The position numbers and the translations under genes were made by a program. A DNA stretch of 52,098 bases, the filler included, from Stramenopiles sp. TOSAG23-6 (taxonomy: Eukaryota), in the NCBI GenBank assembly GCA_900128565.1. It is 2 parts of 2 records of this genome, joined end to end, with 100 filler letters (N's around TTAATTAATTAA, not from the genome) between each part and the next. Parts side by side here need not be neighbours in the genome. Positions count along the whole stretch, not along the records: positions 1 to 26,014 come from LT635988.1; positions 26,115 to 52,098 come from LT635989.1. The stretch is one strand, 5' to 3'. This document shows positions 1 through 52,098 of this stretch, piece after piece; within the stretch, counting starts at the first letter, position 1; every line of letters begins with the position of its first letter. The notes under the pieces were generated by a model, which was given only the letters and a program-made list of their open reading frames with translations, had not been told where the DNA came from and made no database searches.

Positions 1-65
1 TTTTTTTTTCATACGAAATTTTGTACCTAACGATTTTTTTTTTGAAATATTTTTCCAAAATACAC
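1..65 (+). other. Repeat-family intron, 5'-truncated; by alignment ends ...AAAATACAC (AC variant)
   Basis: CATACGAAATTTTGTACCTAAC...GAAATATTTTTCCAAAATACAC matches the family consensus; the donor is outside the window. Confidence 0.75.
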
Positions 66-3000
66 CAATCAAGGGTTGTGTCTCGAAGAGGAAAAAACAA
101 TATGGTAGTCAAGTATGGTTGCCAAACGGCAAAAATGCTAAAAAATATAAGCCTCAGGATTCATCGTTACGAAGAATTTTCAAAAGAATTTCTTCCGCCG
201 TCTAAATCAAGAAAAACTGATATGCTTGAGAAAGCTGAACGGATAATGAAAGATGTTCATTATAGAGTTTTTAAGGATGCTTTTTGGGGAGACAAGGAGA
301 ATGTTTTTAAGGCTGCCCTCAAAGAAGAAAAGTGTTTTGAAAAAAAAATTAAGAAAAATGTTATTTGTAAACATGAAATTACTATTGAATATCAAGACAT
401 AAAAAAAGAAAAACTCTGTATAAAATCTTATAAGCTTCACAGTAAAGGATGTGCAGTACATGTTCCATCTAGAGGATCAAGAAAAGCAGATTTATCAAGT
501 ACTTATAGCGAAGAATTGCGCCTCGAAGCTGTTGCAAATCCAATAAACTCAAAAAAAATTAAAAAAATTAGGAACAAGGAATTGATCAGAAGTGGATATA
601 CACAACAAACCGATCAAGACTACAGGTTCCTCCGTCGACAACAGAAAAAAATTATTGGAACCCCACTGGACCATGTTCAACTGGTAGTGACAAAGCTGTT
701 GAAGCATGTGAAGGGAAAAGATGATGAGACCCAGCTTTTTTTTGAGTTCACGTTATCAGAGGAAAAAGAATTTAGATTACATTTAAAATCAATAGGAATG
801 ATCCCGGGGTCATTTATTCGAATGCTGGAAGTTGAAGTTGACAATGTGCCCATCATAAGGAAGAATCGTTCCGGAGATGCTGCGCATGCAAATTCTCTCT
901 TTTTCGGAATTCTCCTAAATATTCTTGCTAGTGGTCCTGGGAATATGATACTTCTAGCTCTACTTGCATGGTGTTCAAGACATGAAAGTAATTCAACATG
1001 GGGTTTTACAAGTCATATTTATAAAGAGGTCTTAGGTGTAATTTTTGCATTGATGTCTGATGGTCGGAAAGGTTTGGCTGGTGTATTCAAACGTGAAATG
1101 GGAATCAACAGTTTCAAGCTTGCATGTTATATGCACTTAAAAAAAAATCTATTAGATAATGGGATTCCTCAAGACAAGATTGGTTTCTTTACAGCAATGT
1201 TCTATGCTCGTACAAGAGATAATTTTTATATAAATATGAAATACATGCTTGAAGACTTAAGTCAACGTCAAGTACAAACAATTAAAAGAATACTATGTGA
1301 AGAGAATCCTGTTTTCACTTGGTCTGCACCATTTTTCCCTGAAGGTGTAACAAGAGAAGGGATGTTCACCAATCAATTGAACGAATCATATCATGGCGCG
1401 ATGAACAAGCGTGAGACTCGGAAGCTTTTTCCTGGTCAAATGCTACAAGTAGAGCATGATGAACATTTCAAACGATACACACTACAGCTAGAAACTGCAA
1501 AGAAGGAGCTTTTACAAGGTTATATACTCGAGAAGAAATACAGAGATCGCGTTACTGAAGCACTAGAAGTCCTCGATAATTTAGAGGGGACATTCAGTAT
1601 GGTTGTCAATCCAAATGATCACATGAAGGCTGAAATAACTTACATAACTAAATCTGGTCGTCGGGGTGAAACACACATTTGCAGTGCTGTACCACCATAT
1701 GAGTGCAGCTGTAATACTATAAGAGATTGTGAGTATCTTTCATGTGTCAATTCAAACTATTTCCTTCGGAAGAGGAACATTGACCCAAGATATGCGGTTC
1801 ATGTGCGACATCGTATTACATCAAAAATTAAACTCATGGAAGCTGCTCTTAATGTAAAGACAAATAAAGACCTTCTTAATATAAATCTCTCAAAGGTGGA
1901 GCAGATCACGACACCGCTAATAAATGCAAAGAATAAACGACCAGCAGGTAGAATGACTACACAAAAACAGAGAGCTAAATATAGAAAACAAGAAAAGATC
2001 AATAAACGTAGATTTGAAGAAAACCCTAATATTATTTTCAAAGAACTGGAACGAACTGTTCGTTGTGTCCTCTGTGGTGGTCCTCATTTTGCAGATAGAT
2101 GTACAACATGCAGCGACGGCAAAGGTAATTCAATAAATCCTAATAGGATGCAACGGGAAATAGATGCGAAATCAATAATAATAAAAATAAACTCCATTCA
2201 AGATATACTTGACTTAATCCCGAAGGATATCAATGAATGGAATGAATTACTCAAGAAACAAACTCATAATAATAATAATAGCAAGAGTACAGAAACTCCT
2301 GAATATAGACGACTATGTCGGCAATTTGTGATAAACACATTGAAAGATTATGCACAAACATTGCAGCCTGTTCCGATTGCTCATCTATCTCTAACGCAGA
2401 GACAGCTATTGAGAGAAACCTATGTAAATCTTAATGCATCCTATAATCATAATCTGTTAAAACGAAAGTGTTCCAAACCTATTCAAGAAAGAACCAAAAA
2501 ACCTCGTACAAAATTGACTGATAAACATGTTCCGAAATCGACTGATAAACATGTTCCAAAATCGACTGATAAACATGTTCCGAAATCGACTGATAAAGAT
2601 GTTCCGGAATCGACTGATAAACATGTTGCAAAATCGACTGATAAACGTGTTGCTCTAAAAAATAAAAAAAAAATAAGAAAATTGAGTGCTGATGCTGCTG
2701 AAAAAAATCATATGAAATCTCTAGAAATTTTACAAAGAGGTGCAGTTGGACTAGTAAACCTGGGTAACACCTGCTACTTAAATAGTGTGGTACAATGTTT
2801 GTATGTTTTACTTTTTTTTTCAAATTTGAAATTGTTTTTCATAAGAAATTTTGTACCTTATGATATTTTTGAAATATTTTTCCAAAATACATGAGTTCTT
2901 GTGAAAGCCTCACACACTTCTTCCTTGAAAATTATGAAGAAAAAGAAGGAGTTCCGAATTATTATTTTAAATTAGTGAAGGAAATGTGGTCTTTGGAGTG

Positions 3001-4961
3001 TACTAATGTGTCACCAAATGACATAGTAAATCATTACAAAAAAAAACATTCGGTATTTTCATTGAATATACATCATGATGCATCCGAATGGATGGTTGCC
3101 TTACTAAATGACTTAGATGAAAGCTTGGCCGATAAATTTGTTGAGTCTAAACAAAATGACTCATCTATTCTTATTTATAATGAACAAAGTGTGGAATCAA
3201 AGACAAATGATGAAAATGACTTACGTAAAATATATCTCCAACAATATCAAACATCTGTCATAAGTTCGATATTTGGCTTTCTTGTAAAATGTACAATCAC
3301 TTGTCCAAATTGTAGTTTACAATCTTTGAAATTTGCAAGACAAATGAAATTGGATCTACCATTCACACAACCGAAAGGTTCGAATGATTTTGTTGAGTTG
3401 AAAGACTTGATTGATAATTTTTTGATAACTGAAGAACTGGATTCTGAAAATATGTGGAATTGTCTACAATGTAAAAAAAAAGTAAATGGAAAAAAACAAC
3501 TTGCTGTATTCAACAGTCCAACCATTTTGGTTCTCTGTCTCAAGAGGTTTGAATATATACATGAGAAAGGGAGGATCAAAATCAGTACCAAAGTCAAATA
3601 TCCTATAGAATTAAATATGTCAAACTTTATGTTGCCAGGTTCTTCAAATGTTGAACTGTATAATCTGGTAAGTGTTAGTCATCATATGGGTTCTGCTCAA
3701 ACAGGGCATTATGTAGCATATACACGTAATTTTTTAAACAAAAAATGGTACAAATTTGATGATGACTCAGTTGAAGAAATTATATGTACAGAATCAACAA
3801 TTGTCGATAATTCCGCATATATACTTTTCTATGAGAAAAAAAATTCAAAAATTCAAAATTGTAATTTAAAACAACAAACCGAGAAAAGTGAATTTTGTGT
3901 ATGCAAAAAGTTTAAAGATGAACGTATGATTATGTGTGAGGAGAAAAATTGTCCACATGGGAAATGGTTCCATTTAACATGTGTCAATGTACTTGAAAGT
4001 TATGCAAAGAATCCTTCCAATAAATGGTTCTGTAATGAATGTTCTGAAATAGATCTCGTTTCTGATTATGATACTGATGATGAAGAAATCCCCACAATTA
4101 AAAGGAAAAAAAAAAAAAAAACTTTTAAGATGGAATATTCAAAAAGAAAATTTACAGCATCACAGAAACGAAAAATTCATAAGCATCTTGCTTATTCTGA
4201 AGAAGAGTCTTCTGAAGAAGAGGATTCTGAAGGAGAGGAAAGCATGATTGATGTAAATGTATATCCTATTCGGCCAAGTGATTTTCGTCGTCTTCGACCA
4301 AAAACGTGGCTCAATGATGAGATCATAAATTGGTTTCTCTTGGATGTATTCCCAAAAGAATACAACGGACTAAAATTTCATTTTTTCAACACATATTTTT
4401 TTAAAAAGCTCTATTTTGAGGGAGGTTGTTATAATTATGAAAATGTCAAAAGATGGACAAAGAATCTAGAGAAAATGTTAAAAAAAGATGTAGTATTCAT
4501 TCCGATTAACCCACCTCTGCATTGGTCTTGGGTGGCTCTTTTTCCAAAGAAGAAAGAAATTCATTATTATGATTCTTTTCAGAATAAACTAAATGCACAA
4601 AGATATGGTCGTATAATAACCAGATATTTAAAAGATGCAACTTCAGATAAACTAAACATATCATTACCAAAGTGGAAGATAAAACATCCGGTGTCACCTA
4701 TCCAAACAAATCAGTGGGATTGTGGTGTATTTACAATCATCGGAATAATGCATGTTTTATATTTTTTCAATTTTGATTTTTTTTTTAATATGAAATTTTG
4801 TACCTAACAAATATTAATTTTTTTTTTGAAATATTTTTCCAAAATACATGTACACTTTTCTAGGAAAAACTTTTGATTATAAAGAAGAAGACATGCCACG
4901 TTTTAGATTATTATTGGCTTTTACAATATTAAAAAATTCTAAAAAAGAATTCAAAATATGA
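66..4961 (+). CDS. MULE-like DDE transposase fused to SWIM, Zn knuckle, USP (C19) deubiquitinase, PHD finger and Ulp1 (C48) protease; 5'-partial; exons 66-2800, 2893-4749, 4850-4961
   Basis: Transposase motifs GDAAH (~876), MSDGRKGL (~1059), CYMHL and TNQLNESYH (~1383). SWIM-like CSC..C and CVLCGGPHFADRC knuckle. USP Cys box GLVNLGNTCYLNSVVQCL, His box HHMGSAQTGHYVAY and WYKFDD. PHD CVC..C..C..WFHLTC..WFCNEC. Ulp1 WLNDEIIN, HW, YDS, QTNQWDCGVF. Two ORFs and a terminal exon (YTFLGKTFDYKEEDMPRFR) are joined by removing two repeat introns. Confidence 0.85.
2515..2648 (+). repeat. 24-bp coding tandem repeat (STDKHVPK, about 5.5 units)
   Basis: Repeated tcgactgataaacatgttccgaaa units in the transposase-USP linker. 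Confidence 0.9.
2801..2892 (+). other. GT-AT intron (92 nt)
   Basis: Removal gives QCL-SSCESLTHFFL, colinear with [14 protein letters not shown] of the USP at 21289; branch variant CCTTAT. Confidence 0.85.
4750..4849 (+). other. GC-AT intron (100 nt)
   Basis: GCATGTTTT...GTACCTAAC...CCAAAATACAT; removal restores the Ulp1 C-terminus DCGVF-x15-Y-KEEDMPRFR. Confidence 0.85.
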
Positions 4962-4984
4962 AACATTTACAAAATAAAATTTAT

Positions 4985-7900
4985 TTATTTAATAAAATAT
5001 ATATAAAATTTTGGTATATTATTGTTTTTAACAGCAAATTTTTTTTTTATGATTTTTACACAATTTTTCCAATTCAATTGTTGATTTCCTTTGAAATCAA
5101 TCACAGATATTTTATGTTTTTGTTTGAGAAATATTGAAACATTAGCTGTATGCATTACAGCTGTATTCATAACGTTTTTGAATTCTTTTTTTGAAATTAA
5201 CTTAAAATTTTTTTTTTGGTATTTTGTTTGTATGTGTTTTTGGATAAATTCATCCAATTTCTTTTTTTTTTTTTCATTTTGTTTTTTTTCTATTTTTAAA
5301 CGTTTTTTTTTTAAATATAATTTTTTTAAAATATAGGAATTATTCACTTGAATCATTGGTGATTCTACAGTTGTTGACAAAGAGGAAACTGCGATATTCG
5401 ATTGACTTGTATCAAGATTAGGATTACTATTTACTATTATCTTTTTTTTGCTTCTTTTGAATATCTCTGAGGACGGTTTTAATTTTCTTTTTCGAGAAGC
5501 GAACGACGCTTTAGATATGTCTAGCACTACTTGTTGAAGTAACTTTGATTGTCTGTAAGGTTTATTAAAAGAATTGTTGCTGCAAATCTTCACAACATCA
5601 TCGCTTACAACACTGTGCATTGTTCCTCGTACACCTTCTGTTGTGTAAATATTATATGCGCTTTTACGTTTCGTGTCTAGTAAAAGGTTTCCAACAATCT
5701 TCGGATGTGTATCGACAAACATTGGAGAAATGACTGGTCGTAAATAGAATCCACCTGTAGCACATGTCTCTCTGTGAACCCATTCACCAGGAAAGAATGT
5801 TTTTTTGCCTCCAATATTGCAGAGATAAGATCCAGATTTAACGCGTAATGAATGTTTTATAAACTCGTCATTTATTGAACCTACCATTGAACCAACAATA
5901 CTACAGGAACCTAGAGAAACTGCATATCCAGAACATTTTCTTAAACTATCTTCTTTCTTATTATTCATTTTTGCTTTTGCAAAAAGAAAGTCCTTGTGTA
6001 ACCAGGCTATCGCTTCTTCAAGTATTTTACATTGCTTCTCATCAAGAAGGGCATCTTCACGGTTTTTTTTCGATAATGTCACTTTTGCAAGAGTATTCAG
6101 AAGTGGCCCAGATAAGGAAACATTTACAGCAATAGTTGATTGAGCGTACATCGCACAAAATAACTTTTGGAAATTTGACTGTACTCCGAATTTTGTGAGC
6201 TGACCAGCAAGGAACTTTTCACTACCTTTTGAATTGATTTGATCACCATACGAGTGTATTCCGGTTTTGCTATGAAGGCAGAGAATAGGAACTCTGGCAG
6301 CTTTTGGCAGAAGTGGGAAAATTGATCCTTCAATACAGATCTTATCACGAAGAGACCTATCCGATATGTTTTCGTTAAACAGAATTTCGGAGGAACATTT
6401 TTTACGATACCTTACAATACGATTTACTTCCTTTGAAGAGCAATTGGGGGTTGGGAATAAAGTCTCTCTTATTGTATCATAAAGTTTAGCTAAGTCATTC
6501 ACTCCATATCCGATTTTCTCTCGTGACATTTCAACTAATGTCATAAATTTATTTGTTGCTGCTGTTGTTGTTGTAGATGTTGTTGTTGTTGTTGGTGTTG
6601 TTGTAGATGTTGTTGTTGTTGTTGGTGTTGTTGTTGGTGTTGTTGTTGGTGTTGTTGTTGTTGATGTTGTTGTTATTGTTGTTGTTTTTACTGTTGTTGA
6701 TGTTGTTGTTGTTGTTTTAAGATGTCCTTCCGAAATATCCTTTCGAAAGACAATGTTTTTTCGAATTGTATCTATAACTTTTTTACATTTATAACCTCGC
6801 CATAGGGCCTGAAATTGTATTATACCAATCCGCCTCTTCCTAGCTCTGCCCATTTGCTTGTTAAGCCATAATAATGACGAAAAACTCAATTGTCTTTTTG
6901 ACAAGCTCAGGTTATCATCATTTTGGTTACCTTCCTCAGAACTAATTAAAATTTCCCACTTCTCTTTTAATCCTACAATATCTTTTTCTGATGCAAGATC
7001 CCACACTTTTCCATTTGAAGATCTCAAAGCACTTTCAGCAGCTGTTTCCGCGTCATTGCAAGGTTTGATTCCAGCACCAAAAGTTAAATATGCAGCCATT
7101 ACGGCTCTAGCTAAGAACGAGATAGGAATCGACAAATATGAAATTGAAAGTGATTCTGCTCCAGCCCTAGCTGAACCATTGACACCATTTCCGGATCTCG
7201 GTACAGTATAAGTTGTCTGGGCATTCCCTCCACCGGCAGGTAGCAACGCCCCGAAACGATTAAGAAGTATTCCTTTCGATCGATTGATACCCTTATATTC
7301 TGGAACAATACCAGGTACTCGCAAACCACGAAGATCCGCAAGATTCAATAATGTAGGTTCGAGAGAGTCTCCTTCAAAAGGGAGTAATACTTCAATATAT
7401 TTCTTATCTTTGGCGATAATTTTACGCTGTTGACTTTTTTTTCCTTGATCAACAAATTTCTTTGACTTTGATTGTGATGATGACTTCAATCTTTTAGAAG
7501 GATATCTGATTTCCCACATACTTTTCGTAATGTCTTTCGAAATTAACCTAGTGTGCGAAACATCAAACCGTGTACTTATTATGTTGCGTTGTAAAAAATC
7601 CCGGAACGTAGATGCAAATTCAGTATCGATAGGTACAGCACAGTGAGTTGCAACAGAGTTAATACATATTGGTGAATCTATCCATTCCGATAGATAACCA
7701 GAATGGACGTTATCACAACTTGATTTTTTCTGAACGCTCACTGGGCAGCGAGACGACATGTTTATCAAAACACAGTGCTCTTTACCGTAAGGAATTGAGT
7801 GACAGCAATGATTCCTTTTTGACTCATTTATTGCACCAACAATCGGGTTGGTGTATATGTTAAATTCTGTACCGCTCTTTTTAAAAACAGCCTGCAATTC

Positions 7901-9208
7901 ACTTTTGTCAATTTTATACTCATCGTTAATTCCTAACTTATGTTTAATACGCTTGGCATTAATAAAATTTTCCCTAAATACACTTTCTGTCATATCAATG
8001 GCGTAGATTTGAGCAGTTGATGAGTATTTTGTTGGATTTCCTGCAGAGTTGTCCGCCGCAATAGAGCAATCAAGTGGGGAGTGGCTACCTTGAGAACCTG
8101 CGTTCAATTTTTCCCATATAGTCTTGTGTGAGCCACGCAATTTCTCATCAAAATTCTTTTGTGCTTCCATAACTATTTTATTTTTGCTTTCATGTGGTAT
8201 ACTTTCCAACTCTGTATTTTCCTGTAAAAAAGATTCCTTTGCCTCTTGAACACATTCATAAGACAAACGCATTAGTAATTTTGTTGCTTTTGGAGGTTCA
8301 CCATCTCGATGTGAACGGAAAGGTTTGCCACTATTCACTGGTCTAACTCGGACAATAAGATTCTGAATTGTGCCAGATATAATAAAAAGATCAATCAGGT
8401 AATCCATCGCTTCATTATTAATCGGATAAGCACTCAACTTAAGCCCAGGAGTTTTACTGTCCGGGTTTGGTACTCTCAGAGTATAGCCTGATCCACTAGC
8501 ACCAAATACGTGAAACATCCTCCCAGTTTCTTGGATACCTTTTAATTTTTCAGTCATAGCAATGAATCGTGATGCAACGTCATGGCTAACCCCAGTTTCA
8601 TAACGACTCACAAATGCGACAGGTTCATTATTTATTTGAACTTTTCCGGAGAAATTTCTGTCTTCTAAACCTAAGGCTGGAAAAATTCCTCTATTTTCAC
8701 CACGTTCATTCAGACCATAAAAAGTTATTTTTCTATTACAATCTATTTTTGGTAGATTTGGTACATTGCGCTCTTCAGATATTACTCGCAAAGCAACGCG
8801 GAATCGAGCGTATGAGGAGTCATCATGACTAAACCCTTGAGCAAAACAGTCATATTCAAGATTAGTCCAACTGTATATTCGGCATCTAGCAATAGCAAAG
8901 CTAGATATTGTGTCATCTTGTTTTTCTAGTATTGTTGGTGACATATTTTGCGATTGCATATGATATTGGTTGTATTTATTGTTTATAGTAAAGGTTGTGT
9001 AGAGTTTTACTGTTGCAACTTCTTCGTTAATTGAAATGAGAGTTCCTAGACTAAGTGGTTCTTGGGAATGAGGACAACATATGACAATTTTTGTGTCTTT
9101 CTTGGTTGTTTTATTTATCAATGAACCCTCGGATGAATAGCTCCTATATATTTGAAGACATCTGTTTACTTCTTCATCATGTAAATCTGGAGTTTTCTTA
9201 GGAATCAT
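4985..9208 (-). CDS. 1407-aa protein with possible AlkB-like 2OG-Fe(II) dioxygenase motifs, an IQ motif and a poly-Thr tract
   Basis: Long intronless ORF. Motifs RKITFYG, FRSHRDGE (HxD), CHSIP..INMSSR and IIQFQALWRGYKCKK. The ORF is secure; the function is tentative. Confidence 0.6.
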   Translation of the reverse strand: MIPKKTPDLHDEEVNRCLQIYRSYSSEGSLINKTTKKDTKIVICCPHSQEPLSLGTLISINEEVATVKLYTTFTINNKYNQYHMQSQNMSPTILEKQDDTISSFAIARCRIYSWTNLEYDCFAQGFSHDDSSYARFRVALRVISEERNVPNLPKIDCNRKITFYGLNERGENRGIFPALGLEDRNFSGKVQINNEPVAFVSRYETGVSHDVASRFIAMTEKLKGIQETGRMFHVFGASGSGYTLRVPNPDSKTPGLKLSAYPINNEAMDYLIDLFIISGTIQNLIVRVRPVNSGKPFRSHRDGEPPKATKLLMRLSYECVQEAKESFLQENTELESIPHESKNKIVMEAQKNFDEKLRGSHKTIWEKLNAGSQGSHSPLDCSIAADNSAGNPTKYSSTAQIYAIDMTESVFRENFINAKRIKHKLGINDEYKIDKSELQAVFKKSGTEFNIYTNPIVGAINESKRNHCCHSIPYGKEHCVLINMSSRCPVSVQKKSSCDNVHSGYLSEWIDSPICINSVATHCAVPIDTEFASTFRDFLQRNIISTRFDVSHTRLISKDITKSMWEIRYPSKRLKSSSQSKSKKFVDQGKKSQQRKIIAKDKKYIEVLLPFEGDSLEPTLLNLADLRGLRVPGIVPEYKGINRSKGILLNRFGALLPAGGGNAQTTYTVPRSGNGVNGSARAGAESLSISYLSIPISFLARAVMAAYLTFGAGIKPCNDAETAAESALRSSNGKVWDLASEKDIVGLKEKWEILISSEEGNQNDDNLSLSKRQLSFSSLLWLNKQMGRARKRRIGIIQFQALWRGYKCKKVIDTIRKNIVFRKDISEGHLKTTTTTSTTVKTTTITTTSTTTTPTTTPTTTPTTTTTSTTTPTTTTTSTTTTAATNKFMTLVEMSREKIGYGVNDLAKLYDTIRETLFPTPNCSSKEVNRIVRYRKKCSSEILFNENISDRSLRDKICIEGSIFPLLPKAARVPILCLHSKTGIHSYGDQINSKGSEKFLAGQLTKFGVQSNFQKLFCAMYAQSTIAVNVSLSGPLLNTLAKVTLSKKNREDALLDEKQCKILEEAIAWLHKDFLFAKAKMNNKKEDSLRKCSGYAVSLGSCSIVGSMVGSINDEFIKHSLRVKSGSYLCNIGGKKTFFPGEWVHRETCATGGFYLRPVISPMFVDTHPKIVGNLLLDTKRKSAYNIYTTEGVRGTMHSVVSDDVVKICSNNSFNKPYRQSKLLQQVVLDISKASFASRKRKLKPSSEIFKRSKKKIIVNSNPNLDTSQSNIAVSSLSTTVESPMIQVNNSYILKKLYLKKKRLKIEKKQNEKKKKKLDEFIQKHIQTKYQKKNFKLISKKEFKNVMNTAVMHTANVSIFLKQKHKISVIDFKGNQQLNWKNCVKIIKKKFAVKNNNIPKFYIYFIK
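6555..6716 (-). repeat. (ACA)n-like low-complexity tract encoding poly-Thr/Pro
   Basis: gttgttgtt runs on the + strand. Confidence 0.9.
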
Positions 9209-9745
9209 TGCGGCTTGAGCGCAAAACCTTTCGTGAATTTCTCACGTGGTAGTGTGCTCAGAGGCCGCAAAGAAACTTTATTAAACTTCTCGCTTTTCTC
9301 GCTTTTCAAAAGCGAGAAAGTTTACGAATGACGAATGGTATCGACCGAAGAGAAGTGATCCATCAACATCAAAAAAAATTGGCCAATCAAAAAAAAAAAA
9401 ATCGCGCCCATCAACATCAAAAACAAAATTTATATTTGTTTTTCAAAATAAAATATTCTTCTGTGTATAACTCTTGGATTAATAGAATTATGTAATTGAT
9501 TTAATTAAAGTTTATATATTAATTAAAGTTTATATATTAATCAAGAAAAAATAATTTTTGACTTTGAATTGTGGAATGATTTTTGTTGCGAGATTGGATA
9601 TGCCAAACTATCCATTTTTAATGCTTCAAATAATAAATAAACCAATATCTGCTGAGAATATACATCAAATAATGTCTAAAAGATATAAATACTAGTAGAT
9701 AGTGTCACAATGCGATTAGATAATGTCAAAACGATATTGTGTATA

Positions 9746-9827
9746 GGTCACACAAGTTACGAGAAATTACCGGGTAACAGGTCACACAAGTTACGAAATG
9801 CGTTACTTTTGGTCACACAAGTTACGA
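9746..9827 (+). repeat. Three direct copies of GGTCACACAAGTTACGA
   Basis: Exact 17-mers at 9746, 9780 and 9811, separated by dissimilar spacers of 17 and 14 nt. Confidence 0.9.
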
Positions 9828-10207
9828 AATCTGGGAAAAAGTGACAGTCTGTAACTGTAGCTATCAAATCTTTTTGTTGTGGTCAAAAACAAAACACAAA
9901 TTTTTCGTGTATCGAAAACACAAATTGTTTATTGAGAAAAACTTGATAATATTAGGGTAATCTGTCTGAAATCATTGAAAATAAATGCACTTTTAGTTGA
10001 TTATGTAACTCATAAAAACTCCCACTATAATACATATTTTTTTTTTTTTTTTTTTTTAATAGAAAAATTTGTACCCCCAAAAAGAGGAAAACTCTCATTT
10101 TTTTTCATTTTTTTTCCTTCAAAATATTTCGATACTATTTACATCTGAGACAGCGTCATAGTATATAATAATGTTTTATCATAAACCTAAAAAACACTAT
10201 ATTTCTA

Positions 10208-11800
10208 TTATATAAAATGTGTCCCAGTGAGTTCCGATGGAATTTCTTTCTGTGCACGGTTTTGCTTTATATTTTTTTTACCAGTCTTTTTTTTACGTGT
10301 CCTTTTCTTAGTTTCTCCATTTTCATCAAAACTATATTTCTTCTGTTTATTATGTTGTTTATACAAAGAGTCTTTTCGACCAATTAAAATCTCGTCACGG
10401 ACATCGTGTAAGACATCAGTAGGAACAACGCTATGCCACATGGCATTATATAGGTTTCGAAAGCGAACGCTAGTATCCTGATGTTGAATTTCATCTGGTA
10501 CATATTCCTTATAACTAAAACAGAAATGATGACCAACAGCGGCGAAAGCCATTTCAACACATATTAGAAAATCAGCGAGACCACGACCTACCTCATTTGT
10601 ACTCCAATTAAAGCTTTGTGTTGAATGCACCACCCCAACTTCCATTAATAATCTAATAATACAAGACTGCCAGAATGAAAAAAATACAACCAACTTTACA
10701 CATAAAAACTTATAAAAAGGTTCTATCGGTTGTAATTCCTCTTTGCAGCAGCGATAGAACATAACCAAACTATACATTGCCCACATCTGACTAAAACCAA
10801 CTGCGAATGTAACGTAGGTATACGCTTTCGACCATACAAATAATCCTTGAAGTTCGCCATATTCAGAATCCCACACGCATGGAATTTTAGGATCCGAAGT
10901 AGTAAAAGGCACACAAATGGGAATATTTTCTTTGAGAAGCTTAGCAAGCATGGGCGAATCGACACGAATATCGCTATCACATCTACCTTCAATACCATAT
11001 CCACATACGTATTTGCCACGAGATTCTAAAATAAATACAACAATGGCAAAAAAAAGTCGTACAGCAACGTATTGAAGACATCCCTGTTTCACCTTGTAAA
11101 TAAAATGCGAACCAAGACGCCATGGTGCAAATGGGAGTCGTGGGCCCCTAGTTATAAATAATCTTGCATGTGTTACCAAACGTGGATCTTTGCGTTTCAG
11201 AAGTATTCTTAGTTTACCCTCTGAGTTTTCAGATGTTAACGTTGACGAAACAGATTTGCTAGCAACCTGTTCACAGTATGATAAAACAAAATACGTAAAA
11301 GAATAAATCGTAAATGCTTCGTAAAAATCCTTAATCGTATCAATTGATAGTGCATTATGTCTTAAATAAAGCGCGCAATACGAACTAATGGCATACACTG
11401 GAACCATAATAATTATTCTAACAACATAACGTTGTAAATGGGGCTGATAATAATGAGTCAAGTGCATAAATATTTCATACGAACTTATAATAACCGCCAT
11501 GAGAACTGTAACCAGCGCAGATATATACGCAACAGATTCAACTGACACACCATCAATCAGTGCACGAATACTAAAATACACTGTGATGGAAAATGTTACA
11601 ACTACAGTAAATACCAAAAGGCAAGCAGTACACGAGATTGCAGTTAAAGACGCGATAGTTTTACGCACTCGTCCGACTTCGGGAGATGCGTGTAGTGATG
11701 AAGTTGCCAAGAGAGTAGCTGATGGTATTTCTTCATCGTCATTGGCGTGCACCATTTCAGATACAGGTAAAATGTCGTCAACACATCGAGGGGAATGCAT
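10208..11800 (-). CDS. TMEM184/OST-alpha (Solute_trans_a) family membrane protein
   Basis: HLTHYYQPHLQRYVVRIIIMVPVYA, YEAFTIYSF, KFLCVKLVVFFSFWQ, LICVEM..AAVGHHFCFSY. Confidence 0.9.
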   Translation of the reverse strand: MHSPRCVDDILPVSEMVHANDDEEIPSATLLATSSLHASPEVGRVRKTIASLTAISCTACLLVFTVVVTFSITVYFSIRALIDGVSVESVAYISALVTVLMAVIISSYEIFMHLTHYYQPHLQRYVVRIIIMVPVYAISSYCALYLRHNALSIDTIKDFYEAFTIYSFTYFVLSYCEQVASKSVSSTLTSENSEGKLRILLKRKDPRLVTHARLFITRGPRLPFAPWRLGSHFIYKVKQGCLQYVAVRLFFAIVVFILESRGKYVCGYGIEGRCDSDIRVDSPMLAKLLKENIPICVPFTTSDPKIPCVWDSEYGELQGLFVWSKAYTYVTFAVGFSQMWAMYSLVMFYRCCKEELQPIEPFYKFLCVKLVVFFSFWQSCIIRLLMEVGVVHSTQSFNWSTNEVGRGLADFLICVEMAFAAVGHHFCFSYKEYVPDEIQHQDTSVRFRNLYNAMWHSVVPTDVLHDVRDEILIGRKDSLYKQHNKQKKYSFDENGETKKRTRKKKTGKKNIKQNRAQKEIPSELTGTHFI

Positions 11801-11907
11801 CAAAATCCTACTGTTGGCTAGAACCGACTACCCTACTAGCGCTAGTAGTACCTACACTGGATATTCGCAGAATGCAAAAAAAAATCTGAATTCAGTATCT
11901 TTTGCGT

Positions 11908-11921
11908 TAACCCTAACCCTA
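11908..11921 (+). promoter_or_regulatory. Telo-box-like TAACCCTAACCCTA upstream of the TMEM184-like gene
   Basis: Two telomere-type units; a similar motif lies at 46402-46414. Confidence 0.4.
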
Positions 11922-12016
11922 CAGTAAGTTTTAACCCCTCCCACGGTCAAGCTTTTGAATCTCTATATATCAATATTCTTTCTTTGGATCTAATTCGTTA
12001 GATATCATCGAGAGTA

Positions 12017-13042
12017 CTACTGCAATGTCAAAACACCATTACTTATTTGCTTCGTATTAGTAATTAATAGTAAAGCAATTGACGTTGAAATTACGATGCA
12101 GACCCAGTAATTTCGAAGTGATTCACATGTATATCCTCCACAATACCGATTCGTATCATAAGTGTTTCCCACATAAACAATCACTACCAAATATGTCGAT
12201 ATGAGTAATTTTAGTATATATGGATCGATGCTTTTCGAACAAAACATACCTAGACTAAGTAAAAAAACAATCACAAAACTCATATATATCACTGTAAAGG
12301 CTATAGCTATGTCAAAAAGAAATACGGGATATGCAAATTGTTGATGATGGTTGTCATATTCTATCTTGGGTGAGGATCTATTTCTTCGAGCTTTCAACTT
12401 AAGTAATTTATTTGCGATCATTTTGACGTTTTGACTTGCCACGAATGCCGCATCTCTAGCAACAGCTACTTTCAGTGCAGCAGCTTGTCTCTCTACCGAA
12501 GCGTTTTTTAGTAAGCGGTCCATTTCTAAAGTTTGATTATTTAGTGCCGCTACTTGAGCAATAAAAAAATCAGCCTTAGATCTATTATATTTACTATTCA
12601 TATCTTCAGAAATATGTCCTTTGTTTTGGCATTTACTTCCGGTACAATCTGTAAATAAATTGATATTTTTCTCCACTATAGAAGTTTCTGATGAAAAATC
12701 ACGAGACGTGTCTTTCGTGTAATCATAGTTTTGAGACCCCTCAACTAGACCTGAGCGTTCTCTAAGGGTGTATTCCTTCGGTGATTTCTTCTCGCTCATA
12801 AATATCTCAGCACGTAAAGAGGATATTTTTTTCGCAATTATAGCAATACATTCTTTTTCGTGAACACCAAGTTCTTCACACACTTGTATGGAACCTTTTA
12901 AAGTAGACACATCAGCCTCAATTGTTACACTCTCAACTTTATGATCAACGTCAACTTCAAATGAAACTTCATAATCTGAATTAACTCGCAAAAAGGTGTA
13001 TTGGTACACTATCAATGTGATCAATGTTATCCTCATGTTCAT
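12017..13042 (-). CDS. Hypothetical membrane protein (signal peptide, coiled coil, about 3 C-terminal TM helices)
   Basis: 341-aa ORF with a hydrophobic N-terminus and hydrophobic C-terminal segments. Confidence 0.65.
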   Translation of the reverse strand: MNMRITLITLIVYQYTFLRVNSDYEVSFEVDVDHKVESVTIEADVSTLKGSIQVCEELGVHEKECIAIIAKKISSLRAEIFMSEKKSPKEYTLRERSGLVEGSQNYDYTKDTSRDFSSETSIVEKNINLFTDCTGSKCQNKGHISEDMNSKYNRSKADFFIAQVAALNNQTLEMDRLLKNASVERQAAALKVAVARDAAFVASQNVKMIANKLLKLKARRNRSSPKIEYDNHHQQFAYPVFLFDIAIAFTVIYMSFVIVFLLSLGMFCSKSIDPYILKLLISTYLVVIVYVGNTYDTNRYCGGYTCESLRNYWVCIVISTSIALLLITNTKQISNGVLTLQ

Positions 13043-13313
13043 TCTATACGCGTATGATCAGACCATCTTGAAAGATACTCTTCATTCATAATAATAGCCA
13101 TATTACGGTACCGTATAGGTTGCCACATACCCAACGAACGACGTTACAGTCAAAGAAATCACGAAATATATAGAAAAAGGTCAAAGGAGTCAGTGCAAAA
13201 GTTTGCTATGGGCTGATTGTGTCGAGCCCTTAACCTATTGCATGCGCTTAGTTCATTCTACAAGAAGGAGTAATTTTACACCAGTGTTAAACCTACTCTA
13301 TTTCTTGGTTACA

Positions 13314-16079
13314 ATGACGGAAATGTTGAAATTGGATCTTCTCACAGAAAATATGGAAGATGGCATATGTAATAAAAAGAATCAGCGACCTAACGCGAAG
13401 TCCTTCAAGATGCGTTCACAGTGCCGCGGTATGGGTGCGAAGTTAACTTGTTTTTACAAAGTACTTCAATTCAGTCAATCTAAATTTTACTACTACTCGT
13501 CTTACTTAATTCTTTCGTTATGCCTAGCGAGTACTTCTACGTCATTCATTATGCAGCAAACTTCAATAAATAACGGGGTTTTACCCTCTGCTAAACTTCG
13601 TCTCATAGTTGTGTTTGCACTGACTGCAATTTCCGGTTGCGTACCTGTATTTTTAGTCGCAACTGGCCTTAACGTCTTACGAGAAATGAGGTTATCACAG
13701 AGTATAATGATGGATCTTGGAATGTGGTTCTTCGACACATTATGCCTTGCAGTCTTGTGCGTGGATGACCTCGCTTTTGTATCTCCGTACACAAAGCAAT
13801 ACCTTGCAGGTGCGACGTTGCTCACAGCATTAAGATTGAACACTCACAACGTTACAATGAGTGGCTTAAGTCGTGTTTATGATGTTGTAGGTGAAAATAT
13901 GCAAGATGGTTATCGTATTGATGCTCAAGATGTTNGGAACACTATTCGTAAAGCATCAATCTCTCCGTCAGCAAAAGCTGTAATGGAACGAAGTCTTGAA
14001 AATACACAAATGGACCGAAACGGTACAATTAGTGCAAGACAGTACATGGCTTTGTTCAATCTCTTCCGCAGTACTTTGCGATGGCGGCATGCGACGGAAC
14101 GTAACCGTAAATCTGTGGATATGGCGCTTGCCCGTATAGTTCAGGAGAACCCTACTATATCTATTGGAAACAACAACCCTAAAGGTCTGAAAAGATGCTT
14201 AACGGCGACTCAGAAAAATGAAGAAGATGCTCGTGAAAATTTACTCGCCGAACTTTTTGACCTTATGCGAGAAGGTAAAGGGAGTCGCGAGGAAGAATTT
14301 TCAATGTGGGTAACATTTATGAAATCGATGGGGCTTCTCATGCGAGACCAAAAAATGACAGCATCCCTTTCTATTACCTGTATGGTCTTATTTGCGTGTT
14401 GTATGCCTCTTCAGGCGTATCTTGCCGGTGAAATGGTACGAATGTGCAACGCTAGAAGAGTAGCAACCCCTGATGAACATGATAAAGACCAAGGTAAGTT
14501 TTTCACATATTTTGGTGTCATCATTGGTCTCTACTTTTTTAGTGACGTAATGTCATATACGTATCTTTACCTCTGGGGTAAAATGGGGGGAAACTCTGTC
14601 AGACGTATTCAAATGGAAATGATCCAAAAGGTCTGTATTGGTGATACTACATTTGGTGATAAATTTCGGCCTGGTAAACTAGGTAGCCGTTTCTCTTCAT
14701 CTCTTGCGGGTATATTTACTTTGTGGACAAATGGGGCGCAGTTTATTGCACTACCACCAATTCTTTTAATGGTGGCATTTGGTTTTATGGGCACTGTGAG
14801 TACAGCATACGTAATTTTTTCATTCGGCGCGATACCGTTCATTCTCTCTTTGGAATTTCTTTCAAAACGATCCTTATCCAGTTCGCGAAAGAACGTCACA
14901 GCTATGGGTATAATTTTCGGGGCGTTCCAGAATACAGTCGATATGCGCGATGCACTTCGAACTTGTGATGGATCAACGGAGTACCTTCTTGAAAACCTTG
15001 CTCATCCGGCCGATCAAGCTGGCAAGTCATGGGCACACTCTTTTCATTGGACATTATATTTACAAAACACATTTAATTCTGTTGCGTGGGGTTTTCAGTG
15101 TATTTCAACCTGTACCTTTCTTTTAGCGCTATGGAATGAAGTAATTCAGCTTGATGAATTTGTCGCTATTCAAGGTTACGTTGCTGCTGCGACCGTCCCG
15201 ATGTTTCAGGTTGGTATTGGTGCTCGATTTATTACATCTGCTGCTGGTGACGTTATCGCTATTCTTGAAATTCTTAACTGCCCAGATGTAGAAGACCGAA
15301 AAAAAGGTGCAAAGATGAAAGTCATTGAAGGAAAAGGTTTTGCTGTTTCCATTGAGAATGTTTCATTCCGATATACCCCTGAAGGACCCCTGGTGTTGAA
15401 GGGTATCACTGCCAATATAGAAGCTGGCAGTTATGTTGTGCTTTGTGGGGGTAGTGGTAGTGGGAAGTCAACTCTTCTTAGTATCCTAATGCGATTTCGT
15501 GATGCTGCTGGTGGTCGTGTCTGTATCAATGGACAAGATATTAGTAAAACATCACTCGAATCATTCCGTCAATCAAGTTCGGTGGTTTTCCAAACTACAC
15601 TCATTTTAGATGGATCTATAGCTGAAAATATTGCTTTTGGTCTCGAAGGTGACGATATTCGTGAGCGCGTGGAACAAGCAGCTCGTGATGCAGAAATTTA
15701 CGACACTATTGTAGCCACGCCGGACGGTTTCGAAACTCAAATTGGTAAGCGCTCCACGGTAAATTTGAGTGGTGGTCAATTGCAGCGTATTTGCATTGCT
15801 CGTGCTCTTGCTAGAAAGCCAAAACTGCTGTTATTGGATGAAGCTACAAGTGCACTTGATCCAATCACAGAAACTTCCATTATCCAAACATTAGAGCGTC
15901 TTCGTGAAGCTAGTAAGGGACAGCTTACAATTATTAGTGTGTCACATCATCCACTTACGGCACTGAACGCAGATAATATTTTTGTCATGGAAGATGGCCA
16001 AATCGCTGAAACAGGTACTTTTGAATCTCTGGTTGCAGCTGGTGGGCGTTTTGCGGATTTGGTGGATTCAACAAAGTAG
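13314..16079 (+). CDS. ABC half-transporter (ABCB-like TMD + NBD) with an N-terminal membrane extension; start codon uncertain
   Basis: Walker A GGSGSGKST, signature LSGGQLQR, Walker B LLLDEATSALD. Confidence 0.9.
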   Translation: MTEMLKLDLLTENMEDGICNKKNQRPNAKSFKMRSQCRGMGAKLTCFYKVLQFSQSKFYYYSSYLILSLCLASTSTSFIMQQTSINNGVLPSAKLRLIVVFALTAISGCVPVFLVATGLNVLREMRLSQSIMMDLGMWFFDTLCLAVLCVDDLAFVSPYTKQYLAGATLLTALRLNTHNVTMSGLSRVYDVVGENMQDGYRIDAQDVXNTIRKASISPSAKAVMERSLENTQMDRNGTISARQYMALFNLFRSTLRWRHATERNRKSVDMALARIVQENPTISIGNNNPKGLKRCLTATQKNEEDARENLLAELFDLMREGKGSREEEFSMWVTFMKSMGLLMRDQKMTASLSITCMVLFACCMPLQAYLAGEMVRMCNARRVATPDEHDKDQGKFFTYFGVIIGLYFFSDVMSYTYLYLWGKMGGNSVRRIQMEMIQKVCIGDTTFGDKFRPGKLGSRFSSSLAGIFTLWTNGAQFIALPPILLMVAFGFMGTVSTAYVIFSFGAIPFILSLEFLSKRSLSSSRKNVTAMGIIFGAFQNTVDMRDALRTCDGSTEYLLENLAHPADQAGKSWAHSFHWTLYLQNTFNSVAWGFQCISTCTFLLALWNEVIQLDEFVAIQGYVAAATVPMFQVGIGARFITSAAGDVIAILEILNCPDVEDRKKGAKMKVIEGKGFAVSIENVSFRYTPEGPLVLKGITANIEAGSYVVLCGGSGSGKSTLLSILMRFRDAAGGRVCINGQDISKTSLESFRQSSSVVFQTTLILDGSIAENIAFGLEGDDIRERVEQAARDAEIYDTIVATPDGFETQIGKRSTVNLSGGQLQRICIARALARKPKLLLLDEATSALDPITETSIIQTLERLREASKGQLTIISVSHHPLTALNADNIFVMEDGQIAETGTFESLVAAGGRFADLVDSTK

Positions 16080-16673
16080 AGTCATAGATAGCAAACATGT
16101 AATAGTGGTCAATACAAAGATTCTTTTCATAGCATAATGAAGGGAATTTTTATTTAAAGATTTTTATTTGAAAATACTCTGTAAAAATAAAACTGTCATT
16201 ATCTGTTCGTTCCTGTAATAACTATTCTTTTAGTAATACTTTTCTTGTTTTAGAATTTAATGTGGGTTTTATTCTATAGAAAATATCAGGTTACAAATAA
16301 TGTTCATTTAGTTTGACTTTATATGAACTGGTTTATGTGTTTATATGCAATGTGACTGCCTACGGTGTAATCCGCATTAGAGATGTGATAGAATTGTTCA
16401 ACAGCTAGTGCTAGCTATAGCAAAGGCCAATAATTTTTAGTTGTCGAAAATTTGAAATTCCAACAAAAAATTAAAATTCTTTCAAAAACACGAAATCATG
16501 AAAACTCAAAAAATTAAAAACGCCGTTACGGACTGTTACTTTTAGAATCTAGATATACAGTACAAAACTCATACTCATATAGATACAGTACAAAACTCAT
16601 ACTCATACCTGGAGTGTTTGCACTAAGAATCTGCCATTTTTAGTTCAAACAAGGACTTATCTTCTTATTAAGT

Positions 16674-19457
16674 ATGCATAATGGCACTCATGCAACCGAT
16701 TCAGTTGCTCGCGACGTAGTGAAAATTGCTATCTTAGGTGAGCTCGAGGAGAAAAGCAAAGACAAAGTAAAAAAAAAGTCTTTTTCAAAGTTTATGAGGA
16801 AGCGTGGCCTGGGTAGGAAATTGTCATCCTTCTACATGGTGCTTCGATTCAGCCAGACTAAGTTCTATCTAATTGGTTCATATGTAGTTCTTTTTCTCTA
16901 TTTATTAAATGTTTCAGCATCCTTTGTTGTACAACAAGCAACAGATACCTCATTCAATTCCAGAGATTGGCGTCTGATTCTCTGTTGTGTAATATCGGGT
17001 TTGTCAGGGTGGGTGCCGTTGATATTAGTAGGAACAGGTCTGCCAGTACTACAAGAGATGAAACTTTCCCGAACTCTAATATTTGATTGTTTGATATGGT
17101 TTTTGAATTTCGGATTTCTGGTGGGTTTAGCCATACCAGGAGATTTACTTGAAACTTCTTACATAAAGACATTCCTCGGCGCAGCAGCCTTGCTCACAGC
17201 ATTGAGATTAAACACCCATAATGCAACCATGAGTGGTTTACATCGCGTGTTTATTACAGTTGGTGATTTTGAAAATCCTTATACGGTGGACGCTCAAGTT
17301 GTATGGCAAGTTCTCCGCAAGGCACTCATTTCACCATCTGCAAAGGCATCCATGGAACAAAGTCTCGAACGGACAAAAATGGACATTAATGGTAAAATTA
17401 GTCCTCGTCAATACTCCGCGTTACTGGCCATTTTTCGTGATACTTTAAATTGGAATGAGAAGGTTGAAAAAAGACGAAGAAGTTACGACAAGGCATTAAA
17501 AATGGCGTATGCAGATGACCCATCTATGAGTATTGGCCCGAACATAAGTGAAAATCTTCAACTGCAAGGCGCTGTGTCTGTAAGAACTGAAAAGAATGAT
17601 CGTGAAGCCTTATTGGCTGATTTAGCGTATCTCGTTCACTCTCAAGAAGGAGGTAAAACCAAAAATGGCGTATCGCTGGTTGCTACATTCAGTAAGGCTA
17701 TGTATCTTCTTGTTCGCGGCGAAAAGATGAAAGCTTTTCTTTCCGTGTTATGCATGTTTCTATTCGCTTGCTGTACTCCAACCCAGGCTTACCTCGCTGG
17801 TGAAATGGCAGCAATGTGCAACACCAGGCGAGTAGCAACCATTGATAAGAAAGATGAAGACAAAGATACGTTTTACACATATTTTGGTGTCATCATTGGT
17901 CTCTACTTTTTTAGTGACCTAATGTCATATACGTATCTTTACCTCTGGGGTAAAATGGGAGGAAACTCTGTCAGACGTATTCAAATGGAAATGATCCAAA
18001 AGGTCTGTATTGGTGATACTACATTTGGTGATAAATTTCGGCCTGGTAAACTAGGTAGCCGTTTCTCTTCATCTCTTGCGGGTATATTTACTTTGTGGAC
18101 AAATGGGGCACAGTTTATTGCACTACCACCAATTCTTTTAATGGTGGCATTTGGTTTTATGTCTACTGTGAGTGTTCCATACCTAATATTCTCATTTGGT
18201 GCTATTCCATTCGTATTTTCACTTGATTTTCTCACAATGCGATCTCTTTCAAGCTCTAGGAAAAATGTAGCAGCAAGTGGTGCAATTTTTGGAGCGTTTC
18301 AGAATGCAGTTGATATGCGTGATGCACTTCGAACATGTGATGGATCAACCGAGTATCTTCTTGAAAACCTTTCTCCCATCGCTGATGAATCGGGTACTGC
18401 GTGGAAAGAGTCATTCCACTGGACATTGTATTTACAAAACACATTTAATTCAGTTGCATGGGGTTATCAGTGCTTGTCAACTTGTACGTTTATTGTTGCA
18501 CTTTGGAATGAGGTGATTTCCCTGAATCAATTTGTTGCCATTCAAGGCTATGTTGCTGCTGCGACTGTCCCGATGTTTCAAGTTGGTATCGGTGCTCGAT
18601 TTATTACATCCGCAGCTGGCGATGTAACTGCTATTGTTGAAATTCTCAACTGCCCAGACATTGAAGAAAGACAAAAAGGGGAGGATTTAAAAATAGATAA
18701 TAACCAAGGATGCTGTGTTACGTTAGAGAATATTTCTTTCCGCTATACCCCAGAAGGACCTCTCATTCTGAAGGGAATTACTCAAACTATTGCTGCCGGA
18801 AGTTATGTTGTGCTTTGTGGGGGTAGTGGTAGTGGAAAGTCAACTCTTCTTAGTATCCTAATGCGATTTCGTGATGCTGCTGGTGGTCGTGTCTGTATTA
18901 ATGGGCAAGATATCAGTAAAACATCACTTGAATCATTCCGCCAATCAAGCGCTGTGGTTTTCCAAACTACACTAATTTTAGATGGTTCTATAGCTGAAAA
19001 TATTGCTTTTGGTCTTGAAGGTGACAATATTCGTGAGCGTGTGGAACAAGCAGCTCGTGATGCAGAAATTTACGACACTATTGTAGCCACACCGGATGGT
19101 TTCGAAACTCAAATTGGTAAGCGATCCACAGTAAATTTGAGTGGTGGTCAATTGCAGCGTATTTGCATTGCTCGTGCTCTTGCTAGAAAGCCAAAACTGC
19201 TGTTATTGGATGAAGCTACAAGTGCACTTGATCCAATCACAGAAACTTCCATTATCCAAACATTAGAGCGTCTTCGTGAAGCTAGTAAGGGACAGCTTAC
19301 AATTATTAGTGTGTCACATCATCCACTTACGGCACTGAACGCAGATAATATTATAGTTCTCAGTAATGGTGCTGTGGCTGAAACTGGTACTTTTAAATCT
19401 CTGGTTGACGCTAAAGGACATTTTGCTAAATTAGTTGATTCTGGAGAGCCGGGATGA
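16674..19457 (+). CDS. ABC half-transporter, tandem paralog of the preceding gene
   Basis: Same motifs; long near-identical stretches shared with 13314-16079. Confidence 0.92.
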   Translation: MHNGTHATDSVARDVVKIAILGELEEKSKDKVKKKSFSKFMRKRGLGRKLSSFYMVLRFSQTKFYLIGSYVVLFLYLLNVSASFVVQQATDTSFNSRDWRLILCCVISGLSGWVPLILVGTGLPVLQEMKLSRTLIFDCLIWFLNFGFLVGLAIPGDLLETSYIKTFLGAAALLTALRLNTHNATMSGLHRVFITVGDFENPYTVDAQVVWQVLRKALISPSAKASMEQSLERTKMDINGKISPRQYSALLAIFRDTLNWNEKVEKRRRSYDKALKMAYADDPSMSIGPNISENLQLQGAVSVRTEKNDREALLADLAYLVHSQEGGKTKNGVSLVATFSKAMYLLVRGEKMKAFLSVLCMFLFACCTPTQAYLAGEMAAMCNTRRVATIDKKDEDKDTFYTYFGVIIGLYFFSDLMSYTYLYLWGKMGGNSVRRIQMEMIQKVCIGDTTFGDKFRPGKLGSRFSSSLAGIFTLWTNGAQFIALPPILLMVAFGFMSTVSVPYLIFSFGAIPFVFSLDFLTMRSLSSSRKNVAASGAIFGAFQNAVDMRDALRTCDGSTEYLLENLSPIADESGTAWKESFHWTLYLQNTFNSVAWGYQCLSTCTFIVALWNEVISLNQFVAIQGYVAAATVPMFQVGIGARFITSAAGDVTAIVEILNCPDIEERQKGEDLKIDNNQGCCVTLENISFRYTPEGPLILKGITQTIAAGSYVVLCGGSGSGKSTLLSILMRFRDAAGGRVCINGQDISKTSLESFRQSSAVVFQTTLILDGSIAENIAFGLEGDNIRERVEQAARDAEIYDTIVATPDGFETQIGKRSTVNLSGGQLQRICIARALARKPKLLLLDEATSALDPITETSIIQTLERLREASKGQLTIISVSHHPLTALNADNIIVLSNGAVAETGTFKSLVDAKGHFAKLVDSGEPG

Positions 19458-19877
19458 AAGTAATAGGAGAAAAAGTAAAATTATTTTAAAGATACACTTA
19501 CACTCAATCGGCAAAGATTTCATTCTGAGCGAACAAACTTGAAAATACTAGAACATAAAATTGTAGTTTCAGAAATCATCTGTGCATCAAGATTATATCT
19601 TCATAACGATCTCAAATGTAGTGGTTAGTTTTGACTGTAAAAATACAAAAAAATAAAAGAAAAAATAATATTATTTTTCCAATTAATTTTAAAAACATAC
19701 AGAATTTCCTTATTATTGTTTATTTGATATTTCGTGTTTACGGGGATTGCTCGCTCCTACTGGTACAGTAATAGATTGATAGTGGTAGACTTCTTCGACT
19801 CTGTTTTAGAATATAAAAAATGTTTGTTTTTTCAAGATGATTCAGCATTTCTGTAAGTCATTCCTTGAAATCGTTTG

Positions 19878-20993
19878 ATGAATGTGTTTATTAAAGATCT
19901 TGATCCAGGTAAAGCTTCTTCTGAGCCCAACAGTGTGTCATCCAAGTGTGTGGCACTATCTATAGATCTGATGATCACTTTGAATCACCAAATAGAACTT
20001 TTTCGTCAAATAGAGTATAATTCAGGATTCCCTTCCCTCAAGAAGTATAATTCACTACGTTTTTCAAAGCCTCTGTTACCAGAAGATCGCAGGATAAGCT
20101 ATGTTTATGAAAAGTCAAATCCTGTAATTATGGTTGAGTTACTCTCTAAAATACGCAACTTTGGTTGCTTACCAAAACTGGCAACTTCAATGGATGGTAT
20201 ATTCTATGATTTAGGATCTGGTGAAGGTCACGTAGTATTTGCGGTAGCTGCATTGTGCAAAGAATTTAATATACTGAAAGGAATAGAACTGAACTGGGGA
20301 CGATGTAGTTTTTCAAAGGCGTTTTCGCAATGTTGTACTTTTTCAAAATTGAGTTTCAAATTTTTTTTTTCATACTAAATTCCGTACCTAACAAAAAAAA
20401 ATCTAAAATGTTTTTTTCACAATACATGGTTATCCCACTTAGACAATATTATTTCACAAAATAAAAAAAATAAAGACATAGGATATACTCCGAAACATCA
20501 AAAACAGAAACAAGAAATAAAAAAAAATGAAAGGGAAATGACTGAAATTGTCAATATACCAGAAAATATTCATTTTTTACAGGAAGATTTTATTGACGGT
20601 AGAATTGACTGGAGCGACGCTTCTTGTGTTTGGGTTTCATCTACTTGTTATGATGATGTGACAATGTCACATATTTGGAACCTTGCGAAACAGCTTTGTC
20701 ACAATTCAGTGGTTGTAACTTATGTACGTTTTCAAAATTAAATTTCGAATTTTTTTTTGTACCAAATTTTGTACCTAACAAATTTTTACTAAAAATAATA
20801 TTTTTCCAAAATATATGATAAACCACTACGACCCATAAAACTCCGACTTGATAATTCTGAAACAACTTTACGAAAAAACCCTAACTTTTGTACATTTTTT
20901 TCAGTTGAAGACATAGGTATTTTTTCTCTTAGTCCTACATGGAGGCCTCGAGTATTCGTAAATGTGCGTAATGAAATTCCTTGGCACCTTTAA
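19878..20993 (+). CDS. DOT1-like class I SAM-dependent methyltransferase; exons 19878-20334, 20428-20723, 20817-20993
   Basis: FYDLGSGEG, GIEL, EDF..DWSDASCVWVSSTCYDD; three open segments separated by two repeat introns. Confidence 0.75.
20335..20427 (+). other. GT-AT intron (93 nt; alternative in-frame donor at 20332)
   Basis: GTACTTTT...CCGTACCTAAC...TTCACAATACAT; contains an in-frame stop. Confidence 0.75.
20724..20816 (+). other. GT-AT intron (93 nt)
   Basis: GTACGTTTT...GTACCTAAC...CCAAAATATAT; removal gives VVVTY-DKPL. Confidence 0.8.
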
Positions 20994-21288
20994 AGATCTT
21001 TTTTATTGTGGAAATTTTGAAAATTCAATGTGAAATGAGATTTTTTTTTTGTGTGTTTTCGTGTTTTCAGTTTGCGAATCGGTTAATTTGAAACCGTCAT
21101 TCAATTAGGGTATTCCAATTCAATTTCTTTTTTTCTCAACGGTGATTATTTACCGTGTTTCAATGTATAAATAAAGAGGAATTGGTTGCTCTTTCTATTT
21201 CTTCAATCCAAATGATTTATATGTGGTGCTATAAGAATATATTTTTAGCTTATTTTTGTAGAACTTTTGCTTTATAGTTATTTGTCTC

Positions 21289-23543
21289 ATGTCAACTGGT
21301 GGTAGAAAGGGACGCTTCAACAGCTACAATAATCGTAGTGGTAACTATTTATCTTCAACTCAGTACACGCACCAGAAAAATCATTGTAGAAATGATACAA
21401 GTGGTGGGACTGATAGCTACAGGACAATTAAAAGCAGTACCAATAGAATGAATAGAACTAATATTCAAAAAAATGATCGTAGACTGGTGGACTCAAACTA
21501 CCGTCAAACTTCAAATCTAGACAACTTGAGAAAATTTGACTCGTCTTATTCGAGTACTTCCTCATTGATGCATTCTTCCCACGACCAGAGACATTCTAAT
21601 AGCATGAAAAGATCATATAAACGCCAAGGTTCGTATCTGCTCGGAGGTTCGCCATCTTTGCATAGCCAAAATAGATCCTATTCAGGCAGCAGTTTCAGTA
21701 ATTTAACTATGGAACAGCAACTTCCTGACAAAGAAAGCACTGAAAAAAATAATTATAACTGTAAAACACAGTCAAAACAACAACTATTGAGCCAAACGAC
21801 AAACAAACGACTTGAAAGAGCAATGAAGCATTTAGATTTGTCAAGTAATTTTACATTAAACCGATCCACAACACCAATTTTAAATTCAAACAAATTCGCT
21901 TCAAAGGATACGTCTCACATGCTTTCATATAATAGTTATGAAGATTCAAACAAATTCTCTTCAAAAGATACGTCTCGCATGCTTTCATATAATAGTTATA
22001 AAGACCCGAGTAGTGTCCCCAGTACGATGAATTACTCAACTTCGGCATTACCAATACATTCAAAGAAAGTGGAAAATTGCACTAACCCATTAGTTATTTC
22101 AAACACATCAAGAATTTCCAAACAAAATGATTTATGCCATCCTCTACATAGATACAGTAGATGTAACGGGAGAAATCGACGAATCTCCGACACACATGTT
22201 TATGATAATAGCTTTCGGAATAGCCCCATTAGTAAGACTGGTAATAAAGTTATTGGCATCAAAAGTCAAAATGAATTTTCTCAACAAAAGAGTGACTGCA
22301 CGAAGAATGAATTATATGCAGTGTTTTCTAATCCTTCAACACCTCGTTGGCCACTACCACCGTCGACACCACTAAGAGAATCTCCTGCAGGTAAAAAGGC
22401 TGGCTATTGTGGTTTACGCAATTTAGGTAATACTTGTTTTATGAATTCTGCATTACAATGTTTGAGTAACACTCCTACTTTAACTGATTATTTTCTTAGG
22501 GGAAGACATCAACGGCAAATCAATAGGACAAATCCATTGGGAATGCGTGGTGAGTTGGCTACTGCATATGCTGACTTGATATCATCAATGTGGAATGAAA
22601 CAAAACAATCAATTTCACCATCTAAATTCAAAGCAGTTATAAGTAAATTTGCACCTCAATTTAGTGGTTATCGGCAGCACGACAGTCACGAATTATTAGC
22701 ATTCCTTCTAGATGGTATTCATGAAGATTTAAACCAAGTTAAAAACAAGCCATATAGAGAAATGCCAGATGATTCATCAATGCAAGACATCGAATTAGCG
22801 AATTTATTTTGGCAGCATCATACAGCTCGAAATCAATCAATTATTGTAAATCTTTTTCATGGACAATTTAAATCACGAGTACAGTGTCCTGAGAAGTCAT
22901 GTACGTTTTATTTTTTTTTCAAGTTCGAATTTATTTTTCGTACGAAATTTTGTACCTAACAAATTTTTGAATTTTTTTTGAAATATTTTTCCAAAATACA
23001 TGTAAACATACTTCACTCACATTTGATGCGAGCATGTATCTATCAGTTCCGGTTGTAAAAAAAAGTAGAGGAAGAAGTAGTAGTACTCATTTAAGAGACT
23101 GTCTAGCAAAGTTTTCGACACAGGAACAATTAGGTAAGAATGATCAATGGTATTGCTCAAAGTGTAAAAAATTTAAACAAGCGTATAAACAGCTTACGAT
23201 TTGGAAATTACCTCGTATACTTGTATTGCATCTCAAACGTTTTCAACATGGAAAATACCGACGGAGTAAACTTGAGACTTTGGTTGAATTTCCAATTTCT
23301 GGATTAGATATGTCTTCATACTTGGTGCCTGGATCTCCTGATTCAAAAATGTCTAATTTATATGACTTAATTGCGGTATCTAACCACTCTGGAAATATGA
23401 GAGGAGGGCATTATACCGCATGTGGATTAAATCAGGTGACTGGCCAATGGCTATGTTTTAATGACGCAATGGTAAGTTCAGTGAGTGAATCTTCACTTGT
23501 ATCTAAATCAGCATATATATTATTTTATAAAAGAAGACAATAA
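21289..23543 (+). CDS. Ubiquitin-specific protease (C19, USP4/11/15- or USP8-like); exons 21289-22900, 23002-23543
   Basis: [53 protein letters not shown]. Confidence 0.93.
22901..23001 (+). other. GT-AT intron (101 nt)
   Basis: Removal corrects the frame and restores [24 protein letters not shown]. Confidence 0.88.
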
Positions 23544-23651
23544 AAACCCCTAAAAGAATGGTTGATATCAATGACGTTAAACATTATTCCACCAACAATG
23601 TTTGAAGTAAAAAAAAGGAAAATGATTCATATAATCGACACCCTAAACTAT

Positions 23652-24518
23652 TTAACTCTTTGTATGTTTTCTTTCATACATTTCCTCTGCAATTTTCATT
23701 TCCAATTTAACTTGTTTATAAATTTCTTCGTCTTCCTTTTTGCGGTCTCGCTCTACACTTGTAGAATATACTTTCGATAAAGAAGAACCTATAGGTTTTA
23801 ATACATTCTTGGCATACATACCAAATTCTTTGAAACTAGATGACTCAGTAGAGTACGCAACACCTCCTACTAATATACCCATACCACCAACAGCGATGAC
23901 AGTTGCATAAGCAAAAGCTTTCATAGCAGAAGTCATAGCTGCTGTTTTTGTGGCGTTTGATATAGATGTGCCGGTAATTCTGCCCGTAGTTCTCAACCCA
24001 ACATGTTTTGATGTTTTACTTTTTTCCACTCTAGGACTAAAAGAATGTTGTCTTTTTTCCACTCTAGGACTAAAAGAATGTTGTCTTTTTTGTCGTCGTA
24101 AACCCATGTAAAAGCCACCTCCTAAAAATGTTATGCCACACGCAGATAAAATAGAATATTGGAATGTTGTGGACTGTAAGAGTGATGAAGATAATGATGG
24201 TTCCGACACTGTACAAAAATCTTTTACATTTGTTTCCACGACAAAAAACTCGTTTTCTCCAGTCGGTTTCACCCAAGAAGTCACACCAGTGTCTCGATTG
24301 TGATAATACTCCCTTTGATAACTTTTATCAAAATAAATATACCATTTATCTCTAAAAGAAGTGTTACTAAGCGGTGGTAAACTTAAAGAGCTTGACCCTT
24401 TTGAGTTGTCTGATGAGGCTGCTATTGAATACATCGAGGCAGTACAAACAGAACCCGCTATAACAACCACTCCAGCAGCAACAACAGCAATCGTTGAATA
24501 ATCATCATAGTTTGGCAT
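23652..24518 (-). CDS. WW-domain membrane protein with a TMEM242/DUF1358-like C-terminus
   Basis: WYIYFDKSYQREYYHNRDTGVTSWVKP; AMKAFAYAT...SFKEFG; 33-bp internal duplication (KRQHSFSPRVE twice). Confidence 0.7.
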   Translation of the reverse strand: MPNYDDYSTIAVVAAGVVVIAGSVCTASMYSIAASSDNSKGSSSLSLPPLSNTSFRDKWYIYFDKSYQREYYHNRDTGVTSWVKPTGENEFFVVETNVKDFCTVSEPSLSSSLLQSTTFQYSILSACGITFLGGGFYMGLRRQKRQHSFSPRVEKRQHSFSPRVEKSKTSKHVGLRTTGRITGTSISNATKTAAMTSAMKAFAYATVIAVGGMGILVGGVAYSTESSSFKEFGMYAKNVLKPIGSSLSKVYSTSVERDRKKEDEEIYKQVKLEMKIAEEMYERKHTKS

Positions 24519-24818
24519 TCTAATATTCACTTGTATGTATGGAAAACATTAAATACCTTATTTAGTTCACTTCCACAATACATATCACTATTTTTTGGAT
24601 CATGCGTAGATTTACAGCCCCGGTGCTGCGACCAATACTTCTATATAGTAGGTCTGTAGTAGCGGTAGTATTGTATAGCCTAACAACACAGCCTTGTCAG
24701 AATCGCGACGACGTCACACGTGTCATCTCGTGTTGACAGAAACACTTCGACTTCTGATAATCTGATTAGCTTTGTACGCTGTAGAAGACGAGCATCACAA
24801 GCAGCTACTGCCGCGCTC

Positions 24819-25478
24819 ATGAGTGGTCGTGGTAGAGGTGGCTATGGNGGTCGTGGTCGTGGTCGNGGCAGTGGAGATGGTAAAGGTGGTAGATTAGCAT
24901 ATATACAGAAAAGCCAAACCACTGGCCCTCCTCCTTTGTACCCATCAGTAGAAAATCCTCCCCAACTTGTAGAAATATCTGACAAATTGAAGTATCAAGT
25001 TTTAAAGTATCAAGAAATGACATATGAGTTAAAATCGTCACCATTTTATGTTACTAAAGAAGTATCAACAACAGTTCGACGATATACTGACCGATATCGT
25101 ATACGGAGTAAAGGAACAGACGCATTACCATCGTGGCTCCCAAGTGGCAGTGCTGCACACACCCTGATGCCCCTTGAACTCCGTATTTCTACAAACGCTC
25201 GTGAAAGGCAGCAAGCATTAAAAAATGCGGCTATAGAGGCTAATACTTTAATTGCGACTTCTCGTGACGCACAGATGGCTTCGGATGCAGCACATAAGGC
25301 TGCGTTGTTTAGTAATTGGAGCACTGAGCTTACCAGGCAAGACGAAGCTGAGAGTGAAGGTGACGATGAAGTTAGCGATAACGACAATGAGGATAATGAA
25401 GATTTTAATGATTACACTGTAGATTACTATGATGAAGACCATGACGATGGTGGTGATGAAGATGGAGCTGTGTTTTAG
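24819..25478 (+). CDS. RNA polymerase III subunit RPC31/RPC7-like
   Basis: MSGRGRGG start, PPPLYP, SPFY, RYTDRY, PLEL and an acidic tail with DY..DYYD. Confidence 0.8.
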   Translation: MSGRGRGGYXGRGRGXGSGDGKGGRLAYIQKSQTTGPPPLYPSVENPPQLVEISDKLKYQVLKYQEMTYELKSSPFYVTKEVSTTVRRYTDRYRIRSKGTDALPSWLPSGSAAHTLMPLELRISTNARERQQALKNAAIEANTLIATSRDAQMASDAAHKAALFSNWSTELTRQDEAESEGDDEVSDNDNEDNEDFNDYTVDYYDEDHDDGGDEDGAVF

Positions 25479-25843
25479 TTAATGTTGATGATCCGCTATA
25501 AATCGATTATTATTATTATTATTATTATTATTTATTTGTACTTTTTTGTTTCTCTGAAGCATCAAGCGAGTATCTTGGGTACCGTACTTTCACTAGAGTT
25601 TTTACATTATTTAGTATGTAGCCTAGAATGAAAAAATACTTTCTTGTGACTGCAGCTGAAGCAATTATCTTTAATAGAAACAAATTAATAGTGATTTCCG
25701 TGGCAATAAATATTCATGAAATAACTCTAAAAGACAACTTTATTGCTATCGAAATTTCGAAAATAAATATTTATCAAACACTGTATCCATGGTAGTATTG
25801 TAATATTTCGACCTCTACTTTTTACTAGGCCTAGGTTGTGACT

Positions 25844-26014
25844 TCATACTAATTCGTGGTGACCGTCTTCAGCATAGTCAACATCAGACCCAGAGTCTTC
25901 TGCTGCTGCTTCTTCTGCTGCTTCTTTAGCTGCTGCTGCTTCTTCTGCTGCTTCTTTAGCTGCTGCTGCTTCTTCTGCTGCTTCTTTAGCTGCTGCTGCT
26001 TCTTCTGCTGCTTC
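25844..26014 (-). CDS. 3' end of a gene truncated by the gap; 30-bp tandem repeat encoding (EAAEEAAAAK)n, ending ...DYAEDGHHELV*
   Basis: Open minus-strand frame from the gap to TGA at 25846-25844; absent from the ORF track because it has no start codon. Confidence 0.65.
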   Translation of the reverse strand, partial: EAAEEAAAAKEAAEEAAAAKEAAEEAAAAKEAAEEAAAEDSGSDVDYAEDGHHELV

Positions 26015-26114
26015 NNNNNNNNNNNNNNNNNNNNNNNNNNNNNNNNNNNNNNNNNNNNTTAATTAATTAANNNNNNNNNNNNNNNNNNNNNNNNNNNNNN
26101 NNNNNNNNNNNNNN
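26015..26114. other. Assembly gap: 44 N + TTAATTAATTAA + 44 N (artificial six-frame stop linker)
   Basis: Symmetric 100-nt spacer. Confidence 0.95.
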
Positions 26115-26169
26115 CAAAATTTCGTACGAAAAAAAATAAATTCGAAATTGAAAAAAAAATAAAACATAC
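26115..26169 (-). other. Repeat-family intron, 3'-truncated by the gap
   Basis: GTATGTTTTA...CGTACGAAATTTTG directly follows the codons for DHIGH. Confidence 0.85.
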
Positions 26170-26853
26170 GTGTCCTATGTGGTCGAGTCCGAGGTAGTGT
26201 AATAGTAAAACATCCCAATCCTGACTTTTTGAATGTATCCAAGTTGGATCTAATTCGTCAATGAGATGCCGTGTAACATTGTTATCAACTTCAGTGAAAT
26301 CATTTGTGAAGAAACTCACAGTTCCGTCGGCGCGCAAAAAACGATTTGGAAACAATTTTAACCACGTATCATCGCCGTACATGACAAGTTTTTTTCCAGC
26401 TGTGCGTAATCGATCCAATAAACTATACTCCGAATTCGCTGCTTTATCATCATGCCCATTATCCGAAATATCTTCTGCATTGAAATTGTGAATTACATCA
26501 ATAAACTTTGGTGTTGAACCAGTAGCTAAAGCCTTGAGACGAGGAAGAGTCACGGTAGGTGTCTGTGCCTCTGCAACATAGGCGTGAGCGCGCTCATTAT
26601 GAATGAGGGACTGTACATACGGCATGTTACCTTCAAATGCAAAGTCTGAACGTAGAGCATCTACTAACATAATCACAACACGATCATAAACTGCTTCCAT
26701 ACTTGTCTCAGAATTTGAGTTATTTTGATTATCTAAGTGTCCGACAGGTTGAGGCATCTGATTGGTATTACTGACATCAAAAAACGTAAAAGAAAACTTT
26801 GATACTGCAGCAAACTGTAAAGCAATAACACCACATAAAAGTGCCAATAACAT
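26170..26853 (-). CDS. PIGG: GPI ethanolamine-phosphate transferase (PIG-G/GPI7-like), first exon
   Basis: VDALRSDF, PTVTLPRLKALATG, GDDTWLKLFP, SFF..DFTEVDNNVTRH, LHYLGLDHIGH. Confidence 0.85.
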
Positions 26854-27108
26854 TATGTATTACTTTCTATGCTGTAGCTTATACATTAACAAACATCATG
26901 ACGAAAGATGAATATAAAATTATAGATACTATAATATGGTCAAAAGTCACACAAGTGTTGAGTCGTCTATCAACGACACGTGTCAAACGAAAAGTCAAAG
27001 TTCGTTTTTAGCGGTCAGCACAAACACGTGCCAATTCTGCATACTTACCTGGTACAGTGTATACACTTCAATAATAGATTGAGTAGTAGTAATAGCATTG
27101 CAGTTAGA

Positions 27109-27642
27109 ATGAGTTTCTTTGGGCGACGATTAGTCAATTCTCTTCCCAAATGCGCTGAATTTGCACGCNGATCATCAGGACACCGTGGCCCTCATCAACA
27201 GCAAGTGATGAAGAGAAGATTAAGAGGACTTTACGCCGGAAAACACATACAGTTCGGTAACAACGTATCGCATTCCAAGCGGCGAACCCGCCGTTGTTGG
27301 AAACCTAACGTACAATCTAAAAGATTGTGGAGTGTTGCTCTTAATGATTGGCTTAAGTTTAATGTAACAACAACAGCTCTTCGATGTATCGATAAAGCTG
27401 GAGGTATCGACAACTACTTATTATCAAACACACGAAAAGATCTTGACTCTATTGTTGGAGAAACTGCTAGAAAGCGCATACAGAACGCCCTCGATGGAAT
27501 AAATGAAGAGAAGAAGAAGGCATTTGATCGTAGAAATATTGATAATACACGTCAGCGTATGGGATTAACGAAACGTTTTGGGCGCGCTCACCGCTCTGAT
27601 GTCCACCCTCAAGTGAAACAGAAATTGAACTTTACCAGTTAG
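27109..27642 (+). CDS. MRPL28: Mitochondrial ribosomal protein bL28m
   Basis: GLYAGKHIQFGNNVSHSKRRTRRCWKPNVQ, ALRCIDKAGGIDNYLL; presequence-like N-terminus. Confidence 0.9.
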   Translation: MSFFGRRLVNSLPKCAEFARXSSGHRGPHQQQVMKRRLRGLYAGKHIQFGNNVSHSKRRTRRCWKPNVQSKRLWSVALNDWLKFNVTTTALRCIDKAGGIDNYLLSNTRKDLDSIVGETARKRIQNALDGINEEKKKAFDRRNIDNTRQRMGLTKRFGRAHRSDVHPQVKQKLNFTS

Positions 27643-27928
27643 AATAGAATTTTTTTTATATAAAGCATACATAATATTTAGATGCTGTTTTTATAATTGT
27701 ATGTAAGGTAGTGTATAGTACTTTATACTTATAATTTATTTTATTTGAGTAACAATAACCACAAAAATGTACGAACTTTCGTCATTCCAAAATTGAATTT
27801 TTTACCTACATATTTTTTCGTAGAAAATTTCGTACGTAACGATTTTGTTTTACTAAAAAAATTGGTATTAAACTTTCCAATCAACTTCTGTCAACACAAC
27901 AAAATGTAGATGTGATGACAAGTAAACC

Positions 27929-28696
27929 TTAAAATTGGAGATAAAAATGGAATGCATGAATATAAGCAAAACCACCAGGTTGTTTGGTGCATTTTTTGTG
28001 TGTGTAAGGCGTGGGCAATTGGAATATAGACATTGATGGTTGACTTAATTTGACATTGGTAAACTGATACGTCATGTATTTTGGAAAAATATTTCAAAAG
28101 AAAAATCGTTAGGTACAAAATTTCGTACGAAAAAAAAAATCGAATTTGAAAAAAAATAAAACATACATTAAAGGTTCAGAAATTCCCTGTCCATCTTCAC
28201 CTACAGCTAACCACTCTTCTGTCAACATAACAGGATAACCAGTATCGGCATTCTGCCAGATATGGATGTATGAATCTAAAGTTTTGACGATAAATCGTTC
28301 GCAGTTTGTGCAAATGCCAGAGAGCGACTCATTTCCTTTATAGGTTGCTGTAGAAGGAAACTTTGGTTCTGGCATATTCTCACCCAAGTAGAACCTATTA
28401 CACTCAGCATATTCGCCACTTTCAATCATATACTCTTGTTTTGAGTCATAGCGTCGGATGTAACTTCTTCCTGCTTCATAGCCGACGCTGATGTCAGCCC
28501 GAGCACGGCGATTTGTATAGTCATAATAGACTTTTAGTTTTCGCTCCCGATGAGGATATTCTGTGCCCTCCGGTATCTGATGTGCTGTAATTACTAAATC
28601 GGCAGAAAATTGTAGTGGAAAACGAAGTACGGGTGTTAAAGAGTAACCAAAGTGAACAAGTATGAAGCAGAAGAGTAAAACTGACTGTAGCATCAT
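27929..28696 (-). CDS. Secreted protein, possibly ependymin-related (LolA-like fold); exons 28696-28167, 28073-27929
   Basis: Signal peptide, PLQFSA, YYDYTNRRAR; the spliced tail is TYQFTNVKLSQPSMSIFQLP..C. Confidence 0.65.
28074..28166 (-). other. GT-AT intron (93 nt)
   Basis: Near-consensus copy; the next AG is 10 nt downstream and out of frame. Confidence 0.85.
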
Positions 28697-29144
28697 GCCT
28701 GCGGAAGAAAAAGCGTCAGTAAACTCTCACCGTATTCTAAAATAAATATAGTATGTAAAAGCGTAAATATGAATATTGATATCTTAAAGAAGGTAATGAG
28801 TTTAATTCCTTTCGATGGTCTTTTAGAGTATTCCTCGCATTAAAAGAAGCTCTTTTTTGTCAAGTCAAAATTTTTAATGGTAAAAAAAAGGAAAAAAAAG
28901 CACAATAACAATAATTTTAGAAATTCAACAATCAATCATTCGCATTCGAATAATAATGACGTCATCGTGTCAAAAATGCTACCAATACGAATTCCTTTCT
29001 CAGCTGACTCAGGAAACTAGTCATTAGGTAATTTTAGTACGTACCATTCTATAACATTCACTATATTCGAAACAAACATTTGCTACTCTCTTGAAAGGAG
29101 GTAATTTAACTTGGTGTTACTTTGATTGCAACATGTACTGCAAT

Positions 29145-32100
29145 ATGAAAAGATTATTACTATCTATATTACTTATTGCTCTTCTTTGCACCACCGCAGA
29201 AGCCGGCAAAAAAAGAAGAAGGAAAAAAGCAACGTCACTGTATGAAGCTGCAAAGAATGGTTATGTTGGAGTAGTTCGACAACTTCTCAAAGCGGAGAAT
29301 ATTAATGTCAATCTGGCTAGTATTGATGGAGTTACTCCATTGTATATTGCTTCACAATATGGTCATGCAGGAATAGTTGCACAACTTATTACTGCTGGTG
29401 CTGATGTCGATAAGGCTACTAACAAAGGAGCTACCCCATTGTATATTGCTTCACAGAATGGTCATGAAAATGTAGTTGAAAAACTTCTTGCTCTAGGTGC
29501 TGATGTCGATAAGGCTGGTCGTCTCGGGAAAACACCATTGTATATTGCTTCAGAGTATGGTCATCCAGGAGTAGTTGCACAACTTATTGCTGCTGATGCT
29601 GATGTCGATAAGACTGATCTAAGAGAATTTACCCCATTGCATGTTGCTTCACATAATGGTCATGCGGGAGTAGTTGAACAACTTATCACTGCTGAAGCTG
29701 ACGTCAATCGGGCTAGAGCAGGATTCACCCCATTGATGAGTGCTGCGCGTGAAGGTCATGCAGGAGTAGTTGCACAACTAATTGCTGCTGGTGCAAATGT
29801 CCACGAGGCTAGGAATGGAGTTACCCCATTGATTTTCGCTTCAGCGAGTGGTAATGTGGAAGTAGTTCAACTTGTTCTTGACGCAGGTGCTGATGTCCAT
29901 CATGCTGATAAGAACGGAGCTACCCCATTGTATGCTGCTGCTTCGTTGAAAGTTCATGAAGAAGTAGGTGCACGACTTATCGCTTCAGAGAAGGGTAATG
30001 TGGGAGTAGTTCAACTTCTTCTTGATGCAGGTGCTGATGTCAATCATGCTGCTGAGAACGGAACTACCCCATTGTATATTGCTTCAAAAGAAGGTAAGGA
30101 TGAAGTAGTTGTACAACTTATCACTGCTGGTGCTGATGTCAATCAGGCTGATAACGATGGTATTACGCCATTGAGTATTGCTTTAGCGAAAGGTCATGAG
30201 GGAGTAGTTAAAGAACTTCTCGAAGCAAAGGCAGATGTCAATCAGGCTAATAAAGACAGAGAAACCCCATTGCATATTGCTTCATGGAGTGGTCATGCGG
30301 GGGAAGTTGTACAACTTATCACTGCTGGTGCTGATGTCAATCATGCTAATAAAACCGGGGCTACAGCATTGTATATGGCTTCATTGAATGGCCATGATAA
30401 AGTAATTGAACTACTTCTCAAAGCAGATAATATTGATGTCAATAAGGCTGATCAAGACGGAGATACCCCATTGATAGCTGCTTCACGAAATGGTCATGCA
30501 GTAGTACTTGGGCTACTTATTGGTGCTGGTGCTGCTACTGATGTCAATCAGCCTAACAAAAAAGGTGCCACCCCGTTGTATATTGCTTCACAGGAAAATA
30601 AGGTAGAAGTAATTGAAAAACTAATCGAGGCAAAAGCATATGTCAATTTTGCTGATAACGACGGAGCTACCCCATTGTATATTGCTTCACATAATGGTCA
30701 TGTTGGAGTAATTCGACAACTTCTCAAAGCGGAGAATATTAATGTCAATCTAGCTAGTATTGATGGAGTTACTCCATTGTATATTGCTTCACAATATGGT
30801 CATGCAGGAGTAGTTGCTCAACTTCTTAATAAAGAAGCTGATGTCAACAAGACTATGAAAGGCGAATTTACCCCATTGTATGTTGCTTCAGAGTATGGTC
30901 ATGTTGGAGTAGTTCGACTACTTCTTGATAAGGGTGCTGGTATCAATCATGCTGATCATCAAGGAATTACCCCATTGTATATTGCTTCACAGAATGGTCG
31001 TGTTGGAGTAGTTGGAGTACTTCTTGAAAAGCATGCTGATGTCAATCAGGCTACTGACGACGGATGTACCCCATTGCATGTTGCTTCAGCACATGGTTAT
31101 GTAGGAATAGTTGAAGAACTCATTGCTGCTGATGCTGTTGTCAATCAGACTACTAAAAGCGAAGTTACCCCATTGTTTGTTGCTTCGGAGAATGGCCATG
31201 ATAAAGTAGTTACACAACTTATCACTGCTGGTGCTGATGTCAATCAGGTTGAAAACACCGGAGGTACACCATTGTTTATTGCTTCAAAATATGGTCGTGT
31301 TGGAGTAGTTGAACTACTTATTAAAGCAGGTGCTAATGTCAACACGGCTAAAAAATACGGAGAAACCGCATTGCTTATTGCTTCACAGAATGGTCATGCT
31401 GGAGTAGTCAAACTACTTATTGATGCTGGTGCTGATGTCAATCAGGCTGCAGCAGGCGAATATACCCCATTATATGTTGCTTCACATAAGGGTTGTGCAG
31501 GAGTGGTTGGGCTACTTATTGGTGCTGGTGCGGATGTCAATCAGCCTAACAAAAAAGGTGTCACCCCATTGTATATTGCTTCACAGGAAAATAAGGTAGA
31601 AGTAATTAAAAAGCTGATCGAGGCAAACGCATGTGTCAATTTTGCTGATAACTTCGGATCTACCCCATTGCTTATTGCTTCACAGAAGGGTCATGTTGGG
31701 GTAGTTAAATCACTTCTCAAATCAGATGATATTGATATCAATCAGGCTAATGAAGACGGATATACCCCATTAATGATTGCTTCAGCAAAGGGCAATGGAA
31801 AAATTGAAAAGCTATTGAAACTAAGGGGACTACAGCCCCTCTTTGATGCATTTGACAAAGTTGGCATACCATCTGCGAGAATCTTGAGTAATAAAAACCC
31901 GAAGTTGGTGCAAGCATTTTCAGAGTTGAACACTCTAAACGACATTATTGAAGGTACTTTCACAGCCCTTGAAAATCTTTGCGGTTCTATGGATTCAATG
32001 AATGTAGTAGCCATTAAAAACGAAAATAAAAAGATATGGACATCATTTATGGAAGCCTATGAAACAAAACCAAAGTATAAAGATTTCACAAAGCTCAGCA

Positions 32101-35100
32101 AAAGATTACATAATAAATTTTGGAAAATCATAAAAATCAATTCGTGGATCAATAAATATGAGAGTCCGGGGACACAAGAAAGCAAATCCGGTGAAACTTT
32201 GCAGTCTCAAAAATCAAAACGTGCCCATCCGAAGCAATCACTTCCCATATCTCAGAAGAAGGAGGCAAGTAAAAAAGACAAAAACAGTGGTGAGAAAACG
32301 CAACAACTAAAACCAAATACGAAGCAATCATTTCCCAAATCTCAGAAGAAGGAGGCAAGTAAAAAAGACAAAAACAGTGTTGAGAAAACGCAACAACTAA
32401 AACCAAATGCAACTGAACAACAGTCGCTAGAATTAATGTGGCAATCAGTCAATGATCAACTACCAAACGAACGATTTAGCTGGGAGCAACAGAAAGCAAC
32501 AGTTGAAGCAAAGGAAGTAAAAGACAGTCTGTCTATAACTTTAAGTAATGGTATTGCTAATGATATTCCAATGCAAGCCATGGGGGGTACTGCGTCTGCC
32601 GCAAGAGCCGATGATGAACATATTGATTCTGCAGCCAATGCTGAACATATTGATCATAAAGTACAGGAGTTGTATGAAACAACACTTGGGTCACCCGTTG
32701 CAAAGATTGTCAAAGGAAATGGAGGAGGAGGAGGTGGTAGTACCAGTTTAAGCAGGCGACAAAGAAAGAAGAAAAATAAAAGAGAAATGCAACGTTATAA
32801 AACAATCTTGAAAAATACTCGTGTTGAGTATAGAAATCCTGTGGCGAAATGGATAGAAACTGCAGGAAAAACAGAATTGAAACAATTTGCAAACATTGTG
32901 CAAAATATTTATTACCCAAATCGCAATCATAAGAAAATATTACAAGGCTATAAGGGTGAGTATGGTAACTTTGTGATAGAAGCTCGTCTGGATAAAGCTG
33001 CACGTGTTTTATTTGAGCTACGAGGAAAGGATGATGATGGACATGTAAATCCGGCAGTCATTCATCGAGTTGTATTAGATCATGACGATGTACCACACTA
33101 TGCTAGTCAAATTGCGCATAATCTTAGTTCTCCAGATATGATATCAATGGATGCAGAATCAAAGGGAGCAGAAGAGGCAAAAGAATCTAAAGAAGTTGCA
33201 TCAGATATGAAATTTCGGAAAAATGCAGGCGCTGTGAAACGATTTTTCTTTGAACCTAATGAAGACTTTGAATGGTTACATCAGGATAAGAGAGCAATGG
33301 ATCGCTATCAACAGTTAGAAGATACACAAAATAAGCTGGTGCAGATGAATGGATATCTAGCGATTCAAGGCCGAAGTGGTACAGGTAAGTCTATTGTGTT
33401 ATTACATCGAATGCTACGCTGGCATTATTATCAACAAGGAGAAGTTGAAGCTAACGAAACGAAACGCGTGTATACTCAAGTATATATTGCAAAATCGAAA
33501 CTTCTTACAGATGCAATAAAGAATAAAGTATCACCTGATGAGTGTGATGCAAAATATGCGAAAATGAAGTTTTTACCACTTGTTGTTTCTAAGGCAAATC
33601 CTGAATTTACTACACTACTAGTATATTTAGAGAATGAGACAAAGCCTTTAGACCATGAGCCTGAGCGTGTGTTTTCAGAGGATATGCGTGTTGATTTCAT
33701 ATTGTTCAAGAAATGGTATGATGGGGAGCACGGATTTAAACCAATCCAAAGGCGAAGTAAGCTTACATTCTCTGCACTAACAGTGTGGACACAAATACAA
33801 TCCATTATCAAAGGTTCTTTACAAGCATTTAAGAGTGGTAAGCCATTGACTAGAGAAGAATATTTGGCATATAATGGACGCAAAGTACCGTTTAAAAAAG
33901 AGGAGCGAGAGGTGATCTATGCTGTATATGAACGTAGTCAAAAATCATATGGCCTCAACAAATATGATAATGGTGATCGTGTTTTACAATTAGCTCGGAG
34001 GCTTAATAGAAAAGATACTGGATGGAAAAGTGGAATACATCCTTTTGATCGTGTTTATGTAGATGAAGTGCAAGATTTAACTCCAGCTGAACTTGCATTA
34101 ATTTTTATGGCTGTTGGTGAGAATCCAAAAGCAGTTACTGTAGCAGGTGATGTAGCCCAACAAGTCACTGCCGGTGTAGAGTTTAAATTTAGTGATGTTC
34201 TGACAGTAATGAATATGCATAAAATAAACCCTGCATTTCGTAAACAAAAGGAAACTTTTAGAGCAGACGCAAAAATATTGACTGAAAACTTCCGTACACA
34301 TCAAGGTGTGCTCAAACTAGCAAACTATTTTATTAATCTTCTCAGAAAGGACTTTTATTTAGAAAATGCACTTGAAGAACATAGTAAAAATATGGGGCCT
34401 CCTCCAGCGACATGGGTAACTACTATTGAGCAACTTTTGGTAGAGTTGGGTGAGAAATCTAGTGCATTGTTGCTTTTCATAGATGATACTTCAAAACAAG
34501 CATTCCGTCAGTCGAAAGCATTTCAAAAACTAATGGAAAAAAAACAGCAAACAATACTTATGTTTACAGTTGTCGAAGCAAAAGGTCTTGAATGGGAACA
34601 TGTTGTTCTTGTTAATTTCTTTTCAACGCCGAATATGAGATGGAATACAAAGCATATTTCAAAGGACCCCGATACTAAACATTTGTTAAAATTGATTTAC
34701 ACGGGAATAACACGATGTCAGAGTCGTCTTTTTATCGTCGAAACTAATCCATTCAAAGGTTCTCACCCAGCACTCGGTAAAATAAAAGACTCAACTCAAG
34801 TGTATCATCAAACGTGTGAAGCACCAAAACTAGCATTAAACCAATTGCAATTGAACCAATTTGGTATGATTAAACAAGGTTTTATGTTGGTATCAATGGC
34901 ACTTAATGGCGAAGGCGATCAATACCAGTTTTTGTCACAAGCTGCAAATGCATTTGCATTAGCAAATAGGGAGGACTTAGCTGAAAGAGCTATTGCAACT
35001 AACTATTGTATGAATAGCTCTCTTGCATTTCGAAATGAGGAAAAACTTGTATTATTTGTAAGTAATTGTATTAAATGTGGAATGTATAGTAAAGCAAAGC

Positions 35101-35177
35101 AAGAGGTGGTCAAGTGGTATAGTAAAAATCCTCTTCATATTGATTATTTGAAAGCAATAGAAGAAAAAATTCAATAA
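29145..35177 (+). CDS. Ankyrin-repeat protein with a RelE/ParE-like segment and a UvrD-like SF1 helicase (TRANK1-like)
   Basis: About 25 TPLYIAS..GH repeats; GRSGTGKS, YVDEVQD, AGDVAQQ, LTENFRTH, TVVEAKGLEW, YTGITR. Confidence 0.88.
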   Translation: MKRLLLSILLIALLCTTAEAGKKRRRKKATSLYEAAKNGYVGVVRQLLKAENINVNLASIDGVTPLYIASQYGHAGIVAQLITAGADVDKATNKGATPLYIASQNGHENVVEKLLALGADVDKAGRLGKTPLYIASEYGHPGVVAQLIAADADVDKTDLREFTPLHVASHNGHAGVVEQLITAEADVNRARAGFTPLMSAAREGHAGVVAQLIAAGANVHEARNGVTPLIFASASGNVEVVQLVLDAGADVHHADKNGATPLYAAASLKVHEEVGARLIASEKGNVGVVQLLLDAGADVNHAAENGTTPLYIASKEGKDEVVVQLITAGADVNQADNDGITPLSIALAKGHEGVVKELLEAKADVNQANKDRETPLHIASWSGHAGEVVQLITAGADVNHANKTGATALYMASLNGHDKVIELLLKADNIDVNKADQDGDTPLIAASRNGHAVVLGLLIGAGAATDVNQPNKKGATPLYIASQENKVEVIEKLIEAKAYVNFADNDGATPLYIASHNGHVGVIRQLLKAENINVNLASIDGVTPLYIASQYGHAGVVAQLLNKEADVNKTMKGEFTPLYVASEYGHVGVVRLLLDKGAGINHADHQGITPLYIASQNGRVGVVGVLLEKHADVNQATDDGCTPLHVASAHGYVGIVEELIAADAVVNQTTKSEVTPLFVASENGHDKVVTQLITAGADVNQVENTGGTPLFIASKYGRVGVVELLIKAGANVNTAKKYGETALLIASQNGHAGVVKLLIDAGADVNQAAAGEYTPLYVASHKGCAGVVGLLIGAGADVNQPNKKGVTPLYIASQENKVEVIKKLIEANACVNFADNFGSTPLLIASQKGHVGVVKSLLKSDDIDINQANEDGYTPLMIASAKGNGKIEKLLKLRGLQPLFDAFDKVGIPSARILSNKNPKLVQAFSELNTLNDIIEGTFTALENLCGSMDSMNVVAIKNENKKIWTSFMEAYETKPKYKDFTKLSKRLHNKFWKIIKINSWINKYESPGTQESKSGETLQSQKSKRAHPKQSLPISQKKEASKKDKNSGEKTQQLKPNTKQSFPKSQKKEASKKDKNSVEKTQQLKPNATEQQSLELMWQSVNDQLPNERFSWEQQKATVEAKEVKDSLSITLSNGIANDIPMQAMGGTASAARADDEHIDSAANAEHIDHKVQELYETTLGSPVAKIVKGNGGGGGGSTSLSRRQRKKKNKREMQRYKTILKNTRVEYRNPVAKWIETAGKTELKQFANIVQNIYYPNRNHKKILQGYKGEYGNFVIEARLDKAARVLFELRGKDDDGHVNPAVIHRVVLDHDDVPHYASQIAHNLSSPDMISMDAESKGAEEAKESKEVASDMKFRKNAGAVKRFFFEPNEDFEWLHQDKRAMDRYQQLEDTQNKLVQMNGYLAIQGRSGTGKSIVLLHRMLRWHYYQQGEVEANETKRVYTQVYIAKSKLLTDAIKNKVSPDECDAKYAKMKFLPLVVSKANPEFTTLLVYLENETKPLDHEPERVFSEDMRVDFILFKKWYDGEHGFKPIQRRSKLTFSALTVWTQIQSIIKGSLQAFKSGKPLTREEYLAYNGRKVPFKKEEREVIYAVYERSQKSYGLNKYDNGDRVLQLARRLNRKDTGWKSGIHPFDRVYVDEVQDLTPAELALIFMAVGENPKAVTVAGDVAQQVTAGVEFKFSDVLTVMNMHKINPAFRKQKETFRADAKILTENFRTHQGVLKLANYFINLLRKDFYLENALEEHSKNMGPPPATWVTTIEQLLVELGEKSSALLLFIDDTSKQAFRQSKAFQKLMEKKQQTILMFTVVEAKGLEWEHVVLVNFFSTPNMRWNTKHISKDPDTKHLLKLIYTGITRCQSRLFIVETNPFKGSHPALGKIKDSTQVYHQTCEAPKLALNQLQLNQFGMIKQGFMLVSMALNGEGDQYQFLSQAANAFALANREDLAERAIATNYCMNSSLAFRNEEKLVLFVSNCIKCGMYSKAKQEVVKWYSKNPLHIDYLKAIEEKIQ
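29230..31820 (+). repeat. Ankyrin repeat array (about 99-bp units)
   Basis: Recurring accccattgtatattgcttca. Confidence 0.95.
32231..32409 (+). repeat. 90-bp coding tandem duplication
   Basis: gaagcaatca...ctcagaagaaggaggcaagtaaaaaagacaaaaacagt...aaaccaaat occurs twice. Confidence 0.9.
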
Positions 35178-35455
35178 ACTATTTTTGTATGAAAAAATTT
35201 ATTGAGAGATATTGTAAATATAAAAAACTTGATATACAAATAACTAACTATAACATTGGTGGTGGAATTTGAAATTATTATATTTATTTTAAGATGGAAA
35301 AAAACTAAAAACATGAAAACTCAATAACTAACTATGACTTTGGTGGTGGAATGGTAAAAACTTCCTTTGACTCTTCAACATTGAAAAAAATAATTATTTC
35401 ATCTATTTGTTTTTGTTTGACGTTGTTTTACACTAAAAAATATGAAAGTAATATC

Positions 35456-36583
35456 TCATTTTGTTGTTCTTTTCAAACACTCGTTCTTGTGTGTAATCTT
35501 CCAATGTATTTTCTGACACTTTTTTGAACAATATGTCGCACAGTTACACCGACTACAAAGAAGCATTTTATAATGTGTACCCTCTTTACCACAAGTAAAA
35601 CATGTTGATTTGCTGTATTTAATTATTAATCTCTTTACCTCATCATCTTCTACATCTTTTATCTGCTTTTTGGCCTTTGCATTCCACTTTGATGCAGTTT
35701 TCAAACATTTAGTGACACCACGACCATGATAATAGCAGCAACCAAGCATACATTGTGCAGTACTATCACCAGCATTCGCAGATTTAGTATACCACTTAAA
35801 AGCTTCTTTTTTGTCTACAGCAACACCATCACCATCTAAATAGCAATAACCAAGATGATTTTGTGCATAACTATTACCAGCATTTGCAGATTTAGTATAC
35901 CACTTGAAAGCTTCTTCTTTATCTATAGCAACACCAACACCATTATCATAGCAGACACCAAGATTCTTTTGTGCACTACTATTACCAGCATTCGCAGATT
36001 TAGTATACCACTTGAAAGCTTCTTCTTTATCTATAGCAACACCAACACCATTACCATAGCAACAACCAAGAGTATATTGTGCGTAACTATCACCAGCATT
36101 AGCAGATTTAGTAAACCACTTGAAAGCTTCTTTTTTGTCTACAGCAACACCATCACCATTAAAATAGCAATAACCAAGACTGCATTGTGCTACACTATCA
36201 CCTGCATTCGCAGATTTAGTATACCATTTGAAAGCTTCTTCTTTGTCTTCAGCAACACCATCACCATTATCATAGCAATTACCAAGTTGATTTTGTGCAG
36301 TAATATTACCAGCATTTGCAGATTTAGTATACCACTTGAAAGCTTCTTCTTTGTCTTCAGCAACACCATCACCATTTTCATAGCAATAACCAAGATGATT
36401 TTGTCCATTGCTATTGCCAGCATTCGCAGATTTAGTAAACCACTTGAAAGCTTCTTTTTTATCTTCAGCAACACCATCACCATAAAAATAGCAACAACCA
36501 AGACTGTTTTGTGCGGCACTATTACCTGTATTAGCAGATTTAGTATACCGCTTGAAAGCTTCTTGTTTGTCTTTTGCGCCCAT
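35456..36583 (-). CDS. Sel1-like repeat protein with a C-terminal MYND zinc finger
   Basis: About 8 repeats of 36 aa (AQ..LG.CY..G.GV..DK.EAFKWYTKSA); CFTC...CSRC....YCSKKCQKIHW..HK..C. Confidence 0.92.
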   Translation of the reverse strand: MGAKDKQEAFKRYTKSANTGNSAAQNSLGCCYFYGDGVAEDKKEAFKWFTKSANAGNSNGQNHLGYCYENGDGVAEDKEEAFKWYTKSANAGNITAQNQLGNCYDNGDGVAEDKEEAFKWYTKSANAGDSVAQCSLGYCYFNGDGVAVDKKEAFKWFTKSANAGDSYAQYTLGCCYGNGVGVAIDKEEAFKWYTKSANAGNSSAQKNLGVCYDNGVGVAIDKEEAFKWYTKSANAGNSYAQNHLGYCYLDGDGVAVDKKEAFKWYTKSANAGDSTAQCMLGCCYYHGRGVTKCLKTASKWNAKAKKQIKDVEDDEVKRLIIKYSKSTCFTCGKEGTHYKMLLCSRCNCATYCSKKCQKIHWKITHKNECLKRTTK

Positions 36584-36807
36584 CTTGAAGATACTCTGAT
36601 ACTCTCTCTCTCTCTCTCTCTCTCGCTTGGATGCTAAACACTGAACAACGTAACGAATGTTTAGTTGTAGTTAGTGCTTTTGTCTTTCGCGCCCATCTTG
36701 AAGATACTCTGATACTCTCTCTCTGATACTCTCTCTCTCTCTCTCTCTCTCCCTTGGATGCTAAACACTGAACAACGTAACGAATGTTTCGTTGTACGTA
36801 GTTAGTG
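36566..36807. repeat. Tandem duplication (units of about 112 and 130 bp) spanning the Sel1 start codon and a (CT)n microsatellite
   Basis: gcgcccatcttgaagatactctgatactctct...cttggatgctaaacactgaacaacgtaacgaatgttt occurs twice. Confidence 0.9.
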
Positions 36808-37087
36808 TTTACTTATGATTATTAAGTTAACACAAAGCCAATCGATCCAATGTCATATCGGTTGGCCGAATTCTGTCACATCAGGATGTGCGGTCAGAAA
36901 AAAAAAATTAAAACCTCCGTCGATTGCTGTCCGGTAATTCCGGTCGAAATTCAACGTATCATCAGTTACAAAGTTCTTGTCCCCTAATATGATACTCCAA
37001 CACAAAGGATATATCATTGACATAATTATTCACTTTCATCCAACCGAACTTCAGACACGTACAATAGCAAAATCCAAATAGAAGAAG

Positions 37088-38776
37088 ATGCTTCAATTCT
37101 CGGAGTATTTACGCGATCCTAATCATAGGAAAAGTAAAGGACGAGGAAGTCTTCGCTCTTCTAAGCCTACTGGAGTCGGAAATGTTTTGGGCGGACAAGC
37201 ATCATTGTCTTCACTCAGTAAACCTCCATCAAGAAGTGGAGCTTTACTCGCGAAACGTTATGAGGAACTTAAAAGAGAAAACATGGCACAGCTAACTTTG
37301 AATCAAGTTGATAAAAATAGAGCTTTTACTTCTGAGCTCACTCCATTTGTAGAGAAAGCTATTGATAATCCACAAAGTCTTCCAGACCATGAAGAAGTGA
37401 AACCAAACCCACTGTCACCAAAAGTCCGACAAGCTGCGAGTGCCTCACGTTTCCGAAATGTATCAAGTACACTCAATAATAAACAAGATATGCCTCTAGA
37501 TCATCAATATGAAACAGAAACCGAAAAGGTTTTTAGATATTCAAACGAAAAAAGAGATCAAGTAAGTCCTCGGAACTTGCAATACAAGCCTACAAGAGGT
37601 CGTAGGGCCGTTCGTATATCAGACACAGAAGAAAAACGTCTAAATTCTAAAGCCAAAAGTATGGCAATGTCTGGAAATGAACCTCTTGAATCTTTGCATA
37701 TTCCAAATCGGCTGAGCATGCGAGGAGGAACTCTGTACAGAGGAGGTAAGAAATTAAACATCATTGGTCAAAACAAAAAAAATAATTTACCGCCGTTTGC
37801 TGTGGATTATTATGAAAATGCCGATGATATCGACGACGAAACGATACAATTTTCTGCAGTGGAGAAGCAACATCAGGTAAATGGAAAATATAAAAACGTT
37901 GTTGATAGCATAATTCCTGGTATAACTATGCAAAAACCATTTGGTACAGATATTGACATTCAAAAAAATCTTTCAAGTGTTCCAATATGGCAAAGTAAGG
38001 TACGAAAATATCGACAAATATATAAACCTTCTGATAACATTAAAATTGGTGCTGGTGTTTCAATAAGAAATGATGCTATAGATGCTACCACAGAAGCATC
38101 AAATAGAGGTTTAGGTCGTGGTGGCGTGATTGCTTCTAAATTATCCCGCGATCACGTCGGTCGTATATTGAATGAAAATTTATTAAATGATGCAATCAAC
38201 GACAGTACTCAAAATAGAACTGATGAAATTGAAATATCTTTAGTTCCACCTTTACCTAGACTAAAGCAACGCCCACAACTAAACCCATTGGATAGAAAAA
38301 CTGCACTAGAACAACAAATTGAAGAAAAACGAATTAGGAAAGAAAAGATGAAACGCTTGGAGAAAGCTAAGGATATTGAAGATGAGACAAGAGCCGAAGA
38401 ACAACGCAAAGCAGAAACATTACAATATATGGAAGAACTCAAGGCTAATGGACAATTTGGAAGACTACGAAAAGTTAGAAGTGAAATAGTAGGACAAATG
38501 AAAAAAGATCTTTCACTTTCAAAGAAACGCTCAACAGCTTTACGACAAATGAACAATCAAGGAACTCAAGGATGGGAATTCTTCCAAAAAGAATCAAAAC
38601 CTTTTCGAACAGGAAAACGATTGGCTCATGCAGGTAGAGCATATACTCGAAGTCAAGTTAATTTACATAATACCAATACTACTACAGGTGGCTCCAGTGA
38701 TTATTTTCTACGACGTGAGATGGGAAATTTCCACGTAAATAATAGGCAAGGACAACTATATCGCCGAAAAAGATGA
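37088..38776 (+). CDS. Hypothetical protein with a CCDC66/CSPP1-like coiled coil
   Basis: 562-aa ORF; ALEQQIEEKRIRKEK..E...D..DE.R segment. Confidence 0.6.
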   Translation: MLQFSEYLRDPNHRKSKGRGSLRSSKPTGVGNVLGGQASLSSLSKPPSRSGALLAKRYEELKRENMAQLTLNQVDKNRAFTSELTPFVEKAIDNPQSLPDHEEVKPNPLSPKVRQAASASRFRNVSSTLNNKQDMPLDHQYETETEKVFRYSNEKRDQVSPRNLQYKPTRGRRAVRISDTEEKRLNSKAKSMAMSGNEPLESLHIPNRLSMRGGTLYRGGKKLNIIGQNKKNNLPPFAVDYYENADDIDDETIQFSAVEKQHQVNGKYKNVVDSIIPGITMQKPFGTDIDIQKNLSSVPIWQSKVRKYRQIYKPSDNIKIGAGVSIRNDAIDATTEASNRGLGRGGVIASKLSRDHVGRILNENLLNDAINDSTQNRTDEIEISLVPPLPRLKQRPQLNPLDRKTALEQQIEEKRIRKEKMKRLEKAKDIEDETRAEEQRKAETLQYMEELKANGQFGRLRKVRSEIVGQMKKDLSLSKKRSTALRQMNNQGTQGWEFFQKESKPFRTGKRLAHAGRAYTRSQVNLHNTNTTTGGSSDYFLRREMGNFHVNNRQGQLYRRKR

Positions 38777-38872
38777 TGAGGTATTTATGATAATGAAAAG
38801 TAATTAATAAAAATAAAACAACAATGTATTTGGTTACAGTTTACAGAAAATTTATAATATATTTAAATATCA

Positions 38873-40517
38873 TTAGATATCTACAATTTTACACAAATCA
38901 TCAATATTATAACGAGGCATAGTTTTACTATCTTTCTTTTGATGAATATTCCAAATACATTGAGTGATTAATTTTGTCATTGCCATGTCTACAGAGTCAT
39001 ACATTTTTTTACATTTACTATAATCTATGTTTATACTTTCTTCTTTGTCAAACTCTGTGAGTTTATTGTTTTCAACAGTATCATTAAACTGTTTTATCGC
39101 GGTATAAAAATCTTTTTTAGATCCAAAATGGCCGAAACCAAAACCATAACGATTTATTCCAACCATTCTTAGTGTTTGTTTCAACGAATTTTTATCATTA
39201 TTTCGTTGATTCTTCTGAGCTTTACATGAATGTCTCATGAAAATCCGACCCCATTTACATGTGCTAGGTGGAATATCTACTATACTTTCCTTACATTTTT
39301 GGAATGATTTTTTATCATGTTTCAGAGTGAAATTGCCTGCATTTTTGTCATTGTACAAAATCGAGGACTTTCTTGTAGTTGACATATTTGTATTGATCAT
39401 AGTTTTTATATTTGAAGTTTTCGTTTGATTACATACAAATGCATCTATAGAATTCAAAGTTTTCTTTTCTTTTACTCTACATATTTTGTGAAAAAATATT
39501 TTTTTTTATACAATTTGTTAGGTACGAAATTTCGTACGAAAAAATAATTGAAAAAAAAAATCTATCTGTAAAGTACTAACAAATTCAGAGGAGAGACAAG
39601 TTGTCCCTTTGAGCTTTTGAACTGTTGTCCTAAACCAATGAATAATACTGTATATATGTATTGTGAAAACAAATTTCAAAAAAAAATGTTTTTTTGTTAG
39701 GTACAAAATTTGGTACAAAAAAAATAAAATAGAAATTTGTAAAATGTACAATAAAAATCGATAAAAAGAAGTTCCCTACAGTTGTATGACGTAGCCAATG
39801 TCTTGTTTCAAGTATGCTCCATGATGTATTATTATGCAAATTGTTACTCCTAGATACATCTTGGTTAACAACGAAATCTCCAACAATTATGCCGTGGTTA
39901 CAGCCTACTTGAAACTCTACACCTTCTACTGGCTGTATATGGCTACATATGACTCTATCAGAGTGAGTTGAAGCAATATTATCTCTAATTTTTAACCGAT
40001 ACCAAGTATTTGGTTTGAGGGTTATAGTATTCAAGTTACTTAACTTTGTCAAATCAAAGAGTATACTTTGGGGATTTACATGATCATCATTAGAGATAGT
40101 AGTACTATCTACACCATTTTTACACACATTCTTTGGAAAAGTATTCTTTAAAGGGAAACTTGATAAAGACGATAAAGACGGACTAGTCGTACAACTATTA
40201 ATTTGATAGTAACTATATAAGTTAGGTATGACATGAATATTTTCAAGAATGAGACCACAAGAAACAACCTGATCATCTAATAGTCCACTGATTCTAAATA
40301 AAGATGTTGTTCTTCGAGGAAATGGTTCACCATATTTACACGAAGTCATAATATCTACAAAGTAATAATAAGAAGACAGTTTTGTTGTTGGACTTTTTTT
40401 TGTGCTAGCATTACAATTACAAAGCTTATTTTTGTTATCGGGATGACAGGTTGTATTTTTCAAATTAATGGGAAGACGATCTTCATCATCCAGCGACTCG
40501 GAAAGTTGCAAAGACAT
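38873..40517 (-). CDS. Hypothetical single-pass membrane protein; exons 40517-39750, 39655-39577, 39480-38873
   Basis: Three ORF fragments join in frame after removing two repeat introns; the first junction completes the hydrophobic segment FFLSIFI-IYSIIHWF. Confidence 0.7.
39481..39576 (-). other. GT-AT intron (96 nt)
   Basis: GTACTTT...GTACGAAATTTCGTACCTAAC...TTCACAAAATAT. Confidence 0.75.
39656..39749 (-). other. GT-AT intron (94 nt)
   Basis: GTACATTTT...GTACCTAAC...TTCACAATACAT; removal corrects the frame. Confidence 0.8.
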
Positions 40518-40839
40518 CGGAAAATGATAATATCGAACTTTGTTTTACCATCTCATGATGATGCAACACACGAGAGAAAGAATCTCTGTGTATGACAGTC
40601 CGGTTTTTTGATTGATGAAAAATAATATCCGAACTTCAAGTTCGGACAGGTTTGTCAGAATTCGATTTTTCAATTATTATGTATGCGCATTTTCCCCCAT
40701 GCTTTTGATTTCATCTGATGAAATCAAACTCAAAATCTGAATATCAAAGAAAAGTATATCATCATGAGAGTTAGAGTTTTTTTATTATCAACAGTAATTA
40801 ATAATGAATTACTTGAATAAGTCAACTGCTTAAATTCTC

Positions 40840-42969
40840 TTATTCATTTGAACAAACATTTTTCATAATCCATTCACCTTCCTCTAGTGCACATGTAGCA
40901 TGCGTTGGATGCGTAGGTAATGCAATCCATGTATCTTTCTCTAGTGCTGCTGTCGCAGTAAGACTTTTATAAACAGTTTCATTTAATTTCAAAGTGTTTT
41001 TAATATCAACACCAAGTAATACTGATATTGTCTTTATCGACTCCTTCTTTCTTCGACCCTTGACTATATACCAATATATTGCATCTCCCCATTTCATAAT
41101 ATTAGCACTATCCTTTAAACTGCTTGTATTACTCATTGTTTTAGACTTACTATATGTTGAACGTTTGGCTTTTGAGCAAGGAACTTTTGTAGTTTCATGT
41201 TTGCTATGTAAACAATGACACGAAATCTCTCGAAATGATTTGTCAGAAGAATTACATTTCAATCTATCACACGAATAAATAGTCTCATATGCCCCCGAAT
41301 TTTTATACCTTACTTCAATGCCGTTTTTATTTTCAAAACACTCGCGAAATGAAGCTCTATACCATGCATTGTGAAAAATACCAAAAATCAATTCGTTAGG
41401 TACAAAATTTTATACAATTTTTTTTTGAAATTCATGATAAGAAAACATACACGTACCTTTATATTCTACCATAAGGCCCGCATCATTCAAATGTAATGCA
41501 TTAGCCCATGCAGACATACAAGAAGGAAGATTTGAGTGAGAAATACTGCTGGAAGTGGAAGAAGCACTTTCTTGTTGTGATAAGAGATTTTGTTCTTGAT
41601 ATTTACATTTGTATGACTTATTACTAAGCATATCCTCAGTTGAACTCTTCCTTTTCTTTCTGTATGACTTATTACTAAACATATCCTCAGTTGAACTCTT
41701 CCTTTTCTTTCCAGAACTTTTCTTACGTGTTTTAGAAGTTTTGCTTGAAGTGGCAGAAGAAGGTGCAGATATTGAAGATAAGTATTGATTACGAAAAGAT
41801 AAGTATTGATTACGAAGTGATTGTAATGAAACTCCAGCCTGTTTCACACTTAACCAACCATTATCAGTTTTTTTCGATGGTACAATCCTGCGCTTCGTAC
41901 ATGTATTTTGGAAAAATATTTCAAAACAAAATTGTTCGTTAGGTACAAAATTTCGTACGAAAAAAAATTCGAAATTAAAAAAAATAAAATATACATATAG
42001 CCCAGCCAGAAGGTGCGTTAAACATAGCTCTAGTAGTTTCATCAACAATTATACCTTCTTTGGTCAATGCGGCATTGAAGACAACACCTTTGAAAGTTAT
42101 TGTCAGTGCTTTTGGACCTGATAATAAAATCCCGGATTTGACAAGATCTAGAAGACTACATGTATTTTGGAAAAATATTTCAAAAAAAAATTGTTAGGTA
42201 CAATTTCGTATGAAAAAAAATTGGAATTCGAAAAAAAATAAAACATACATGACTTTGAGGAGTTTTCATCTTCAATATCAGATGAATCAATAGCCGAATC
42301 AGTCGCCGAATTAGATGCTGAATCAAATAAAGATTCATCGGAATTATGATTTCGTTTGTTAAACTCTTCTTCTTCACTTCCAGAAGAAGTATTTGAAAAA
42401 TCATGTTTTTGGTATTTATTGTAGTAGATTTGGCGAGAGTTACGTATTTTCTGAACATTTTTCGCTGAAGGAACATTTACTTGACCTCGATGCCTCAATA
42501 GAATTCGAGGAAATATCTGAACATTACCATTTGGAAACTCCAACCAATCGGCAGTGTTGTTATCATAATCGATCAGAAATATCAATACGTGTTGATTTTT
42601 TTTATGTTGCTGATTGTTTGTTAGGTATGGATTTTTTTCAGCAAATGGAGATAAATTAGGTAAATCCTCTTGTAATAAAACCAAAGTTTTTCCCACATCA
42701 GATTTCTTTATATTGTAATACAACTTGATGTACCCCAAAATAAGTTGGTTGTGATATCTGACTTGTACTCTCCTTCCAATAAGGTTAGGAAAATTATTCA
42801 TAATAATCTGAGATTGATGAGGGTGAGCATAAGAATGAACTTGTCGAGAGTTATTCTTTATATGTCTAACTCTTTCCGTCTGACCATCTCTTTGAGTATT
42901 GTTACTGATAAGTTGGCCAGGTTTATCGGAATTTACGCCAATTGCATCAGGAAGAGAAAATGCTCTCAT
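40840..42969 (-). CDS. Putative chromatin protein: Tudor-like, RAMA, Tudor-like and LysM-like domains; exons 42969-42249, 42159-41995, 41900-41451, 41363-40840
   Basis: Spliced product reads LLDLVKSGILLSG..LTITFKG..FNAALTKEGII..FNAPSGWAICTKRRIVPSKKTDNGWLSVK (MPND-type RAMA), then VEYKGTWYRA and SIKTISVLLGV....LKLN...L.....L......LP. Confidence 0.72.
41364..41450 (-). other. GT-AT intron (87 nt; alternative in-frame donor at 41456)
   Basis: GTATGTTTT...GTACCTAAC...TTCACAATGCAT; removal gives KGT-WYRA. Confidence 0.78.
41901..41994 (-). other. GT-AT intron (94 nt)
   Basis: Removal corrects the frame inside the RAMA domain. Confidence 0.85.
42160..42248 (-). other. GT-AT intron (89 nt)
   Basis: Removal corrects the frame before the RAMA domain. 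Confidence 0.85.
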
Positions 42970-43357
42970 CTCAAGTGACAATAGTGTTTTTTTCGAAAGT
43001 GGTGAAAGAAGAATCCATCAACAACAACGAAAAAAAATCCGCTGTTATTTTTTTCAAAAACACGAAAAATTCAGATTTTTTTTTCATGTTTTCCAAGGTT
43101 GAACATTTGAAATGATAAATATTTTTAAAAACATCATATTTTCATTAATTCTATTCCGATGGCAAAATTTTTCTGAAGCAAACGCTGATGATGATGAAAC
43201 TGTAGTTCATTTAGATATTCTATGTTTTGAAACTTAAAGTAGTGAATTAACAATGAGTCACTTGAATGAGTCCTCTTATTAAATTTCTACAAATTCAATT
43301 CAATTTTGAAAATAAACAAGGAATATCTATTTATTATGTACGATGAATCAATTTCAT

Positions 43358-46247
43358 TCAATTTTGGCTACTACTACTACTACTTCCCATTCTGAACATT
43401 GATGCAAAATTAGCTGCTGTTGCTGCCGCAGTATTCGTATTAAATCGTTGTGAGAGTTCTGCGGCAGCATCGGACACAGTTCCTGTAAGACTTGTCGGTT
43501 TATACTCGAGACCCATCTTTTCAATAACTTCCTGTTGATCACTTTTCTTCTCACCTTTTAGGGTCATAACACGTTGTAAATCTGCAGCGGTGCCACCAAC
43601 CCATAAAATTTTAAAACTTTGAGGTAAACGTTCCAAAGGAGTCCCGATTAGTTTCAGCAGCATGACGGCTTTATTCGCTTCTTTATTTGCATATTTACTG
43701 AATGTGGAGAGAGATCGAATCATCGTAGCTTTTTCATCAGATTCTAAGTCTGAAGTCGGAACAGAAAGAAATGATGTTTTAACAGCATGTGTATCGAGTA
43801 ATAGTTGTTGTGCAGCCATTTCACTGATGCGTTTACATTTGAAGATATTTTGTGTAAATCGCGGTAAAAATAAAGCTGCGAAACGATCACAGAAATTATT
43901 AAAGTAAATCGGTCCAGATAGCGCAGAACGAATGGGTATCACTTGTTCCCGAAGTATTTTTGATATTTCAACCACATAAGGAGACTGGTCGCCAACATCA
44001 ACACATGTATTTTGGAAAAATATTTCAAAAAAATCGTTAGGTACAAAATTTACTATAAAAAAAAATTCCGAAATTGAAAACAAATAAAACGTACATGTAC
44101 CCCACGGCATTCGATGCATTGCAATGAGAGAGGGTTCTAATTTAACGACACAACCAGATATTTATTGTGAAAAAATATTTTTAAAATTTGAAATTCATTA
44201 GGTACGGAATAATTTAACAAAAAAAACAAATAAATAAAAATATGAAATTCATAAATGTAAAACGTACACTAGACACTTAATCGCTGCTCCAATGACATCA
44301 TAAAATGCATCGGGAGAAATATCAATATGTATTTTGGAAAAATATTTCACAAAAAAAAAATTGATTTTTGTTAGGTACAAAATTTCGTATGAAAAATAAA
44401 TTAGAAATTGAAAAAAAAATAAAACATACATGTTCCTCAAATACTTCGTCGATTTCATCTTGTAGCAACTCTTCTAATTGGGGCGAAGTCTCCGCACAAT
44501 AGGCAGCTGTGTTTACAATAAAACAAATCCAGTCACGAGTTTTATCATCTTTAATAACAAAATGATCTCCTAAAGAAGAATTAAATTGAGACTTTGGAAG
44601 TTTTTCACTTAATCTTTCAGAATATGTTGCTAAAACAGATTTAATTTCCTTTTGAAGTAAAAATAAAGTTTGACCATTAGAAAAATGAACACAACGTTCG
44701 ATTGCTTTTTTGATATATCGAAACAAAACTGCCGCAGATTGTAAAACTCCAATGTTACCTGATGTCATGTTTTCTTCTTCTTCTGACATAGCCTGTTCCA
44801 TAATAGTAATCATATTAGCCTTTTCAGCTTCTACATATTTTGACAAATATGGTTGAAATGCTGCGCTAATTATGCCTTTAAACTTTTTCAATTGTATTTC
44901 ATTATTTATATTATCTCCATTTTTTCCATTGAGTGACGTAGCACTCCCAAGTGGTGCATTAGAGGTGTCATCAAGACCATCATTAAAACGATTTGTCTCT
45001 CTTTTCTCTTTTTCTTTCTTTTCACGTTCGATTCGTTTGGCTTCAGTCCTCTGTTTTTCATATTTTCTACGAATGCCTTCTGCACTATTTGGATCAATTA
45101 ATTGACCATCATCATCAAATTCTGGACCACCTCCACCACTACGATTTGTTGAATCATCAGAATCTTCAATTTCTTTAAAACGATCACATAACATACGTTC
45201 AAATGATTTGGTTACACGAAGATGATGCATTAATAATTTCACATGCAAATCTTCGTTCAATAAAGAATTCAATTGAAGCCGCGTCGCTTCACAAAATTGA
45301 ATACAAATGCGCCGACACATTTGCCAATTTTGGGGGAAAACGTCAGCTAAATGTTTATCAAAGATCTTGAGAAGTCGTTTAAACCATTTAAAACGTCGAT
45401 CAACTGCAGCTTCTTCAGTTAAAATATAACCTTCGCCACCTCTCCCAAATAATCGATTATATGGACGAAGTTGATCTTCATAAAATAAGCGGATAAGTCT
45501 CTTTTGATGTGTACCACCGATTGATTCAACTACGAGGCAAGCATCACGTAGAGCTTCAGGGTCTATACCAGCTAACTGAGGATTATCTATAATTGCTCCA
45601 ACTTCTCGAAATTGATCAAATATTTTCTCCTTTAAATCTTTTTGAAGCTCTTTGACGACACCACATAACTCAGCCACCTTTGGTACATCCGTGTATGCTT
45701 CAAAATATGATGCTAATGATGTTACAGCACTCACCAGGTACGCTGCACGGTTATATTCTCCAGTCTTTGACATCTTTTGGAGTTGGTCAATGGCAGTCAC
45801 CCACATTTGGAGCTTCTTCAGGGATGCAATTGTCGTAGTCAAGTGATGCTTTGCGGAATCTAATTGTTTAATATCGCGGCATATTTCTTCTACCATTACT
45901 TCAGACTGCTCTGCTTTTGACTTGATATCTTTTATTTTGTGCGAAAGCTGCAGGATAGACTGCTTCGCATCATCTACATCACGTGAAGTCTGCTTTGAAG
46001 CAACAGCCTGTTCTCTAATTGCTTCAAATATTTCCTCATCTAAATTTTGTATTCGATCATTTAAATCTACAGAAAATTGATCAATGCGTGAAAGGGATAC
46101 TTCATCTGGAAATTGTGTGTTCAAATACGCAATAGGATCAAAGTCAGCACAATCTAGAGGGTCGTCCGAAGGAAGCACGTCTGCGATAGCTCGTTCTACA
46201 GCATCACTGAAACGGTCACGATCAACTGGACTCTGAGATGCTGGCAT
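43358..46247 (-). CDS. VPS53: Vacuolar protein sorting 53 (GARP/EARP subunit); exons 46247-44430, 44326-44268, 44159-44095, 44004-43358
   Basis: DPLD..DFDPIAYLN..FP, IKSKAEQSEVMVEEICRDIKQLDSAK.HLT, NTAAYC.ET, VGDQSPYV, AQQLLLD. Confidence 0.95.
44005..44094 (-). other. GT-AT intron (90 nt, in frame and stop-free)
   Basis: Removal restores W-x5-VGDQSPYV. Confidence 0.85.
44160..44267 (-). other. GT-AT intron (108 nt, diverged copy)
   Basis: GTACGTTTT...CCGTACCTAAT...TTCACAATAAAT; removal gives CLV-SGCVVKLEPSLIAM. Confidence 0.82.
44327..44429 (-). other. GT-AT intron (103 nt)
   Basis: Removal corrects the frame (EEH-IDISPDAFYDVI); no AG occurs within 35 nt downstream. Confidence 0.88.
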
Positions 46248-46401
46248 ATAGGCCGCCAAGGACACAACAGTATTGTGTTTGTAATATCAATGTGGGAAGC
46301 AGTGCAAATTGAATTGGTATTTAAGTCTGCCTAAAATTCCAGCGAATGATGAAAGCGATGAGACGAATTAAGATGTCAACACGACGACTTTGACCCACGG
46401 G

Positions 46402-46414
46402 AACCCTAACCCTA
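46402..46414 (+). promoter_or_regulatory. Telo-box-like AACCCTAACCCTA in the VPS53/DUF1330 divergent promoter
   Basis: Same motif as at 11908. Confidence 0.4.
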
Positions 46415-46561
46415 GCCTAGCGTGTCTATCAAGAATTTCAAAATTCATGATGGCTGTCATAAAAAAAACACTTTCGATTTCGGCAAGAGCAAAGCTTTGC
46501 CTTTGAGTTGTTCAATTTAAATTGGATCATAAAGTCGTGATTACTTCATATCGGAAAAAGA

Positions 46562-47200
46562 ATGCCGGAGACTTATCTTGTAGCGTACTTAAAAGTGACT
46601 GGAAATCTTGAAGAGTTCAAGACAGAATATGCAGCAAAAGTACCAAAGACTTTAGAACCCTTCGATGGACGCTATTTGGCAAAAGCTCTCCCTTTGAGTA
46701 ATGCAAAATTTTCTGAAGGGACTACTGCAAAGGACTACACGTTGTGTGCAGTACTTGTATTTCCAAGCAAAGAAAAAGCTATGGCATGGAAAAGTAGTGC
46801 TGCGTATCAAGCTATCCTTCCTGCACGAAAAGCAAATACTCAAGGTCCTGTCGCCATTGTCGAAGGACTTGGAAATGAATCCAAGCTGAGTGGTAAGGTA
46901 AAGGCAATTCTTGTCGCTTTCCTCAATGTATCCGACATGGACACTTTCAAGCAATATGCAGGTAAAGTCCCAAGCACGTTAGAACCGGTTAATGGCCAAT
47001 ATTTGGTCAAAGCCTTGCCTCTTGACAAAACTGCTCTTTATGCGGAGGGTTCGGAAAGTTTTACTCTCGCAGCTGTACTTGGTTTTGAAAGTATCGAAAA
47101 AGCTATGGAGTGGCACGACTCTAAACTTTATCATGAAGAAACTTTGCCTCTGCGCCTGAAAAGTGCTACTGGTCCAATGTGTATCACTGCAACGCTGTAA
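46562..47200 (+). CDS. Tandem DUF1330 (dimeric alpha-beta barrel) protein
   Basis: Two repeats of YA.KVP.TLEP..G.YL.K..F.S.EKAM.W..S..Y....P.R. Confidence 0.85.
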   Translation: MPETYLVAYLKVTGNLEEFKTEYAAKVPKTLEPFDGRYLAKALPLSNAKFSEGTTAKDYTLCAVLVFPSKEKAMAWKSSAAYQAILPARKANTQGPVAIVEGLGNESKLSGKVKAILVAFLNVSDMDTFKQYAGKVPSTLEPVNGQYLVKALPLDKTALYAEGSESFTLAAVLGFESIEKAMEWHDSKLYHEETLPLRLKSATGPMCITATL

Positions 47201-47447
47201 TTGAAAGTGATGATTGAAACAATTCTACTAAAACGATAATCACAGTAACAATTCGCTAAGCAAAAATGTCCAATAGCGATGGGATACACATAAAATTTTG
47301 GATATTTTTTAAGTTTCGAATATAAAAATGTAAAATTCCTCAAATGATTGTTTTATTATTTTTGAATAATAGTATTATTCTAATTAACAATATTTGGTAC
47401 ACATTTGAATGTTTTTCGTCTCAAATCTTTAATAATATCTTCTGATA

Positions 47448-50400
47448 TTACAAGATAAACATTAAAATGCAAAAAGTTATACTCAAGAAGGACGCCAATT
47501 CTTTTGATGAAGCTCCACTTGAACCTAATGCCATCGCATGTACATTTTCAGCAGTTACAGTTGGAACTAAACCATTATTGACTTTTGCCGATAACAATCG
47601 ATCTTTCGTTAATGCTTCCATCTCTTTTCCCATCAATTGGAGTTCATTTTTTTCTGATTCGTTAGCAGTCATTTGTACAGTCATATCTACTTTGAGAGAA
47701 CCATCGTAAATTTTCACCCCATTTGTACCATTTTTAACAGATAGTAAACCTCCCGATTCAACTGCAGTCACAATTTCACTCTTAAGTTTTGCAGCGTTAA
47801 CACTAGCATCATATTCCATATTGTATTTAAGAGTTATATCAGCACTAAATGTTGCTTTTGCATTCGGTTTAAGTTCTTTTTCTCCGCCTTTGCTGGTATC
47901 ATCTTTTACGGTTACGTCTCCATCTTTTGTTTTGTCATTCGGTGTTGGAGTTTTGTCATTCGGTGTTGGAGTAGGAGGGCTAGTACACGACGTTTTCTGT
48001 AATAACCAGTTGCCATCTGTATCACATTCCCTGGTAATAGCACCGCTTTGTCCAGAAGGGCACGCTATTGACGCTGTTTTGCCAGCTTCAGTGGTTGGAA
48101 AGCCATCAACTGCATTGCAATCAGGGGACTTCGGGGGAAGACCAACCTCCATATCACTCTGTCTCTTTACAAAGATCCATCGGCCTGCAGATAAACCAGT
48201 TGCGCAGAGTAAACCATCTTTTGTCGTAATAGTCGTCTTTATAGGAACACCAATGACACCCGATTCAGTAGATTGTGCAACATCGAGAGTATCAAATTTT
48301 GTACAAATCTCCTTATCAGGCACATCAACTTTCCTACACAATAATGTGCTGGCCCCTTCTACTTCAGTTTTTACAAACGAGTCATTTAGAGTTTGTCCAA
48401 TGATGTGCCCTTTAGCATTAGGTACGTTAGCCCATTTTTCACACGCTTGATATTCAGATGGCATAAGTCTTCTTCGTGTACTTAGGGGTTTTGTATTATA
48501 AAGACCAAGACCAAGTTCAAGGTTTTCAACAACACGTGTTTTGTCTCCACTTGAGCAACTTTTTGTTGTGCAACCACCAGGACATGAAATACGGACACTT
48601 GCATTAGCCAATTCAAATCCACTCGACGCTATACTTTCACATAACACAGTTTTTGACTTGAGTACAACATTGACTACTCCTTTTTGTTCTTGAACTTTGT
48701 CACTTCCAACACCACACGCATTTGCCACAACAGAAATCGCTGCAACGTTAGGAGCCGTATGACATTGAATTTGACGTTTATACATTTCATTAAATACGAC
48801 AGCAATTCCATCATCAATTAATGCATCCATTTTTCGTCTATCAATATCATCATCCACAACATACTTTGAAGTGTACTCTCTCTTCATCCATTGTCCCCGT
48901 CGAACTTCACCTGCAGTTGTCCACTTACCTGGATACCATTGTGCTCTGGGGTACCACTTTTTATCTGAACATTTACTTGTATTTTCACAGTCTGCTTTGC
49001 TCAATCCGGTCTCGGTCCAATCATTGTGTTTAGATCCACATGTACCTCCATGGGCATCACACGATACTTTATCGTTGGCCTCTTTAATCCATTTGTGATT
49101 TTTCATTGCTTCGCATTCTCCTTTTTTATACACTGGAGCATGGCAACCAAATTTATGTGCGTAATCGTAAGTACTGGCATTATGATCACCATTCAGAAAA
49201 ATATTACGACAGGACTTGCGTCGGCCAGTTTCATCGGGTTCATATGGAAGTATACACTTACCACCACGTACATCCCAATCTGTACATTCCCCTTGCTGAG
49301 TACATTCGGCTTCAGTTTTACACGATGAATGTCTGTAGAATTTACACTGCATCAAACGTGACATTTTGGCCTCCGTGACAGATAATGTATGAAGTGACAA
49401 TACTGCATCTTTGTGTTCATTAATACAATCTTGATCACTTGTTGGAGCAGATGTCATATTACGTAAAAAACATGTTTGTGTCCACCAATCAAAGTCACCT
49501 TTAGCAGCATGACATGAAGTATAATCCGTCGCCGATTTAACTTCACATGAAACTTCACATTTTCCACGGTCAGACTTACTATCTTTACCTGATAATGTGC
49601 TACATGAATAAAATGTCGCCGCTTCCTTTTTGCATACTGCTTCACCTTGCTCATCATTAAAATCAAAATCGCGAAGCAAGCAAACCTTTTCGGTATCATT
49701 CCATTCATACTTTGATGTGCAATCATTTTGAGATTTATCAACAACACACAATGACTTTTTAGCATTATACGAAGTATAATTGTTATGACATGCAGAACAA
49801 TGCCTGTTGCAACTTCCAGAATCTTCACCAAGACATTTGGCATTATAATCCCTACCCTGATTCCTCCTGTAACAAAGGCCTTCTTCGCATGCTTGTTTAC
49901 TGTCGTTGTAACCTTTATAATGAGTTCGACCTTCCCACCATTGACCAGCATTTTTTTCACAATTTGCTTTGTTCACGTCAGTTTTGCTATGACTCCTAAA
50001 CACAAGACACAAACCAGCCCCACTAGCATAGTTGCTGTAAAAATAAAGACCCGAAAACATTGGGATAGTATTATTAGCAGTTTTTAATGAATGACACTTA
50101 TCGTTATCGTTCTTATCAGGAAAGAAACACATGGGTTCTCGACATTGATGATGGTCTCGATTTTCATTATGATCAACCGGCAGAATGGATTCGTTTGGTT
50201 CACATTTCACTACCCACTGGTTCAATTGTTGCTTTGTCTTTGTGTCACATGTTGAAGTATCACATTTCTTAATATGCTCACAATAAGCCTTTGAGTCTGT
50301 TTCAATATGATGAAAATATCCTGGAAACTTTGACGATGCATCCTTAAAACATGCTTTAACACACGTAGGTGGGTATGTCGTATTCCTACGAGGTTTAGGA

Positions 50401-52048
50401 CATACTTCTGACGGTAAACATTTTTGCAAATTCCTCTTATCAGGACGCCCACAAATGTTTCTACCATGTCTTGACAGTAAAGTAGATTTAGTAGTGAGAA
50501 TTTCTGTCTCAACTTTTGTCCATGCACTATGACCATTTTCCGAACAAGTGCACCCTCTATTTTTATTCCAGTAGCATCTCTCAATTACGCATTGATCTAA
50601 ATCCATGTCTTGTTCACAATTACCACCTCCACAGTATTGCCCACAAAAAAAGTTATCACCATTAACATCAGTTACACCTTCTTTTTTGAAACATTCATCT
50701 TTTGTAGTTGGTGTCACTCCATTATCTCTCCAATTACAGTTCTTTTCTAACTCGCACAATGAGAGATTGGCCTCTTGCCATACATGTCCATTAGAAGTAT
50801 AAGCATAACCAGACTTAAGTCTATGAAATGTACCAACTGATTCATTTACATCAACCCATTTGTAATCAAGATCTTTTTGACAATCAACCTTTGCATGGTT
50901 CACATACGTCTCACCATTTTTTGCTTTCGTAGCAGTTGGTACACAAAACGACAATTTCTTTACAGCAGTATCGCAACTAACAATCATCTCTGAATCAAGA
51001 CGATTTTGCGCCGAATCACCAAAATGATTTTGGCCTACTTTACAGTAACTTTTCTTATTTTTGTCATCATAGAGAGAGGTCACTGTAATGCCATTCATAG
51101 CTTCCAATGCTTTGCATTGTTCTTCTGTTAGAGGGCCTGTTTTCAAATCAATCATACACACACCCTGTTCATGCATGTATCCACTACCAACACAATTTTT
51201 CATTGTAACCTTTTTCATCCATTTTTGTTCTGCACAGTAGTAATAATCGCTCGGTTTTTTTATCAACTCTGTTGCTTTCGTCAAATCCGAAGGGCAAACT
51301 AAACTTTTAGAAGTTGGAACATCGTATAAACCTGCCAACAGTCCACTAGAATTCACAATTTTACTACTGAATCCTAAATCATCTGCAACATAATCCCAAA
51401 CGCCCGGATCTTTCTCAGTGCCATGAGGAGCATTTTGTACCCAACATTTAAATAATGCTTTTGCTGCAGCTGATCCACTCATTTGCGTACATTGTTTCTT
51501 GCTATGATTGTCAGAGCATACTCCAGAATAACAATCACTCGATGTTGTGCAATCGTCTAAATTTGCCTTTGTTTTACCGTGATATACAGCCGATTGACAT
51601 TCATTGACAAATTTCCTTGCTGCGTCAATGTCGTCCTCTGATGCATTTTGCTCAACTTCACTATCGCAGTTCATATCACCTGGAATATTTTTCAGGTACA
51701 TCTGTTTACCGTAATATTGAATAAAGGATTTTGCTTTTTCATAATCAGCACCACATCCTCCAGGTTCAGTCTTTTCTTTTTTTGCAATTGCCGTCGCTGT
51801 ATCAGAAAGCACACAATCATCTTTACCTGGTTCACCACCTACTCCAACAGAACACGTGTCAGTGTGAACACCCACTTTTTCTTCTCTGACGCAACATTGT
51901 GTCCACGCAGCAATTTTGCTACAACAAGGATCCTTGTTGAATTCGGCTTTTTTTGCTGGATCATTTGGATCTATTGTACAAGCCACTGAATTGGGTAGCG
52001 TAACGGTAGTCGTTGCAGGTGTCAAAAAGGAATCAAGGTAGTGTAAGC
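47448..52048 (-). CDS. Large Cys-rich extracellular protein with a hormone-receptor-like (HRM) domain and a GPI-like/hydrophobic C-terminus; last exon, 5'-partial
   Basis: More than 1500 aa with many Cys; RRRL site; C.AVDGFPTTEAG.TASIACP.GQSGAITREC..DGNW; hydrophobic tail. The frame stays open back to the intron acceptor at 52049. Confidence 0.8.
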
Positions 52049-52098
52049 ATGTATTGTGAAAAATATTTTTTTTTTTGGTTTAAAAAAATCGTTAGGTA
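52049..52098 (-). other. Repeat-family intron, 5'-truncated, ending ...CACAATACAT
   Basis: TACCTAAC...TATTTTTCACAATACAT on the minus strand. Confidence 0.8.

Follow-up and report, generated by a model that had tools for sequence, protein, structure and literature searches.

An intron family in genes of a stramenopile

The stretch of stramenopile DNA analysed here, hereafter the window, comprises 52,098 bases, and open reading frames (ORFs) span 88.5% of it. The gap at positions 26015-26114 consists of two runs of 44 N that flank the linker TTAATTAATTAA (26059-26070), and the window is therefore a join of separate contigs. Apart from a public model of the same gene, which carries “MAST” in its source label, the top matches of the VPS53 protein encoded in the window are from oomycetes, with 38-39% identity. 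The Rfam and tRNA scans of the window gave no matches, including none to an snRNA gene.

The genes are interrupted by a single family of introns. A profile built from nine copies (nhmmer), complemented by inspection, identified 17 copies in the window, 14 of which are complete (87-108 nt), while three are cut by the window ends or the gap. This amounts to one copy per 3.06 kb, in agreement with the initial annotation of this DNA, which described one intron family with about one copy per 3 kb. The copies are spread over at least ten genes and can be aligned from end to end. The 22-mer CGTACGAAATTTTGTACCTAAC, allowing for up to three mismatches, occurs 10 times in the window and in none of 100 dinucleotide shuffles. 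Five of the complete copies are located on the plus strand and nine on the minus strand, and all 17 copies have the sense orientation with respect to the host ORF (binomial 7.6e-6). The two subtypes of 3' ends, here called types A and B, are confirmed, and the six positions at which the more diverged type B had been placed (20335, 39481, 39656, 41364, 44160 and 52049) all agree with our list.

The first copy (1-65, +) is the 3' part of a type-A intron that is cut by the window start; it ends in CCAAAATACAC, is matched by the profile at 3-64 (E=9.8e-14), and is followed by an ORF from position 66. A gene with USP, PHD and Ulp1 domains contains two type-A introns, both in phase 2. One of these (2801-2892, +, 92 nt, GT..AT) is placed at the QCL/SS junction of the USP domain and is spanned by the Pfam UCH match, and the other (4750-4849, +, 100 nt) has a GC donor (GCATGT..ACAT) and is followed by an exon that starts with YTFLGKTFDYKEEDMPRF. 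Three more introns are found on the plus strand: a type-B intron in phase 1 (20335-20427, 93 nt, GTACTT..CACAATACAT), a type-A intron in phase 0 with the 3' end ATATAT (20724-20816, 93 nt), and a type-A intron in phase 1 (22901-23001, 101 nt) in a second USP gene, where the junction codon encodes the second cysteine of CPEKSC.

All copies beyond the gap are on the minus strand. A gene that encodes a Phosphodiest domain (PF01663), previously named PIG-G, contains the 5' half of a type-A copy (26115-26169, -), which is truncated at the N gap and contig linker. This copy is followed by a type-A intron in phase 2 (28074-28166, -, 93 nt) and three type-B introns: 39481-39576 (-, 96 nt, phase 1, 3' end CACAAAATAT), 39656-39749 (-, 94 nt, phase 0) and 41364-41450 (-, 87 nt, phase 1, 3' end CACAATGCAT). 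Two type-A introns, both in phase 1, are located at 41901-41994 (-, 94 nt) and 42160-42248 (-, 89 nt). The VPS53 gene contains three introns, namely intron 1 of type A (44327-44429, -, 103 nt, phase 0), intron 2 of type B (44160-44267, -, 108 nt, phase 2, 3' end CACAATAAAT) and intron 3 of type A (44005-44094, -, 90 nt, phase 1). The last copy is the 3' part of a type-B intron (52049-52098, -), cut by the window end and located upstream of a Cys-rich ORF of 1532 amino acids. As noted before, both window ends and the gap edge thus fall inside copies (1-65, 26115-26169 and 52049-52098).

The profile scan of the window for antisense and intergenic copies identified no antisense copy within the ORFs. 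Among all matches to the family, only one is placed outside the ORFs, a degenerate fragment of the branch block between two convergent genes (27809-27850, +, nhmmer E=1.1e-4), and which could be the remnant of a copy or an intron within a UTR. Since so much of the window is ORF, only about two intergenic copies would be expected by chance, and their scarcity is therefore uninformative about the randomness of insertion.

Intron borders and reading frames

The 5' ends are GT in 14 of the 15 visible cases and GC in one, and the 3' ends are AT in 15 of the 16 visible cases, AC in one (the copy at 1-65) and AG in none. Sorted by terminal pair, the 14 complete introns comprise 13 of the GT..AT type and one of the GC..AT type. 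Excision of these introns at G[T/C]..AT yields an uninterrupted ORF in each of the seven host genes; the intron lengths occupy all three classes modulo 3, and the phases are mixed. Use of the first downstream AG as the acceptor keeps the frame in only two of the 14 cases, and for the intron at 4750-4849 the next AG (4863) alters the C-terminal reading. In all 14 introns, the sequence from the branch box to the 3' end lacks an AG. A register of AT..AC, with both borders two nucleotides upstream, was rejected; it introduces a TGA stop at the intron at 20335-20427 and replaces the leucine of the USP QCL motif, which we take to be a conserved residue, as well as the valine at a VPS53 junction. Because of duplicated bases, the borders can be placed only to within one base in either direction, and the registers TG..CA and TA..TG fit nearly as well as G[T/C]..AT.

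The spliced VPS53 protein is colinear, with no indels, at the three junctions with seven orthologs, five from oomycetes and two from brown algae, and with a homolog from a liverwort. The junction codon at intron 2 encodes valine, which is also found in all seven orthologs and in the liverwort homolog. The earlier view that these are real introns with a non-AG acceptor is supported by the continuity of the ORF at 14 of 14 introns and by this colinearity.

Copies of the family also occur in seawater DNA and RNA runs that were obtained independently in other studies. In one DNA run, 11,875 of 119,919 contigs match a 20-kb stretch of the window, 96% of whose words occur in the run, and several contigs among those listed end inside copies; these matches are consistent with a high-copy repeat, the figure itself not being a copy number. 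A loose scan of metagenomes with a gapped pattern returned at least 116 loci (697,500 bases), which contained no family copies (nhmmer E<=1e-3) and were chance matches, and scans of viral contigs and of contigs from prokaryote genomes for exact 22-mers gave no matches. That the copies were inserted into the ORFs by contamination, or arose as artefacts of assembly or amplification, might be suspected from the contig join at 26059-26070 and from the contig ends inside copies. However, the copies differ among themselves, their removal restores proteins that are colinear with their orthologs, and they recur in the independent seawater runs, which leaves this explanation a negligible probability.

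Splice signals of the introns

The donor consensus is AT|GTAYGTTTTA. All 14 complete copies contain a branch box, CCTAAC or its variants CCTTAT and CCTAAT, which sits inside an invariant block of 16 nucleotides (AAATTTTGTACCTAAC) and is followed by T-runs, with 32-44 nt between the branch A and the intron 3' end. The long 3' block is TGAAATATTTTTCCAAAATACAT in type A and TTTTTCACAATACAT in type B. Moreover, the motif CAAnTTCGAA and a second GTAC box (CGTACGAAAT) occur in constant order across the copies, type B included. GTATGT and CTAAC make up the classic yeast-like pair of U2-type introns. The introns of the window thus have the U2-type features of a GTAYGT-like donor and a CTRAY-type branch box before a pyrimidine tract, but lack the terminal AG (0/16).

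In U12-type introns, the donor is [AG]TATCCTT, and the branch site, with the consensus TCCTTAAC, is placed about 10-20 nt upstream of the 3' end. The invariant CCTAAC box is similar to this consensus, and the introns might be removed by the minor (U12-type) spliceosome, in its usual or a transformed form, which tolerates ends other than AG; a large expansion of a transformed minor splicing system has reportedly occurred in Physarum. GT-AT is also a rare terminal pair documented for U12-type introns and reported to be competent for U12-type splicing (PMC1557818). However, the donor is GTAYGTTTTA rather than [AG]TATCCTT, and the branch A is placed 32-44 nt rather than about 10-20 nt from the 3' end. 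Removal by such a spliceosome thus appears improbable.

Intron termini and folding

In eight of the ten type-A junctions, the 5' exon flank is AT and identical to the last two bases of the intron, while none of the five type-B flanks is AT (TT, TA, TT, GT, GT). The termini, GTAT(G)TTTT and AAAATAC, form short and imperfect inverted repeats, and the imperfect complementarity of the ends is present as first described. The AT flank and the inverted termini could also be explained by splice-site context. In eight of the 14 copies, the minimum-energy fold is closed by a terminal stem of the type CAUGUAU/AUACAUG, with an end stem of 6-8 bp. The fold energies of the whole introns are ordinary, with z-scores from -2.5 to +1.4 relative to mononucleotide shuffles. 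Several folds also show GUACGA pairing with UUGUAC immediately before the branch box. This hairpin was not taken as a conserved structure because, as judged by eye, its 5' arm varies without compensation while its 3' arm is invariant.

A direct repeat of two nucleotides and inverted termini around a palindromic CATG context are also what a precise excision of DNA would use. The introns might thus be removed at the DNA level, in addition to or instead of splicing, in the manner of the internal eliminated sequences of ciliates or of a cut-and-paste transposon that restores C-AT-G. Four sequencing runs of DNA and RNA were compared with the window. The RNA contigs, of 150-280 nt, agree with removal at the DNA level in that no intron was bridged among the pieces listed, where joints between repeats predominated; the depth of the RNA libraries was high over the intron bins, summed contig depth being a measure of neither copy number nor expression. 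On the other hand, the textbook donor and branch box are strongly constrained, which would be needless for excision, all 17 copies are in sense with respect to transcription, and both DNA runs keep the copies in place beside exon sequence. A system of this kind is not known in stramenopiles. We consider removal at the DNA level very improbable, and even less to be expected than removal by a U12-type spliceosome. The copies would be removed at the RNA level.

Divergence and origin of the copies

The mean identity is 85.5% among the type-A copies and 67% among the type-B copies, and a recent burst of insertions is not supported by these values. The divergence is not evenly distributed along the introns. 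In nine type-A copies, the two spacers each have a pairwise mismatch of 0.25. The value is 0.10 for the donor block, 0.029 for the branch block and 0.039 for the 3' block of 23 nt, and the low values in the latter two as compared to the spacers indicate that these blocks are under selection. The blocks of the type-B copies rank in the same order, with spacers that differ at 49% of the sites. The spacers vary in length, and their similarity may in part reflect shared T-richness rather than descent.

The initial annotation had offered two alternatives, a burst of introners or extended signals that all introns need. The direct repeat (AT/ATG) and the inverted ends fit an introner, and the block-wise divergence is what selection on long signals predicts; that every intron carries the extended signals holds for the window, where it applies to 17 of 17 copies. 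The data do not settle the choice between the two, and point to a mixture.

In its pure form, the second alternative would mean that the introns are old and independent and have converged, with no transposition, on very long signals with T-runs that the spliceosome demands. The conservation is indeed confined to three blocks, separated by spacers of variable length that differ by 25% (type A) to 49% (type B), all 17 introns of the window carry the signals, and the window contains no autonomous element or clear intergenic copy. However, the likeness among the copies goes beyond any plausible signal, as seen from CAAnTTCGAA, the second GTAC box, the uniform length of 87-108 nt and the constant order of the elements, type B included. 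The repeat of the last two bases in the flank (8/10 in type A) and the inverted-repeat termini would be hallmarks of transposons, and the copies interrupt contig assemblies in the way a dispersed repeat does. Convergence alone hence seems unlikely, albeit less so than the alternatives above.

We consider it reasonably probable that the copies are nuclear spliceosomal introns of a stramenopile that derive from a MITE-like introner. All would stem from this one short, non-autonomous element and have a non-AG acceptor, YAT. Each copy would bring its own splice signals, that is, a donor, a branch block, a T-run and a long 3' block, and would be removed by the major (U2-type) spliceosome. The final U instead of G may be tolerated if the 3' site is set by the conserved 3' block, by an end-to-end helix, or by both. 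In such a helix, the 5' junction AU|GUAUGUUUU would pair with the intron 3' end AAAAUACAU|, and thereby bring the splice sites together. The direct repeat AT, often in a C-AT-G context, would be a target-site duplication of two nucleotides that was turned into the last two bases of the intron. After spreading through the genome, the copies would have aged, so that the spacers diverged by 25-49% while selection held the signal blocks. The structure of the element suggests past mobility in this way. Weighing against this interpretation, the whole-intron folds are no more stable than shuffles, the inverted repeats at the ends are imperfect as well as short, and the window contains no autonomous element or transposase. 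The longer transposase-coding element envisaged earlier is not present in the window according to Pfam, also when the long ORFs with no assignment were searched at E<=1.

More tentatively, and with somewhat less than even confidence, essentially the whole intron complement of the lineage might derive from, or have been replaced by, one introner, with AU as the routine 3' splice-site dinucleotide of the major spliceosome, found through a signal of about 20 nt carried by the intron, through pairing of the ends, or through both.

Comparison with other introns

The introners of Micromonas pusilla (PMC11282704) and Aureococcus (PMC7789003) are MITE-like DNA transposons that create introns. Like these, the present family consists of one short sequence whose copies serve as introns of numerous unrelated genes, always in sense; the host is a marine picoeukaryote, and the element brings its own splice signals. 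The putative terminal inverted repeats and the short direct repeat at the borders would be further similarities. The family differs in that it ends in AT rather than having the canonical GT-AG borders, and in that it accounts for every intron seen, is constrained block by block, is not young (85% and 67% identity) and has a direct repeat of 2(-3) nt.

In Amoebophrya (PMC7789003), direct repeats of 3-5 nt overlap the exon/intron boundary, and the ends are paired by an inverted repeat of 8-20 nt. The two systems share repeated introns, non-canonical borders, inverted repeats that may pair the ends and a marine protist host. However, the families of Amoebophrya are many, lack a clear donor signal and are not dominated by any one terminal dinucleotide, and U1 reportedly escaped detection, whereas here a single family has fixed G[T/C]..AT ends, the classic donor GTAYGT together with the branch box CTAAC, a direct repeat of 2-3 nt and a stem of 6-8 bp. 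Nearly all introns of the tunicate Fritillaria borealis depart from the GT/AG rule and have been proposed to originate from MITEs; an adapted major spliceosome is used in which divergent U2AF paralogs recognise the non-canonical 3' ends (PMC11282704; PMC13326754). The escape from the GT/AG rule and the proposed MITE origin are common to both, but the borders in F. borealis are highly diverse with non-GT 5' ends, while here the donor is canonical, the acceptor departs in its last base only, and the host is a stramenopile.

The nonconventional introns of euglenids (PMC11282704) are similar in their non-canonical borders, junction repeats that resemble target-site duplications, and pairing of the ends, here putative, which joins the splice sites. 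They have variable lengths, no polypyrimidine tract and no donor or branch consensus, as opposed to the T-runs, uniform length and strong signals seen here. The rare GT-AT introns of animals, of both the U2 and U12 types, have the same terminal pair, which demonstrates that the chemistry is possible, but there are only a handful per genome, while all 14 complete introns in the window end in AT (PMC1557818).

No description of these introns was found in the literature on MAST-3, Incisomonas and uncultured stramenopiles. Supplementary files aside, the available parts of PMC5778133, PMC9860276 and a 2026 bioRxiv single-cell paper make no mention of them.

Introns almost universally end in AG. If essentially the whole intron complement of the lineage is of the present kind, a splicing rule that is among the most conserved would have changed genome-wide, with the rules for the donor and the branch intact. 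The known genome-wide exceptions in Fritillaria, Amoebophrya and the euglenids have messy and highly variable borders, whereas here the acceptor alone differs, in one fixed way and in every intron seen. The combination of a textbook donor and branch with a single fixed change of the acceptor would make this an unusually clean natural system for the study of 3' splice-site choice. The same system bears on the ways in which a transposon may drive or take advantage of changes in the spliceosome.

Public gene models

A protein search with read-through peptides and spliced fragments gave no matches at 146-468 amino acids and no candidate at 30-145 amino acids. A profile of two intron peptides, searched against 1.84 billion representatives, gave seven matches, five with the same source label as the public VPS53 model (P0001) and two weak ones to ENA/JGI contigs; this search did not reveal the family in a second organism.

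Gene finders that expect GT-AG mis-model these genes, and the proteomes and gene counts of this group of ocean protists, which are abundant and uncultured, are thus likely to be systematically wrong. In P0001, the 3' half of the intron at 44005-44094 is translated as 17 residues and two exons are skipped, and the aligned region of our spliced VPS53 protein includes 25 residues that are absent from this model. The intron-derived peptides VRNFVPN and FFEIFFQNT are found in five further public CDS models of other genes with the same source label. In total, six public CDS models are affected by intron peptides or skipped exons: P0001, P0044-P0047 and P0049. P0051 is an alternative model of P0049.

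A family of introns in the window

The GC content of the window is low (28-42%), and long ORFs crowd it: their stop-to-stop spans make up 88.5% of its length. A 22-nt core motif of the intron family occurs 10 times with at most three mismatches, as compared to 0 occurrences in 100 dinucleotide shuffles. With a profile derived from nine unambiguous copies and direct inspection of the sequence, we identified 14 complete copies, each 87-108 nt long, as well as three truncated copies: one opens the window (1-65), one abuts the N-gap (26115-26169) and one closes the window (52049-52098). The copies are of two types that differ at the 3′ end. Type A contains nine complete and two truncated copies and ends in TGAAATATTTTTCCAAAATACAT, while type B contains five complete copies and one truncated copy and ends in TTTTTCACAAT(A/G)(C/A)AT. 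The mean pairwise identity is 85.5% for type A, 67% for type B and about 70% between the two types.

All 17 copies are placed in sense orientation inside ORFs. Their hosts are mutually unrelated and include two USP genes, one of which is a USP-PHD-Ulp1 fusion, VPS53, a gene for a protein with a type I phosphodiesterase domain, a 1532-aa Cys-rich ORF and four sets of ORFs that have no Pfam match. The initial annotation had described such copies in unrelated genes at about one per 3 kb, with two 3′ subtypes and with both window ends and the gap edge falling inside copies. Each of these points was borne out: the density is one per 3.06 kb for the 17 copies, the type B copies sit at the positions assigned to the second subtype (20335, 39481, 39656, 41364, 44160 and 52049), and three contig ends lie within the truncated copies.

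Introns with a predicted non-AG acceptor

Excision from G[T/C] to the terminal AT yields a single open frame in all seven genes that carry the 14 complete copies. The intron lengths represent all three classes modulo 3 (6, 4 and 4 copies), and the intron phases are mixed (3, 7 and 4). After excision of three introns, VPS53 encodes 875 aa, and its alignment with seven orthologues, five from oomycetes and two from brown algae, as well as with a liverwort homologue, contains no indels at any of the three junctions. With slashes marking the junctions, the region reads ...EEH/IDISPDAFYDVIGAAIKCLV/SGCVVKLEPSLIAMHRMPWGT/CVDVGDQ in the window and ...KEKVDLAEEQEPYYNVITQAVRVLVSGLETRVEPAFRAMSGINWGTCEMVGEES in Ectocarpus. 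The exon past the intron at 4750-4849 reads YTFLGKTFDYKEEDMPRF... up to the stop, and using the next AG as the acceptor changes this reading. From the branch box to the 3′ end, all 14 complete copies are free of AG, and the first AG 3′ of the branch box, when taken as the acceptor, gives an open frame in only two of the 14. Judged from the DNA, the copies are introns with a predicted non-AG acceptor, as had been proposed; 15 of the 16 acceptors are AT and one is AC.

A typical junction reads ...cAT/GTAYGTTTTA...AAAATACAT/G..., and the exact borders are blurred because of the duplicated bases. The introns at 2801, 20335, 39481, 39656, 44160 and 44327 lack this duplication in their flanks. An AT..AC register, with both borders 2 nt upstream, was excluded: it creates a TGA in the intron at 20335, and it changes both the L in the QCL motif of USP and the V at the VPS53 junction, the latter being present in 7/7 orthologues and in the liverwort homologue. 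One-base shifts to TG..CA or TA..TG would also be compatible with the DNA. We prefer G[T/C]..AT as the probable register because its borders are the most uniform and GC is the usual variant of the GT donor. In this register, the donors are 14 GT and one GC (n = 15), and the acceptors are counted over 16 copies.

Proposed splicing mechanism

The introns have a GTAYGT donor, a long invariant 3′ block and a 3′ end that is fixed as YAT. A CTAAC box lies 32-44 nt before this end, with T-runs behind it. The sequence AU/GUAUGUUUU is complementary to AAAAUACAU/, where the slashes mark the intron borders, and this pairing closes the minimum-energy fold in 8/14 copies. A duplex of 4-8 bp between the ends was found in 14/14 copies, in agreement with the complementarity noted in the initial annotation; total fold energies are ordinary.

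We suggest that the major spliceosome would read the donor and the branch site as usual, and that the choice of the 3′ site may depend on the conserved 3′ block, or on a protein reading that block, and/or on the end helix, with a terminal U then taking the place of the usual G. In animals, GT-AT pairs are rare but can be spliced, whether the intron is of the U2 or the U12 type (PMC1557818), and in Fritillaria, non-canonical 3′ ends are read by divergent U2AF paralogues (PMC13326754). By analogy, our guess would be that an adaptation like that of the Fritillaria U2AF has arisen in this stramenopile. That the copies are introns of the minor spliceosome is a weaker explanation, as neither the donor nor the branch distance matches it. 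Excision at the DNA level is weaker still, as it would need no constrained donor and branch box in sense orientation.

Age and origin of the family

The initial annotation had left the choice between an introner burst and extended signals required for splicing. The pairwise mismatch among nine type A copies is 0.25 in both spacers, which also show many differences in T-run length, as compared to 0.029 in the 16-nt branch block AAATTTTGTACCTAAC, 0.039 in the 23-nt 3′ block and 0.10 in the 10-nt donor block. In type B, the mismatch is 0.48-0.49 in the spacers and 0.15-0.21 in the blocks. These block-wise differences imply that the copies are not young and that the three blocks are held by selection. 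The conserved blocks thus agree with extended signals, and the divergence of the copies does not support a recent burst.

The likeness among the copies also goes beyond what splicing signals need. Their length is uniform, and a CAAnTTCGAA motif as well as a second GTAC box recur from copy to copy, all of this also in type B. The 5′ exon flank is identical to the last two bases of the intron (AT) in 8/10 type A junctions, and the termini GTAT(G)TTTT and AAAATAC are short, imperfect inverted repeats, often within a palindromic C-AT-G context. According to passages in PMC11282704, such hallmarks define introners as MITE-like transposons. The family can thus be read as introns that probably derive from an introner and have since aged where they stand, with their own splicing signals under selection.

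Introners in Micromonas and Aureococcus have a similar architecture, but they use GT-AG, whereas the introns in the window end in AT. The introner elements of Amoebophrya carry direct repeats, inverted repeats and borders of a non-canonical kind, but they belong to many families without a fixed border (PMC7789003), unlike the single family with one fixed border in the window. The non-canonical introns of Fritillaria and the nonconventional introns of euglenids are also among the closest systems. The window differs in that each intron observed combines membership of a single family with a textbook donor and branch site and the same fixed non-AG acceptor, a generalisation drawn from 17 copies in 52 kb and from read-through peptides in six public models. 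No description of this intron family was found in the article texts searched.

Public gene models and homologues

The top match to VPS53 exon 1 was a CDS with the source label GSMAST32.ASY1.ANO1.893.1, in which we take "MAST" to stand, as is customary, for marine stramenopiles. The next matches were from oomycetes (38-39% identity) and brown algae (37-38%), which identifies the host as a stramenopile. The top-matching CDS, public model P0001 (window 43361-46286), is identical to the VPS53 of the window at 707/722 aligned columns and is thus the same gene; its apparent identity of 79% is an annotation artefact. In this model, the 3′ half of the intron at 44005-44094 is translated as a 17-residue peptide, exons 2 and 3 are skipped, and five stretches of exon 1 are deleted as false GT-AG "introns", at least three of which are conserved coding sequence in orthologues.

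Two peptides that arise by read-through of the introns were combined in a profile, which gave seven matches among 1.84 billion representative proteins. Five were CDS models of other genes with the source label of P0001, each carrying at least one of the peptides VRNFVPN and FFEIFFQNT. The models with intron-derived peptides are P0001, P0044-P0047 and P0049/P0051, which indicates that copies are dispersed over that assembly and that its public proteome is contaminated by them. No match from a differently labelled organism was obtained in this search, the two remaining matches being weak: P0050 (ENA contigs, about 1.5 kb) and P0048 (JGI/ENA contigs). In P0050, an 18-aa unit, FRTRNYVPNKKLCSEQEI, is repeated in tandem and is similar to the translation of the branch block, and P0048 contains ISNRFPNPAFILEIFWKNTC three times over. 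Other organisms may carry related repeats, or the two matches may be due to chance.

Contig joins and other genes

The gap at 26015-26114 consists of two runs of 44 N flanking the 12-mer linker TTAATTAATTAA, which has stop codons in all six frames. This structure identifies the window as an artificial contig join (pseudo-scaffold), and the sequences on either side need not be genomic neighbours. Contig pieces from the public DNA sequencing run X1 end inside copies at 28100, 39689, 42221, 44029 and 44405, among the matches listed, which is what a dispersed high-copy repeat does in a short-read assembly. Of the 119,919 contigs in the same run, 11,875 have a match in the 20 kb from 27200 to 47199; summed contig depth is not a copy number and was not used as one. 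A near-perfect GCT/GCA-rich tandem repeat at 25860-26014 reaches the contig end and codes for an Ala/Glu/Lys-rich low-complexity stretch on the minus strand.

The gene at 66-4972 (+) combines an N-terminal region of roughly 900 aa without a Pfam match, which includes a KHVPKSTD-type tandem repeat at about 2520-2650, with USP, PHD and a C-terminal region that by eye resembles an Ulp1-type protease, without Pfam support. Tandem paralogous ABC half-transporters (ABC_membrane and ABC_tran) are encoded by ORFs of 986 and 937 aa at 13119-16076 and 16644-19454 (+), neither of which contains an intron copy. In a single-exon ORF of 2040 aa at 29055-35174 (+), a UvrD-like helicase region comes after about 25 ankyrin repeats. 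The gene at 35459-36670 (-) encodes a protein with Sel1 repeats and, at its C-terminus, a MYND finger, and the contig depth over this gene is raised in all four runs compared, which suggests that it belongs to a multi-copy family.

Follow-up and report, generated by a model that had tools for sequence, protein, structure and literature searches.

Introner-like elements with uniform GY...AT ends in genes of a MAST-3-like marine stramenopile, probably removed by U2-like splicing

Analysis of a 52,098-nucleotide stretch of the Stramenopiles sp. TOSAG23-6 assembly (GCA_900128565.1; parts of LT635988.1 and LT635989.1 joined), hereafter the window, revealed seven genes interrupted by copies of one short repeat (Table 1). 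The source locus is from a MAST-3-like stramenopile, an uncultured marine protist. All 14 complete interruptions of the original prediction, 87-108 nt long, were found again at the same positions; 13 start with GT and one, at 4750, with GC, and every one ends in AT. A nhmmer profile built from the 14 intervals recovered all of them in the window as one repeat family (E 2e-18 to 6e-8). Partial copies also exist as predicted, although the profile search gave four cut or decayed pieces rather than three.

Table 1. Interrupted genes and element copies in the window (a slash marks a junction)
Feature	Position	Strand	Length (nt)	Ends	Phase	Remarks
USP-A (UCH + PHD)	3..4958	+				1588-aa open frame once two copies are removed
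USP-B	21262..23540	+				726-aa open frame once one copy is removed
VPS53	43361..46286	-				4 exons after three removals: 46247-44430, 44326-44268, 44159-44095, 44004-43361
Cut copy, 3' part	1..65	+				nhmmer E 3.5e-12, model 32-94; GTACCTAAC at 23-31; oriented as the following USP gene
Copy	2801..2892	+	92	GT..AT	2	within Cys box of USP-A; CCTTAT in place of CCTAAC
Copy	4750..4849	+	100	GC..AT	2	near 3' end of USP-A; first downstream AG +14, out of frame
Copy	20335..20427	+	93	GT..AT	1	in DOT1-like gene; -2 register (AT..AC-type) makes a stop codon
Copy	20724..20816	+	93	GT..AT	0	in DOT1-like gene; 3' end ATATAT; 4-nt repeat TATG at both junctions
Copy	22901..23001	+	101	GT..AT	1	within UCH domain of USP-B; top nhmmer match, E 2e-18; 6-nt repeat CATGTA at both junctions
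Cut copy, 5' half	26115..26169	-				in phosphodiesterase-like gene; nhmmer E 0.0017, model 1-52; cut by Ns 26071-26114
Decayed copy	27788..27874	+				approximate limits; between two convergent genes; nhmmer E 1.8e-5, model 28-71; branch motif degraded to CGTAAC, ACAT end gone
Copy	28074..28166	-	93	GT..AT	2	in unnamed 234-aa gene; first downstream AG +10, out of frame
Copy	39481..39576	-	96	GT..AT	1	in unnamed 493-aa gene; AG at +4 and +6 downstream
Copy	39656..39749	-	94	GT..AT	0	second copy in unnamed 493-aa gene
Copy	41364..41450	-	87	GT..AT	1	in unnamed 635-aa gene; 3' end ATGCAT
Copy	41901..41994	-	94	GT..AT	1	in unnamed 635-aa gene
Copy	42160..42248	-	89	GT..AT	1	in unnamed 635-aa gene; 6-nt repeat CATGTA at both junctions
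Copy	44005..44094	-	90	GT..AT	1	in VPS53; junction ...PWGT/CVDVGDQ..., gapless vs homologues
Copy	44160..44267	-	108	GT..AT	2	in VPS53; junction codon GT/A = V; AT..AC impossible
Copy	44327..44429	-	103	GT..AT	0	in VPS53; junction ...EEH/IDIS... vs AEHIDMT in L029
Cut copy, 3' part	52049..52098	-				weak nhmmer match, E 0.38, model 53-95; oriented as the adjoining 1543-aa ORF

Pairwise identity among the 14 copies averaged 0.76 (range 0.60-0.94), and conservation of the branch block was 0.98 compared to 0.80 for the remaining columns. The sequence GTACCTAAY occurred 15 times in the window versus 0.46 expected, with at least 15 occurrences in 0 of 100 shuffles; 14 lie within copies and the remaining one, at 48417, is a chance match in coding sequence. 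The copies share a GTAY donor, a branch-like CCTAAC motif 32-44 nt before the 3' end, and a conserved 3' end (...UUUUUCMAAAUACAU as RNA), in which the last two nucleotides are invariant (1.00) and position -3 varies (C in 11, T in 2, A in 1). Every one of the 14 complete copies has the same orientation as the ORF it interrupts, as had been claimed (p = 6e-5), and the three cut copies are oriented like the adjoining gene. Both junctions are spanned by direct repeats of 2-7 nt, averaging 3.5 nt vs 0.70 +/- 0.27 at random sites (0/20000). The element termini, ATGTAT/ATACAT, are mutually complementary, and the corresponding 6-bp helix AUGUAU/AUACAU was present in four of six minimum-energy folds. 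RNAalifold returned 0 conserved pairs across the copies, folding energies were no better than those of shuffles (z -0.8 to -1.2, one +0.6), and an Rfam search of the window gave no match. The 14 copies are one introner-type mobile element with direct repeats across both junctions, and their terminal AT descends from the element itself or from the target-site duplication. Since they share one descent, the AT characterises one family and is not the testimony of 14 independent witnesses; the original prediction underweighted their mobile, introner-like nature.

Deletion of the 14 intervals in silico produced seven continuous ORFs of 234-1588 aa, each freed of one to three copies. Because every gene in the window then forms a single ORF, no further intron is needed, and the earlier statement that no GT-AG intron was found holds to that extent, although in-frame or UTR GT-AG introns could be present. 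When retained, 13 of the 14 copies truncate their host, ten by a stop inside the copy and three by shifting the frame into a stop 3-24 nt further on; only copy 44005..44094 keeps the frame open. Seven of the 14 copy lengths are not multiples of 3. The predicted restoration of frame and motif spacing was borne out in the USP genes and VPS53. In USP-A, taking out 2801-2892 reassembles the Cys box as ...NLGNTCYLNSVVQC/L/SS..., and the Pfam UCH profile is matched at 1-22 before this copy and 17-254 after it; in USP-B the same profile is matched at 1-136 before copy 22901-23001 and 130-254 after.

VPS53, which contains the Pfam domains Vps53_N (2.4e-93) and VPS53_C, regains two micro-exons of 59 and 65 nt upon the three deletions, and its 862-aa product aligned to 22 homologues with 0 gaps at any junction. 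The codon at the 44160 junction encodes V, as in 19 of the 22 homologues and in L029, a metagenomic relative (36-50% identical) whose coding sequence is uninterrupted at all three VPS53 copy positions. L029, the nearest relative retrieved, has three ordinary GT-AG introns in the same gene, with GTACGT donors that match the element donor. The existing VPS53 gene model employs a GT..AG pair, skips both conserved micro-exons and reads half a copy as protein; its GT-AG intron is false. The segments act like introns, since frame and conserved motifs return only once these segments are taken out.

GY...AT is the sole register common to all 14 copies, in agreement with the original prediction, as shifts of -1, +1 and -2 (AT..AC) fit 13, 11 and 7 of them, respectively. 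Besides making a stop codon at 20335, the AT..AC register would give I at 44160, in place of the V of 19/22 homologues and L029. The predicted ambiguity of single junctions, due to the direct repeats, was also evident: registers -1 and +1 yield identical mRNA at most junctions, so that the exact cuts are assigned from the donor consensus. The registers are distinguishable at copies 39481, 39656, 44160 and 44327, and 39481 is the only copy where register -1 alters the mRNA.

From the branch motif to their 3' end, all 14 copies are free of AG, and past the three VPS53 copies an AG is first met 20-40 nt into conserved coding sequence. An AG acceptor is excluded at least for the VPS53 introns, because no AG follows CCTAAC within the copy and conserved residues start directly after the junctions. 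The downstream AGs noted earlier were reproduced: the first lies 14 nt past 4849 and 10 nt past the 28074 element, and the distant one beyond the 44327 element is 40 nt away. Exonic AGs within 10 nt downstream were found for 7 of 14 copies compared to 6.1 expected, indicating no avoidance. Canonical spliceosomes strongly prefer AG; with AGs this close downstream of copies, an ordinary second step should mis-splice, and an extra determinant must therefore be assumed.

Comparison with RNA data revealed no exon-exon joint across a copy among the 15 joints listed of 488 (reads aligned to the window), no bridging of a copy among the 16 RNA contig pieces listed, and no transcript-derived fragments in protein searches. 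In contigs of two RNA libraries (X6 and X7), copy sequence reached 866-1742 versus 0-3.8 for exon bins, over-represented about as in DNA, and depth of such assembled contigs is unfit for judging copy depletion in these libraries; the excess fits DNA carry-over or poor removal. In seawater DNA (X3 and X4), depth was in the thousands at copies versus ~9 and 4.5 for unique sequence, and in the second X3 contig record unique exon continues 24 nt into copy 44005-44094. These 2024 runs are apparently separate from the source assembly. Their DNA contigs have loose ends at 52048, adjoining the cut copy at the end of the window.

On balance, U2-like splicing of transposon-made GT-AT introns is the probable explanation. 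We propose that a short 'introner'-type mobile element (~90-105 nt, non-autonomous) spread through genes of a MAST-3-like marine stramenopile and survives only when sense to the gene, since it brings along the signals for its own splicing: a putative GUAYG donor from its first base, the UACCUAAC branch-site motif, a U-rich stretch and the conserved 3' end. Protein production would require the transcript to lose exactly the element plus the short target-site repeat, most likely through the U2-type spliceosome, with the first step proceeding in the ordinary manner via donor and branch motif and the second joining after the invariant terminal AU (CAU/G), not AG; this AU could be supplied by the element end or the target-site duplication. 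We infer that it is RNA from which the element is removed, that the major spliceosome does so, and that the cuts fall exactly at G1 and U-1. For the earlier suggestion that AU acceptors may be used 'routinely', copies of shared descent are not 14 independent samples, and L029 has ordinary GT-AG introns; a 'GT-AT splicing system' may be inferred from an AT-ending family, as a step beyond it. If RNA data confirm these introns, their AT ends would represent an unusual way of splicing, compared to the almost universal AG.

The U2-like reading of the original prediction is in keeping with the GTAY donor and branch-like CCTAAC, and GTATGT with (C)TAAC forms the classic consensus of the major type, but the same elements could be removed by the minor (U12-type) or a U12-derived spliceosome, with rigid motifs and acceptance of non-AG ends including GT-AT. 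That pair is a recognised functional one for U12-type introns, the element motifs vary unusually little (branch block 0.98), GTATGTTTT agrees with GTATCCTTT at 7/9 positions, and ACCTAAC is one deletion from the CCTTAAC core. We nevertheless regard this route as unlikely. The U12 donor is absent, as predicted (CC at +5/+6 in 0/14 copies), +4 is T or C, a variation that this donor disallows, and in L029, introns with the identical donor, GTACGT, end in AG. Moreover, U12 branch sites lie ~10-20 nt from the 3' end, compared to 32-44 nt for the branch-like motif here. It is also doubtful that RNA excision is directed by short direct or inverted repeats at the element ends rather than literally at G1 and U-1, as proposed for Amoebophrya, with termini TG..CA, TA..TG or copy-dependent and possibly without normal 5'/3' splice-site chemistry. 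The strictly sense orientation, together with a yeast-like donor and the branch motif, speaks for recognition by a spliceosome in the ordinary, strand-specific way, and older copies without complementarity still keep G1, A3 and the final AT. Although the terminal helix appears in 4/6 folds, it is only ~6 bp, with energies not above shuffles and 0 conserved RNAalifold pairs. The 2-7 nt direct repeats over both junctions do follow the pattern described for Amoebophrya introner elements, and the same mRNA results from register -1 in 13/14 copies and +1 in 11/14.

Ordinary AG acceptors downstream (or upstream donors), giving proteins that differ from our reconstruction, or leaky, partly retained splicing are very improbable. 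Despite in-frame AGs at +3 (2801), +6 (39481), +9 (41364), +12 (42160) and +15 (20335), at 4750, 28074, 39656, 41901 and 42160 the nearest AG downstream lies out of frame, and none lies within 15 nt of the three VPS53 copies, 22901 or 20724, where the first falls in conserved sequence. The abundance of copy sequence in RNA-library contigs also favours this reading, as does the GT..AG pair of the existing VPS53 model, but that model loses the micro-exons and translates half of one copy. Least probable of all is that no RNA removal occurs, the copies being insertions in dying genes, segments lost by somatic DNA elimination (ciliate-IES-like), or an amplification or assembly artefact. The assembly does look low-input (two 16-18-million-letter runs contain 0.89-0.96 of words), and the listed joints and protein searches gave neither spliced joints nor transcript-derived fragments. 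Against this stand the long intact frames on either side of every copy in seven host genes, the 14/14 sense orientation, unexpected from DNA excision or random decay, the exon-copy junctions and thousands-fold depth in the 2024 seawater DNA, and boundaries that are not TA-bounded on copies with donor and branch motifs.

Like the family described here, the introners of Micromonas, Aureococcus, dinoflagellates and many aquatic eukaryotes are short, non-autonomous, multi-copy and lineage-specific, occupy intron positions sense to genes, and carry their own splice signals and target-site-type repeats that feed the splice site. In Micromonas and Aureococcus introners, the target-site duplication is co-opted for the splice site. 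Described introners are GT/GC-AG (or AT-AC), in contrast to the 3' AT of all 14 copies. Because introner surveys (PMC12130899; see also 10.1101/2022.06.06.494994) begin from annotated introns and canonical-only annotation misses such copies, an AT-ending family would escape them; the 2025 survey, in its available text, accepted the 3' sites AG and AC and discarded unfamiliar-site families without transcript support (PMC12130899).

The available account of Amoebophrya describes introner elements with direct repeats of 3-5 nt over boundaries and inverted repeats of 8-20 nt forming a hairpin, whose borders 'remain unknown', and discusses their MITE-like nature (PMC7789003). In both cases, genes of a marine protist are invaded by repeated non-GT-AG elements with short direct repeats over both boundaries. 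As far as that account goes, however, Amoebophrya has many families with no preferred terminal dinucleotides and no clear donor or branch consensus, whereas here one family has uniform GY..AT ends with a yeast-like donor and a branch motif, and its ~6 nt of terminal complementarity gives no significant fold, unlike those hairpins. Non-canonical introns of the tunicate Fritillaria borealis were reportedly the subject of an earlier study, in 2019. Its U2-type spliceosome handles non-AG 3' ends including AU, with adaptation in the 3'-site readers via U2AF paralogues, according to the available part of PMC13326754. Fritillaria, as described there, is an animal in which GT/AG makes up <10% of introns and ends are very diverse on both sides and a strong donor is lacking; our copies have a textbook 5' site and branch motif and depart from the rule in the last base alone.

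In Physarum polycephalum, U12-type introns underwent mass gain, with rigid motifs and GT-AT among tolerated ends, and they were proposed to derive from an inverted-repeat DNA transposon with a short target-site duplication (10.1101/2020.10.12.336362, text in part). The RTATCYTT donor and branch motif 9-12 nt from the 3' end given there, with mostly AG or AC ends, differ from our copies, which have neither that donor nor that close spacing. Finally, GT-AT can be spliced in animals, where the available text of PMC1557818 gives one conserved U2-type case (DGCR2) and 7 U12-type cases, so that both spliceosomes can finish the reaction with this same terminal pair (G at +1, U at -1). Those introns are isolated cases among hundreds of thousands, whereas here GT-AT-type ends characterise every intron detectable across 52 kb, all from one repeat family.

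Fourteen complete copies of one repeat family interrupt genes in the window. When each was read with its flanks on the strand of its host gene, the intervals of the original prediction held: the copies measure 87-108 nt, 13 begin with GT and one with GC (4750-4849; copies are named here by their start coordinate), and all 14 end in AT. The family consensus comprises, in order, GTAYGTTTTA, a T-run, CAAATTCGAAT, a second T-run, CGTACGAAATTTTGTACCTAAC, a variable stretch and TGAAATATTTTTCCAAAATACAT. An nhmmer profile built from the 14 intervals found all of them again (E 2e-18 to 6e-8) together with four further pieces, three cut and one decayed (see the table). The complete and partial copies are spread over at least seven genes, with 17 genic copies per 52 kb and a mean pairwise identity of 0.76 (range 0.60-0.94). 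The window holds 15 occurrences of the branch-like 9-mer GTACCTAAY where 0.46 would be expected, and none of 100 shuffles reached that count; one of the 15 occurrences, at 48417, is a chance match in coding sequence. The decayed copy, the sole copy outside any coding frame, keeps its GTACGA start, its branch motif now reads CGTAAC and its ACAT end is gone; this single case fits the idea that the branch and end blocks of the genic copies are kept by selection and do not merely reflect youth. A 16-mer of the element gave 28 single matches in viral contigs, among which nhmmer found no real copies, and a two-block pattern of the element gave no matches in metagenome contigs. Rfam returned no matches on the window and thus no snRNA.

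Genes are densely packed in the window, whose roughly 20 long ORFs include two USPs, two tandem ABC transporters, VPS53, an ankyrin-UvrD protein, a Sel1-MYND protein, mitochondrial L28 and Rpc31. In silico deletion of the 14 intervals turned fragmented frames into seven continuous ORFs, and because all remaining genes are already single ORFs, further introns are not needed in the window. The original prediction had also reported no GT-AG intron; a regex scan for hidden GT-AG introns gave dozens of candidates at chance level, none of which breaks an ORF. Retention of a copy would truncate the protein in 13 of 14 cases, through a stop within the copy (10) or through a frameshift followed by a stop 3-24 nt later (3); the 90-nt copy at 44005 alone keeps the frame open, and seven copies have lengths that are not a multiple of three. 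Each of the 14 copies is oriented in the sense of its host gene (p = 6e-5), and the three cut copies are oriented like the adjacent gene. This strand specificity speaks for removal from RNA via strand-specific signals and against both excision from DNA and neutral decay. In USP-A, one copy lies within the catalytic Cys box, with positions 1-22 of the Pfam UCH profile matched ahead of the copy and positions 17-254 matched behind it, and the joined product across copy 2801 reads NLGNTCYLNSVVQC-L-SS. Alignments to solved USP structures begin 20-24 residues past this junction, in a variable stretch, and do not fix its spacing.

Features of the window and of the metagenome contig L029
Feature	Coordinates	Strand	Details
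Partial copy	1-65		cut by window start; nhmmer
Partial copy	26115-26169		cut by N run; nhmmer
Partial copy	52049-52098		cut by window end; nhmmer
Decayed copy	~27769-27875	+	between convergent L28 and 234-aa genes; nhmmer near 27788-27874 and sequence
ORF after deletion (USP-A)	3-4958	+	1588 aa, 2 copies
ORF after deletion	19869-20990	+	312 aa, 2 copies
ORF after deletion (USP-B)	21262-23540	+	726 aa, 1 copy
ORF after deletion	27932-28726	-	234 aa, 1 copy
ORF after deletion	38876-40544	-	493 aa, 2 copies
ORF after deletion	40843-43017	-	635 aa, 3 copies
ORF after deletion (VPS53)	43361-46286	-	875 aa, 3 copies
Tandem duplication in 635-aa gene	41610-41711	-	51 nt, 2 copies, 98% matches; between two element copies
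Tandem paralogous half-size ABC transporters	13119-16076, 16644-19454	+	ABC_membrane + ABC_tran; both element-free
Ankyrin-UvrD ORF	29055-35174	+	2040 aa; many ankyrin repeats (99-nt DNA period, 67-70% matches), C-terminal UvrD/REP-type helicase region
Sel1-repeat protein	35459-36670	-	C-terminal MYND zinc finger; 108-nt tandem array, ~8 copies, 84% alike (DNA)
Gene with two DUF1330 stretches	46541-47197	+	between VPS53 and large unnamed gene
Unnamed gene	4988-9241	-	1418 aa; no Pfam match at E <= 0.001
Unnamed gene	37082-38773	+	564 aa; no Pfam match at E <= 0.001
Unnamed gene	47451-52079	-	1543 aa; no Pfam match at E <= 0.01
N runs	26015-26058, 26071-26114		44 bases each, around 11 real bases; truncate a copy of the element and a phosphodiesterase-like gene
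Single Ns	13935, 24848, 24866, 27169
L029 intron	1185-1252		68 nt; GTACGT donor, AG end
L029 intron	1986-2048		63 nt; GTACGT donor, AG end
L029 intron	2796-2864		69 nt; GTACGT donor, AG end

Among the genes in the table, the fusion of ankyrin repeats to a UvrD/REP-type helicase region is unusual, and DUF1330 is a mostly bacterial domain.

VPS53 gave the clearest comparison of junctions with homologues. Removal of its three copies leaves two micro-exons of 59 and 65 nt, and the 862-aa product showed no gaps at the junctions EEH/IDIS, CLV/SG and WGT/CVDVGDQ when aligned with 22 homologues, the longer ones among 41 non-self matches (the remaining 19 were left out). A scan of metagenomes for VPS53 relatives yielded L029, a contig of 3916 nt and 42% GC whose VPS53 is closer to that of the window (36-50% identical) than the oomycete and brown-alga matches (38-39%). 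At the DNA level, its coding sequence is uninterrupted at all three copy positions (AEHIDMT...ILVSS...WDSVDKVGD), suggesting that the VPS53 insertions are lineage-specific, as judged from a relative with only this degree of identity. The L029 gene carries three introns of its own elsewhere, where the window gene is continuous, and the exon after the first of them also begins with GTACGT, forming a 6-nt direct repeat. Similarity of these introns to the element was not significant (z = -2.4, 1.3 and 1.2, with 300, 33 and 39 of 300 shuffles as good).

The existing database model of the window VPS53 gene is the sole near-identical database protein and matches our translation exactly across the aligned blocks, the next-best matches being oomycetes and brown algae. 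This 723-aa model (P0001) contains a 373-nt GTTTTA...TTATAG "intron" that opens at base 5 of the first copy and closes at an AG within the third, omits both conserved micro-exons, reads the final 15 codons of that third copy as protein and drops six conserved stretches from the continuous exon 1. Its 373-nt GT-AG intron is false.

Environmental libraries bear on the abundance of the element and on its transcripts. In two seawater DNA runs (X3 and X4), summed contig depth, which is no copy number, was 7,000-39,000 at the copies versus about 9 and about 4.5 in unique sequence, and record 2 of the X3 contigs runs from unique exon 24 nt into copy 44005, indicating that the copies are real and very numerous in the environment. 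Contigs of X3, X4 and two metatranscriptome runs of one sample (X6 and X7, with small shares of 0.10 and 0.09) were aligned to 37000-52098 at 90% likeness. None of the 15 joints listed out of 488 is an exon-exon joint across a copy; these 15 connect different repeat copies, and the 16 RNA contig pieces listed all lie inside exons. Copy sequence was as over-represented in the RNA-library contigs as in DNA, a pattern that carry-over of DNA, unspliced RNA or excised introns could each produce; contig depth ratios are not interpretable here, and uncovered stretches count neither for nor against splicing. Database proteins were also searched for transcript-derived fragments across junction 44430: a peptide of the element plus six codons, sought among longer proteins, gave one candidate and no matches, and the final 100 residues encoded by VPS53 exon 1, sought among shorter proteins as spliced-transcript fragments, gave 13 candidates and no matches.

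We have high confidence that the feature is real and introner-like. Similar copies occur across unrelated genes in sense orientation, their removal restores frame and protein, and the three VPS53 positions are empty in L029. Direct repeats at the junctions (upstream-exon end matching copy end, plus copy start matching downstream-exon start) average 3.5 nt and vary from 1 to 7 nt, compared to 0.70 +/- 0.27 for the same identity at random insertion sites, and none of 20000 trials reached 3.5 nt. The flanks read (C)AT before and GT(A) after the copy, with T at -1 in 13 of 14, A at -2 in eight, G at +1 in 11 and T at +2 in nine, and the most consensus-like copies carry repeats of 5-7 nt, such as CATGTA at 22901 and 42160. 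These repeats look like a target-site duplication that would supply part of each splice site. Models of the duplication as AT, TG, ATG, YATG or CATGTA fit 8, 10, 7, 4 and 2 of the 14 copies, respectively, and none of them would convince unless a close relative supplied empty sites. Neither such a site nor an autonomous partner of the element was found. Elements of the ciliate IES type were rejected, given copies that are sense-only, boundaries of T/G and T/G rather than TA, and presence in environmental DNA.

The termini of the introns were evaluated by sliding the intervals, since short direct repeats allow several registers to yield the same mRNA. The unshifted register, GY..AT, fits all 14 copies, compared to 13 for a shift of -1 (mostly TG..CA), 11 for +1 (mostly TA..TG) and seven for -2 (AT..AC). 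Differing registers alter the junction codon only; the -2 register creates a stop codon at 20335 and, at 44160, would replace with isoleucine the valine shared by 19 of 22 homologues and L029. The last two bases of the copies are invariant and position -3 varies (C in 11, T in two, A in one), which is not expected if AC were the real end. A cut before the G of GTAYG, combined with the reading frame, places the 3' cut after the T of AT, within 3 nt in either direction, and the gapless VPS53 alignment rules out the 3-nt alternatives in that gene. In all 14 copies, the stretch from the branch motif to the 3' end is free of AG. Beyond the copies at 4750, 28074, 39656, 41901 and 42160, the first AG to follow is out of frame, and in the VPS53 copies it lies 20-40 nt into conserved sequence; on sequence grounds, an AG acceptor is excluded for the VPS53 copies, as is the first downstream AG at those five. 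In-frame downstream AGs are found at 2801 (+3), 39481 (+6), 41364 (+9), 42160 (+12) and 20335 (+15), and their use in these genes is a possibility; across the family as a whole, downstream AG use or leaky retention is very unlikely. Least probable of all is that the copies are never removed from RNA, an explanation against which the strand bias speaks. The original reading of GT-AT splicing stood in part: that the copies behave as introns and that GY..AT is common to all 14 were borne out, an AG acceptor is excluded in VPS53, and no exon-exon joint was among those listed.

The signals at the donor and branch bear on which machinery would act. G1 and A3 of the donor are invariant, +2 is T in 13 copies (C at 4750) and +5 is G in 11, with GCATG included; the branch-like motif is CCTAAC in 12 copies, CCTAAT in one and CCTTAT in one, 32-44 nt from the 3' end. 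The major-type consensus consists of a GTATGT donor and a TACTAAC branch. By this comparison the GTAYG donor and the UACCUAAC motif, at its distance of 32-44 nt from the end, resemble major-type signals of the kind seen in intron-poor protists, and the ordinary introns of L029 share the GTACGT donor. The copies thus have a GT or GC donor with extended consensus and a branch motif at workable distance, as in U2-type introns, and lack the terminal YAG of that type, with AG at the end of none and AT at the end of all 14. Removal through a U12-like route is unlikely: GT-AT termini are tolerated there and transposon-like expansion is known in Physarum, but CC is missing from the donor and the branch motif stands too far from the end. 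The predicted absence of the U12 donor RTATCCTT, as that motif is given in the Physarum preprint (10.1101/2020.10.12.336362), was confirmed, with CC at +5/+6 in none of the copies and C at +4 in seven, and the nearest approach to the U12 branch motif TTCCTTRAC near the 3' end is ACCTAAC, one T short and 32-44 nt off the end. We regard as similarly improbable that the cut sites are repeat-guided and non-literal, as proposed for Amoebophrya. Few-nt direct repeats do span both boundaries, as in that system; its 8-20-nt inverted repeats, which form a hairpin, have as their counterpart here about 6 nt of complementarity between the termini (ATGTAT/ATACAT), paired in four of six predicted folds. No consensus RNA structure was found among the copies, whose folds were not better than those of shuffles.

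We therefore favor, as the probable explanation, literal GT-AT splicing of the copies by a U2-like spliceosome, in which a U2-type first step at the donor and branch would be followed by a second step that joins the exons after AU. An AG lies within 10 nt downstream of 7 of 14 copies versus 6.1 expected, and because nearby AGs are not avoided, accurate splicing would need a positive determinant for ...ACAU/G. Candidates would be an altered 3'-site factor that reads the conserved 3' block or docking aided by terminal complementarity. More tentatively, and with doubt slightly outweighing belief, the intron complement of this uncultured marine stramenopile lineage may have been mostly or wholly replaced by thousands of copies of one transposon that start with GU and end with AU, with a spliceosome that prefers ...ACAU/G over AGs 3-10 nt downstream, forming a natural genome-wide GU-AU class with otherwise U2-like signals. 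Such a class would imply either a changed reader of the 3' splice site, at the level of U2AF, Slu7/Prp18 or Prp8, or guidance by the element termini.

Few signals of eukaryotic gene expression are as constant as the AG that closes introns. If GT-AT splicing is true, the element would offer a clean natural experiment on how the site of the second catalytic step is found, sharpened by real AGs a few bases downstream in half of the copies. It would also widen the scope of introners to a transposon that makes introns whose acceptor derives from a target-site repeat other than AG. Should the abundance of the family match what the depth suggests, gene counts, completeness scores and pseudogene calls in this lineage would need re-examination with a GT-AT-aware gene finder.

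Introners are established, and the families described in a 2025 survey (PMC12130899) use AG or AC acceptors. That survey, whose main text never mentions MAST, discarded families with unfamiliar sites that lacked transcript support, and surveys based on annotated introns that retain only GT/GC/AT-AG/AC families would overlook the element (PMC12130899). Non-canonical introners are described in Amoebophrya (PMC7789003), AU acceptors in Fritillaria are described as processed by a U2-type spliceosome in which U2AF is duplicated (PMC13326754), and mammals are described as having isolated GT-AT introns (PMC1557818). Literature combining introners with GT-AT was not found, and "introner" was absent among the matches listed for MAST-3, MAST-4 or Incisomonas. 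Splice sites are not discussed in the main text of three papers on MAST or Incisomonas genomes: PMC5778133 has "intron" twice and "splic" nowhere, PMC8163842 lacks "intron", and an Incisomonas preprint has neither term. Compared to the described introners, the element has a uniform AU acceptor in place of AG or AC, together with textbook 5' and branch signals. Euglenids count among the known wholesale departures from AG-ended introns and are messy at both ends. Fritillaria and Amoebophrya share this disorder at both intron ends with euglenids, whereas in the element only the last base would be altered.
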